A stretch of 64,000 nucleotides of DNA from the NCBI RefSeq assembly GCF_018977255.1, contig NW_024704742.1, positions 11,844,001 through 11,908,000 on the forward strand, written 5' to 3'. The position numbers and the translations under genes were made by a program. Below are positions 1-64,000 of the stretch, in pieces. This DNA comes from Callorhinchus milii (Eukaryota). Every line of letters starts with the position of its first letter. The first letter of the stretch is position 1. The notes below the pieces were generated by a model. That model worked only from the letters and a program-made list of their open reading frames with translations. It was not told the origin of the DNA and searched no databases.

Positions 1-399
1 ATGGGCTGAAGAATCCAAAAAATAAACCATTGGGGTACAATCAGTTTAAACTGATACGTTGCTGTATTACTGTATGCAGCAATCAATCTTTATATGAAGA
101 CCCTATTCATCAATAAGATATTTAGTTCAATGATAATGACTTGAAGGTTTATGCCACACCTGTGTTTGATCTAAAATTCTGTATGCCTGAGTCAAAATAT
201 TAAACTGCTTCAAATATAAGGAGTGCCACAGCTACATCTTTGTAGTTTTATCACGTCATCATTCATTCTGTTTATGTCAATGTTGATAGATGCATATTGG
301 AAGCCTCAGTGTTATTTTAACAAATTGAAAATGCGGAAAATAAGAGCTGTCAACAAACTTTATATAAAATTAATAAAATATAATCTTTGCTTTTGATAC

Positions 400-680
400 A
401 AGACCTTTTCATTCTCTTCAAAGTGCTTCACACAATATACTTGTGTGCAGTGACTATATTTTGTTTAGGTAAACTTGGCGGTTAAGTTGCAAACAGAGGT
501 ATCCTACAAACAATCATGAAGTGAATCATCAATTTTATGTGTAGGATTACTGGGCAGGACTAGGGAGCAACTCCTTCCTCTTTTCAAATTGTGCCAATGG
601 GCTCCTTAATGTCCACCTGAACAGGCAAACAGGACCTTGGTTCAACATCTCATCCGAAGAACGATATCTTCCACAATGCT
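400..680 (-). mobile_element. Old SacSINE1/Deu-type SINE fragment
   Basis: Reverse-strand Deu-like core (aatgtccacctgaacaggcaaacaggaccttggttcaacatctcatccgaag) and L2-type tail remnant; similar to copies at 8.9, 37.0 and 49.4 kb. Confidence 0.7.
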
Positions 681-885
681 AATTGTGCACAGCAGTATCC
701 CACAAACAGTCATGGATTGAATGACCAAATACTAATAATTATGATTTTTGAAGGGATTATTACCCTCAAAAAGCGATCTGCCAATCGACTACCAACCAGG
801 TTCCTACTTACTGCTAAGTAAACAGAGGCATGTGGAGTAAGGAAACTTGCCTAATATTTCGCCCTGCCGGGAATTGAACCCACAT
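680..885 (-). mobile_element. tRNA-Ala-headed SINE, long subfamily, partial
   Basis: gcacagcagtatcccacaaacagtcatgg...ggttcctacttactgctaagtaaacagagg...gtaaggaaacttgcc...gggaattgaacc matches the reverse complement of the full copies at 43938 and 62219. Confidence 0.8.
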
Positions 886-1896
886 GAGTGCAAGTACTGT
901 ACTATATGCTCAAGCTATTTTAGTCCATTTCTGTATGCACTCCAGGATACATGGTAGAGAATTGCTCCAATTTTCTCAACAAGATCTATGTGATCAGCTG
1001 GTAACAATCCACAAGTCGGCCATAATAACTAGTGAAGAGAACACACTGTCTTACAACCAGCTTTGCATAATCGGGGGGAGGTGAGGGGTGGGAAAGAAAG
1101 GTGAAATGAAACAATAAAAGTCTGCTGGAGATGAAAACCATTCTCCAAATAATTAATTATTACTCCAGGGAAATCAAGAGGATTGTCAACACTTTTGTGG
1201 AAAGAAAGCAAGAAAGATGTTGTGTTCATTCTGAACCTAAAGTTTACTGCAAGATACCTCTCCTCACTACCCAACCCACCCCCCCTTAAGCAGAGGAACC
1301 AGTTTGATGTTCATTAGAGCTGTTAGTGAAGCAACCTTGGGTGCTTCTGTTGTGGAGATTTGTACCATATGTCTAAAACTCAGCACAGCTGAAATATTTA
1401 GTTCAAACCAACTTGACTTGATTCAACTTAAATATACATTTCAATCTTATCATACATTATGCATGGCTGACTTACTCTGAAAGACAGGCCTGGAAACGCA
1501 AGTAAGCCAGATAAGCACCTAATTTGATTTGCAAATACTGTGACGAGTAGTAGTTTTTTTATATGTATGTATATGTATGTATTGAGAAACCAAGGAGAAG
1601 GGCCAAGTGATGTAGGAGAAAGGGCAAGACATATCAAATAGTAGAAACAGGCATGGATTTTAAAAGATTTCATATTATTGGAGGAAGAGGAGAATAAAGA
1701 AGATAGAAATAGTGGCTGTTTATAAAGGATGATTTGGCCCAATAGCAATTTGTTCCTGTCTGAAGGCTAATGTTTTGGCAATATAATTTTAACCTGTAAT
1801 AGAAAACAGTGTCTGAGTTCACGAGTAAAAAATGAACATTGTAGTATTTGCATTAAGGGATTCAGGCCATGCTTAATCAGATACTTGATGGATATC

Positions 1897-2105
1897 AAAC
1901 AAAAGCAGAAGTCACTGGTAACACTCAGCAGGTCATGAAGCATCTATGAAGAAAGCAAAGTGAGTCAACGTTTCGGGTTCACTATCCTTCGTCAGAACCG
2001 CCAGTTTCTTTCCTTTCTCCATAGATGCTGCCTGCCCTGCTGAGTGTTCCCAGCGACTTCTGTTTTTGTTTCAGATTTCCAGCATTTGTAGTATTTTGTG
2101 TTTTA
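1897..2105 (+). mobile_element. Penelope-like (PLE) short hairpin insertion, copy A
   Basis: Left arm aaacaaaagcagaagtcactggtaacactcagcaggtc...catctatg is the inverted repeat of right arm catagatgctgcctgccctgctgagtgttcccagcgacttctgtttttgtttc. The right arm alone carries the extra tail agatttccagcatttgtagtattttgtgtttt. Hammerhead core in the left arm. Confidence 0.75.
1967..1995 (-). ncRNA. Minimal type-I hammerhead ribozyme core (PLE copy A)
   Basis: Minus strand reads ggUU-CUGACGA-AGGAUAGUGAACCC-GAAA-CGUU-GACU. It has the conserved CUGANGA and GAAA boxes, stem II with one mismatch, palindromic AACGUU as helix III, and GGUU/GACU as helix I. Confidence 0.6.
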
Positions 2106-2127
2106 TTGGATGTTATGGATTATGGAT

Positions 2128-2430
2128 GTCAGCCTGGCTTGCTTGCCAGCCCTCTCACCTCTGAACAGAAAGTTCAAGCCCCACATAGGACTTGCAACTA
2201 ATATAGTTTATGGTGACACTCCAGTACAGCACTGGGGTGTGCTGGATTGTAGAATATGCCGTCCTTTGTATCACACGTTAAACCAAGGTCCCATCTGCCT
2301 GTTCAGATGGACGTCCTCCCGATATGAAAGGCGCTATAGAAATGTAATCTTGTTGCTGTTGATGATAAAGATTCCATGGAACTGTTCGAAAAGGGAAGTT
2401 TCTCCCAATATCCTAACGGGTTTAGCTAAT
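2128..2430 (+). mobile_element. SacSINE1/Deu-type SINE with a ~50-bp L2 3' end inserted at 2315-2365
   Basis: Head agcctggcttgcttgccagc...ttcaagcccc and core ggtgacactccagtacagcactgggg...ttaaaccaaggtcccatctgcctgttcagatggacgt, then L2 tail cctcccgatatgaaaggcgctatagaaatgtaatcttgttgctgttg, then the SINE resumes at taaagattccatgg. Confidence 0.75.
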
Positions 2431-3799
2431 GTGATATGAAATATTTGAATACACACAATTCCCACTGAAATTACAATTATGCTGCAGTAATAATTACAAT
2501 CATCAGGAACAGAAACGTATATCAACAGCATGACTCATGGACAATAAAGGATTACAATGCCATGTTCTGTTGTGATTATACTGATAGCTTCATAATGATA
2601 ATATTTGATCACCTCTGCATCTAATTATGGGTTATAACACACTCCAGTAATCTGTTTAATTACATCCTTTACCACAACACACCAAAATATACATTTTGTT
2701 TACAACAATCGCACAGCTTCAGATTCATCTTTCCCAGAGTGTCTTAAAGTGCAGAGAATTTTTAATTTGGTTTAAAAATAAGTTAAAGATAAATTAAACC
2801 TGCATTGCTAACAAAAATGCTTTTGAAATAGTCCTTTTGTCAACTATCCATTGATAATTAAACAACTATTTTAAACATATCTACAGGTCCAGGAAATATA
2901 TCCGTATAGTTTTAATCTGTGTTGTTTCACAAAATGGGTCTCTCAATAGCACCAATGAACCCTCCACAATTTTCCGCAAAGTCCCAAATCAACTATCTCC
3001 GCATTTTTGGCAAATATTTTTGAAATTTTCTATTGGTCCAGTTTATCATGTCATTGAGACATCTTCAAAGCACTTTACAGAATATACTGTAAAATGGATT
3101 AACTGTATTTTGCCTTGAATAATTCTACTGTTAGTTTTTGTATACAATAATTTGAGTACAATGATTTGTATTGGTCTGTTGAGTTTACTCCTTGTTAAAT
3201 GGTCATACAATAGTAGCTTAAGAGAAATAGTTGAAGATCATGCTGAGCTTCACTGAACACTGCAGTGTAACTATAACTGAAACAAAGTACATTTTGTACA
3301 CTTTCATTTTGAAATGTTCATAAATTGCCCACTGGATCCAGCCGAGGCTTTTAATGTTCGAGACAAAAACAACAATCTGACCTGCTACCAATAAACATAA
3401 CAACAACAACTTGCATTTATACCGCTCGCTTCACACATGGCAGAGTCTCGGAGTACTTAGACCAGTTAGTGGAAGACAGCGTGTGCGCGTGTCCTTGTTT
3501 TTGTTTGTTTAGCAAGTTGAGGGATACAGCTTCAAGCTACTAGATTGTCCCAGTCCTTGTAGGTACCAGTTTTCCATTATGTGTACCATAACTCTCCTGA
3601 GGCAAGTAACTGACTCCGATTGAAACATTTGGGGAAAGAAGGCTCTAACATTTCTCATTGACTACCAAAGTTAATAGTTAATAAAGTGAAAACTCCAGGA
3701 TATGAATTTAATGTATTCCCCCGTGAATTGAGTCCATGGTGTATTGAGTCTAATTTTGCACACGCAATATAGAATGGACATTAGAGCCACGTTGAGGTT

Positions 3800-4015
3800 C
3801 TAATGGGTATTTGTTGGAATGATACCAGGAATGAAATATTATAATTAGATGGAGAGACATTAAAAATTGGACTGCTTTTCCTGGAGCAAAGAAGGTTAAA
3901 CGGGGAAATGTAATAGTGTTTCTAAAATAAAGGTTTTAATAGTATCAATGGAGAAAGATTATTTCTGCTGATCTCTACATCAGAAGCCATAAAGATCATA
4001 CATTGAGGGTTAATA
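3800..4015 (+). mobile_element. Degenerate CR1 LINE ORF2 3' fragment
   Basis: gataccaggaatgaaatatt...attggactgcttttcctggagcaaagaaggttaaacggggaaat...ggagaaagattatttc resembles the CR1 C-terminal LGLFSLEQRRLRGDL...RLF segment. Confidence 0.55.
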
Positions 4016-4345
4016 ATCTTGCGTTTCTGATGGCTCCTTTCACATTAGGATGACACTTTAAAAGTGCTTCACAGACTACTATAAAATAGAGCAACTATGT
4101 ATTTTATAGACAAGCGGTCAATGTTGTAAGGTCCCACAAACAGTCATGAAGTGAATTACCAATTTTATCTAGGTCAGTAAGTATTGGTCAGTACACAGGG
4201 AGAAACTCTATTCACTTTTTGATTTCAGTGCATCCCCAGCACTTCCCTAGAGGATCAGCCAAGACTTTGTGAGTTTGAAGCTTGACATAGGGCTTAAACC
4301 CATTGACTTCTAACGCAGAGTGCTATCAACTCTTAGATGCTGACA
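4010..4345 (-). mobile_element. Old SacSINE1/Deu-type SINE
   Basis: Tail taataatcttgcgtttctgatggctcctttcacattaggatgac, core cccacaaacagtcatgaagtgaattacc, and head remnant ttaaacccattgacttctaacgcagagtgctatcaact. Confidence 0.6.
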
Positions 4346-4503
4346 CATGCCATCAAAAGAAAAAGGGCAAAGTTTGGAAAATTTATCCTTACACATTACC
4401 TGTTGTTTTCCTCCAGAATATCCAAAAAATGTCCCAAATAAAATTGATCATTCACTTAATGGTGTTTGTGGGACATTGTTGTGTCAAATTGGCTGCCACA
4501 TTT

Positions 4504-4780
4504 AATAATAATGATCCTTGTATTTGATATAATGCCTTATCACATCATTGAAACATCTCAAAGCGCTTCACAGAATATACTGTAAAGTGAATTGACTGTA
4601 TAGTTTAGGGGAGAAATGCAGCAGCCAATTGCACACAGCAGTGTCCCACAAATGGTCATGGATTGAGTGACCCCATCTTTTTGGGGGGGATTATCATCCC
4701 CAGAAAGTAATACAGAATTGACTAACAATCAACTTCCTACACGTATTGGGTAAACAGAGGTGTGTGGAGGTAAGAAAATA
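4504..4780 (-). mobile_element. tRNA-Ala-headed SINE, long subfamily, headless
   Basis: aataataatgatccttgtatttgatataatgccttatcacatc...cagccaattgcacacagcagtgtcccacaaa...gggtaaacagaggtgtgtggag. Confidence 0.8.
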
Positions 4781-5907
4781 ATTATTATTAAGATGGCAGC
4801 TCACACTGCTGTGGATGCCATTAATATCTGGTTTTAGGTTGGTGTAGTGCGGTGATCATAAATTATTGACTGTTCAGTTAAGTGTTTTGCCTATGTTTTA
4901 AAAGGTTTTAGAAATCTTATGTAGGGAATGAAACTAGTGATTCCTTAAAGTTAGAAGAGATATTTTCCTGAGAGTAGGCTGCCCTAGACTTTGTGCTGGG
5001 ATTGTCAAGAGCCCTTAAAAATGTACATTAGCACACGTGACTGGTATTAATTGCAGATCTTTTGGAAAACAAATCGCCTCTGCTCATGAAAGATTAGTAA
5101 AAGCTGGATGTGTATTGATTTCAGTGTTCGGCTGGGGGAGTTTCACCAACTCCTTTATGATTGTATTGGGCCAGAGTATGCCTCATGATCTGATCTCTAC
5201 TGCTTCATGGTGATTGTAATGTACTGCAGAAAGTACTTAAATTCTGTAAGGAAAATAATGATTATGTTAATCAATTATGAATCAATTACACTTGTAACTG
5301 ACTGAAATATTTATAGTTAAAATGATTAAACATTGCGGGGGCCATCAAATATTAAGCAAAGTTTAACTTAGGTTATAAAATCACTTTATTACAATTATAT
5401 AGTTATTATTAAGTGGAGCAATTTTTTTATTAAAAGCACCTTGCCCTCATGGGCAAAGCCTATGAATCAATTCACAGGGATATTCTAACACAAGAAAAAA
5501 ATGGCCTGGATACATATAATGTAGTATCCAATAAAGTAAAAAAAGATACTACCCTCATATTATTGTGACTTTTTATTGTCTGCTTTTTGTTTTTTGAATA
5601 CTCCCAGCAGTCAGTTATTGACTCAGTAAAGTTATCTCTCAAAGCGCTTTACAGTATATTCTGTGAAGCGCTTTAAGACATCTCGAAGATGTAATAAGGC
5701 GCTATATCAAATGCAAGGATTATTACTATTTGTAGTGGTAATATTCTTCAAGGGGAGAATTCTTTCATTTACACCCAAAATAGCTTCTCTTAAGACTATT
5801 TGGCATGCACGGACTTCCTGTAGGTACAACTGATACAGGTAGCCTGGTTAGACAACAATAAACAGGAGACATTATAGGCAGTCTCTTCATGAGGTAAAAA
5901 TATCAAA

Positions 5908-6030
5908 AATCTTTCAGGCAGTAATAATTTGTCAAGCGGTAATAATGATGTCTCAGGCAGAATAATAATCTCTCAGGCAATAATAATAATCTTTTGAGGG
6001 GTAATATCAGTAATCTCTCAGGTGGTAATC
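5908..6030. repeat. Degenerate minisatellite, about 6 units of ~20-22 bp (aatctctcaggcagtaataat)
   Basis: Successive units: aatctttcaggcagtaat / aatttgtcaagcggtaataat / gatgtctcaggcagaataat / aatctctcaggcaataataat / aatcttttgaggggtaatatcagt / aatctctcaggtggtaat. Confidence 0.8.
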
Positions 6031-6595
6031 CTTTCCAATTTCAGCCTAACCTTGTTATAACATAATTGCTGCAGTCTTTAAGGTGAGACCTTGCATTATA
6101 ACAGAGTGCATTATAATGCGTTGCCACTTGCGCTCACTGTGGGCTTCCAGGAGCCGTAGCTGGAACAGAAAACACAAAACAGAATTAAACAAGAACGCAG
6201 AAAAAGGAGCTATACAAAATTCACCAATTATTATACAATTATTCGGAATTTATTTTGAGAATCTCTTAGATCAAAACATTCTTCGACTGTGGATCCATGA
6301 CTTTTTACACCCGCCTTGGCGGAGATATTGCTCTTTTCCATGATTGAAATCTTCCAGCAATCTCTACATGCCAATGCCATGGGTTTAATGGCTAATTTTG
6401 CCCAACCTCTCATTTACAGATCAGACAATACAGCTTCTCTAAAATGCAAGTGGATCTCTATGTCCGTCTCTCATTCTTTCTGGTCAATCCTTTGTTTTAT
6501 TTGGGCGGTATGAAATAATTTGACAAGTCACTCGCCTGCACAATTCATAGATTTCCCTTGTAGAGTCATCTCCTAGAATTAACTTGCATTTATTA

Positions 6596-6743
6596 TCCAT
6601 AGAACCTCAGAAATCTACAGCACAGACTCTTGTAGAGCAGTCCTATCAGTTCCATTTATCTGCTTCCTACCACCCCCCCCCCCCCCATACCCCTGTAGGT
6701 TACTCCTCGTTAGATATCCATCTAATTCTCTTTTGAAAGCTAA
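6596..6743 (-). mobile_element. CR1 LINE 3' UTR fragment
   Basis: catagaacctcagaaatctacagcacagac...ccccatacccctgtaggttactcctcgttagatatccatctaattctcttttgaaag is the reverse complement of a CR1 3' end like the one at 52870-53070. Confidence 0.55.
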
Positions 6744-6755
6744 TCCCTGTTTTAA

Positions 6756-6944
6756 GAAACAAAAACAGAAGTCACTGAGAACACTCAACAGGTCAGGCAA
6801 CATCTATGGAGAAAGGAAAGTGAGTCAACATTTCGAGTCCACGACCCTTCGTCAAAACAGGTCCATAGATGCTGCCTGACCTGCTGAGTGTTCCCAGCAA
6901 TTTCTGTTTTTGTTTCAGATTTCCACCATCTGCAGTATTTTGCG
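6756..6944 (+). mobile_element. Penelope-like short hairpin insertion, copy B
   Basis: Inverted arms gaaacaaaaacagaagtcactgagaacactcaacaggtcaggcaacatctatgga / tccatagatgctgcctgacctgctgagtgttcccagcaatttctgtttttgtttc plus one-sided tail agatttccaccatctgcagtattttgcg. Flanked by a perfect direct repeat tccctgttttaaga (6744-6757, 6945-6958). Confidence 0.8.
6827..6855 (-). ncRNA. Hammerhead ribozyme core, decayed (PLE copy B)
   Basis: Minus strand GUU-UUGACGA-AGGGUC-GUG-GACUC-GAAA-UGUU-GACUC. Stem II GGGUC/GACUC is intact. C3>U and the CpG>TpG change in helix III probably inactivate it. Confidence 0.55.
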
Positions 6945-7779
6945 TCCCTGTTTTAAGAGATGATACTCACAATGAGTGTGCTGTGAAGTGTAGTGGCTAT
7001 GTATTTTTTGCGGGAATGCGGCAGCCAATTTGCGCAAAGATATGTCCCACAAACACACTATGAATGACCAATTTTTATCCCGTGATTTCCCTCACATGTT
7101 TTAATCCCAAAAATAATAAATAAGATAGAATAATTCTAATCCACTAACGTGAACTACAATGTAATTACTGGGGTGTTTTATGGCTTGAAAGCAATGCAGG
7201 CTTTTTGGAAACCAGTTTCACTGATTAAATTGTATTCTGCAATCTGCTTAAAGGGATCACAATATTATGTGAATTGAAATTGTATTCCAATAAAGTATTT
7301 TAATTAACTACCTGGCAAAAAGCAAAGTACAATTTATATGCAAATACTAAAGAAAACGAGACCCCAGAGGACAAGAAGTCGATGTATTTGTCAGAACATT
7401 CGAGAAAGTTAAGGTGGAAGGCACTGTGCCCATTTTATAGCCGTGCCTCCATATGTTTGTGTAAATTGAAATGATTCCCATTTTTCCAACAATAAGGAGA
7501 AAGAACATGGATATGAAAGTGAAAAAGAATGATGTTTATTGTAAATTTTCAGTGAAAAGACAAGCATTGGCCAGTTTTGCATCGTTCACATCATTACTGA
7601 TCATAGAATAATTAAATACTATCCAAAGACAGCATTTGTAGAAACACATGATCAACCCATATTGATAGATAAATAAACACAATATAGGATTAAGCAACGA
7701 TTTTAATGGCAGAGATCCCTAAATCTAGCATTGCAAACACTTATTTTACATCATTTAACCAGGGGACTCAGAATTCACA

Positions 7780-8020
7780 GTATAAGATCAAGGGGCAGAA
7801 GTATAAGATTGTGACTAGTGGATCTAAAAGAGCGTTTAGAGGGAATGTCTGCACACAGAGGGTAATGTATATCTCGAGGCTGTATATATATCAGCGAATA
7901 GTGAATAGAAGGGTATGGGAGGGAATAAGGAGTGCATGGAGACTGATGTATAATATAAACACCAGCACAGACTGGTTTGGCCAAATGGCCTGTTTTCTTT
8001 CTGTATAATCTATGTAAATC
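7780..8020 (+). mobile_element. CR1 LINE 3' fragment
   Basis: aaggggcagaagtataagatt...cacagagggtaatg...gggtatgggagggaataaggagtgcatggagact...caccagcacagactggtttggccaaatggcctgttttctttctgtataatctatg: typical CR1 TRGH..TQRVV end plus 3' UTR stem-loop. Confidence 0.65.
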
Positions 8021-8829
8021 TAGATAACATTAATCTTCATAGACTAGCCAATCAATTAGTTATCTATAATAGTAATAATCCTTGTATTTGATATGGTGCC
8101 TTACCACATCTTTGAATCATCTCAACTCGCTTCACAGAATTTACTGTAAAGTGATTTGACAGTATTTTGTGGGCGAAACATGATAGATGTTTTTCCATTA
8201 ATCTCTGATGTGACTCTGTTTGAACAACAACTCACATTTATATAGCACCCTTAATGTAGGATAACATCTTGGAGAGCTTGAATAGGAAGTGGGGACTGCA
8301 AAAGTGTATGCACATCAGTGGCTCGACAGAGCTACCATATCCTGATTGTCTCTCTTGTCTCTAAGTTGTCTCGAAGGATTAACTTCAGTTTGTTTCCATT
8401 AAAAGTTAATAAAGTACACATTGCTTTTTTNATTGCTGAGTCCCACTCTCTTTCCTGCACAAAGCACAGGTCCTTAAATTGAGCTTGTGATGAAATCGCT
8501 TCCCTTATACAGTTAGGTGGTCAAATATCCCCTTGCATTATCGCAGAAGGTGAAAGAAATCATGCGTGCGTCTTGCTTTGAAATAAATGTAATTGAGTTA
8601 GGAAGATTTCCCAACTGGCAATATTGATTGTGAATTTCCCAAGGTTACACAAGAGACAGATTTCATTTAAAAATACCTTGTCATTCTGGAAAGCAGATAG
8701 GTCCAATACACTTATGCATAGTCTTCCTCATACGCAGGGTCATTGCATGAGCGAAGATTGAGTGTTAAAACTTGTAACCTTGCAATTTAAACCCAGTTAA
8801 TTTTTCAAAAATACTTAGAATTATATATA

Positions 8830-9250
8830 ATCATTTTTACATTTGGTATGGCACCTTTCACATCAGGAGGATGTCTTAAAGAGCTTCATAGAATACATTC
8901 AAAAGTGGAGCGACTAAGTATTCTGTAGGTGAATGCAGCAACAATTTGCAAACACTAATATCCCACAAACAGCTGTGCAATGAATGGCCAATTTTATTTG
9001 GGGAAATCTTGGCCAGAAAACCAGGAGAAACTCCCTACTTTTTTTAAATAGGGCCACGGGATCTTTAACATCCATCTGAACAGACAGACAGGACCTCAGT
9101 TTAACATCTGAGCCGAAGGATGTAGCACCCCTCACAGTTTTCTACCAGAGTGTCAGCCTAGACTATATGAATTCAAAGTCCTGATATGCAGCTTGAACCC
9201 ACAACCCTCTGACTTGGACGCAAGAGTGCTGTGAACTGAGCCAGGCTGTA
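8830..9250 (-). mobile_element. SacSINE1/Deu-type SINE, near full length
   Basis: Tail (catttggtatggcacctttcacatcaggaggatgtc), Deu core (gggatctttaacatccatctgaacagacagacaggacctcagtttaacatc) and tRNA-like head (gcttgaacccacaaccctctgacttggacgcaagagtgctgtgaactgagccaggctg). Confidence 0.8.
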
Positions 9251-9540
9251 TAGCCAAATAAACTAAAAGAGAATTCGTGGAACCAATCATAATAGTGTCT
9301 TATTTGAACTCATCCTTTTCTCACAAACTATACAGTCAATTCACTTTACAGTATATTGTGTGAATCACTTTGAGACGTCATGAAGACATGATAAGGCGCT
9401 ATATCAAATGCAAGGATTATTATTATTATCCAGTTATCCTGACAGTATTAAGATGACAGATGGTCAGGGCAACCAAAGCAGAGATCTCAAGGATTTGTAG
9501 AAAACAGAAAAGGCTGCTCAGTCATAAATCCTGTAGCTGC

Positions 9541-9854
9541 AGTCCTGTAGCTCAGTGGTTAGAGCACTCGCTTTGCAAGCGAGAGACCTGAGTTCAATTC
9601 CAAGCAGGTCAGGGCGAAACCTTGGGCAAGTTTCCTTACTCCACACAGAGCCTAATAATAATCCCTCCAAAAATAATAATAAATTGGTCATTTTCAATCT
9701 ACGACTGTTTGTAGGACATTGCTGTGCGCAATTGGCTGCCGCGTTCGCCCACAAATATGCAGTCAATTCACTTTACAGTGTGTTCTGTGAAGTGCTTTGG
9801 GACGTCCTCCCGACGTGAAAAGCACTATATCAAATGCAAGGATTATTATTATTA
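9541..9854 (+). mobile_element. tRNA-Ala-headed SINE, young short subfamily, full length
   Basis: A box gtagctcagtggttag, anticodon arm ctcgc-tttgcaa-gcgag, B box gagttcaattcc; core ctgtttgtaggacattgctgtgcgcaattggctgccgcg; tail gggacgtcctcccgacgtgaaaagcactatatcaaatgcaagg(att)n. Confidence 0.9.
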
Positions 9855-10530
9855 TAACATTTTATGATCAATGGGTCAGTGTTGAAGTCAAGAACTAGAA
9901 TTAATAATGTGGATGAATAGAGAGATATTATACAAAACTAGCATAGGGGGATCAGAAAGCATAATTTTAAATACCTAAAGTACAAGTCATCATAAAGAAC
10001 ACCCTCAAGCTGTCAGCTTGTGGAACAGTCTGCTGTGCGTAATAGGCTGCCGCATTTCGCCAACAAAATATACAGTCAATTCACTTTATAGTATATTCTG
10101 TGAAGTGCTTTGAGATGTCTCAAAGCCTTGATAAGGTGCTATATCAAATGCAAGGATTATTAATAGAATGCTGCTTTTAATGTTGACTTGAGGTATGCAA
10201 AAGTGAATGGATTAATGAAGGATTTAACAAGGAATGGAGGGATATGGGTTTATAGAGATTGATTGAACACCTGAACCAGCACCTTGAAGACAGAATGAGT
10301 GGATGAACTGAACTGGATTTTCTGACTCCTTTGTTCTTAGACAGATCACTAAAGCTAAGCAATAAAGTTTGGTTACATATCATGCATTAATTGGTTAGAT
10401 AACTGCAGCACCATGATAGACAAATCTTACCACTCTTTCCATAACATGGGTAGAGTTTGAGGTCTAGACATTGGATCCAAAATGTGACATTAATTGAGAC
10501 AATTCTTCAAGATGAGTCTTAATTTTATAG

Positions 10531-10685
10531 CAAAAACAGAAGTCGCTGGGAACACTTCTGACGAAGGGTGTACCGGAAATGTTGATTCAGTTTCCTTTCT
10601 CCATAGATGCTGCCTGACCTGCTGAGTGTTCCCAGCGACTTCTGTTTTTGTTTCAGATTTCCAACATCTGCAGTATTTTGTGTTT
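10531..10685 (+). mobile_element. Penelope-like short hairpin insertion, copy C
   Basis: Short inverted arm caaaaacagaagtcgctgggaacact, then the sense arm from the hammerhead to the tail agatttccaacatctgcagtattttgtgttt. Flanked by tcttaattttatag (10517-10530) / tcttaattttgtag (10686-10699). Confidence 0.8.
10558..10583 (+). ncRNA. Hammerhead ribozyme core with shortened stem II (PLE copy C)
   Basis: CUGACGA-AGGGUGUACCG-GAAA-UGUU-GA. Both conserved boxes are present; stem II is shortened relative to the copy B consensus GGGUCGUGGACCC. Confidence 0.5.
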
Positions 10686-11199
10686 TCTTAATTTTGTAGA
10701 CTGTTTTCTGTAAATTCTCTTAAGTTTGGCAAAAAGGCTTGAAATAAGGCTGAATTTAATGATATGGCAAATGTTGGACTCTCAGAAATGCTAACTAAAT
10801 AGAGTAAATCCAGACCAACTGGAAATTCCAGTTGCAATTTCTCCCAATAGTTCCACAATTCAGGAATCTGAGAGACACTTTTGAGTAACCTAGCAAACCA
10901 ACTCAGTGGAACTCTAAGTAGATTGAGTTGCAGCAAGTCTGCGTGATTTATGTCCAGATTTCTTAACTAAGGAATTTCATTTGAAATAGCTGTGATTCAG
11001 ACCTCATTTTTTTTAACAAGGTGTGCTGTGAGCAGCAACCATGCTTTGCAAGTGTTTGTACTAAAACCTAATGAAGATTCACGCTTTGTTGTAATTGTAG
11101 CCCAATTATGGCACAAGCATTACTTTAAACGTTTGTTTGTGACACATTCGGAAGCGGAAACCTTATTCCTAACCAGGTGCCTAGCAAAGTCTAATCTAG

Positions 11200-11480
11200 C
11201 TTCACAGAAATCGGTGTAATAGTTTCTCATGTACTTGATTTACAACCATTAAAATCAAGATGATATTTTCCTGTTACTTTGGGAATTTTAATGAACTTAA
11301 TTGCATCACTTGGCATTTCAGATGTTGGAAACATTCAGCTTTGATAATAGCTTGTTAAATGTAATCAAAACTCTTTTTAAGGGAATTAATAGCTCTGTTT
11401 CTTTCACTTGTGGCATTGAGCCAAGATATTTAATTGAGACACCTGACAAGGATACACAATTTCCTCTGTTGTTTCACAAT
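11200..11480 (+). mobile_element. Ancient L1/Tx1-clade LINE reverse transcriptase fragment
   Basis: ORF 11301-11522 HHLAFQMLETFSFDNSLLNVIKTLFKGINSSVSFTCGIEPRY...PLLF and upstream QDDIFLLLWEF resemble the L1/Tx1 RT segment (LFLDF.KAFD.VEH.FIF..L..FGFG..FI..IKTLY..INSSV....G.S.RF....G.RQGCP.SPLLF). Confidence 0.55.
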
Positions 11481-11918
11481 TACCATGATGGAAATCTTAA
11501 AGGTGTTGAAAGGACGACATAAAAAGTGCTGTAAGCAATCAGTCAGGAGATCATTTCATGCCTTTAAGAATATGTTAGTTTCTCCTGAACTATTTAAGAA
11601 ATCGTGCATTCAAAAATTGGTATTAAATATGGATTCTGGTTGTGCAAAACATATCATTGAAACTTGCCAGCAAAATTAAGACTGAAGAAACAAAAATTCT
11701 GCCCAAGGAACGACAAGAAGGTGTGTAAAAAAAAATGAAAACAGTAAAGTAGATATCTTTTGTCCACAATGAGATCTTTTGATTTGAAACACAGTCTTTT
11801 ACAGTGTAGTCAATTTGCAACTTTCAAATTGCACCAGTTTACAGACTTACCAGTTGCTCATTTTTTGTCACCTGCATTTTGGAATAAGCCTCCATTATAA
11901 ATGAAGTGAATTCCCCAG

Positions 11919-12116
11919 CACTGGTGGTCCAACTTTTTGGCTGCTGAGAGCCAGATTCCCTATTTGAGAAATGACTGCATAAGCAATATTTTTGTGTTCT
12001 CTTTCAGAAAAATAAAATTTCCGTGTTATGTAAGGGTGGGCCAGATGAAATAGAAGGAGGGAGGGAGGGGGTGGCCTGATGAAATCTGCGCGTGGGCCAC
12101 CAGTTGGACCACACTG
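11919..12116. mobile_element. Old non-autonomous hAT (Charlie-like) MITE
   Basis: Imperfect TIRs cactggtggtccaact ... agttggaccacactg with subterminal gggcca motifs. Right flank gtctaagc fits the Charlie-type target; the left TSD is not recognisable. Confidence 0.55.
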
Positions 12117-13265
12117 GTCTAAGCAATGTACAACTGAAGAAGTTCCACAGTATAATTGTGGTACAATAAGAATAATCAGAATAATCCTTGCATTTGATAT
12201 AACGCCTTATGTCTTCAAGACATCTCAAAATTCTCCACTATAAAATGAATTCTCTACAATTCGTGAGCAAAACATACTGTATTTGATATGAGGCAAACGC
12301 ACCTCCTATTTCTCTGTAAATTCAGTAAAACATCTATGGTCATCGTTTGATGCATCCAGGATTTTTCTCTTTTTTTTCCTCCTCCCCTATTCACACCATG
12401 CTTTTAGAGCTCTACCCCACCCTTTATCTGCTCTATCTTAAAGCTCCTCCATCCATTTTATGTCTCAGGGACTCCTCTGTGCTCCCCCCATTTTGCAAGA
12501 TTCTATCACCTTCTCTATATGTCATTGCTCCCTCTGGTTGACTTGCCTCCATTTCCCCTTCAATAAATCCTCTCTTAATTCTGCCTCCCTTAGATTTACT
12601 GTAACCAGTATTTTTTGCGACCCATTTAGTTTTGCGATTTTCACTCTCCACTGTTTTTGCATGAAATTGAACAAGTCACAGAAAACGTTTTAATTTGAAC
12701 TTGCCCTTAATTAAACAGCCAGTAAAAGTATGATCACACGTGTTGCCGGGAAATAAAGGGACTTGAATCAAACGTCGGGGCTCCACTGTGCAAAAAAAAA
12801 AAGCGTGTGCTGAAATTAGTGGTTATACATTATCCCAATCTGTTGCTATATATTGTATGTTGTACACCATTGAACACAGTGGCTTATTTAGAATGCACAC
12901 CCGATGAGTGCAGGTTCACTTATAGTATTAAAGGTCCTGTTGTCAGTTCACTCTGGTTGTGTGCCATGCCCGGCTTTATAACAACAAACAAGATTTTAGT
13001 TACAAGCCACATCCTCTGCTGACTTCTGGGTCTTCAGGTCACCACTGATGTCATTTCCTGTGTGTTGCTCACTATGCACAGGAAGCTTTGCTGTTGTTAC
13101 TTCCCATGTGCTACGTCTGCGCTGTGTTTGTGTAGGAATCGCTTTTAATAATAATTCATACATTTGTTATAGCTCCTTTCACATCAGTAGGACATCTGAC
13201 ACTCTTTCACAGGATATACTGCAAAGTGTAGTAACTATGAATCAGACACCTGGAGTGAATAGGAC

Positions 13266-16016
13266 ACCACTTGCCCTATCCCCCTACTCCTCTGGCTCTT
13301 TCCCCTCTTTTGAGCACCTCACCCTCTCCCGCCCCTCCTTCCTCGCACTCAAAATCCTCCTCCTCTACCGGTTCCCTAAAACCTCTCCCACCTTCATCTC
13401 CGATATCCCCACCCTACTAACGTCTCTCTGCTTCTGCTCTGATCGCCTCATCATCCTGGGCGACTTCAAACTACACATCACCCCCTCCTGCTCCATCTCC
13501 TCGGACTTCTCCTCCCTACTCTCCTCACTCAACCTCTCCCTACACATCAACTCTGTCACTCACAGTCACGGCCACCCACTCGATTTGGTGATCACCCGGG
13601 GCCTCAGTATCTCGGATGTCACCATTACCGACAAGGCCATCTCCGACCACCACTTCATCTCCTTCACCACCTCCACCCTCCTCCCCACCTCCACCAGACC
13701 CACCACCATCTTCTACTGCCCCTGGAAGAAGTTACCCCCATAATCCATAACCACTGCCTTGGAGTCCTCTGAACTCCTCTCCCTCTGGCCTTCAACCCTC
13801 ACTGACTCCTCTTCTGCTCTCACCCTCCTCCACAACACCCTCTCCTCCACATTCGACACTCTTGCCCCCATCACCTCCCATACTGTCTCCTACTCTCGCT
13901 CTTCCCGCTGGTTCACCACCCACCTCCGCTCACTGAAGAGCCAGGTGCGGGCCGCTGAACGCACCTGCGTCAAATCTGGCCTAACGGTCCACCGACAAAT
14001 CTGGCTGGACCTCCTACTGCTCCACTCTAGCCTCAGCCAAGTCGTCCTTCTACTCCAGGATAATCCTGGAGGCGAAGAACAATCCCAGGCTTCTGTTTTC
14101 TACCACATCCCGACTCCTCCGTGCCCCCTGCCACTCCGCGCAGGTCATCTCCTCCAACCTTCACTGCGAGGAGATGCTGGATTTCCTTGAATCCAAAATC
14201 AAGGGAATCCGCTCCGCGGTCACTCCCCCTCCAACTTCCAACCATCTCTCACCCCTTCCCTCCCACACTCCAACTCCTACCCATCCTGCCTTCACATCTT
14301 CGAACCCGTTTCCCCACCCTCTGTCACCAAACTCATCTTGTCCTTGAAACCCACCACCTGCTCTCTTGACCCCATCCCCACTCCACTCCTTATCTCTCAG
14401 CTCCACCTCCTTGCCCCACTTCTCACAGACATCATCAACCTGTCCCTCTCCTCTGGCTCAGTTCCCATTCCACTAAAAACTGCCATCATCACTCCCACTT
14501 TGAAAAAACCCTCCCTTGATGCGTCGCAGCTATCAAGCTACCGGCCCATCTCCAACCTCCCCTTCCTGTCCAAGGTCCTTGAAAGAGTTGTCGCCTCCCA
14601 GCTGCGCTCTTTCCTCTCTACCCATGCATTATTCAAACCCCTTCAGTTGGGTTTCCGTGCTGCCCATAGCACAGAAACCGCCCTGGTCAAAGTCACCAAC
14701 AACATCTTGACCATCTGTGACCAGGGCTCCCTCTGCCTCCTCGTCCTCCTCGACCTATCGGCAGCATTCGATACGGTCGACCACGCTATCCTCCTCCACC
14801 GCTTGTCCTCCAATCTCAACCTTCAAGGCCCTGTCCTTGAATGGTTTAGGTCGTACCTCTCCCACTATCTTCATTTTGTTTCCACAAACGGCTTTTCTTT
14901 CAGCCGCCGCCCTGACTCGGGCAGTGTCCCTCAGGGATCTGTCCTCGGTCCCCTCCTCTTCACCCTCAACATGCTCCCCCCCCTTGGTGACATCAACCGC
15001 AAACATTGGGTTAATTCCACATGTATGCGGATGACACCCAACTCTACCTTTCCTCCTCCACCCTCAACTCCACAACCACCGATGTCCTGACAGCCTGCCT
15101 GTCCGACATCGAGTCCTGAACGAGAGATAAGTTTCTTCAGATCAACGTGCGCAAAACTGAGGCCCTCCTGATTGGCTCACGTCAGCGCCTCCGCACCTCA
15201 GGGGCTGACAGCATCAGCATCCAAGGCTGTACTCTCCACCTCTCAAAGCCAGTCAGGAACCTCGGCGTTTTGTTCGACCCTGAGCTGTCCTTTCTTCCTC
15301 ATATCTGTGCCACAACTGGCACCGCCTTCCATCAACTCCGGAATATCGCCAGACTACGGCATTACCTCACCCTTCACGCTGCTGAAACTCTGGTCCACAT
15401 CTTTATCACCTCAAGGCTGGACTATGGGAACTCTCTCCTCGCCGGCCTTCCCGGCACCTCCCTCCACAAGCTGCAGGTCATTCAGAACTCTGCAGCTTGT
15501 GTACTGTCCCGCACCAGGCTTCGGGACCACATCACTCCCCTCGCTCGCCACCACTGGCTCCCCATTCCCCAGAGGATCAAATTCAAGATCCTCATCCTCA
15601 CCTACAAGGCCATTCACGGCCTTGCTCCCTCCTACCTCTCCGACCTACTATCCCCCTACTTACCTGCCTGTACCCTCTGTTCCTCTGGCTCCAGTCTGCT
15701 CCACATTCCCCGCCCCAACCGCCCTACCATCGGTGGTCGGGCCTTCAGCCTCTCAGCCCCGAGGCTCTGGAACTCTATCCCCCATTGCCTTCGCCGCCTC
15801 CTCCCTTTCCTCCTTCAAGGCTGGTCTCAAGACCTTTCTCTTTGACCGTGGCTTCAGCTCCCCTCTCGACTCTCTACCCCCTCCTCGCTCCCTCCCTTCC
15901 CTCCCCTCACCCTGACCATTTTCCCCCCAAGGCTCGGGTCCTGACCCAACTGTCCAGCACTTTGGGACGTCCTTCCGACGTGAAAGTCGCTCTATAAATG
16001 GAATCTTGTTGTTGTT
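13266..16016 (+). mobile_element. L2-clade LINE, 5'-truncated, relatively young but frameshifted (APE endonuclease C-half + RT + 3' tail)
   Basis: APE motifs IILGDF, THSHGHPLDLVIT, ISDHHFI; RT motifs YRPISNLPFLSKVLE, LLDLSAAFDTVDH, VPQGSVLGPLLF and frameshifted YADD; C-terminal SRLDYGNSLL...HWLPI..RIKFK; tail gggacgtccttccgacgtgaaagtcgctctataaatggaatc(ttg)n. Possible TSD tgaataggac/tgaatatgac. Confidence 0.95.
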
Positions 16017-16190
16017 GAATATGACCAAAGATGATGAGGGAAGTTGTGAGGACTCCGAGGTGGAGTTCCAGAGAGTAATGGCAAATAGCCTGAAGGCTTG
16101 ACCACTGATGGTGGGGAAGGCAAGGTAGGTGGCACGAAGAAGGCAATGCCTGCCGAGCAGAGGGAGGAGGCGAGTTGGTAGGGTTTAAGA
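16017..16190 (-). mobile_element. Older L2 3' fragment (host of the young L2 insertion)
   Basis: gaggactccgaggtggagttccagagag...gcctgaaggcttgaccactgatggtgggg is the reverse complement of the L2 C-terminal GGRAFS..APRLWNS region; a matching tail remnant lies at ~13148-13200. Confidence 0.55.
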
Positions 16191-17952
16191 AGTGTTTCTT
16201 AACCCAATTGGTAGGATTTCACACAATTCAGCTTTGTGAAACACTTTGAAATATCTTCTGGATGTGAACAGTGTTACATAAATATAAATTGTAATTTTTT
16301 TGAAATATTTGTTTATTCAACATATTGCTTTGCGTGAAGCATTACTTGTGTTTGTGAGAAATGATTTCACACATGCTAATGATTCCAGAGAGGTTTAGAA
16401 AAATAACATATTTTGCCCCATATTTTGACAGCTATTAGATATTTTAAAATAACTACCACAACAGACTTTAATATCATGAAGTTTTTTTCCTTACAATTTA
16501 CATTAATTTTCAGTGTGGTTATTGAACTTGGTCTGCATTTAAAAGATTTACAATTCAAATATTGGAGTTTGACGTATAGCAAATAACCTCTGGGCATTTC
16601 TGGATTGCATTGCCACTGCTGACAGTCCTGAAGAAAGAAATGTTTTTCTGTTGTTACATGGTATACATATTAAGGAGGAGTCCCTGACTGAAAATGCCAT
16701 ATGTTAGTAGCAATGCTTGCAACTCCTGCTGCTGTGTCCAAAAGGCATAATGTAATGTGACCTTTGTTATTTTCCACTTGATTTCAGCCTAAGTCTACAC
16801 AGGGGGAATGTGATCGTTCTGGTTGCAAGATCTCTACTTGTAATCTGATTCAGCTCCCTCGATGATAATAATAATCCTTGCATTCAATATAGCGTCTTAT
16901 CACGTTTTTGAGATGTCTCATTGCTCTTTACAGAATATACTGTAAAGTATATTCTGTATTATTATTATTATACTGTATAGTGAATTGACTGTCTATTTTG
17001 TGGGCGCAAAATTGATGACTAAGCAAGTAGAGCCACTGCTTAATATAGAAGCATTTTATTTCACTTTAATTTGTACCTATGTAGCAAGCTTCCAGGCTCA
17101 ACCACCAAAACTTTGGTGAATTGGCTGATGGCAACTGGGGTGGTGATCTGGTTGTTTCAGCAGCTATGGGTCAGAAAGGCGGATAATTCAGTCGGTGTGC
17201 TGATCCGTGCTGGACAGTCCACTGTGTGTACATTGGCTGAGAACAGGACTGGGGATTGACTGTATTGCTCTCTTGTCGTTGAATAGCCTGTGAACACTGT
17301 GCAGATCCAATCATTTTTTAAAAATTCTCTTCGTCAACGTGTGTAAAAGTGTGACTAAATCAGAGTGCTCAAGAGAGGGGGAAATGAAAACTATCCTTAT
17401 TCTTCATGATTTAATTGTAATGCATTTCTCATTGTCCCATATTTAGGTATCTTCTGCTTTTGTTGGTGTTCGCTGACCCTGCTAATATGATCAGCTGATT
17501 GTTTTGTGCATGTATCTACAATAATAATAACAATCCTTGGAGTTGATATAGCACCTTATCATGTCTTCAAGATGTCTCAAAGCACTTCACAGAATATGCT
17601 GTAAAGTGAATTGACTGTATATTTTGTGGGTGAAACAATCGCTGACATTGTAATTTCTTACTATCTTTCAAACAAATCTCCTGCTTTATGTTCTTTCTTT
17701 AAACCATCTAACTTCATCTAATTCAGCAAGGCAGTGATGGACTTTTCCTTATGTTGAACATTTTTCTTTGGTTTAATCAAAAAAAGCGGGGAATTGAAGG
17801 TCTTGCATAACATCAGATTATTACTTTCGAATGATGTTAAGTTCCATGGATAAATTTATTTATTTATTTATTAAACTTGATGAAAAATTAAGTTTTCACT
17901 GATATCCACCCATTTACAATTTTCCCTTAAATGGTCTCTCTTTTTTCATAAG

Positions 17953-17993
17953 GTGCTGGTGCTTGCTGGGTTATATTCTCTCCCCCATTCAAG
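17953..17993 (+). other. Candidate 41-nt internal exon of an unidentified host gene
   Basis: Polypyrimidine tract tctctcttttttcataag, then 41 nt, then aag|gtatgt donor. All three frames are open (GAGACWVIFSPPFK / VLVLAGLYSLPHS / CWCLLGYILSPIQ). It lies in unique DNA; the peptide is not recognised. Confidence 0.35.
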
Positions 17994-20292
17994 GTATGTT
18001 TCAATGTTTGAAGGCCCATCTCTTTGATTGTGCTTTCGGTCTTCTTTCGATCATCTCCCCAATACCCCCTACACCTCACCTTTGGCTCCTCATCCAATGT
18101 ACATACTCATACACAAACACATGTCACTGGTAGGAAACTGAAATAAGAATCCTAGGCCAGAGCAGCAAGATCAATTGTGGCTCCCTTTCTACTAAAACAA
18201 TTGAGACCAGCTATCAGAAAATAAAAGATCAAAGCTGGAACCACTCATTTCCCCATTTTATCATTGAGTGAACTGCATTTTGTATACTTTTGTATACTTG
18301 GCTGTGAGGAAACAGACTTTGTTTGCCATATATTCAGAGCTGGCTGAAAGTCTCTGACTTTTCTTGTCGACCTCAGCAACATATCTCTTAATGCTGGAAA
18401 TTGCTTCCTCACAACCTGCGATGAAACTGCTGTTTCACCCCAGGATGTCTGTAAAGTTTATGTAATGGAAATAGAACAGTATTGTCTGCTCTTTTTTTTC
18501 CTCACACTGTTTTTGTATTTGATTCTATCTGGGTTCATAAATCTAGATGTACATTTTTCTTTCTTTCAGCAGCCCTGTCTGTTGTTAATTTAGGACGTTT
18601 TTGACATTGATATTGATGCTACTAAAGAAGGGCTATTTTATTAAAGCAGTTGAAACAACCTTTTGTTGTGGCTATTTGTATTTTGCAGCTGGTTTAGTAT
18701 CTCAGCACTCGTACTTTGTTTTATGGCGTAGGAGACATGGCAGAAGAGGACTGCATACCAGGAAAATAGGACATGTGAAATGATCACTTAATCCCAAGGA
18801 AAATAAAATCACAAGAGAATAACAACTTGCACTTATATAGCTCCTTTCATGTAGGATGAACATCTCAAAATACTTTGAGATGTTTGCAACATTGAGGTTA
18901 CAAGTTGAGTACCTATCATTTGAGATCATGCTCTTCAGGTTGCTTTCTGCTTCCTATCATTGCTTATGTATCTATCTACTTCCAATTTCCTTCAAGTGCA
19001 TTATTTCTGATTTTGCTCAATTTATATTTTAGCAGTGATTGCCTTTGTTGTGTGGTGAGATACATAGAGATATGAACAAGGTTTAACAATAGCTGTCACC
19101 GCTGAAGGTTTTCAAGAAACAGAATGAATATGTACTTCAGTGCAGCCGAATTATAACACGCATCTTTATAGCACGCATTTAATTATACCATAGTTGTAAT
19201 GTGGACCCCATTCCCTATCTATGCCCACACATCCTCTCATTTTGTATGCGCTGACTGGTTTCCAAACTAAAATAGCTGACTAAAATAGGTTGTTAGGTCA
19301 CTGCCCTTGCCAATCACTTCCTGCATACTGCACACTCACAGGAAATAATTTTAAAACGCATTGCCTGTGATGTTTGTGGTGACCCAGAAGTCGACCATTT
19401 TTGTAGTTCAAACCAATTAAGCAAATATTTAAACAAGGGAAAGTTTCTCCAAGAAAATTGAGATTGAGTTCTAAAATTGAAAAATGGGATGAATACTGAT
19501 TTTTACTGTTTAGAATTAGATATTAGACAAAACAGAATTCCACCTCACTAACTGTATAACATCTGTCAGGACTTTGAACTCAGTTTAAGTTGACGTATCA
19601 ATGCAGTGCTGTAGGAATGCTGAATTGTTGAAGGTGGCATTCTTTGGATGAGATGTTAAACCAAGTTAAAGATCCTGTGGCATCAGACGGGACACCAACA
19701 CACGTGCATCCTTATTGCAGCACGAACCATCTTATTTGGGAAAAGAGGATGGAAGATCGAATTTATTTTCTTAATAATAATAATCCTTGCATTTGATATA
19801 GCGCCTTATCACATCTTTGAGATGTTTCAAAGCATCACAGAATATATTGTAAAATGAATTCAATGCATATTTTGTGGGCGAAACGAGGCAGCCAATTGTG
19901 AACAACAGTGCCCCACAAACAGTCATGGATTGAGTGACATTATTATTTAATAATAAATTATTATTTAATAATAATTCTTTGATCGTAGTGGCATTTAAAT
20001 CATTGAGACTGAATGATTGACCTCTTCAAATAAAAGAATCTAAAAAGGGAATGTGTAAGGAAAGTTTGTGGATGTATTTATAGACTAAATTTTGTTTAAA
20101 CTATGTATAATACATCACAGTGCAGTTATAGTGGATTATTTTGGTTCAAATATTGTTTGTTGAGATGGTTTTATGAAAGAAGGATTGATCATAGATATCA
20201 TAGAGCAAGTTGAAAACAGTTATCATTTATTGAATGATCCACTGTGTACAAATAAAAAAAATACTCAGAGGTATTACTCCATAGCTGTTTGT

Positions 20293-20611
20293 GAGTCCTG
20301 TAACTCAGTGGTTAGAGCACTCGCTTTGCAAGCAAGAGACCTGTGTTCAATTCCAGGCAGAGCGAAACCTTGGGCAAGTTTCCTTACTCCACACAGAGCC
20401 TAATAATAATCCTCCAAAACCAAAAACAATAATAAATTGGTCATTTTCAATCTACGACTGTTTGTGGAACATTGCTGTGCGCAATTGGCTGCCGCGTTCG
20501 CCCACAAATATACAGTCAATTCACTTTACAGTGTGTTCTGTGAAGCGCTTTGGGATGTCCTCCCGACGTGAAAAGCGCTATATCAAATGCAAGGATTATT
20601 ATTATTATTAT
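20293..20611 (+). mobile_element. tRNA-Ala-headed SINE, young short subfamily, nested in an older SINE core
   Basis: Full head-core-tail as at 9541. Flanks gctgtttgt | tgctgttagcaaattggctgcc reconstitute an older SINE core that continues to ~20725. Confidence 0.9.
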
Positions 20612-21111
20612 TGCTGTTAGCAAATTGGCTGCCATGTTCGCCCACAAAACTCACAGTCACTCGACTTTACTGTGAAGCATTTTGGGATATACTCCTGACC
20701 AATGCAAAGATTATTATTATTATTTAAATCATTCCGTAGATCTAATTTCTAAGTCATTGATTAGTCAGACCAATAACACTGCTATGTTACGTATGAATGG
20801 ATGTTCCTCTTCTTAGTATGTTTGAACTTCCTAAAGTAGATACTTCTTGCAGAAGGTTGATATTTTGTTCACCATGTTTGGTATCAAGCCATTTCTGAAT
20901 AGTCTATTAACAGTCCCAGTTGCACCGATGATTATAGGAGCTATGTTTATTTTATGCTGCCACATACGTCCAGTTTCAATTTGTAGATTGATATATTTCC
21001 TAATCTTTTAGTTCCTTATATTTTTCTCTAGCTCCTTATTTCTTATGCTGTAATAGCTTGGGGATAGCCACATCAATAATACTATACACAGAATTTGGTT
21101 CTTTATGAGAC

Positions 21112-21320
21112 AACAACAACTTGCACTTATATAGCGCCCTCGATGCAGGGTAGAGCGCTTAACATGGCGGAGCCTGACTCCGAGCTGGGGGTGGGAGGGG
21201 GGAGGTGGCCATGGGCATAATCAAAGAGGATGGTCTTCAGGCGGGAGTTACGAGTGAGGGCAAGGCGGAGGGATTGTGGGAGAGTGTTCCAGAGTTTGGG
21301 ACGTAGTGGCTTGTGAATCA
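21112..21320 (-). mobile_element. L2 3' fragment
   Basis: (aac)n tail, ttgcacttatatagcgccc, and ORF 21127-21321 PKLWNTLPQSLRLA...LKTILFD. Confidence 0.75.
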
Positions 21321-21516
21321 CAGATTATTGTAATGTTATTTCGATGTCTTTTTTACTTGTTGATGTTCATACCATTTGGTCTTATATCAATATCAAAGTG
21401 CTTACAAATTGTCCAGTGAATATATTTAGCTATATTGTTGTGTGGAATCAGATACTCCGATTGTGCTTGGCTGGACATGATGTCACTATGTGCTCTACTG
21501 TTTCTGGTGCTTGATT
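21321..21516 (-). mobile_element. Fossil of an R4/Dong(Rex6)-like RLE non-LTR retrotransposon
   Basis: Minus strand with frameshifts: NQAPETVEHIVTSCP (zinc-knuckle end), AQSEYLIPHNNIAKYIHWTICKHF, KTKWYEHQ, NNITII. This matches the ET.EHI...CP..A..EY..RHN.VA..IHW.LC..Y....WYEH.P signature upstream of the RLE domain. Confidence 0.7.
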
Positions 21517-21789
21517 TTAGATCAATGTTTAATTTTATCATCATTATTATTAAGAAACATTTATTATCATCAACATCATCATCCATGGTCCTCATTCTAA
21601 ATGGAAAGCACAGCTAAAACCACACTACGCATTTGTCCTTTGGTTTGGCAGGGTTGAGAGTATGTTTACACCTGCATATCTAACTTCATAGAGAGGTTCC
21701 CTCTAGACAACAGCATAAGAAAGCATGGGACAAAACAGTAGCTTCATACTGGCTGGAAAAAATCATGATTTATAATCATTCAATGATTA

Positions 21790-22097
21790 CAGTGTAACTC
21801 AGTGGTTAGAGCACTCGCCTCATGTGAGAGACCTGGGTTCAATTCCCGGCAGGGTGAAAGCTTGGGCAAATTTCCTTATTCCACACGCCTGATAATAATC
21901 CCTCAAGAAAAAAAACCAATAATAAATTGGTCACTTCAATCCTTGACTGTTTGTGGGACACTGCTGTACACAAATGACTGCTGCGTTTCGCTCACAAATA
22001 TACAGTCAATTTATTTTACAGTATTTTCTATGAAGCGCTTTGAAATGTCTCAAAGATGTGATAAGGCACTGTATCAAATGCAAGAATTATTATTATA
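21790..22097 (+). mobile_element. tRNA-headed SINE, short form with older-type tail
   Basis: gtaactcagtggttagagcactcgcc...gggttcaattcccggcagg...ttgaaatgtctcaaagatgtgataaggcactgtatcaaatgcaagaattattatt. Confidence 0.85.
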
Positions 22098-23189
22098 ATT
22101 AATAATCCAAATTATATTCCTCTCTTTCTCCCTCCCTCCTAGCAGCACCAATTTTTAAAAAAAACTATTCTTATCCCAAAATGCATTATATTGCAATTAT
22201 CTGCATTGAATTCGACCTGACAAGGTCCATCTCCTCAATCGGAGCAAATCCAGCATTGTCATAAAGAGCCTTCGGTGATACTTCCTGCTGTTGCAATTTG
22301 TTAATGACACTTTTAACACTGAAAATATCTGCAGTCAAGCTGAACTTTTGCCTGTTTTGTATGCAACTCCTAAAATTATGACATTTGAAGGCTTATTATA
22401 TGGATTGCTGAAGGAGATGAGGAACAGTAGAAGCATATTGTCCTAAATAGACACAGCATGTGCATGCAAATTTAGAAGTTGTGTCTTATCCCATTAAGAC
22501 ACAATTTCTTATCTGATAAAAAGTAAGTAGTCCCTTTATGAAGCTTTTAAGCTAAATTTATGTTATTGGGGATGTATTGATGAATTATACTAATTAAAAG
22601 TAATTTACCCAAGCAAACCAGGTTAATTAGAAAATCTGCCAGATGACATAATACAGCAAGCTAGCAGAGATTGACTTTTTTGAATAACCCTTTGATTTCA
22701 TGTGTACAGCTTCCTGCATAAACAAGCGATTAACATGAGGTATCAGGCAAGAGAATAATTCAATTTTGTGTATGTAAATTATAATTCAGTATTCAATAAT
22801 TACGGCATTCAGTAAGTGTTGTTATTCATCAAGCAGGTTCTTTGTTATTCATTTCAATGATGTGTCTACAGAGGTTGGAGAGGCATAGAAATGCAAAATA
22901 GAGGTAACTACTGATAATGTTAGGAACACAACTTGCATTTCTGTAGCGTCTTTCATGTCAAAGAACATCACAGTGCTTGTCAAATGTAATGGTGTTCACT
23001 GAGCAGCAAAATTTAAGCAATTTAATGAAATTAATCAAAGGCACTGTCAGAAAGGAGAGTTTTAAAACTGGAGAGAGCAGTAGCAAGGCAACATTTTGTT
23101 GGAAAAGTGTTCCAGAGGTTAGGGACTTAGGGATGAAAGGCTTAACCACCGAGATGTCACTAATACTTGACTGTCCTTGACTAGTTCAG

Positions 23190-23674
23190 ATTGTACCTCT
23201 CACACCATCTCCACTTCATCTCCACAAACGGTTTCTCCTCTAGCCACTGCACCTTCTCGTGTGGTATTCCTCAGGGCTCTGTCCTTGGTCCCCACCTCTT
23301 CAATTTCTATATGCTCTCTCTTGGTGGCATCATCTGCAGACATGGGGTTAACTTCCACATATATGTGGATGACACCCAAATCTACTTCTCTGCCTCCACC
23401 CTTGACTCCAGGTCTACTGCTGTCCTGACAGAATATCTGTCTTGGATAAGAGCTAACTTTCTTCTGTTGAACGTCAACAAGACTGAGGCTCTTCTGATTC
23501 ATTCCCGTCAATGCCTCCTCACCTGACAGCATCATCATCCATGAATTCACACTCCACCTTGCCTTGCCAGTCCGGAACCTTGACGTCTTGTTTGACCTTC
23601 AACTATCCTTTTTACCCCACATCTGCACCATGACCTGCTGTGCCTTCCCACACCTCTGCAACATCACCCAACTA
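23190..23674 (+). mobile_element. L2 RT fragment, interrupted by CR1
   Basis: ORF 23191-23526 CGIPQGSVLGPHLF...HGVNFHIYVDDTQIY...NFLLLNVNKTEALLI; ends at cacctctgcaacatcacccaacta, where the CR1 tail begins. Confidence 0.85.
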
Positions 23675-24017
23675 TAACATAACATGAAGGAGCAGCAGTA
23701 GGCCATTCGGCCCTTCGAGCCTGCCCCGCCATTCAATCATGGCTGATCTTCTAATCTAACTCCAGCTAATAACCTGACCCTGCCTTATCCACATATCATT
23801 TACTCCCTTTTACAATAAGAAACCTATCTATCTCAGTCTTGAATATGTTCAAGGACTGAGTGTCAACAGCCCTTTGGGGTAGTGAGTTTCCATACATTCA
23901 CCACCCTTTGAGTGAAGAAGTTCTTCCTCAATTCAGTGCGAAAGGGCTGGCCTCTGATTTTAAGGTTGTGACCCCTGGTTTTAGTTTCTCCAACCAGGAG
24001 AAACAATCTCCCACTAA

Positions 24018-24336
24018 AATAATAATAATAATAATCCTTGCATTTGATATAGCGCTTTTCACGTCGGGAGGACGTCCCAAAGCGCTTCACAGAGTACACT
24101 GTAAAGTGAATTGACTGTATACTTGTGGGCAAACGCGGCAGCCAATTGCGCACAGCAATGTCCCACAAACAGTCGTAGATTGAAAATGACCAATTTATTA
24201 TTGTTTTTAGTTTTGGAGGGATTATTATTAGGCGTGTGGAGTAAGGAAACTTGCCCAAGGTTTCACCCTGCTTGGAATTGAACTCAGGTCTCTCACTTGC
24301 AAAGCGAGTGCTCTAACCACTGAGCCACAGGACTCC
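24018..24336 (-). mobile_element. tRNA-Ala-headed SINE, young short subfamily, inserted in CR1 ORF2
   Basis: Full-length reverse copy; imperfect 13-bp flanking repeat acaatctcccact (24003-24015) / acaatctactact (24337-24349). Confidence 0.9.
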
Positions 24337-27330
24337 ACAATCTACTACTTCAGATCACTATCTACTCTATCATGCCCTTTGATGATCTTATAGGTTTCTA
24401 TAAGATCCCCGCTAATTCTTCTATATTCTAGAGAATATAGGCCCAAATTGGTCAGCCTATCCTTGTAACTCAACCCCTTCATCCCTGGTACTAACCTAGT
24501 AAATCTACGCTGCACACCCTCCAGGGCAAGTATGTCCTTCCTTAAATGAGGAGACCAAAACTGGACACAGTATTCCAGGTGTGGTCTCACCAGGGCCCTA
24601 TACAGTTGCAGCAAGACTTCCCTACTCTTATACTCTAATCCTTTCATAATGAATGCTAACATCCCGTTCGCCTTCCTAATTGCTGCTGCACCTTCAGACT
24701 AACTTTCTGTGATTGGTGTACAAGGACACCCAAGTCCCTCTGGACGCTAACACATTCCAATCTCTCCCCTTCTAAAAAATAACCCGCTCTACTGTTTTTG
24801 CTCCCTAGGTGGATGACTTCGTACTTCCGTACATTATACTTCATCTGCCACCTACCTGCCCAATCACCTATCTATGTCTCGCTGCATTTTTTTAATGTCG
24901 TCCTCTGTGTTGGCACTTCCTCCTAGTTTTCTGTCATCCGCGAATTTAGATATCATAACTTCGATGTCCTCATCTAAATCATTGATGTAGATGGTAAATA
25001 GCTGAGGCCCAGGGACTGATCCATGTGGCACTCCACTAGTCACATCCCGCCAATCTGAAAAGGACCCGTTTATCCCTACTCTTTGATTCCTACCCGTTAA
25101 CCATTCCCCAATCCACATTAATATGCTCCCCCCAATTCCATGGGCCCTTATCTTTTGGACTAACCTTTTATGCACACCTTATCAAATGCCTTCTGGAAGT
25201 CCAAATAGACCACATCCACTGATTCACCCTTATCTAGTTTACTGGAAATATCCTGAAAAAACTCTATGAGATTTGTCAAACATGAATTCCCTTTTGTAAA
25301 GCCATGTTGACTTGGCCTAATTATATTGTGCTTCCCTAAATACCGCACTACCACATCCTTAATCAATGATTCTAATTTTTTTCCTATCACTGATGTGAGA
25401 CTAACTGGCCTATAGTTCCCCATCTTTTCCTTTCCACCTTTTTTAAATAGTGGTGTGACATTTGCGATCTTCCAATCCATGGGGACTGTTCCAGAATCCA
25501 AGGAATTTTGGAAGATCAGACATAAGGCCTCCACTATCTCATAAGCTCCTCTTTTAAAACCCTGGGATGCAAGCCATCCGGACCAGGGGATTTGTCACTT
25601 TTTAGAACTAACAGTTTTCCCAGTACCAATTCTCTACTAATGAAAATTTCCCTAAGTTGCTCCCTGTCCTTATCCCTTTGGTGCATCTCTATTGTTGGCA
25701 GACTTGTTGTGTCTTCTAGGGTGAAGACAGATGCAAAGTACCCATTTAGGGACTCTGCCATGTCCTTGTCCCCCATTACAACTTCTCCCGTCTCAGACTG
25801 AAGTGGACCTACATTTACCCTCACCAGCCTATTCCTCTTAATATATTTGTAAAAACTTTTACAATCAGACTTAATGTTCCTAGCTAGCTTACCCTCATAC
25901 TCCTTTTTCTCGCTCTTAATGAGTTTTTTAGTTTTATTTTGCTGGTTTCTAAAACTCTCCCAATCTTCAGATTTGCCACTTTTCTTGGCAGTTTTATAAG
26001 CCTTTTCTTTTAATTTGATGCTTTCCCTAACTGCTCTAGTTAGCCACGGATGAATTGCTTTCCCTGTGGTACTCTTATTCCGCAAGGGAATATGCGACCG
26101 CTGAGAATTTTGCACTACATCCTTAAATATTTGCCACTGTTGGTCTACATTTTTAACTCTTAATCTTATTCTCCAATTTATTTTACCTAAATCTTTCCTC
26201 ATACCCACACAATTAGCCCTATTTAAATTCAGAATACTTGCCTCGGATTTAACTATATCCCTCTCTAACTTAATGCAGAATTCAATCATATTGTGATCAC
26301 TCTGCCCGAGAGGATTCTTAATACCTACACTGTCGACTAGCCCTGTTTCGTACACAAAACAAGGTCTAGGATGGCCTGTCCCCTAATTGGTTCCTCGGCA
26401 TGCTGCTCTAGAAAATTATCTCTCATACATTCAATGAACTCTTCTTCTGACCTACTTTTGCCGATTTGGTTTTCCCAATCTATGTGGAGATTGAAATCAC
26501 CCACTATTATCGCTTTACCTTTCCTACATGCTCCACTGATTTCTTGATTGATACCCAGTGCTATATTGTGACCGCTGTTTGGGGGTCTATAAACCACTCC
26601 CATTAATATTTTCTGCCCTTTATTATTTTTTATTTCCACCCATATAGTCTCGACCTCCTGGTTATCGGATTTCAGATCCTTCCTCTCCACTGCTTTTATT
26701 TCATCCCTAATTAACAGGGCTATTCCCCCACCTCTTTTCCCACTGTGCCTATCTTTCCTGTAAGCTGAGAACCCTGGAATATTTAGTTCCCACCCAAGAT
26801 CTCCTTGTAACCATGTTACAGTGATGACTCCTAGATCATACCCATATGTGTCTATCTGTGCTTTTAATTCATCAGTTTTATTCATTTCCTACCATTTCCT
26901 CTACTCTCTGATTCCTTATCTACTTTGCCAAGCTTCTTACCCCTAGTTAACATATTCCTATTATCTGGCATGCTATTCTGCACTGTCATCTTTACTTTTT
27001 CAAATGCTAACTTATGGTTTATCTTACCTATATATTCCCCCACCTTTACTAGTTTAAATTCCTATTTATTTCCCTGTTAATTCGTTTGGCTAGGACATTT
27101 GTCCCAGCACGATTTAAATGCAGCCCTTTTCTCCGAAAGAGCTCTCTTTTCCCCCAATACTCGTGCCAATGGCCCATAAAAAGAAACCCCTGAGTTCCGC
27201 ACCACTCTTTTAGCCATGCATTCAAGTCCTTAATTTGTTTGTTCCTGTACAATTGTCGTATGGTACAGGCAGTAGTCCCGATATTACCACTTTCGATGAT
27301 CTCGACTTCAATTTGGACCCCAGCTGGTCA

Positions 27331-27524
27331 AATAATAATCCCTCCAAAAAAAAATGTTCATATTCAATCCACGACTGTTTGTGGAACACTGCTGTGTGCA
27401 ATTAGCTGCCGCGTTTCGCCCACAACTATACAATCAATTCACTTTACAGTATATTGTGTGAAGCGCTTTGAGACATCTAGAAGACGTGAAAAGTGCTATA
27501 TCAAATGCAAGGATTATTATTATT
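27331..27524 (+). mobile_element. 5'-truncated SINE inserted in CR1 ORF1
   Basis: aataataatccctcc...gactgtttgtggaacactgctgtg...aagtgctatatcaaatgcaaggattatt. Removing it rejoins CR1 ORF1 (LRREFDQLGSKLKSR). Confidence 0.85.
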
Positions 27525-28059
27525 AAATTCCCTTCTCAAGTCATCTTGGCCTACTCTACCAATGTCATTGGTACATATGTGAAGTACCACCAACGGATCC
27601 TTGCCCTCATACTTTAAATTGTCCTCTAGCCCTGCCGAGACATCCTTCACCCCGGCCCCAGGGAGGCAATAAAGCCTTCTGGTATTCTGGTTGGTGTTGC
27701 AGATGATTGTGTCTGTCTGCCTAATAGTCTCATCCCCAATGACGACAACCATCCGCTCTTTTGCCCCAGTGTTAGAGGTAGTTTTTCCTTCCACCTCACC
27801 GGCTTCCTTGTCGATACAAGTTTCAAGGATCTCATACCTGTTTTTCAAGGTTAACGCCGGATTTACTACCACTCTTTCCGTTGTCCCCCTGACCTCCTGA
27901 CTGTCCATTGACCCATCCTGACCATAATCAATGTTGAGTGTATATTCCCTCAGGGGAGTGACTGGCTCCAGGATGTAGCTATCCAGAAGCACTCACTGTC
28001 TCTGATACTCTGAAGTGTCTGCACCTCAGATTCCAGCTCAGCCACTCACCTGGGGTCAG

Positions 28060-28690
28060 ACTGCCCTCCATCAGCTCCCAATGCCAATGACTATGCCAGT
28101 GTCTCACACCGCAGACTGCCGAAACACTCATACATGCTTTTGTTACATCAAGGCTCGACTACGCAAACTCTGTGCTTGTCAAGTTCTCCAACTCCTCCCT
28201 CCATAGGCTGCAGATCATCCAGAACTCTGCAGTCCATGTCCTCTCCTGCATCAGGCTCCGTAACCCTATCACCACCATCCTCGCCCAACTCCACTGGCTT
28301 CCCATCACACAGAGGGTACAGATCAAGATCCTGGTCCTCACCTTCAAAGCCCACCATAGTCTTGCTCCCCACTACCCCTGCAACCTCCTAAACCCCTACC
28401 ATCCTGCTCACTCCCTCCGCTCAGCGGGCTCTGGCCAGCTTCACGTCCCCCATCTTGCTCACCCCACTATTGGCGAGTGGGCCTTCTGCCACTCCATTCT
28501 GCAGTACCTCCACTTTGCCCCTTCCTTGCCTCCTTCAAGACCCATCTCAAGACCCTCCTCTTTGATGTTGCTTTTGATCTCCCTGCTTTCCCCCTGCCCT
28601 CCACCCTCCCAGATCCCGACACCCCAGCTCGGGTTTGAAACTCTGTCTGTCCAATGTGAAAGGTGCTATACAAATGTAATTTTGTTGTTG
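28060..28690 (+). mobile_element. L2 3' fragment (probable continuation of 23190-23674)
   Basis: AETLIHAFVTSRLDYANS (one frameshift), LHRLQIIQNSA, LHWLPI..R..IKILVLTFKA; tail tgtgaaaggtgctatacaaatgtaattttgttgttg. Confidence 0.85.
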
Positions 28691-28956
28691 GAATTGGAAG
28701 GGTGGAGAGCATGGGCTGAAATGTAGGACTGAAGAAAATTGTACAAGTAGAAGAGCTTTTAAGAAGAGCAGACTGTTTTTCAAATTGATCTTCTGAGGTT
28801 CAGAAAAAAANCATTGAAGCTGGACAAGAATGAGGCTAGTGGGTGTGCAAATGAGAACTTGTGTGAACTAGATTCTTGTGCGAGTGAGAACTCTAGCTGC
28901 ATCAGCTGAAGCCTCTGGAGAATGGTGCTTGGCAGGCAAGTGAGCAAAATGTTGCC

Positions 28957-29400
28957 AACAACACCAACAACAAAATTACATTTTTATAGTGACTTTCACA
29001 TCGGGAGGTCGTCCCAAGGCACTGGACAGTCAGTGTTTCAGATCCGAACTGCGGGTTGGAATTGGGGAGGGTGGAAACGGGGGAAGCAGTGTGATCTTAA
29101 GCATGGTCGAAGAGGAGGGTCTTGAGATGAGTCTTGAAGGAGGCAAGGGAGGGGGTGAGGCGGAAGGACTCCGGGATGGAGTTCCAGAGGGTGGGGGCAG
29201 AGTGGTAGAAGGCCCTGTCCGCCAATGGTGGGGCGGGTGAAGCGGGGATGTGAAGCAGGCCAGAGCCGTTTAGCAGAGGGAGCGGGCAAAATGGTAGGGG
29301 TTAGGAGTTAGGTGTTAGGAAATTGCAGAGGTAGGGGGAGCAACGCTATGGAGGGCTTTGAAGGTGAGGACCAGGATCTTGCACTGTATCCTCTGTCTGA
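28957..29400 (-). mobile_element. L2 3' fragment
   Basis: caacaacaaaattacatttttatagtgactttcacatcgggaggtcgtcccaagg tail, then reverse L2 C-terminus to ggatcttgcactgtatcctctgt. Confidence 0.85.
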
Positions 29401-29579
29401 TGATACACAGACTTCTATTACTGAGATATTAAACACATGGATGAGGTTTTCAGCAGCAGTGGGTAAATAACAGAGTCCGGGTAAACATTTCCTTGGAGTC
29501 AAAATCATGTCTGGAAACGGGGCAAGTGCACAGAAGTGGAGCTCTAGCATGTGAAGTATTGCTCTTTAATGGCAAGAAT

Positions 29580-29925
29580 ATAATGATAATAATCCTTGTA
29601 TTTGATATAGTGCCTTATCACATCTTCAAGATGTCTCTACTGTAAAGTGAATTGACTGCATATTTTGTGGGCGAAACCCGGAAGCGAATTGCACATAAGA
29701 CTTTCTCACAAACAGTCATGGATTGAGTGACAAATTTTTTTTTGAACAAATTATTACCCCCGGAACAACAATCCACCAATCAACTAACAACTGAGTTCCT
29801 ACTTACTGCTCGGTAAACAGAGGTGTGTGGAGTAAGGACACTTGCCCAACATTTCGCCGTGCCGGGAATCAAACTCAGGTCTCTCGCTTGCAAGGCAAAT
29901 GCTCTAACCACTAATCTACAGAACT
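29580..29925 (-). mobile_element. tRNA-Ala-headed SINE, long subfamily
   Basis: Tail through the extra segment gagttcctacttactgctcggtaaacagagg to head ctctcgcttgcaaggcaaatgctctaaccactaatctacag. Confidence 0.85.
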
Positions 29926-30539
29926 GCAGAGAATTGGGATTATCTCATCAGCACACATAAAAAAAGGAAATACAGGAATTTCTTCTGCAGCACAAGAAAG
30001 GGAATTATTTGATCACCAACAAATGCACCTTGTAGTTGGGCCAAAAAAGAGTTCTTCAAAATATTAAAGCTGAAATGCAGCCTCCATGCCTTCAGGAAGA
30101 GTTCTCATTTCCTTTATGCAGGATTCCGCCCTATTCCACACCCATAAAGTGTAATGATAGAATTGACAAGCTTGGGTTTTAAAAGCTGATTAGAATAGAA
30201 TGGAGTTGACCGCGACCTTAACCTACATTATTGGCTAACAAGCCGAGCTCATCCTGAATATATCTGCAATGTAAGGAAGCCCATATTTCTGAAATGTTAA
30301 TGAGACAAATTAATTTTTAACTTCTGCTCTATTTTTTCAACCTTTGAAGTGTCTTCCACTTAGCCCTTCTTAATAAAACCAAATAGGTTGGTAATGTATC
30401 CTATTGTGAAGAAAAAAATGTCATTAAAAGTAAACCTCTGGATATTTTTACCTATTCTTCCAGTAGATCCATGCCCATATAAGTGGCTGAAGGATATTTC
30501 TGCCATTGGCAGCAAGTAGGATGACCCAAGGTACTGTAA

Positions 30540-31050
30540 CAGCAGTAACTTGCATTTATATAATTCCCTTCACCCAGGGTAGCATCTTGGAGTGCTTAAC
30601 AGCCTGATGCCGGGCGGGGAAGGGGGCAGGTGACAATAGGGCGCTGTCTAACAGAAAGGTCTTCACGTGTGATCTGAAAATGGCGGAAGAGGAGGTAAGG
30701 TGGAGGGATTGAGGGAAAGATTTCCAAAATTTCAGGGCATTATAGTTGAAAGCATGGCTGCCAATTGTGGAGCAGAGGGCATGAGGGATGTGCAGAAGGG
30801 CGGGGCCAGCTGAACGGAGGCAACTCATAGCGGAGTGGGGAGTAAGCAGGTCAGAGAGAGAGGGAGGTGACAGGGAATGAAGGCATTTTTAGACGTGTGT
30901 GAGCATCTTGAAGTCAATCTTTTCTGCCATAGGGAGCCAGTGGAGCCTGGCAAGGACTGGTGTGATGGTGGTACAGAAGATAGTGCAGGTGAATAAACAG
31001 AGTTTTGAATTAATTCGATTTTGTGGATAGTGGAGCTGGAGGGCATTGGA
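30540..31050 (-). mobile_element. Older L2 3' fragment
   Basis: ORFs ITPVLARLHWLPMAEKIDFKML and TIGSHAFNYNALKFWKSFPQSL...HVKTFLLD. Confidence 0.8.
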
Positions 31051-32349
31051 ATATTGCATTATAATGCACATTTTGCCCATAAAATATACAGTCAATTCAC
31101 TTTACAGTATATTCTGTGAAGGGCTTTGTGACGTCTCAAAGATGTGATAAGGCGTTATATCAAATGCAAGGATTATTATAATCAACTAGTATAAAGAGGG
31201 TGAAATATTTGTGATTCATGGTGTGGCACAATTTACGCAAGTAATAATTGCAAGGTAAAATGTATGATCATTTTTCACTCCAATGTACCTATAAAGGTTT
31301 TACTTTTTTAAAGACTAGAACAGTATATTTATTTTGCTATTGTGTGTGCTAATTATGCCAAATGTGCTGGCATAAAACAGGTCATCACAATATAAGCACC
31401 GACTTGAATAACAAATCAAAATTGCCTAATAGATCATAGTTGAAAGCAAGCAACGTGCCTGCTTCCATTTGTAACTCAATGTACTATTAGTATATATATA
31501 TTATATTATAACAGGGATTATGCCATGGGATCCTATATTTGATGGGCAAAATGCCATAGTATTCCAGTGTTTTAGTCCAGTCTTTGCAGATGATTTGCTG
31601 GTAAAGTTAAAAATAAATCAGATCTACTATATTGTGCTATGTGAGCATTTTTCCCTAGAGATTGGCTTCATGGGTTTCAGTGAGGGCCTCGTCATATTTT
31701 CTGTGCATTTACGAACACAATGTGTTTCCATCTATCCCTTGGAGCCGCAGACAAACTGATTTCTGTGAGCTCTCTCCACTCAGATTAACATTCTCGCATT
31801 AGGTTCAAAAGCAGATAGACACTTAATGAAATATTCTCCCCAGCACGGTATAATCTGAAATAAGTAATTCAAAAGTCGTCTCTGTTAAATTGATTTTGCT
31901 TCAGCACATTATCATATTTTATGCATTGCTCAGTCTCATGCTCATTATATTTCCTCTCGGTTCCTATGCTGTTTTGCCAATGATCTCTGATAAAAGGAAT
32001 AGGAAGTTACTGCTTTGAATTATTCACATTGCTCCTCTTTTCAAAAGCTCTTTTATAAGAACTGGAATACACGTACTGTGCATTCGGGGAGGTGCACAAC
32101 CTAAGCCAGATGGAACTGGGACAGAGTAAAATGTGGTGAAGAGTCTTACTTAAAGGCATGATCGGTGCAAGTATGGAATTTTTTAAAGTTTACTTTCAAA
32201 ACTTTGTTTTCCGATTCTTGAAGGAAAAAAATGTCTTAAAATGTTTTCTTTTTATAATGGAGTGAATAGCGAAATATCAGGAAGGTTTCCTATTGTCTTG
32301 GGAGTTTATGACAGTGGTGTCATCGTGTAATTCCTGCCTTCATTTCAAA

Positions 32350-32590
32350 AGACGATGGTAGAAGAAGCCTTGGGGACCACAATGCTGAGTGGTAAGAATA
32401 CCTGGAACATCAGCCTTGGGGGAAAAAATTGGATTCTCTCTGGAAATCTGAGATCACCTGTGTGTGAAGGCTGGAATATCCATTGGAGACACCACAACAT
32501 CAGCTGAAGGAAGAAGCTGGCAGTCTCTATTGAAAACCTTGAGCATTTGTCACAGCAGATGTCAGCCAAAACTGGACTGAAATTACAATA
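32350..32590 (+). mobile_element. Possible degenerate RTE-clade LINE 3' fragment
   Basis: Broken frames DGRRSLG / MLSGKNTWNISL / KAGIS..RSWQSL / CSRCQPK..TGLK loosely follow the RTE C-terminal G.R..GRP.LRYKD....L...GI...W...A.DR..WR...C...C.SRIGL pattern. Confidence 0.3.
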
Positions 32591-34484
32591 ACCAGATTAC
32601 AATAATGTGACACTATTACAAGAGAAGCCTATTGTGAGCAAGCACAATGGAGGAAGAGTGGACACCATCTCTTTTTGTCTTGGAAGATAATATTCTGTGG
32701 AAAAATATTGCATTGTACTTACTTCTAGTTGGCTGTAAGTAAAAATGAAAATAGAATGAAAGCAGTCAATTTTATGGGCTTGGATCCGTTCCTGTCAGAT
32801 GGGAATGAGCTTCCAATGTCCAATTCTTTTGCACACATGGTACTGTTTGTCTTTACAACATATTTAGCCTGTAAAAAAAATCACACATAAATAATGAAAT
32901 TGAAACTTAATGGAAGTCAAAAGGATTCCATGGCCTTCAGGAAAGGAGGAGGGAATTAACTTGGAAGAGAAAAGTAGGCAGAATAAAAAAAATTACTTAA
33001 AATTACAAAATCTTGCATTTATATAGCACCCCTCACACAGGGTCGCGTCCCAGAGCGCTTGATAGTGGCAGAGCACGACATCGAGCTGGTGAGACGGGAG
33101 GTGACTGTGGGTATGGTGGAATAGGAAGGTCTTCAGGTGTGAACTGAAGATGGGGAAAGAAGGGGTAAGCAGCTACAGTCCACAAATCATATAAAAGGGC
33201 ACAATTGCCAGTTATTGCGATCAAATTCACTGCACATGTGTGGAGGAAGATGGCTGGCTCCATTGGCACTTTATGGGAACCACAAAATTGTGGGACTGCA
33301 ATGTCATCAGGTCACTGCTGACATAATTTCCTTCACATTGTACACATTTTGGATGTTTTGGTTATTAGATGCGAGGTCCACACCTCAAACACTCTCCAAG
33401 CAAACCTGAGTAATCCACAGCCCATTACAATTGGTTTCCAAGAATGTCGCAACTCAATCATATTTAGTGTTTATTTTATATATTATTATATATAACATTG
33501 TGTGTAATATACATACAATATATGTACATTTGTGTGCTATATTTGGTGCCAGCTATAGTTCAGGGAATCGAATATTACCACAAACATGTAGACACTTTCT
33601 CACTTTTGAGGGTATAGCACCATTTGTTCTAATACTATACCCTTGAAGTCTCTGAAAAGACCAAATAAAATTGTATGCTCAAGTTTCCAGTCAAGATTTC
33701 AGAGAAAATATGCACTTTCTGCTTGACTCTCAAGAGCTCCCAGAGTTCTCTGTATTATTTTAACATAATAGCAGCCGCATTATGAATTATTTTTCTCCCA
33801 AACTGTACATCAGCATTCAGTACTCATTTATCTTTTATTCACAAACCTCTATCTGAATCAAATAGCATTAAAAATTGTTGAGGTTTCACATGAATCATTT
33901 TTACAAGCACTGAGTGTGAATTGCTTTTAAAGTTTTGAATGCTTATTTATCCATGTAATATTTCACCTCTCTTTTCATCCGTTTTTCTTCTATTGCACCA
34001 TGCCACGATGCTTACTTATTCTCTTCAGGACAAGTAAGAGCCCCTCCCTCCCCGAAATCTCACAAAGTGGCGTTCCTCATGTGTGGATGAGGGTTGTTTG
34101 ATTGTGGAGTAACTTTCCTTATCTCTTGTCCACACGAATGTGAATTTCCATGACAGGCCAGTGGGTAGAAATAATATACTTGCCTATCTCTTCCCCGTCT
34201 TGGTTTGAAGACCAGGGGCTCATGCAGCCCTTATTGAACTCGAAAAAATGAATACCATGTCCAAAAAGGAAGCTTCTTTCAAGGAGCTTAGTGGCGTCTT
34301 CTTGGCCTGAACTGGGTGCAACTAGTCATTCTTCGAAAAATACAAAAGGCCCAAAGTAATCCAAGCCAAAGATCTGGACATGTCTCCAAGTCTGTGAGCC
34401 AACATGCATCGGTTGATCCAGCTGGACAAGTACTAGACTGGGTCATGACCAAAACTTACTGAAGCACTGAAAAACAAACCAGTT

Positions 34485-35088
34485 ATAATAATCCTTGCAA
34501 AACGCAAAATACTGCAGACGGTGTGAATCTGAAACAAAAACAGAAGTTGCTGGGAACACTCAACAAGCAGGTCAGGCAGCATCTATGGAGCAAGGAAATG
34601 CCGTGGGATCCTATATTTGACGGAAAAATGCTATAGTATTCCAGTCTTTCGTGGACCCAAAACGTTGACTCACTTTCCTTGCTCCATAGATGCTGCCTGA
34701 TCTGCTGAGTGTTTCAGTGACTTCTGTTTTTGTTTCATAATAATCCTTACATTTGATATAGTGCCTTATCACATCTACGAGACGTCTCAAAGTGCTTCAC
34801 AGAATATACCGAAAAGTGAATTGAGTGTATGTTTTGTGGACAAAATGCGGTAGCCATTTGCTCAGAGCAGTGTCCAGCAAACAGTCATGGATTGATTGAC
34901 CAAATTTATTTATTTTTGCCCTGGAAAAGCGATCTGACAATCGACTGACAACCAGGTTCCTATTTACTGCGAGGTAAACAGAAGCATGTGGAGTAAGAAA
35001 CTTGCCCAATGTTTCACCCTGCTGGGAATCGAACCCAGGTCCTCTCACTTGCGAGGCGAGTCCTCTAACCACTGAGCTATCGAACTCC
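34485..35088 (-). mobile_element. tRNA-headed SINE, long subfamily, tail interrupted by PLE hairpin D
   Basis: Head at 35020-35088 (gggaatcgaacccaggtcctctcacttgcgaggcgagtcctctaaccactgagcta); tail start duplicated at 34485-34499 and 34737-34751. Confidence 0.85.
34500..34736 (-). mobile_element. Penelope-like short hairpin insertion, copy D, with captured sequence in the loop
   Basis: Tail on the left (aacgcaaaatactgcagacggtgtgaatct), inverted arms, and only the 3' half of the hammerhead (gtggacccaaaacgttgactc). 15-bp TSD ataataatccttgca / ataataatccttaca. Confidence 0.8.
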
Positions 35089-35094
35089 AGTTGC

Positions 35095-35480
35095 AGAATT
35101 CACAAGATCACAAGATTAGCTTGGATGAAGAAGTCCATCTGATCTCATCGCTCTTGAATACTCATCCTACCATACTTCTATCACAACATCAAGCGATTTT
35201 TTAAAAAATATGTCCAATGTCCTGGCCTCTACCACTTCTCCTGTCAATCTGTTCCAGCTGTTATTTACCTTCTGAGAAAAGAATGACTTCCTGGTGTCTG
35301 TCCTGAAATTGCCCTTTTACACCCCTAAACGTATGCCCTCTTGCTCTGCTGTCTTGTTGCATTCTAAAGTATTATTTGAGGTTTATGTTTTCATACCGTT
35401 TTGAATTTTATAAACCTTTGTGAGATCCTCTCTGAGTCATCTCTTAAGACTGAAGCACTCTGGCTTGTCTATCTTGTTTA
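35095..35480 (-). mobile_element. CR1 LINE 3' fragment (second CR1 family)
   Basis: (cacaagat)2 tail, cttctcctgtcaatctgttcca, cttcctggtgtctgtcctgaaattgcc, ctctgagtcatctcttaagactgaag. The same family occurs on + at 53915-54120 and 60380-60676. Confidence 0.7.
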
Positions 35481-36894
35481 CAGCTATTCAAAATAATTCT
35501 TTTAGATTAATTTTTAAGATAAGGACTATATACTGAGTGACAGAATAATTTCCTCAAGTTCTGATCACACAACTGCTCATTGTGTTGTTTCAGCTAAGGT
35601 CGCTGTCATGGTCACATTGTGACAAGATGTTCTGTTTGATGGGCTGAGTGGGTGTGACGAAGAATTGGCCAGGAAATTGAACAAATCACTCTTTAATTTA
35701 TTTGCCCACACATATTGGGTGAAAATCTTGACAATGTGTGCTTCCATGAGGCCTCTAGAGGAATTTCACCTTCATTGTATCTAAAAGATTGTTTTCCAAA
35801 AGGTTTTTTTCCCCCAGTAATCTGAACTCCGGAACAAATAACTAAACAATGGAATAGTTATATTTTTAACTCTTCAAGCACCGTAGGGAAATGTACTCAT
35901 CTGGATACATGGGGGAGGGGGAGTGAATTGGCATGGCAACAGCTATGATTGACTCTGGGGTTTAAATTTACCTTTAACTCCTCATTCTACTAATACAAAC
36001 ACAGCTGATTTTAGAACTTGTCCCACCTCCAACGCATAAGTTGCGAGCTGGGGGAGAGAGATGGTGAATGAGAGGTTTCAAACTTTGTTTTTAAGAACAA
36101 AAAAAGTTACAAGAAAATCAAATTGATTAGATTTGTAACCAAAAGTTTTCTTTATAAAAAGAATGAATGGAAAATGGCAAAGAAGAGAAAATAAAAATTT
36201 GACATTAAGTTGGAGCAGAATAAATACCTAAAGAGATAACTAATCTTTACTTATAAGTGTTTGAGAGAGTTATTATTGTAGCAACAAAACTGCTAAATTA
36301 ATTGGGGTGGACTTATCATTGTAATTTTGACCTTAAACACCTGGTTCTGCTCTGCAAAGTTGTGCATCATGTCAAGTGGTTTGGGAAATGTTAACATGAT
36401 AAGGCTCTATTTTGATGCAGATTTTATATTATGTTCATCTTTACTTCTACTTATTTCTATTTTGCCCACAGAATACATAGCCACTATCACTATATTGATA
36501 TTCTGTGATGCGCTTTGACATGGCTCATCAAAATGATAAGGCGCTATATCAAATGCAATTATTATTAATATTCTATGAGCTGAAGACTTGCAAAATCATC
36601 AGGCCTAGAAATATTTTGCCAATTGAAAGCTTCAAAAGAGAATAGGTTTTTACGAGACCAACAAATTTCCCAGTAATCAGCTGCATAACTTTGTCCGTCT
36701 CGAGACAAGAAAAATTGTTGGAAATATAAAATTTCACAGTTATCAATTACCCAGAGCATCTGACAGTTTCAGAGTGGACTGAAGAAGTGGCAACTCATGT
36801 AAAATGGCAATGTAATATGTTGGAGATCCACCTATTGCTTTTTTAAAAAAGTCACTTCGCTTTACAGTGAACCAATCATGAGAAGATAATTTAG

Positions 36895-37262
36895 ATAATC
36901 CTTGTGTTTGATATAGTGGCTTATCACCTTATTGAGATATCTCTTCACAGGATAGATTGTAAAGTGGATTGACTGTGTATTTTGTGGGAAAATAATGGCA
37001 GCCAGTTTGTGCACAGCATTGTCCCACAAACAGCCATAGATTGAGTGACCAATACTATTTGGGAGCATTGTTGGCCAGGAGAAACTCCCTTCTCTTTTCA
37101 AATAGTGCCATGGGATCTTTAACGTCCACCTGAACAGACAGATGGGACCTCAGTTTAATGTCTCATCTGAAGGACGGCACCTCCGACAATACAACAATGC
37201 ACTGGAGTGTCAGGTTAGATTTGTGATTACAAATCCCAAACTGGGGCTTGAACCCACAATGC
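36895..37262 (-). mobile_element. SacSINE1/Deu-type SINE
   Basis: gtgccatgggatctttaacgtccacctgaacagacagatgggacctcagtttaatgtctcatctgaaggacggcacctccgacaat...gcactggagtgtcagg...gggcttgaacccacaa. Confidence 0.85.
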
Positions 37263-37269
37263 AAACGAC

Positions 37270-37828
37270 ACAAACTCCCTGCTTGTCGGCCTCCCCGACT
37301 CCTCCATAGGCTGCAGATCATCCAGAACTCTGCAGCCTGTGCCCTCTCCCGCACCAAGCTCTGCAACCCTATCACCCCCTTCCTCGTCCGACTTCACTGG
37401 GTTCCAATCGCAGAGAGGATACAGTTCAAGATCCTGGTCCTCATCTTCAAAGCCCTCCATGGCCTTGCTCCTCTCTACCTCTGCGATCTCCTAACTCACT
37501 ACCTGTCCTCTACCTCTGCTCAGTGGGCTCCGGCCTGCTTCACGTCCTCCACCTCGCCCGCCCTACCATTAGCAGGTCAGCCTTCAGCCACTCTGCTCCC
37601 ACCCTTTGGAACTCCATCCTACAGTCCCTCCACGTCACCCCCTCCCTTACCTCCTTCAAGACCCATCTCAAGACGCTCCTCTTCAACCATGCCTTCGGTC
37701 ACCCTCCTTCCCACTGCTCTCTACCCTCCCTAATCCCAACTCCCAGCTCGGGTCTCAAACATTGATTGTCCAGCTCCTTGGGATGTCCTTCCAACATGAA
37801 AGGTGCTATACAAATGTAATTTTGTTGT
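37270..37828 (+). mobile_element. L2 3' fragment
   Basis: ORF LLHRLQIIQNSAACALSRT...LHWVPIAERIQFKILVLIFKALHGLAP; tail gggatgtccttccaacatgaaaggtgctatacaaatgtaattttgttg. Confidence 0.9.
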
Positions 37829-39174
37829 ACAGGGAACGGAGTCCATGCCATCTCTCACAAAACCTGCAAGAGGGCTATACAGCAGCATTGGCTGAGGTCT
37901 CAGCCTCTTGGTGCTTGTTGTGGATAAGACCAGAACAACAGTTGGAGGAGGGGGGGCAGGATTTTAAATCTCCTTATGATGGTTAAGATAAGATGAATGG
38001 AGAGTCACTTCTGGAATTGCAGAGTTCATATGTCATTCATGAGTCTGACATATTAGGTTTCGTGTAACTCCTTCAAGTTGAAAAGGCACTTTTTGTGGTC
38101 TTCAGATCTTCCATTCACAGTGTAGTCCCTTGTGAAATTCAGGGTTGAAAGGGATAAATTGCTCCTGACACTCGCCATGATTTATTGAATTGAAGCTCAG
38201 GGCTGTGGCAGATCTGGGATGAAAATCTGATTACCCACCAGAGGTTTCGGTTATTTAGGAGAAAATTCTGTCAGCTCTTGCCTTTTTACGGAATTAGAAA
38301 AGTGCTGAGAGATGTCAGCGTCTAGGCAATTGCCTCAGATATTGCAAAGTACAACAGAGAAAGGATAGCACATACTGGTCTGATGTTGACAGAAAATGAC
38401 TGCATGATAGTAAAAGAGATACAGGACAAAACAAAGGCAGGTCACAATGGAAGGAGTATAGAGATTAATGTTGAAGCCTATTTACGTTGTTATGCTTTAA
38501 TGTAATGGGGCTAGTTTTGAGTGATAGATGACTGATTAGTTAATGGGCATGATAGTGATCAGGGGCAATTTATCCTTTTCTGTTTTATCTGGTTTATATT
38601 TGATTAAAATTAAGTGGGCTGGTTTGGCATTGCATTTCTCACCATTCTTGAAGCTATCTGACCTTTAAAATCACAATCTGGATTAGGAATGGTACGTAAA
38701 TACAAAATTCTGCTTACAAGCCAACCTGTGGAAAATCATTGGCCAGTCTCTTTATGGCTGTTTGTGGGACATTGCTGCGTGAAAATTGGTTGGTGGATTC
38801 ACCTACAAAGTACACAGTCACACCAATTTACATTAAATCTGTGAATGACTTTCGGACATCCATATCTAATGCGAAGATGTAAGGATTATTAACAAATATT
38901 AAATCTGCTCTGGCTCATGGGCAAACCTTGATGGGGATGACCAACTACTGGTAGCAGAGATTCTTCCCATCCCACTCAACTTAGCCCTGCAAGCCAAAGC
39001 CCTGACTGGTAGAATGGTTCTGGCTGGAAAAGCAATGGGAAAACTTGTCAAACAAGACTTTCAACTGCAAAGCTATGCAATTTTAGTCATTTAAACTCCA
39101 GGAATACGCTTGCCTCCAAACCTTGGCTCTTGCCTACTTGGGCCCTAATGCTTTCTGAATCAGGTAAGCAGGGT

Positions 39175-39308
39175 ATAATAATAATAATAATAATCCTTGC
39201 ATTTGATATAGCGCTTTTCACGTCAGGAGGACGTCCCAAAGCGCTTCACAGAATATACTGTAAAGTGAGTTGACTGTATATTTGTGGGCGAACGCAGCAG
39301 CCAATTGT
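39175..39308 (-). mobile_element. Young SINE 3' fragment
   Basis: (aat)n ccttgcatttgatatagcgcttttcacgtcaggaggacgtcccaaagcgcttcacag. Confidence 0.85.
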
Positions 39309-42300
39309 ATGACCCTCAAGTGAGATAATGAGCATTCCATTTCTGTGCAAGAGAAATGTTCATGTGTAGGTGACATACATATGTGAAACTCTGTCAGGTT
39401 TGGATATTCTTAAGTTGGATTTCCACATGTGTCAGGCTAACCAAAAATAAGTTTACCCTGCATGTTCTCCCAGTAAGGACTAAGTCCATGAGGGCCTTTG
39501 AATTGGAGTTTAATCATCTGACTTTTGCCTATAATGCTGAGTTTGTGGAAACTGGTTTTAAGTTTTACATGCAGCTGTGTACTGTGACGTTTGCTTAATC
39601 CGTCATGATGTCTGTACCTTGTTTAAATTTATCTTGTGGTCGTACTATATTTTCCGCACAATTACAGTATTTCATAAAAATCTTGGAAGCATTTACAAAT
39701 CGCAAAATGCTATGGTTTGATGAATTACTTCTGGAAGTAAGAGTGTATAAGTAAGAACAAAAGTTTGAAACTCCCGTTTCAAATTTGCTATCAAATGGCA
39801 TTGCAGAAACTAGCAATGTCATCATCAATCATCAAGAGCCATAATAAACTTTCCATGTATTCCTGACCCTTCTAAAACATCCCTTCTTCAAAGCCAATTT
39901 AACCCCCTCATGGGAGTCATTTATTGTTTAGTTAGGACGAGTTAGTTATAAAAATACATCTCCCTCAGGAACTCTAATGAGAACCCTGGACAGAGGGCAA
40001 AATATAATTCAGAATAGGAGAAGAGAAAGGCAAATTAAAAAAAAGCCCATTTTATTCAGTGATTATAGAATTTTGGAGATGATTGCTGCAAATATCAAGA
40101 CATTATATGGGTAATTCTCCACTTGTCGGTGATTTTACTAAAATTGTCAGTGGGGCTATAATCGTCTTTTACATTGAAAACACATATCACCAGTGTTGTA
40201 ACCTTGCCATCAAGTGGAGAATTAGCCTCATGAGAGTAATGTAAAGTCAACGCTTGTTTGCCTACAAAAAAAAACAGAAAAATAATAGTTTGGGCACTCA
40301 ATCCAAGACTGTTTGTGGGACACTGTTGTCTGCAGTTGGCTGCCACATTTCACGCACAAAATATAGTCAGTTACAGTCTATTCTGTGAAGCATTTTGAGA
40401 CATCAAATGCAAAGATTATTATTATATTCTGTGGAGCACTTAGAGATGTGTCAAAGACGCTATATCAAATGCAAGGATTATTATTATTACATATTCATTA
40501 TATATTCATTCACTAGATGTTATAGAAAACTGTGAGCGCTTAGAGATGTTTCATCATTTTTTTATTATTAAGAAGGGGCTAAGGTGCACGTCTAATTTTA
40601 ATTGCTGTCTGAAGGATGTTTCTAGTGCAAGTATCTGCCATGTCTACATACATCAAAACAGTCACTACACGCTCGGTTAATCACCTATGAAGCACCTTGG
40701 GACAATTCTACATTTGGTGCTATAAAAATGGAAGTTATTTCATTCTAGTTGTTTTCCAGAAGCTGGTGCTGTTTGCGTGAGATAATTTAAAGACACTGCA
40801 TTAAAAAAAATTATAAAATGGGAATTTTGATGAGATTTGTTAAAAGTGCTAAAATATCAAATACTGTACATGTCCATCAGAAGCTTAACTCTTGAGTCTT
40901 GTGCCTTTTCTAAAATATAGCGATCTTTTTGTCACCCAAATAGACTGAGATATTGTATGAGAAAAGGGGCACACTTAACAAAGGGACAATGAGAAACAAT
41001 TCCTCCACGTCTATTACAATTGAAAGCTATGTAAAAGTTCAGACAATTCTTGGCTTGCATCAGCCTTGTAGGTTAGGTTCCACTGAAATTGTTAAATACA
41101 GGGACCCCAATAAGGGTTGTGAATTGATTGAAATAAAATGAATTATCTGGGATTTAACTAGAGCAAGTACTTTCTCCTGCACAACAGCCCCCATTTAAAA
41201 CAACGTGTTCAGAATACACATTGACCTTTAGACAATGGGATTAAAACCCAAATAGCACACCATAATATGGTGGAACAAAGTATTAGTACACTGATGCATT
41301 ATATTTATTTTTTCTTGCCATTCAGTGGGCTCCCGATCTCAGTCAACACTTCATAGGGGCCAGGGTCCTACCTGCAGAAAGGGAGAAAACTAAGACTGTC
41401 TATTCAGTCGTGCTTTCAGTCACTATGAAACTCTGGAACCCTCTCCCTCAATCCCTTCGCCTTGCCCCCTTCTCTCCCCATCTTCAAGTCCCACCTAAAG
41501 GTCTTGGGTCTTGCTTTTTGATTGTGCTTAAGATCACCTGCCCCTTCCCTCTCCCCCAGACCCAGGGTCAGTCTCCGCCACTGTGAAGTTCTCCAGGATT
41601 CTATCCTGTGCTATTTAAATGCAAACAAAATGCAAGTTGTTGTTATTCATCTAATCAAGAACTACATGAGAATATTTTCAATTCAAATTTCTGTTGTGTT
41701 TCTCCCGGTTTGAATGCTTTTCAGACAGGAAGGATGTCCCAAAACACTTACCATTACTGACAGCGGGGGGGAAGGGGGGGCGTTGTGGTGGGAGGACGTT
41801 GTGGTGGGGGGAGATGATCAAACGTGGGGATTGATGAAAGCCAAGAGGAGAATCTTAAGTGGAAATAAATCAAAGTGACAGCCTTACCTTCTGGGACTGT
41901 AGATTTTATTTGATGGAGATTTGTTTTTTTATCCGTTTGGATGAGAGGAATTGTTTGCATCTAACTCTTCACAACTTAGGTGGTCTTATTTTGCCTTTGT
42001 CCTGAAACCCTTCCAACATTGGAAAAACTGAACAAAATTCTATTGACATTGCTCGGTTATACTGAAAAGGTGGTTTGTAAATTTGCCTTGATCCTGAATC
42101 AACTTTCAAACTACACATGTTAGTGTAAAAATAGATATTTTTCCAATGTTCTTCTCAGCCTGCTTGATGCCACTCTACAAAGGAACTTTATAATTTGAGT
42201 TTTCTTGTGCATAAGGCTCTGGACACCCATTATCCCATTCTCACGAAATGTCATTAACTTCCAATACCTCAGTCATTTAAATATTGTAATAGGTTTAATA

Positions 42301-43719
42301 GGACCCCATCAAGCTTTTTCAACAAGTGTATTAGATCTTAACGGATCTTTAAGTCCCATTCCCCTGCCTTTTCTCTATACTCAATATTCTTGCTTCCCAA
42401 GTATCTCCATATCCACTTTTAAATATCACTGATTGGTTTCTACAACAATCTGGGACAGTGCATTTTCTACTTTCATAAGCTTGTGTCTGAAGAATCCCCT
42501 TCTGGCCTGGTTTTCAGATTTCTCCACAGGCTCACCCCATCCTTTTTAATAATAATAATTCTTGTATTTGATACAGCACCTTATCGTGTCTTCGGTGGTT
42601 TGTAAATTTGAGGTGGTCCTGTGCTCGAAAGGCACTGTATGAATTTCAGTTGTTCTTGGTGTGCTCAATAAATACTTATTTCTCTGTTTTCAAGACCCTC
42701 CTCTTCGACCGCACCTTGGATCACCCTCCTTCCCACATTCTCCCTGCCCTCCCTGTCCTCCACTCCTCCTGATCTCAACCCATTGCTTGGGTCCAAATCC
42801 CTCACTCTCTAGCATCTTGGGACATCCTCCCGATTTGAAGGTTGCTATACCAATGTAATTTCTTTTTGCTGTTGTTCTATTCTACCCAGTAGCAGAGCTC
42901 AAACATCCAGCATTCATGGGAATAGTGAGTACGTTGTTGAGTAATTTTTCCCTGGCTAATTTTCTCTGTATCCCCGATAACCTCATTATAAATAATGTAC
43001 CCATCTAATCTCTTTTGGAAATCAAACTACAGCCAGATATTCAGATTTTAAATGTTATACCAAAGAATTTAACAAATACATTTGCATGAAGAAAATCTCA
43101 ATTTCGCCCCTATCTGTCACACATGCATATATTTTGTGCAAGGAGAATCTTTTACACTGGCTGTATAATTTATGACTAAGCAGGAATTGTTCTGTGGGCT
43201 TGAATATTTGTAATTATAATCAAAAAAATCCATTGGTTTGAACTCCCCTCATTCATCTTTGCTGTGCCAAATTGATAATCAGAGATATGTTCCTTTAAAC
43301 AAATGCAGAAAATAATTATACAGCCCAAGTCTGCATTGATGTGGGTTAGTGGAATTAAAATGCATCACATGGCTATTTTAATTATGAATTGTGACTGTTA
43401 GCCCCACAGTGCCAAATCTAACTCACTGCAACATTTCTTTCCTACAGAAAGCATGGCACACAAGTACAATATCCATTCTTATTGCATGCATATTTCATTG
43501 CTTCTATCCCAAAGGGAATTGAGTTATTGTTCTCACTGTTTCCATTCATCTGTCTCTGTCTCGGGACACAATAGTGTCAGAAATCTCTGACAGAATTCAT
43601 CCCAACTCACTGGATAGGTTTCAAAGATTGATCTCTCCAGCAGGACCAGTGTTGTGCAGGATGTAAACTTACCATTGCATAATACAGATTCGCTCCTATA
43701 ATTGCATAGTTTCCGAAGT

Positions 43720-43935
43720 CCTATCAACAATGCTCCAAAACTCTGGAGCACTCTTCCTCTATCCCTCCACCTTGCCCCCCTACCCCATCTTCAGGTTGCA
43801 CCTGAAGACATTCCTATTTGACTGTGCTTATGGCTACCTCCCCCCCATCCCCCACCACAACCTCGGCTCGACGTCATGCTCTGCCATTGTCAAGCACTCT
43901 GGGATGCTAGCCTGCGAGAGGGGCGCAATATAAAT
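43720..43935 (+). mobile_element. L2 3' fragment
   Basis: ORF PIFRLHLKTFLFDCAYG...; same old L2 family as 21112-21320. Similar fragments at ~33005-33180, 41420-41645 and 42685-42875. Confidence 0.75.
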
Positions 43936-43937
43936 AA

Positions 43938-44297
43938 CTTAGTGGTTAGAGCACTCACCTCGCAAGCGAGAGGATCTGGGTTTGATTCCCAACAGGGCGA
44001 AAGGTTGGGCAAGTTTCCTTACTCCACACACCTCTGTTTACCTAGCAGTAAGTAGGAACTCAGTTGTTTGTCAATTGGCGGGGGTAATATTTCCTTCAAA
44101 AGAAAAATAAATTTAAAAGTATAATAATTTGGTTGCTCATTCCATGACTGTTTGTGAGACACTGCTGTGCACAAATTGGCTGCCGCATTTCGCCCACAAA
44201 ATATAGTCAATTCACTTAACAGAATATTCTGTGAAGCACTTTGAAACATCTCAAATACGTGATAAGGTGCTGTATCAAATGCAAGAATTATTATTAT
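43938..44297 (+). mobile_element. tRNA-headed SINE, long subfamily, near full length
   Basis: cttagtggttagagcactcacctcgcaagcgagagg...ttgggcaagtttccttactccacacacctctgtttacctagcagtaagtaggaac...ggtgctgtatcaaatgcaagaattattatt. Confidence 0.9.
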
Positions 44298-44854
44298 AAA
44301 TACACATTGCTGTTGTTGATCTGTGGCCCAAAATTTACAAAATAGGATTTCACAGCTGAAGATCAAAATAACAAAACAAGGCTCAGACCCTGTATGGAGG
44401 AAGCAACTTGCCTGGAGAGGAGAACCAAGAGCTAGTGTTTGTCAAACTGTTCCTTAAATAAAGAAACCAAAACATTTTTTGGAATCGCACAACGTGATTA
44501 TAAATTTGTAAAAACATGGAAATAATTACCATGACAAATTTAGCCTGCCTCTTTCTGCCTCTTAATTTCATCAATAAATATTCAACAACAAGATGCGCAC
44601 AGCCTGTAATTGATTGGATTTGATTCGAAGAGATGAATAAATTAAACTGTTCAATAATATTCCTTTCAATTTTGATTAAATCATTCATTACCTAATAATC
44701 AGTCACGTGTGGTTAACCAACAGTTCATGTTCAAAGGCTACAAGTTCCCATGTATTCTGGCTCTCTGTTTTCTTCTAATTTATCTGCCACTATTGCTGCA
44801 TCTCCCACATTTCCCTTAATCCCATTTGTCATTTCGCTCAGGTAAATCGCCAAC

Positions 44855-45200
44855 TAATAATAATAAATCCTTGCATTTTATATAGTGCCTTATCACATCT
44901 TTGAGACGTCTCAAAGCACTTCACTGAATATAATGTAATTTTGTGGGCAAAACACGGCAGCCAACTGCGAACAGTAGTGTCCCACAAATCGTCGTGGATT
45001 GAGTGATGAATTTTTTTTAAGATCTTATTGCCCCGGAAAAGCAATCCTCCCATCAACTAACAACTGGGTTTCTACTTACTGCTAGGTAAATAGAGGTGTG
45101 TGGTGTGGTGTAACTTGCCCAATATTTTGCCCTGCAGGGAATCGAACCCAGGTCTTCTCACTTGTGAGACGAGTGCTCTAATTACTGAGCTCCAGGACTC
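44855..45200 (-). mobile_element. tRNA-headed SINE, long subfamily
   Basis: Full reverse copy ending actgagctccaggactc. Confidence 0.85.
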
Positions 45201-45964
45201 CAACTGATCAATGCTCTCTTTCCTAGTTCTAGCTTCCTCCTTCCAAAGCCATATTAGTTGTTTTTAAAAAGCTTGTTGCTGTGAGCCACATTACTTTTGG
45301 GATCTCATTTTCATCTTGACATGAGTCTGTGCTTCCCTTTAATAATTTCTTTCTACATCTGTTGTTACCACACATCCCTAACATCTCACTGTAACTGATG
45401 TGGCAGTTCCCGTTTTAGTATCTCTTTATTTGTATCTTTCGCTTATTTTCATTAATTCATTTTAGTCTTCTGTGCCTCCAGCTGGATCTTTATTTTTTTT
45501 CTCGACGTCGTGATCCATTCCTGGATGCCTAATAGCCATTTGGTTTGTTCTGTTTGACTATAAAATTACTCTGCCCATCAACTCTGCCCATTATATTAAG
45601 TTATCTGCCTTAAGCATTCCCCTCCACTCTATATGTCTGTCTAAGTTAGTGAACTTATCACAGGAAAAGCCCTGTGCATTGGTTCTTCAGTAAATTCATA
45701 TCTCGTATCTGTAATTTAACCTTCCTCATTCCAATCGGGGGGTAAAATTAGTGGCATTTCACAACATGATGATTATTATGTGGAACACTTGATGACATTC
45801 TGCAAATTTCTTTCTGGTTTGATTTTTACTGGGCTCAGTAATCCTCCTCCTGACTTACCTGCATTGAGCTCGGCAGTTTGACAATATTGTACCAACATGA
45901 AGTCTCGGCGGATTTAGTCTGAGGTGTTGCAGTGTGCTGCAATGGCAGTAACTGGTATAATCAT

Positions 45965-46325
45965 AACAATCCTTACATTTGATATAATCTTAACCCTTAC
46001 ATTTGATATAGCACCTTATCATGTCTTCGAGAATATACTGTAAAGTGAATTGACTATATGTTCTGTGTGTGAAACGTGGCAGCCAATTGTGCACAACTGT
46101 GTCCCACAAATAGTCATGGATTGACTGACCAACTTATTTTACTTATTTAGTTATTTTTGAAGGGATTATTACCCCCAGAAAAGCTATCCCCCGAGTTCCT
46201 ATTTACTGTTAGGTAAACAGAAGCATGTGGAATAAGGAAACTTGCCCAACATTTCGTCCTGCTGGGAATTGAACCCAGGTCTTTGGCTTGCGAGGCATGT
46301 GCTCTAACTACTGAGCTACAGGACT
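45965..46325 (-). mobile_element. tRNA-headed SINE, long subfamily, with duplicated tail start
   Basis: aatccttacatttgatata / acccttacatttgatatagcacc, then the body to gctctaactactgagctacaggact. Confidence 0.85.
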
Positions 46326-49269
46326 ATAACACCTTTTAACGTCAGGAGGATGTCTCAAAACGCTTCACAGGATTTCTGTGTAAACTGTCGCCACTGTGTA
46401 TTTTAAATCTTAACACCAGATAGGCGACAGCCGCTGCCTAATTGTTTGGCTGGAAATATTAGTAAAAAAAGAAAGAGGCATAAGTCAAATGGAGGTGGTG
46501 TGATAGTGGAAGAGACAGGTTTGCCCTCATACGAAAGAAAACAACTCACTCTACTTCATATCTCCTTCAAACCAATTCTTCACTCTCACACATTCCCAGT
46601 TCACTGTTAGTTCAAAAGCACAAGACTTTTAACATTCGATCAATATGAAATTGAATATTCTGCTCTATTTGAAAGTCGTGACGAAGTGAATTCAGGATTT
46701 TTGCTTCCTGCTAGCCGACACTCATGCTTTAACTACAGCATTAATAGCAAGGAGAGCCTATCTGTTGTTGGTTCTTTACTGAGAATTCCAGATCATTCAC
46801 TTTGCAATTTAAAATTCATTGAGGGCAGATCTGCACAGTCTTATGCGAATATCTTACTAATAATAATTTCACAATCATTAGAGTGGTTGGGTAAAACATT
46901 AAGCAGCCTTTTCTGTGCACACAATATGAACACACCTGGGCACATTCCAGATAAATAACGTAAAATTCTAAGCTCTGGGAAAAGCAGCCGACTCAAACAT
47001 ATTTGTATATCATATCCTTCAACCTCGGATCGTCTTTGTAGCTCTGTTTCTGTCTGCTCTGAATTCACCAAATGCTTGTGAGCAATCTTCACAAGGGAGC
47101 TACATGCCGGCTGCAAATATTATGTTCTAAATCATCTGTACAAACAACTGGTTTGATTTCAAACCCGGAATGGCTAAAACGTGGATTACTGGTCCTCACA
47201 TCATTCCCAATTAAAACCCATCGCTAAATTATTATTGACTCCTTGACATTGATTGTACCCATGACTTGAGGGATGTTAATATAATTCTGTGGGAGGGCAC
47301 ATCTTTTTGCTGCAACATTAACTGTAGTAGTGCCTCAATAATTTGAGGATTTTGCAACAGACTGTGCAACCAGAAATAGATTTTTTTGATAAATGCATTT
47401 ACTTCCATAATCCCTTTCATCGTGCCATGTGTTTCATGACTTTCACAAGTCGTACAACATATAATGTCTCGCTATTGCAGGGATTGACACAGTTGTTGTT
47501 TTGCAAATGTAAGGCTTGATGTACTTTGCTGTCTGGTTTCAGATACTGAAACATTCAGAACATGAAGTACTGTAATATGATCTTGATGAAAGTTACAAAA
47601 ATGTAACAAAGGTTTTTCATGCAGTTTTTAAATGTCTTCCAGACGTCTCAAAGAGCTTTACAGAATAAGACTGTAAAATTTATTGAAAATTTATTATATT
47701 TATTGTATATTTGTGAGCGAAATGCGGCAGCCAATTGCGCACAGCAGTGTCCTACAAACAGTCGTGGATTGAAATGACCAATTTATTATTGGGTTTTTTC
47801 TTGAGGGACTATTATCAGGCTACTAGATTGATTTCAATTTGGGAGCATAGTAGGGTGGGTGTTCTGGAAGGATAAGATCAGATGGGCCTTCTTTATCCGA
47901 ACTAATCCTGTGAATCATCAAAGAAGATTGTTGACTGGAGGGAAAGGAAAAATTGCATTTTTTTCTTTCTGTTTTGACAATCTCTCAGTTTTTGATTCTT
48001 GATACCGTGACAAATGTTACCCATTTTACAAGGAAAATCAAATGCAAGGATTATGATTATTTACTTTTGGAATGTCTTTACTCTCTGAGAGAGGTGTTAG
48101 AAGCTTAGAAATAATTGGACTCCCAACTCAGATGACAAACTCATATGGCTTGTTCCACTCTCTGTAGACTCTGCCTTTAAAAGAGGGACATTAATGCCCT
48201 CAACAGGTATTTGATACATTGTTCTATTAGTAATGAATGGTAAGACTGCACCAGAAAACCTAGAGCTCCTGAGGTTTTTAACAAGCTGCAGGTAAACATT
48301 TGCTGTTTTAATTGTTTACCAATTTAACTGTTAATTTTAGAAGTGGGGTGAAAATAGACTTCTATCGGAAAGACATGAACCACAAATCAGATGATAGGCT
48401 ATTGTATTACAGAAAAGTCCATCGAGCTGCCTGTTGATTTATATTCTTCAGAGGTGTTCATAACCTCAGGAATTTCCTGACTTACATGGAATTGCTTTTG
48501 AAGGTGGCTAGTATCATTCACTAGCCTGCCGTTGATTTGCTCCCTGCAAAAATTTGCATGCAATTTTAAGGATAAATGAAACAATTTTTCTTTGAAATCC
48601 ACAGCACTGCCAAATATTCCTCAAATCGTCAATTCTACAAATCCTGAAAAAGATTGAGTCATTTAATCTGCATTACTGTTACTAACTCAGGAGGGTCATC
48701 TGAATTGAATTCAACCTAAACAAATATATTTGGTCTGCGAGTTGCTGTCCACCTTCACAAGAAATTCAGAATCCTGTAGCTTAGTGGTTAGAATCCTTGG
48801 ATTTTGACATAGCGCCTTATCATGTCTTTGAGACGTCTCAAATCAGAATATACTGTAAAGTAAATTGACTGTGTGTTTTGGGGGCAAAACATGGCAGTCA
48901 ATTGCGCACAGCAGTGTCCCACAAACAGTTGTGTGGATTGAGTGGCCATATTATTATTATTGATTGATTTATTTTTAGGAAGGGAATTAAATAATGATTG
49001 AAAGAGAAATATTATGGGGAAGAGAAGGGCAGAGGAGTGGGACTTTAATGGTTACCTCTTTCAGGAAACAAGCAGCAACTGAATGGGTTAAGTGATTGAA
49101 AGTATTGAAAAATGATTTTAGTTTGTGAACAAACATGACCTGAAACATTTTCTCTTTCTCTCCTGATATTTAACTTTTCAAATATTTGAAAAGGAAAACA
49201 TGAAATGGATATGGGAGAAAAGTTAGGGGACTGGAACTAAACAGATAATAATGATAATTCTGCTACTTA

Positions 49270-49572
49270 TAATGATCCTTGCATTTGATGTATCAAGTCG
49301 TTGAGCTATCTCAAAGGACTTCACAGGATATAATGTAAAGTGGATTGACTGTGTATTTTGTGGGCCAAACATTGCAGCCAATTGTGCAGAGCGGTGTCCC
49401 ACAAACAGTCGTGACTTGAGTGACCAAATTTATTTGGGGGATTTGTTGGCACTAAGAGAAACTCCCTTTTTGTTTTTCAATAGTGCCTTGGGATCTTTAA
49501 TGTCGCTCTGAATAGACAGAAGGGACCTTGGTTTAAAGTCTCATTTGAAGGATGGCACCTCCGACACTGCAA
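49270..49572 (-). mobile_element. SacSINE1/Deu-type SINE fragment
   Basis: gtgccttgggatctttaatgtcgctctgaatagacagaagggaccttggtttaaagtctcatttgaaggatggcacctccgacactgc. Confidence 0.75.
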
Positions 49573-51575
49573 ACTCTAGGTGATTGCAAGTCCAAACAGA
49601 CAACTTTCACAGAGAGCCAGCGAAGGCACAATGAGCCAAATGGCTTTCTTCTGTGCTGAAATATTTTGTAATCTGAGTTAAAAATATGTCTGGTGCGCAA
49701 ATACAAAAGGTTGGCACTCTTTCTTATTGGTTTCAGTACATATTTTTCAGTCACTTCTCTTAGATAAACTGTGGTAGATCATTGCTAACATCTATTAATG
49801 GTAACATATTTCAAGTTGTGTGGGTCAGCATATCTGTTTTAGTTTTCCTTACTCTATCTTTATTCTTTACATAACTGTGTAACAGAGATAAGGAATGACA
49901 TCCCTTTGGTTGTACCTGCATATGGTAATGATTCATAGTTTGGTCAACAAGTGCAGGTATCATTGGGTAATTACAGAAATATAAGGTGCTTATGGAGAAA
50001 AAGCTGAATTGTATAGAAAACGTCATTATTGCTGGATGCATTATTGAGGAATTCTGAAGTGTTTTCAGGACAATCTCAAATACATACGGGTATGATAAAC
50101 ACTGCACAAGGGAGCTCACAACAAACAAAACAATGTCACAGGGAATTCTTTGAAGCAATCAGTTCATTAGGGAATAAGCACCTATGTTTTAAGCGATTTA
50201 TGCTTTCCAATAGAAACACATTATTTAAAATTCCTTGCTTTTAGATATGTCCTGTCAGTGCCTAATGAACATATATAGTATATTGTGAATGTGACAGGAT
50301 TCCTATTTTAAAACAAACTGTAATGTCTGACCTTATATTTCGTTCAGTCATCCAGATGATGACTGGATGCGATTCTGATGGAAAGTGCGATGTACTTCCC
50401 AACAGCCCTCCCACACACACACAAATTATATTGTGGTAATTTTTAGTGATCTGAAAATCGCTGACTATTTTTATACCAAGGAAATTGAGATTTAGAAAGC
50501 AAGCAAGAAGGCAGATGAGGCCGATGTTATTCGAGAATGTCAATAAATTCATAATAATTGCAATTGTGGCCATTTCGGACAAGTCTCTTAAGTGTGTGAA
50601 CATTATTGTCAATATGATTACTTAGCAATATGAGGAATTGTTTGCCCTTTTACTTTGGCAATCCATACCAAGCAGTCTGTACTTAATGAACACCAGCACA
50701 TTTTATTGTGGAGTAGGGGACTGAGATCTCATTAAACCACATCTGGATGTTTTAATCTGTCTGAGAGTTGCAATTCTAGTGTACAAAAACTGGAACGTTC
50801 AGTATAACCATTCTAAGAACTGCTTAAACCATGGTGAACAAATAGTTGAGTGTTTTAATCTGTTCGATTAAAATGTAATTGAGATGTAGTAGTTTAGTTT
50901 GACTCTGGAACTTGTGCTTATTCTACGTATATATGAAAAACCATGTTTTAATTATAATAAAATTGCCTGTTCTCGGCTCTGGATTTGTGATAATGACAAG
51001 CCGAGAGTTGGGCGGGCATTCTATTGTACATTGAATTATAAAGACAAAAATTAAAAAGTACGACAAAAAGCAGGCCATTTGACCCAACTAATCTGCGGTG
51101 GTGTTTACAAATTTTTATGATGAGAACATAGGTTACTGAACTCAGTTGGGAAGTTGCATTTCAAATTTATTAAATGAGTCTACGTTCTTTGGGGAAATGC
51201 CTAATATGACCCATTGTGATAATTATCTCATTGAATGACTCATTAAATATTGCAAATTCCATACGTCTGTATGACAGCACAATCATTTCCCTGCATATCC
51301 TTTTAATACACCGTTTACATTGGCTTGTTCCAATGATATAGAAAACACATCCTGTTTGGAGTTAAATTTTTCATCCGAAGAGATGCGATCTTATGTAATA
51401 GATTTGGGCATCTTCTCCTGAACTTTCAATCCATTGAAGTGAAGCTAGGAAAGGGATTCTTGGTACAGGAGAACACTAATCAGCTTGGATTAGAAGCAAA
51501 ACTATCTGGTTGCAGTAGTTGTCTGTACAAGACCCTCCTCTAGGAATGAGCTTGAGGTAGAGAGAAAAATCATGT

Positions 51576-51775
51576 AGGCTGCAAATCTGAAGTAAAGTCC
51601 AGAAATGCTGAAAATGGATTAACGGGTTGATCAGCATTTGAAAGCAAAAGGTAGATTTAACATTTTCTGACCTGGTGAAGCATCACACCTTTTAATAGAT
51701 TAATCTATCATACTATTTCAGGGACTGAACGATCTGCCGTGCATTTCCATTCTTCTTTGTTGTTTTTTTTTTGCC
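51576..51775 (-). mobile_element. Highly decayed PLE-type hairpin (older relative of copies A-D)
   Basis: gctgcaaatctgaagtaaagtccagaaatgctgaaaat...gatcagcatttg on the left loosely mirrors gatctgccgtgcatttccattcttctttgttgtttt on the right; same layout as copy D. Confidence 0.4.
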
Positions 51776-52869
51776 TGTTTCATTCGTTTTACCCGGTTGT
51801 TCAAGAAAACAATGATAACTAATTCCTTCACTTGATAAAGAAGAAAAAAATACACAACTGGTTATTCATTCAAATAAAATTAAACAACCGTGACATGCAG
51901 GAAGTGTGTGTTGCCAAGAAACAGATGCTTTAAATACCTTTCAATTTTCTACTCAGTGGGAGTTAGACAATACATAATTCATAAACATTGATATAATTTC
52001 TTGTGTAATTTCTTTAACATTTGCCATTTGTATAATTTGGTTATCTTGTGTACCATCAGGTGCACTGTTACATTTGCTGAATCCAAAAGATTTCAGAACA
52101 ACAGCCTCTCTCTCTCTTTAAGAATTCCATGAGTTTTATAGCAATTCATTTCCTTACGGCACTCTACTTTTTTTTGCTTAAGAGTCGTTTGAGCAAACGG
52201 GGCAAAGATATTGTAGATTAAATAAAATCTAACTATTTCCTTTGCAATTTACTTGCAATTTATTTTCTGCTTAATTTATTTAAGTGGGTATTTATCCATC
52301 GACCATGCACGATACAATGCCTGGAGGATAATGTGCATTGATTCACTTCATAGTTCTGAAGTTAAAAGAACTCAAGTCGATGCAACTGGGGAAGAACAAT
52401 TCAAAAACTTTCATTTACATAGCAAACTAACATGCTATGTAAATGAAACCACTTCTTTTTCAATTGCAGCTTTTCATGTTTTTCCCTGTTACCGCTATTA
52501 ATGTATACTACTACTAATAATAATTTTACATTTGGTACAGCGCCTTTCACGATGAGGACATCTCAAAGCGATTTGCAGAATATACTGTAAAGTTCTGTGA
52601 CTGTGCACCTGGTGGGCAAACACATAGCAATGTCCCACAAATAACCCTGAAGTGAAGGATCAATTTTATTTAGAGGATTGTTACCAAGGACATCAGGAGA
52701 ACCTCCCTTCTCTTTTCAAATAGTAAGAGGACCATAGGATCTTTAGTAACCTGAGCAGGCAGCACTGTTGTTTGACAGAGGCTTCCTCTATTATTTAGGC
52801 TGCTTCATGGGGACATAATGGTTAGGCTATTTTGCTGTACAGTATAGTACTGGATATTTATAATCCTTC

Positions 52870-53070
52870 CTGGAATGCATTGCCTGAAAGGTGGAAGCAG
52901 ATTCAATAATAACTTTCAAAAAGGAACTGGATATTTCTTGAAAAAAATTACAAGGCTATGGGGAAAGAATGGTGGAGTGGGACTAATTTGATAGCTTTAT
53001 CAATGAGTCGGCACAGGCACAATGGGCCGAATGGTTTCCTTCTTGCTGTAGGATTCTATGATCTATGATA
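52870..53070 (+). mobile_element. CR1 LINE 3' end
   Basis: tggaatgcattgcctgaaaggtggaagcagattcaataataactttcaaaaaggaactggata...ggcacaatgggccgaatggtttccttcttgctgtaggattctatgatctatga. Confidence 0.8.
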
Positions 53071-53189
53071 CTTCAGCATCTTGGGAATTTTTTGAATTAC
53101 AAACAAGAAAAGGAAGATCAATTTTGTTTTTAAAAAAAGTTTTATAAAAATGAAATCTCCGCCCAATCTTGGTTGTGTGTTGTACCATG

Positions 53190-53510
53190 CAATAATAATG
53201 ATGCTTGCGCCTTATCAAATCTGTCAGACGTTCCAAAGCACTTCGCAGAATATATTGTAAAGTGAATTGACTGTATATTTTGTGGGCGAAATGCGGCAGT
53301 CAAAAATTGCAATTGTGAATTGAGTGACCAATTTTTTTTTTGAAGGGATTATTATCCCCGGAAAACAATTTGCCAAGCGACTAACAACTGGGTTCCTACT
53401 TACTGCCAGGTAAACAGAGGCATGTGGAGTAAGGAAACTTGACTAAGGTTTTACCCTGTCTTGAAATTGAACCCAAGTCCTGTTGTTTACAAGACCACTG
53501 CTCTAACTAT
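53190..53510 (-). mobile_element. tRNA-headed SINE, long subfamily
   Basis: gggttcctacttactgccaggtaaacagaggcatgtggagtaaggaaacttg...gaaattgaacccaagtcc...gctctaact. Confidence 0.8.
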
Positions 53511-54194
53511 AAAGCGCCGTTGTCCTTCACCTGACTATCTCAACAGGAAAAAAAAATCAAGTTCAGAATATCTCATCAACGTTTACATGAAGAAATTACT
53601 CTTCAGCTGCTGTCAAAATGATTCTCTGACAGATAATTTTAGAAGCACATTTCCACTAGACAGCAGTTACCAACATTGTGTGATTATAATGGGATTTCCT
53701 CATAAGCACACACTTACAATAGCTTTAATAATCGGTCAGTAGCTTTAATAATCAGCAGAATTTCACTTTAAGCAAAATGTTGTTCTAATACTTCTCACAC
53801 AAAGTAAATGAATAAAGGACATAAGGTTTATTGAATCATAGAAATTGCAGCAGAAAAGGAGATAATTACCATAATCTAGCTGAAGCTCGTCCACTGGAGT
53901 TAGTTTAGTTGTGAAAGTTTGGAGTTGTAAATGGCAATTTCAGGACTGATAGCAGGAAGATTTTCTTTACACAGAGTAATCAACAACTTGAACAAATTGC
54001 CAAGATAGGTGTTAGGCACCAGGACACGAGACTCATTTGATGCAATGATAGTGGAAGATGGGATGAGATTGGAAGAGCCAAAGGACCTTCTTCAACCAGA
54101 CCAATCTTGTAATCTTGTGACTCCAATCCCAATTTCCTACAATTTTTCCCCGTATGCTTTTGTGTTTCTCTTCAAATGTTTACTTTCAAATGTA

Positions 54195-54569
54195 TGTCAG
54201 GCTGGCTTAGTTGGTAGCACTCCTCTTTCAGTCAGAAGATTGTGAGTTTAAACCCCCTCATAGGGACATGGAACTCATATACTCTAGCTGACACTCCAGT
54301 GCTGTGATTCAGATACATTGTTGGAGGTGCCATCCATTGAATGAGGTGAGGTCCCGTCTGCCTATTTAGATGATGTTAAAGATTTCAAGGCACTATTAGC
54401 AAAGAGAAAGGAGTCCTGGCCAACAACCCCTCAAAGAAAAATGATCATTAATTTCAAGGCTGTTTGTGAGAAATTGCTCTTTGCAAATTGGCTGCCGGTT
54501 TACCTATAAATAAACAGCAACTTCATTTTACGGTAAATCCTTTGAGGTACTTTCAGATCCCAACATGAA
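54195..54569 (+). mobile_element. SacSINE1/Deu-type SINE
   Basis: ggctggcttagttggtagcactcctct...gctgacactccagtgc...ggaggtgccatcc...gtcccgtctgcc...gctgtttgtgagaaattgct...aattggctgcc. Confidence 0.8.
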
Positions 54570-56582
54570 ACAACAACAACAAAAAGATTGCATCTATAGA
54601 GCGCCTTTCATGTCGGGAGGACGTCCCAAGGCGCTGGACAGTTGGGTCGGGACCCGAGCAGGGGGGAAATGGTCAGGGTGAAGGGAAGGAAGGGAGGGAG
54701 CGAGTATGGGGTAGAGAGTTGAGAGAGGAGAGGGGAGTTGAAGGCACGGTTGAAGAGAAAGGTCTTGAGACCGGCCTTGAAGGAGGAAAGGGAGGAGGCA
54801 AGGCGAAGGCACTGGGAGGTGGAGTTCCAGAATCTAGGGGCTGAGAGGCTGAAAGCTCGGCCACTGATGTTAGGGCGGGGGATGTGGAGCAGACCGAAGC
54901 CAGAGGAACAGAGGGTAAGGGCAGGTAAGTAGGGGGATAGTAGGTCGGAGAGGTAGAAGGGTGCAAGACCGTGAATGGCCTTGTAGGTGAGGATGAGGAT
55001 CTTGAATTCGATCCTCTGGGTGACGGGGAGCCAGTGGAGGCAAGCGAGGATGGGAGTGATGTGGTCGCGTAGTCTGTTGCGGGACAGTACACGAGCTGCA
55101 GAGTTCTGAATGACCTGCAGCTTGTGGAGGGAGGTGCCGGGAAGGTCGACGAGGAGAGAGTTCCCATAGTCCAGCCTTGAGGTGATAAAGGCGTGGACCA
55201 GAGTTTCAGCAGCGTGGGGGGTGAGGTAATGCCATAGTCTGGCGATGTTTTGGAGGTGATGGAAGGCGGTGCCAGTTGTGGCGCGGATGTGGGGAAGAAA
55301 GGACAGCTCAGGGTCGAACAGAACACCGAGGTTCCTGACTGGCTTTGAGAGGTGGAGAGTGCAGCCTTGGATGCTGATGCTGTCAGCGCCTGAGGTGTGG
55401 AGATGCTGACGTGAGCCAATCAGGAGGGCCTCAGTTTTGCGCACATTGAGCTGAAGAAAGTTACCTCTCATCCAGGACTCGATGTCAGACAGGCAGGCTG
55501 TCAGGTCATCGGTGGTCGTGGAGGTGAGCGTAGAAGAGGAAAGGTAGAGTTGGGTGTCATCTGCATACGTGTGGAAGTTAACCCCATGTCTTCGGATGAT
55601 GTCACCAAGGTGAAGAGGAGGGAACCGAGGAAAGCGCCCTGAGGGACACCGCATGAGACAGTGTGGGGGCCGGAGGAAAAGCCGTTTGCAGAGACAAAAT
55701 GAAGATGGTGGGAGAGGTAGGACCTAAACCACTCAAGAACAGGGCCTTGAAGGTTGAGGTGGGAGGACAAGTGGAGGAGGATAGAGTGGTTGACCATATT
55801 GAATGCAGCCGAGAGGACGAGGACGCAGAGGGAGCCCTGGTCGCAGATGGTCAAGATGTCATTAGTGACCTTGACCAGGGTGGTTTCTGTGCTATGGGCA
55901 GCACAGAAACCCGACTGAAGGGATTCGAAAAGTGAGTGCTTGGAGAGCAAGGAGCGCAGTTGGGAGGCGATGACTCTTTCGAGATCCTTGGACGGGAAGG
56001 GGAGCTTGGAGATGGGCCATTAGCTTGATAGCTGCAATGGTGGCAGTTTTGAGGGGAATGGGAACAGAGCCAGAGGAGAGGGAAAGGTTAATGGTGTCTT
56101 TGAGAAGTGGGGCAAGGAGGTGGAGCTGGGAGATAAGGAGTGGAGTGGGGATGGGGTCCAGGAAGCAGGTGGTAGGTTTCAAGGAGGGGGAAAGAGTGTC
56201 GAGTGTGGAGGGGAGGGTGTTGTGGAGGAGGGTGAGAGCAGAAGAGGGCTCAGTGAGGGTTGAAGGCCAGAGGGAAAGGAGTTCAAAGGACTCCAAGGCA
56301 GCGGTTAGGGATTGTGGGGGTAACTTCTTCCAGGGGCGGTAGAAGATGGTGGTGGGTCTGGTGGAGGTAGGGAGGGCGGTGGACGTGGTGAAGGAGATGA
56401 AGTGGTGATCGGAGATGGCCTTATCGGTAATGGTGACATCCGAGACACTGAGGCCCCGGGTGATCACCAAATCGAGTGGGTGGCCATCAATGTGAGTGGC
56501 GGATTTGACGTGGAGGGAGAGGTTGAGCGAGGAGAGGAGGGAGGATAAGTCCGAGGAGATGGAGCAGGAGGGGATGAAGTGC
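54570..56582 (-). mobile_element. L2 LINE, same young family as 13266-16016, 5'-truncated with internal deletions
   Basis: ORFs 54608-55654 (FHTYADDTQLY...SRLDYGNSLL...), 55501-55950 and 55892-56584 (GHPLDLVIT, ISDHHFI). Lacks the ~470 bp corresponding to ~13871-14340. (ttg)n tail. Confidence 0.95.
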
Positions 56583-56894
56583 ACTAAAGTTTTGCTGCAT
56601 ATTCAAATAATAATTATAATAATAATAACAATGTAGCTAAATATATCCATTTGATATTGATGTAAAAAACAACTGGTTTGAGCATCAACCAGCAAAAGTG
56701 ACATCAGAAAATAATATCACAATACTCTGAGATTCATAAATACATACAGCTAGAACAATAATCTGTAACAAACCAGATATTATCATAAAAGCACAACTAA
56801 ATTGTACATGTATTATTGATGTGACTATCTCAAGTGATTACAACTTAAGGAATAAGGAACTAAAGAAGATGAGGAAATATATTAATCTACAAAT

Positions 56895-57270
56895 TGAATC
56901 CAGACACATCTTCATCCACCTCTTCCTCACCTCCAGATTTAATTTCTATAATATCCTGCTCATCGCCCTTCCCACCTCAAACCTTCACAGGCTACAGAAT
57001 ATCCAAAGCTCCTTTCCTGTACCAATCTCGGAGAGGCTATCATCTTCACTCTTATCGGGCTCCTCAGGCTCCCTATTCCCCAGTGGATTGACTTTAATTC
57101 TTCGTTCTAAACTTAAAATGCCTTCACACCTTGCCCAACCCTACCTCTGTGATCACTTGTGGTCCTAATCACCTGCCAACTTTCTCTACTCTATTAACTT
57201 TGACCTCCACTTAAACCCTTCACCCCCTCAGCCTCTTGCTCCACTCTCTGGAACTTTATCCTTCAATTCA
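56895..57270 (+). mobile_element. Old L2 3' fragment
   Basis: IFIHLFLTSRFNFYNILLIALPTSNLHRLQNIQ is a decayed form of LIHAFITSRLDYCNSLL..LP...LH.LQ.IQN. Confidence 0.7.
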
Positions 57271-58599
57271 CCCCCAAATAAAACTGGCCATTCACTTCAT
57301 GGCTGTTTGTGGAACATTGTAGTGCACAAATTGGGGCTGCCGCATTCGCACACAAAACAACAGTCACCACACTTTCCGAAGTCTGGGCCTCTTCACATTT
57401 GGCATTGAATGTCAATAAAGTCTTTTATTTTAATGAAGCTGAGGAAAGTGCTCAGGTTTTCTTTGTCTATTTGTAAGAAAAATGTATACTTTTGAACATT
57501 CTAATTTTTTTCAACAGCTGGTGGGTGCACGCTGATGACATTTGGAGTGCCAAAACAAAGGCACTGACCTTAAAAAAAAACTGTCCATACAGCAAAGTAC
57601 TCAAAGGAGAGTGTCCAATATTTACATATAAAATATTACCCTGTCAGCCTTTCATCAGCATGAGGTACACTTTCCAGTAATGCCCCACATTCATTTTCAT
57701 AATATGAGAGATTAAGTTCTGAGATCATTGGATTTGTATAATAAATGAGTCACCATCTGTATCAGAATGGATAGTGCTTTGTGTTTGGTAATCAGTATAA
57801 AACTCTTTCTGTGATTAGTTGAATCTAATCTTACATCTTGGTATGAAAACCACGCTTTAAGATAATCCATCAGATGGGTTAAAATACACCCAACAGTGAA
57901 AATCAGTATAGATGAATCAATTTTATTCCATTCTGTTTTTGCGTACTGAATTATAGTAATCAGGAAAGTCAGATCAAGCATGAACTAATTTTACAAACCA
58001 AGCCTTTTGCTGCTTTTTTAAAGTGCCACATTGTATGTTGTGGCCTGAATCCCAAATAATTCAAGGCACAGTTTCCCCTCCCCCACCCTTTTCCTTTTTA
58101 TTGTGAAGAGGCGACTCTTGTTTCGGTTTAGATCTTGTAATGGTGGCATTCCTTTGGTACCTTGTTCAAATGGAACAAGGTCATGTGTGAGCCTAGTCAA
58201 CGAGTGATCAAGGCTGTAATAGTGTCCACAGGTTGTAATAACTGAGTCTCCACAGGCTGTAATAAGTATAGAGTGATCCCAATTATAATATTGCCATCTG
58301 TGTCCAATATCTCAAAGTGATGTACAAAAAATGACCAACTTCCAAGTTGAGGGGTCTGATATTAACTGTGTTTCCTGACAGTAAGTTGGACTTCCTGCAC
58401 ATGATGTATTATCAGACATATCTTGTGTATAGTGCACATGCACACAATACGCAGGAAATAACTTCAGTGGTGATCTGCGATCCAAAAGACAGCCATTTAT
58501 AGAACAAGAAACTAACTAGTTTTTACTGGTCCACAGGGCACCAGTGCTATAAGGGAAACCACTTTCAGTGTGATGTTCCATAATACTTTATAAGGGTTA

Positions 58600-58990
58600 T
58601 TAATAACATGTCTTCCATTTGCTATAGTGCCATTCACATTGGGAGGACATCTCAAATCACTTCATAGGATTTAACTGTAAAGTGGAGCGAGTGTGTGTTT
58701 GTGGGTGAATGTGGCAACCAATTTGTGCACACTATTGTCCTACAAACAATTATGAAACAAATGATCAATTTTATTTGGGGGATTGTTGCCCAAGACTGTG
58801 GGAGATACCTTCTTCTATTTTTGAATAGTTCTATGGGATCTTTAATGTCCACCTAAAATGGCAGGCATACCCCAGCACTGCATAGGAGTGTCAGCCCAAG
58901 CTATGTGAGTTCAAGTCCTTAGATGGCTCACAACTTTCTGATTCAGAAGAGAGTGCTACCAACTGAGCCAAGCTAACATACTGAGCCAGT
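58600..58990 (-). mobile_element. SacSINE1/Deu-type SINE
   Basis: atgggatctttaatgtccacct...cagcactgcataggagtgtcagcc...gagagtgctaccaactgagccaagct. Confidence 0.75.
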
Positions 58991-59032
58991 TTGCCTTGTA
59001 TCTCAGCTTAATCCATTCCTGTCTTTACAATA

Positions 59033-59300
59033 TTATAATAAAAATAATAATAAACCTTGCATTTGATATGGCACCTTATGTCTTCGAGAAGTCTCAAAGG
59101 GTTTTTTTGCACAGCAATGTCCCACAAACAGTCGTAGATTGAAAATGACCAATTTTATTATTGTTTTTGGTTTTGGAGGGATTATTATTAAGATCTGTGT
59201 GGAGTAAGGAAACTTGCCCAAGGTTTCGCCCTCTGCTTGGAATTGAACTCAGGTCTCTCGCTTGCAAAGCGAGTGCTCTAACCACTGAGCTACAGGACTC
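59033..59300 (-). mobile_element. tRNA-Ala-headed SINE, short subfamily, internal deletion
   Basis: Head nearly identical to 9541 (reverse ggaattgaactcaggtctctcgcttgcaaagcgagtgctctaaccactgagctacaggactc); part of the core-to-tail spacer is missing. Confidence 0.85.
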
Positions 59301-59583
59301 CCCTGTAAGGATTGTAAGGATTAGGAGAGTAAAGGCATTTTGAGATTTGTAATGTCTTTTATATAATAATAATAATAAGAGTTATTATTAATCTCTTTTA
59401 TATTACACAGTCTGCTGCACTATGAGACATGTTCAAGTGGTGAGGCTGAGACATGCACATTATCGCCAGCTTTTACAGTTCAGAAATCCTCGCCAAGCTC
59501 CACTTGCTTCCTCACTCCAAACAGATTGAATTTAAGGTATTCACTCTCAAGTATAAATCCCTTCATGACCTAACACCCCCCTA

Positions 59584-59940
59584 TAATAATAATAATCCTT
59601 GCATTTTATATATTGCCTTATCACGTATCAAGACTTCTCAAAGTGCTTCACAAAATATACTATAAAGTGTAGTGACTGCGTATTTTGTAGGTGAAATGCG
59701 GCAGTCAATTACACAAAACAGTGTCCCACAAACAGTGGTGGATTCAGTGACCAATTTATTATTATTTTTTTGGGGGGAAGAAATTATTACCCCCGGAAAA
59801 GCAATCTAACAACCAAGTCCGTACTTGCTGCTAGGTAAACTGAGATGTGTGGAGTAGGGAAACATTTTGCCCTCCTAGGAATCGAACCCATGTCTCTCGC
59901 TTGGGAGGCGAGTGCTCTAACCACTGAACTACAGGACTCC
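59584..59940 (-). mobile_element. tRNA-headed SINE, long subfamily, inserted in an old L2 fragment (59480-60130)
   Basis: Left flank LAKLHLLPHSKQIEFKVFTLKYKSLHDLTPPY (L2); the right flank resumes with cctatctctctgaatttctc. Confidence 0.8.
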
Positions 59941-62218
59941 TCTGAGCTTGAGGACTCCTATCTCTCTGAATTTCTCATGCCCCATTAATCTGCCACCCCC
60001 TGTTCTCAGCCAACACATACCTTTTCAATCCGACTTTAAAACCTACTTATGCTCACAAACCCCTCCCTCTTCCTCCGAGCATAGCATCCAACTATGAAGC
60101 ACTCCTACAAGTTATCCCACGAGCTTGTTGTTGCAATCATGAAAACTCTGGCTGTTTCTATTTTTCAATATGAGCTCTGTTGAACTCAATGTCTTGCTTT
60201 TGTGAATATTTACTGGGTGAATGACCTTGTTTGTCCATGTTTACATACAAGTCTGTGGTTGGAGAGGTGTATGATATAATTTCTTCCTGTTGGTAGTGGG
60301 ACTAGAGCAAAAAGTAAAAAGAGTAAAAAGTTTACGCTCGAAGAGTGCTTCATTTACCATAACCCTTTGAAGGCTGCAATCTGAAGAAAAAATGATTCAG
60401 AGGTGTGTATAAATTTCAAGTGAGATTAAAAAAGTAAATCCAGAACAATGCACCAAGACAGTACAACAGTGGATATAGTTTGAGTGTTTATAGGGCATTT
60501 CAGGACAGATACTGGAAAGGTATATTTAGCCAGAGGATAATGAAGGACAAGAACAGGTTGCCAGGAAAGCGAGTGGAGGCCAGGACACTTGACTCACTTA
60601 AGAAACAGCTAGTGATATTGATGGGAGGACAAAATAAAGGATGAGATAAAATTCATCCAAACTGATCTTGTGATCGTTTCTGCACGTATTCTGGCTAGTG
60701 TTTCTGATTGTCTGATGGGAATCCACTGAGGCCTCTTTCTAAGGATCTTTTTGTTTTTTATTTGATGTCACTGTCATATCTTAGCTTGGTGGAATTACAC
60801 TGGAGGGAAGAACATCCATCCGCATTATTGGCGACTGCGTTTCGCCCACAAAATATACAGACAATTCACTTTACAATATATTCTGTGAAGAGTTTTGAGA
60901 TGTCTCAATTATGTGATAAGGCACTATATCAATTGTAAGGACTATTATTTTCCAACTGTAAAAAAAATAAGAAACAAGTGATTTCACCATATGCCTTGAC
61001 ATAGTGCTTATGGACCCATGTCAGAAGACTATATGCTAAATTGTTAAAGGATGTTGTGGTGCTGGAAATGTAATTCTGACAGAATTGTCCTAATTACTTT
61101 ATCTGCTCCTGTTGATGCTTGTATAGATTTTGGCATGTACGTTGTTATCAATATCATTTTATAGATGAGTTCCTTCTAATGACCCAAGGATCTAATACCT
61201 CTCTCACAAATGAACCTCTGGAGACTCCACTTTCTGCTAAAGTGGAAAGTGAAACTTATACTATCGCCATTCGTAATAGCAAAGGAGTAATGCTTAAGAC
61301 CACAGAGACATACTCATTGATGTTTGCTCCCCTTGCAACTAGATCTATTTAGGTCCCAATTCAGTTTCACTCCAATGAATTTGGCCCAGGGCCAGAAGCT
61401 GAACAGATGTAAGTGGCAAAAACATTGGAAATACTATAATATTATTAATTTATTTTTGTTGGGAGATAACGGTCTTCAACATCATGAATATTAATCTTGT
61501 ATTGAATACATACAATGGGAGGGAAATATTTAACAGAACCAAGATTAATTTTGGTAACATTTAGGAATATTAAACAGAGATCACGTAAGGGTTTTTATAA
61601 ATGTGTACCATAGTCTCATGGGTATTCAAAAATGTGTACATCCTAAATGATCATGTGTAGCATGGACCAATGAGTTGACATGTTTCATTTTGCTCCAACT
61701 ATTTTAGAAAACTATTCATATCACTTGCAAAGTTTACTGCCTACACGTTGGTGAAAGAAAATGTTCTTCTTAGAGTAACAACGTGTTACAGAAGGGCATG
61801 GATTTGGGGAAGTAGGCAACTAAGCAGGTTTTAATCATTAAAACATATTTTTAGTTACTGGGACTTTGCCCTGTATTTAACATTAAAAAATTATAATTTG
61901 GGGGGATGATTTTTCTCTATTTATCAATATCGTGGTTAGTGCATCATGAGCAATACAATGCTCCAGTGAACTGCATAACGTGCACTACATACTTCATGAT
62001 ATATGTTTCTTAACAATGGCTCTACTCTACAGCAATGGGCCCAAATCCCTGACTGTTCAGCACCTTGGGATATCCTAATGGCGTGAAAGGCGCTATACAA
62101 ATGTAATTTTGTATTGTACATGGGAAGTCTAGGAGTATTTTTTCAAATGCTAATGCTGACTGTCACTAATCTGCATTTGCTGCCTAGCAATTGTTGCATT
62201 AACCCCCAGCTAAATTTT

Positions 62219-62588
62219 GAGTTCTGTAGCTCAGTGGTTAGAGCATTCGTTTCCCAAGTGAGAGGACCTGGGTTTGATTCCCAGCAGGGTGAAACGTTGG
62301 GCAAATTTCCTTACCTCACACGCCCCTGTTTACCAGTAAATAGGAGTAAATAGCAGTAAATAGGAACCCGGTTGTTAGTTGATTGTCGAATCGCTTTTCC
62401 CTTACGAAAATAATAATAATAATTTGATCACTCAATCCACGACTGTTTGTGGGACACTGCTGTGCGCAATTGGTTGCCGCGTTTCGCCCACAAAAATGTA
62501 CAGTCAATTTACTTGACAGTATATTCTGTGAAGCGCTTTGAGGCGTCACGAAGATAAGGCGCTATATCAAATGAAAAGATTATTCTTA
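62219..62588 (+). mobile_element. tRNA-headed SINE, long subfamily, full length
   Basis: gagttctgtagctcagtggttagagcattcg...gggtttgattcccagcagg...ataaggcgctatatcaaatg; internal tandem duplication of agtaaatag. Confidence 0.9.
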
Positions 62589-63137
62589 CTAACATGGTGA
62601 TGGCATCTAAAAACCATTCAAGCGGGATGACCACTGATTGGCAACCAATTAAAGCTGTTATGATGTAAACAGCATTAACCCTAGCAAGTCTCCCGTGTAT
62701 GTTATGAGACTCCGGCTTAGACTTCTGATCTCATCATAGCTGAACTCTCATGATTCTACGAGCATTCACTGAAGAAAATATTATTTACATGTCATGTGAT
62801 TCTTGGTGACCATGTTGCGTTTTGTCTTTAGACAGCGTTGTGTGGTATAAAATCTCAACAACAAGTACATTTAATTGGCACTATCTCCCACTGTTACGAA
62901 TTAAACAGCTCCATGGGATTGATAGACAGAAGTCTAATATGTAACGTTACTTTGTTCTGTAGGGAATTTCCAATATAATCAACGTCCCTCATTCCCTCCC
63001 AACGTGCTCACAGGCTATTATGGTCAACTCTGGCTTCTTTGGGTGTTGTGAGTTCCTTCTGGAATGGGAAACACCTCAAGTTCACTGTTACTGCCTTTGG
63101 TCAAAGACCATTTTATACACAAATTCAACGTATAAGT

Positions 63138-63405
63138 AACAACAAAAAAAAATTATATTTGTACAGTGCTTTCATGTCAGGAGGAAGCCCCAATGAGCTT
63201 GATGATCAGTTTCAGACCTGAGCTGGGGGTCGGGATCGGGGAGGATGGAGGGCATTGGGGGGAAGGAGGGTGATCGAAGGCACAGTCAAAGAGGAGGTTC
63301 TTGAGAAGGGTTTTGAAGGAGGCAAGGGAGGGGGCGAGTCAGAGGGACTGCGGGATAGAGTTCCTTAGGGTGGGGGCAGAGTGGCTGAAGGCCTGCCCGC
63401 CAATG
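63138..63405 (-). mobile_element. L2 3' fragment
   Basis: aacaacaaaaaaaaattatatttgtacagtgctttcatgtcaggaggaagccc tail, then reverse L2 C-terminus to ggctgaaggcctgcccgccaatg. Confidence 0.8.
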
Positions 63406-63801
63406 CTGTATTCCTTTATTAATGTCACAGATTAGCTGGCAAAAAGCCTCAGAGTTTATTCTTATAGTATGATTCAAGAAGCATTCTCATTATCACCAAT
63501 CATTATTATTATTATTTGTGCCCTAATAGTTTTCATGGAAATGTTTTTGTCTAATATTGTCACTTTTGTCACTGAAGACATGTCATGCTATGTCTCATAA
63601 CACCCTGAAGACAGAAATGAGTTGTTATGATGCACAACGCATTCCAAACAAAGTGAGATTTGCAAAATATGAAGAGAGGTGCCTCATTAAAATGGATTCT
63701 ACCGCTTCACTTGTTGCCATGTAGTAACTTTGGGAAGAGAACAAGAAATCTTTGCCAACAATATATATTTAATATTTTAGAACATGCATGATGCCCATTC
63801 T

Positions 63802-64000
63802 ACAACAACAACAAATTGCACTTACAAAAAGAACAACAAAATGACATTTATAGAGCGCCTTTCACGTCGGGAGGATGTCCCAAAGTGCTAAACAGTCAGG
63901 TGTCAGGGACCAAGCATGGGGGAGGGGTGGTTTAGGGGTGAGGAAAGGCAAAGAGGTGGGAGGGAGACCAAAGGCATGGTTGAAGAGAAGGGTCTTGAGA
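63802..64000 (-). mobile_element. L2 3' end running off the window
   Basis: catttatagagcgcctttcacgtcgggaggatgtcccaaagtgc...ggttgaagagaagggtcttgaga. Confidence 0.85.

Follow-up and report, generated by a model that had tools for sequence, protein, structure and literature searches.

The 64-kb stretch of DNA analysed here (the window) contains four small inverted repeats, which raises the question of what they are and how they arose. The original prediction took them for remnants of Penelope-like elements (PLEs) carrying a minimal hammerhead ribozyme. We followed this reading from the anatomy of the insertions to their parent element, their ends and the state of the hammerhead.

Anatomy of the window insertions

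Each of the four insertions is a head-to-head pair of arms of one ~135-nt unit, with 3′ ends outward (Table 1), and the coordinates first given for all four are right to 1-2 nt. The eight arms, used as queries with blastn and nhmmer, found no others in the 64-kb window. In every insertion one arm terminates ...TTTGTTTC and its partner continues for 32-35 nt, which is the one-sided short tail that had been described (4/4 elements). The arm anatomy likewise bears out the description of the insertions as inverted, 5′-truncated copies. The 50-nt filler of E4 has a sole other match in the 991-Mb genome, at the window site listed in Table 1. Predicted RNA hairpin energies of the window elements lie far under those of dinucleotide shuffles (z −8.4 to −15.7, both strands). 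The window hairpins also give weak Rfam microRNA matches.

Table 1. Coordinates of the four insertions, their parts and their target-site duplications (window positions)
Feature	Position	Strand	Remarks
E1, whole insertion	1897-2105		
E1 long arm, without tail	1897..1998	-	reaches the family's common 5′ end; decayed hammerhead 1963-1998, helix II broken
E1 junction filler	1999..2007	.	~9 nt between arms
E1 short arm	2008..2105	+	5′-truncated downstream of hammerhead; tail ~2073-2105
E1 target-site duplication			10 bp, 1 mismatch, plus ~17 extra nt
E2, whole insertion	6756-6944		
E2 long arm, without tail	6756..6861	-	decayed hammerhead 6823-6859 (C3>U, C15.2>U)
E2 short arm	6862..6944	+	tail 6917-6944
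E2 target-site duplication	6744-6757 and 6945-6958		TCCCTGTTTTAAGA; 14 bp, perfect
E3, whole insertion	10531-10686		
E3 very short arm, without tail	10531..10556	-	26 nt
E3 long arm	10553..10686	+	decayed hammerhead 10554-10587 (3-nt helix II deletion, C15.2>U); tail 10655-10686
E3 target-site duplication	10518-10530 and 10687-10699		13 bp, 1 mismatch
E4, whole insertion	34500-34736		
E4 arm with tail	34500..34598	-	tail 34500-34530; 5′-truncated just downstream of hammerhead
E4 central filler	34599..34648	+	89% identity to unique DNA at 31520-31572
E4 arm without tail	34649..34736	+	begins in hammerhead loop 2, without CUGANGA
E4 target-site duplication	34485-34499 and 34737-34751		15 bp, 1 mismatch
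Source of E4 filler	31520..31572	+	3.09 kb upstream, same strand

Arm ends across the genome

The consensus unit of the original prediction is identical to the majority consensus of 98 genome arms, a set in which three arms are counted twice (loci L040 and L053 overlap) and which thus comprises 95 unique arms. The 3′ ends of these 95 arms are discrete, with 24 at reference positions 194-206, 53 at position 228 or beyond and 18 elsewhere, and the tail is 33-37 nt long across genome arms. Among 21 head-to-head pairs, 13 combine a short arm with a tailed one, one combines two tailed arms, none combines two short arms, and seven have an end shortened by BLAST. Short plus tail accounts for 13 of the 14 pairs having both ends classifiable, the primary arms of loci L002-L030 having been picked by a tail-containing query; the four window pairs, picked independently of that query, are all of this type. 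Single units with their own target-site duplication exist as well (for example L005 and L014). At the other end, ~60% of genome copies stop upstream of the hammerhead by no more than 6 nt, a TATA-like box lying 29 nt before this end, and in ~40% the unit has a PLE 3′ UTR and ORF upstream of it.

The parent element

The anticipated linkage of the unit to an ORF with reverse transcriptase (RT) and GIY-YIG domains was found: a PLE protein fragment used as query gave 10 loci, and in 9-10 of them the unit follows such an ORF of the same genome on the same strand, 200-650 bp downstream of its end. This position marks the unit, on sequence grounds, as the 3′ terminal module of a PLE. In L031 and L032 the upstream sequence in common extends at least 840 bp. 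The window itself had been said to hold no PLE ORF, and indeed tblastn with four PLE proteins gave no match there at E ≤ 1.

The ORF fragments, of which the genome holds at least 3,400-3,800 candidates, carry LFTMD..SLYTSIP, AMGTRMGPSYA and YIDD. The long copies L061, L063 and L065 have KPADKGG (the DKG motif), and RYIDD is present in those of L061, L064, L065 and L067. The GIY-YIG core of the ORF fragments reads GIY..C..C..C..YIGET with C-X4-C-X2-C upstream of it, and a GIY-YIG with internal cysteines, VVYCIHCSRCGLLYIGET...R..EH, occurs in L050, L048 and L059. Such cysteines between GIY and YIG (the CCHH motif) are described for the C-terminal GIY-YIG of PLEs (Craig et al., 2021, PMC8557442). 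The same paper describes a CX2-5CxxC linker upstream of GIY-YIG, given there as missing in Penelope/Poseidon. In the L050 ORF we read a CX4CxxC linker, PCQHRRCNTCPF, by eye, which offers a Neptune/Nematis-type clade as a lead.

Against Pfam, the genome's own partial ORFs gave no RVT_1 match, and their GIY-YIG matches (E 0.012-0.016) fall under the curated cut-off. Full-length relatives (827-1130 aa) bear both RVT_1 and GIY-YIG; P0005 and P0010 exceed the RVT_1 cut-off, and P0010 is also above that for GIY-YIG (27.2 vs 22.6 bits). The family looks extinct, since no intact ORF was found. Because neither a full-length copy of the window family nor a tail-into-ORF junction was recovered (the best, L068, corresponds to P0005 residues 166-874) and no arm of the 98-arm consensus set continues past the tail, we infer where the unit lies with respect to the ORF start. 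In another, intact PLE family of this genome (L070), a 2994-bp tandem, the hammerhead lies just before the open frame.

Proposed origin of the insertions

Anatomy, target duplications, tail and ORF linkage support the interpretation as PLE remnants. Each window element is very probably one old retrotransposition event of a PLE with an RT, a GIY-YIG domain at the C terminus and the CX4CxxC linker, with the Neptune/Nematis type as its candidate clade. By analogy with in-vitro work on the anole element PAc, we infer double priming and internal initiation. Endonuclease cuts in the two strands of an AT-rich target would be offset by 10-15 bp. Both 3′ ends would then prime reverse transcription on the PLE RNA, at two internal start sites that are fixed and separated by 33-37 nt. 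Two start sites used on two primed strands would yield cDNAs that face each other, one alone bearing the tail. Each cDNA would then either halt early or reach the RNA 5′ end, which would precede the hammerhead core by 0-4 nt, and the cDNA ends would be joined via 0-50 nt of filler. On this mechanism the unit would be the stretch of the PLE pseudo-LTR bounded by the RNA 5′ end and the RT start sites, with a minimal type-I hammerhead in between.

An inverted, 5′-truncated copy with a 30-40 bp tail at one end is described for PLEs (PMC8557442). For PAc, nicking and extension of both strands, two internal RT start sites and a tail equal to the interval between them are reported (PMC11167929). The family studied here, its arms with a hammerhead estimated arithmetically at an order of 7,000, constitutes a large natural record that is consistent with these in-vitro and published findings, namely two internal RT start sites and priming on both strands. 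The window copies themselves are inactive tail-end PLE fragments, a known kind of genomic debris and not a new system; they are non-coding and without promoter, and their ribozymes are broken. If transcribed within host RNA, they would still form long hairpins, and long perfect-stem hairpins could feed dsRNA pathways of the host.

The fixed 5′ end

Transcription of the element begins, in our reading, at the common 5′ end next to the hammerhead, on its upstream side. The A in CCAGTTC is preceded at a distance of 29 nt by a TATA-like TTAAAAG, a spacing that would suit an initiator, and in the intact L070 family, too, a TATA box precedes the hammerhead. The sharp 5′ end is a testable candidate for a PLE transcription start.

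A further, tentative reading, which we hold possible though short of probable, is that the 100-135-nt unit represents a discrete product class and not truncation at random. Every long copy would then end, in its last ~170 nt, with a self-contained launcher that fires a short RNA copied by the PLE protein. The launcher would consist of the TATA-like box, the initiator and the hammerhead, together with the sites that the RT recognises and at which it starts; the RNA would begin 0-4 nt before the hammerhead core, and the PLE protein would bind it, start copying internally and reverse-transcribe as far as the cap. If so, mini-insertions without a promoter would arise in their thousands, often in the form of double-primed hairpins, and the capped RNA end would be the 5′ strand of hammerhead helix I. 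Cleavage would in that case remove a capped leader of ~33 nt, possibly switching the RNA between the roles of mRNA and template.

Alternatively, the boundary could be an RNA-processing site (as for Penelope of D. virilis, the sequence can also be read as a polypyrimidine tract with a CAG 3′ splice site) or else a strong RT stop. The 70 nt upstream of the boundary are pyrimidine-rich and end in CAG, as such a site would have it. However, splicing would join a common upstream exon to the unit, whereas short copies are directly preceded by unrelated flank or target-site duplication, the TATA-like TTAAAAG suits an initiator, and the L070 family has its own TATA box. We regard this alternative as rather unlikely, while giving it real weight, and keep to the transcription start.

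The hammerhead motif

The family consensus has CUGACGA, an unpaired A, helix II GGGUC/GACCC (G10.1-C11.1), GAAA, CG, U and U, with helix I AGUU/GACU of 4 bp including one G-U. The claimed motif (CUGANGA, a 5-bp stem II, GAAA and ACGU replacing helix III) is therefore present in the consensus of the 98 arms. Minimal hammerheads have, according to Cervera and De la Pena (2014, PMC4209133), an unpaired nucleotide between 9 and 10.1, G10.1-C11.1, a palindromic 15.2-16.2 without loop 3 and a helix I of 4-5 bp. The consensus has every published feature of the metazoan PLE minimal type-I hammerheads and constitutes a putative ribozyme.

The prediction of a minimal hammerhead stands for the family and falls for the window copies, of which 0/4 are intact. 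A strict descriptor gave no match in the window on either strand. Three window hammerheads are mutated, mostly at CpG sites (that of E1 has two mismatches in helix II), and the fourth, in E4, is truncated. All four being broken, self-cleavage at the window loci is not expected. Beyond the window, family loci totalling 223 kb gave six intact copies with the descriptor, and 20 shuffles of 287 kb gave none; sequence-intact hammerheads number 365 genome-wide vs 0 in a reversed control. Helix changes within the family (56-58 arms) are decay of CpG type, with only two A-T double changes in all; compensatory ones are essentially lacking.

The motif could, on the other hand, be no working ribozyme here and be kept in the master copy for protein binding, as promoter-proximal structure or by ancestry. 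The Infernal/Rfam check that had been suggested failed, with no match at gathering score in the window and none at E ≤ 10 on E1, and for three intact copies and L070 the Rfam hammerhead models likewise gave nothing at E ≤ 10. This miss is expected, since the models include helix III and minimal forms are without one. Helix I is only 4 bp and helix III is absent, and minimal hammerheads are described as poor cleavers in vitro, dimers included (PMC4209133). Furthermore, none of the 95 unique arms has its start at reference positions 130-134, the predicted cleavage site, so that there is no sign of cleaved RNA as template; in this, too, the natural record agrees with the in-vitro or published findings. 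For PAc, hammerhead mutants left in-vitro insertion unaffected, and RNA-seq reads ending at the cut site are reported as absent (PMC11167929). Against a motif without function as ribozyme stand the zero descriptor matches in shuffles and the second PLE family of the genome: L070 has one hammerhead per repeat in the same layout, and between the two families helices I and II vary in sequence and length yet pair, in a comparison of two sequences only. We consider a non-working motif unlikely, and retain the putative ribozyme.

Other identities of the unit

The unit might instead not be a piece of a PLE but a non-LTR retrozyme; such small hammerhead repeats are arranged in tandem, give rise to circular RNA and are moved in trans by PLEs. 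The sharp unit length would suit one turn on a circular template, and vertebrate retrozymes related to PLE pseudo-LTRs, one of them chondrichthyan, are described as leaving monomer copies (bioRxiv 10.64898/2026.07.22.740005). However, a tail followed by a unit start within 0-6 nt, two mismatches allowed, has no match genome-wide, head-to-tail pairs are absent from 71 records (70 loci plus the window, ~350 kb), and the PLE sequence upstream of ~40% of copies also speaks against it. We judge a retrozyme very improbable.

A DNA-transposon identity, as MITEs (non-autonomous elements with terminal inverted repeats), for which the elements were rightly said to be mistakable as small sequences with an inverted repeat, a target-site duplication and a strong propensity for hairpins, is contradicted to the point of near-impossibility by arms that are unequal and vary at their inner ends as in 5′ truncation, extra 32-35 nt always at one outer end, duplications varying between 10 and 15 bp, units found singly with their own duplication, and a parent in which the unit is the 3′ end of an RT/GIY-YIG ORF. 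In annotation, the window hairpins belong under PLE fragments, not under MITEs or microRNA-like loci.

Comparison with known systems

The insertions resemble those of PLEs with an endonuclease (Evgen'ev and Arkhipova, 2005, Craig et al., 2021, PMC8557442; PAc, PMC11167929), as described there, in their head-to-head arms and 30-40 bp tail at one end, and also in AT-rich targets, variable duplications, a parent ORF with RT and GIY-YIG, and a hammerhead ~100 nt upstream of the RT start sites. Unlike known PLE insertions, most copies here are mini-insertions of 100-135 nt stopping at one fixed 5′ position by the hammerhead, and the family looks extinct. Distances of ~70 and 105 nt separate the cleavage site from the RT start sites downstream of it, whereas the start sites of PAc are given as 111-118 nt into the ORF.

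With the metazoan PLE minimal hammerheads, in the account of Cervera and De la Pena (2014, PMC4209133), the family shares CUGANGA, the bulged nucleotide before stem II, G10.1-C11.1, GAAA with a 2-nt palindrome for helix III, and a helix I of 4-5 bp. Also shared are thousands of scattered copies, some in opposite-strand pairs, which that paper places 100-700 bp apart. Stem II of the putative ribozyme is 5 bp here and 6-8 bp in Schistosoma and D. virilis (PMC4209133), and the window copies are mutated.

Non-LTR retrozymes, as described (Cervera and De la Pena, 2020; bioRxiv 10.64898/2026.07.22.740005), are alike in being hammerhead-bearing, non-coding, related to PLE pseudo-LTRs and present as many dispersed monomers. 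Unlike retrozymes, the unit has no tandem junction in the genome and is contiguous with a PLE ORF in long copies.

L1 twin priming, finally, has both nicked target strands priming cDNA and leaves inverted segments within one target-site duplication, and is alike in both respects. In L1 the inverted part derives from a more 5′ region of the RNA, whereas here the 3′ recognition sites of the element itself would be the starting points of both arms, which span one and the same sequence.

Results

Anatomy of the hairpin elements

The window carries four hairpin elements (E1–E4; see the table), whose limits in the original prediction proved accurate to 1–2 nt. Each consists of two opposite copies (arms) of one unit of ~135 nt with their 3′ ends outward, and the extra tail that had been described for one arm only is found in all four, at 32–35 nt rather than ~30 nt. 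The window holds exactly eight arms and no further ones, as judged by blastn and nhmmer with all eight arms as queries. The tail-less arm of every element terminates in ...TTTGTTTC, and the tail-bearing arm is 32–35 nt longer, with the terminus ...GCAGTATTTTG(T/C)G(TTTT). A single direct target repeat brackets each pair, and both arms of an element were thus inserted in one event. Each element forms a long RNA hairpin on either strand, with a minimum free energy 8–16 SD under that of dinucleotide shuffles, and this folding accounts for the weak matches of the elements to Rfam microRNA models. Comparison of assembled contigs of guessed RNA status with window positions 1–20000 gave mostly short contigs derived from other repeat copies, and neither transcript starts nor ends.

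The filler joining the arms of E4 is 89% identical to a same-strand stretch 3.09 kb upstream, its sole other match in the 991-Mb genome searched. The divergence between filler and source resembles that between the arms, and therefore the filler was probably copied during insertion; it may stem from a jump to a local transcript as template or from templated repair. At another locus of the genome, L024, two extra imperfect repeats of the unit's first ~10 nt (..ACTGACGAA..) lie 5′ of the unit start (~1465–1500), as if by polymerase stuttering or renewed copying of the RNA 5′ end; short reiterations resembling these occur at L011 and L013. In L062, L066, and L067, a short inverted unit caps each long arm, itself truncated within the RT region; this is the head-to-head architecture of the window elements, with one arm extending over kilobases.

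Elsewhere in the window, a Pfam search of the 20 longest frames returned no host exon, only LINE RT and APE pieces. Eleven tRNA-model matches (32–52 bits) share nearly identical bodies and have mismatched acceptor stems; they are most likely the heads of a tRNA-derived SINE family, not tRNA genes.

Features of the window and the locus of a second PLE family (positions are those of the window unless a contig is named)
Feature	Position	Strand	Inner arm ends	Target duplication (direct repeat)	Hammerhead or content
E1	1897-2105		joined via ~9 nt filler	10 bp, one mismatch, ~17 extra nt	two stem II mismatches
E2	6756-6944		joined directly	14 bp	C3>U and C15.2>U
E3	10531-10686		joined directly, 4-nt overlap	13 bp	3-nt stem II deletion and C15.2>U
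E4	34500-34736		joined via ~50 nt filler	15 bp	starts within loop 2
E4 filler	34599-34648				
Match to E4 filler	31520-31572				
Broken LINE fragment	14191-15090	+			RVT_1/APE-type endonuclease domains
Broken LINE fragment	25160-25594	-			RVT_1/APE-type endonuclease domains
Broken LINE fragment	26337-26888	-			RVT_1/APE-type endonuclease domains
Broken LINE fragment	54608-56019	-			RVT_1/APE-type endonuclease domains
tRNA-model match	9541-9612				
tRNA-model match	62220-62292				
tRNA-model match	46254-46325				
tRNA-model match	24263-24334				
tRNA-model match	45127-45199				
tRNA-model match	59233-59295				
tRNA-model match	59867-59938				
tRNA-model match	35022-35079				
tRNA-model match	21788-21857				
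tRNA-model match	29854-29925				
tRNA-model match	20294-20365				
L070	contig C1063, 1-10000				

Family size and parent ORF

With the long arm of E3 as query, at least 472 candidate places were found in the 991-Mb C. milii assembly; the 65-nt core of the unit is too common in the genome for such a query, its words being masked by the DNA search. The first 14 nt of the unit occur in 1,760 exact copies genome-wide versus 9 for a reversed control, and exact counts combined with per-site retention give an estimate on the order of 7,000 hammerhead-bearing arms. Among loci from the E3 search, similarity extends upstream beyond the unit in 10 of 49 arms, with at least 840 bp of shared sequence in L031/L032, and in long arms this upstream sequence codes for the C terminus of a GIY-YIG endonuclease. 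Ten further loci were fetched with P0002, a 422-aa ray protein found via the endonuclease fragment; in 9–10 of these ten the unit follows the ORF on its strand, 200–650 bp past its end, a linkage in keeping with the predicted origin from Penelope-like elements (PLEs).

The ORF fragments of the family contain RT motifs (LFTMD..SLYTSIP, AMGTRMGPSYA, and RYIDD), the PLE-diagnostic KPADKGG, and a GIY...YIGET core that has cysteines between both halves and a C-X4-C-X2-C motif directly upstream. In Craig et al. (2021; PMC8557442), a CCHH signature with GIY/YIG-spaced cysteines marks PLE endonucleases, and a linker of the C-X4-C-X2-C type is named for the Neptune/Nematis clades. Full-length relatives in the protein collection (827–1130 aa) combine RVT_1 with GIY-YIG; on the genome's own broken ORF fragments, Pfam GIY-YIG reached E values of 0.012–0.016, under the cut-off, and RVT_1 gave no match.

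As the original prediction held, the window contains no PLE coding sequence. Furthermore, no intact or full-length family copy was found in the genome, the candidates being LINE-interrupted or 5′-truncated: a 913-aa frame runs from the tail of a PLE endonuclease into a LINE, L046–L048 are interrupted by LINEs, and L068 lacks the first ~165 residues. In the family consensus, the frame from an ATG inside the unit is open up to the tail and has no visible N-terminal similarity to the proteins P0005 or P0015; a stop-free run of 28 codons lacks significance, and this ATG was rejected as the PLE ORF start.

Both ends of the unit

Ends were compared in 95 unique arms, leaving aside the reference copy and L053, a duplicate locus; L001, L031–L034, L068, and L069 had been removed earlier as redundant. 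The 3′ ends form two classes, at reference positions 194–206 in 24 arms and at 228 or beyond in 53; in 18 arms they fall elsewhere, mostly where the alignment was cut short. The 21 head-to-head pairs comprise 13 short+tail, one tail+tail, no short+short, and seven with an unclassifiable end; the pairs from L002–L030 are biased, because a tail-containing query selected their primary arms, and the four window pairs and L049, which lie outside that selection, are all short+tail.

The 5′ end is sharp. With position 101 as the first T of TTCTGACGA, 34 of the 95 arms start at 95–101, 12 at 102–129, and 11 at 135 or higher, 38 run upstream (90 or lower), and none start at 91–94 or 130–134. Genome-wide exact counts, which are free of the sampling bias of these arms, agree: the 1,760 copies of the 14-mer fall to 1,031 with upstream AG, 422 with CCCCAG, and 249 with AACATGCCCCAG. 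The resulting step ratios are 0.59, 0.41, and 0.59, versus the ~0.83, 0.73, and 0.60 that decay alone predicts from the column retentions of the arm consensus; arithmetically, ~60% of copies end within 6 nt upstream of the unit, and the 6 nt beyond that hold essentially no ends. In long copies the boundary reads CCAGTTC, which fits an initiator, and a TTAAAAG box 29 nt upstream is kept in 33–35 of 35 arms (its final G in 29 of 35). Short copies are directly preceded by unrelated flank or the target duplication, without a shared exon.

Together, the pile-up of ends, the initiator fit, the TTAAAAG box, and the unrelated flanks suggest that the PLE RNA begins at the boundary, which would most likely be its transcription start. 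RNA processing is a live alternative source of the boundary, owing to the arrangement in D. virilis Penelope: its transcription start, within the pseudo-LTR, precedes a 75-bp intron by 46 nt, and PMC4209133 has the 3′ end of that intron abutting helix I. If the boundary is the RNA 5′ end, the short unit would be a cDNA begun at an internal RT start site and extended as far as the cap.

The hammerhead motif

The hammerhead core proposed for the elements (CUGANGA, GGGUC/GACCC, and GAAA) stands for the family consensus, but all four window copies are defective. The majority consensus of the arms reads, in order, AGUU (helix I), CUGACGA, an unpaired A, GGGUC-GUG-GACCC, GAAA, CG, U, U, and GACU (helix I strand). 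All the features that Cervera and De la Pena (2014; PMC4209133) list as having emerged unplanned in PLE minimal hammerheads are present in the C. milii consensus. A strict descriptor had no match in the window; it recovered six intact motifs from 223 kb of family sequence and none from 287 kb block-shuffled 20 times. A pattern with only N7 and two loop positions variable gave 365 copies genome-wide versus 0 in the control.

The Rfam check yielded no hammerhead match in the window at the gathering score, and the Rfam hammerhead models gave none at E ≤ 10 on E1, on three intact copies, or on L070, a locus of another PLE family. The 56–58 motif-covering arms show decay without compensation; only six are intact throughout, with the four CpG sites as the variable columns. 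None of the 95 arms starts at the predicted cut site, and published minimal hammerheads, as described in PMC4209133, cleave poorly even as dimers. These results speak against ribozyme activity or at any rate lend it no support. In the predicted fold of the intact 37-mer, helices I and II form at −10.8 kcal/mol, versus −8.2 for pure hammerhead pairing, and two copies can pair over 6 bp through the ACGU stretch (−5.7); these computed energies are compatible with the hammerhead model, not decisive.

L070 is a 2994-bp tandem head-to-tail array with open 825-aa frames and repeats 99.5–99.9% identical. Directly ahead of the open frame, each repeat bears a single hammerhead whose layout matches that of the window family, and a TATA box (TATATATA) lies ~60 nt upstream of this hammerhead. 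The helices differ from those of the window family, stem II having 6 bp and helix I 10 bp. This second family looks recently active, unlike the window family. Contigs C888, C162, C269, C1200, and C235 hold further places of it.

Discussion

By every testable criterion, the window elements are complex insertions of endonuclease-positive PLEs. They behave as known insertions of this type do, and the first reading of them as PLE remnants was correct. PLE-derived retrozymes and monomers are described across vertebrates, including one chondrichthyan, in a preprint (bioRxiv 10.64898/2026.07.22.740005); a retrozyme was rejected here, the tandem junction having no matches in a genome-wide pattern search. 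A MITE is dismissed by the unequal arms, the one-sided tail, the variable duplication lengths, and the RT-encoding parent. No paper was found on the family or on the 5′-end pile-up, and Repbase or the supplements of the retrozyme preprint may list the family.

PLE hairpin insertions are nothing unusual in the genome of a fish-like vertebrate, and the two additional findings, a putative transcription start beside the hammerhead and a probably templated filler, are modest. According to a 2024 study (PMC11167929), the anole PAc protein nicks and extends both target strands in vitro, reverse transcription begins at two adjacent internal RNA sites, and the tail is the RNA stretch between both start sites. 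Craig et al. (PMC8557442) describe an inverted 5′-truncated copy beside the PLE and a 30–40 bp tail often at one end only. The window elements resemble this published PLE signature in both their inverted copy and their one-sided tail.
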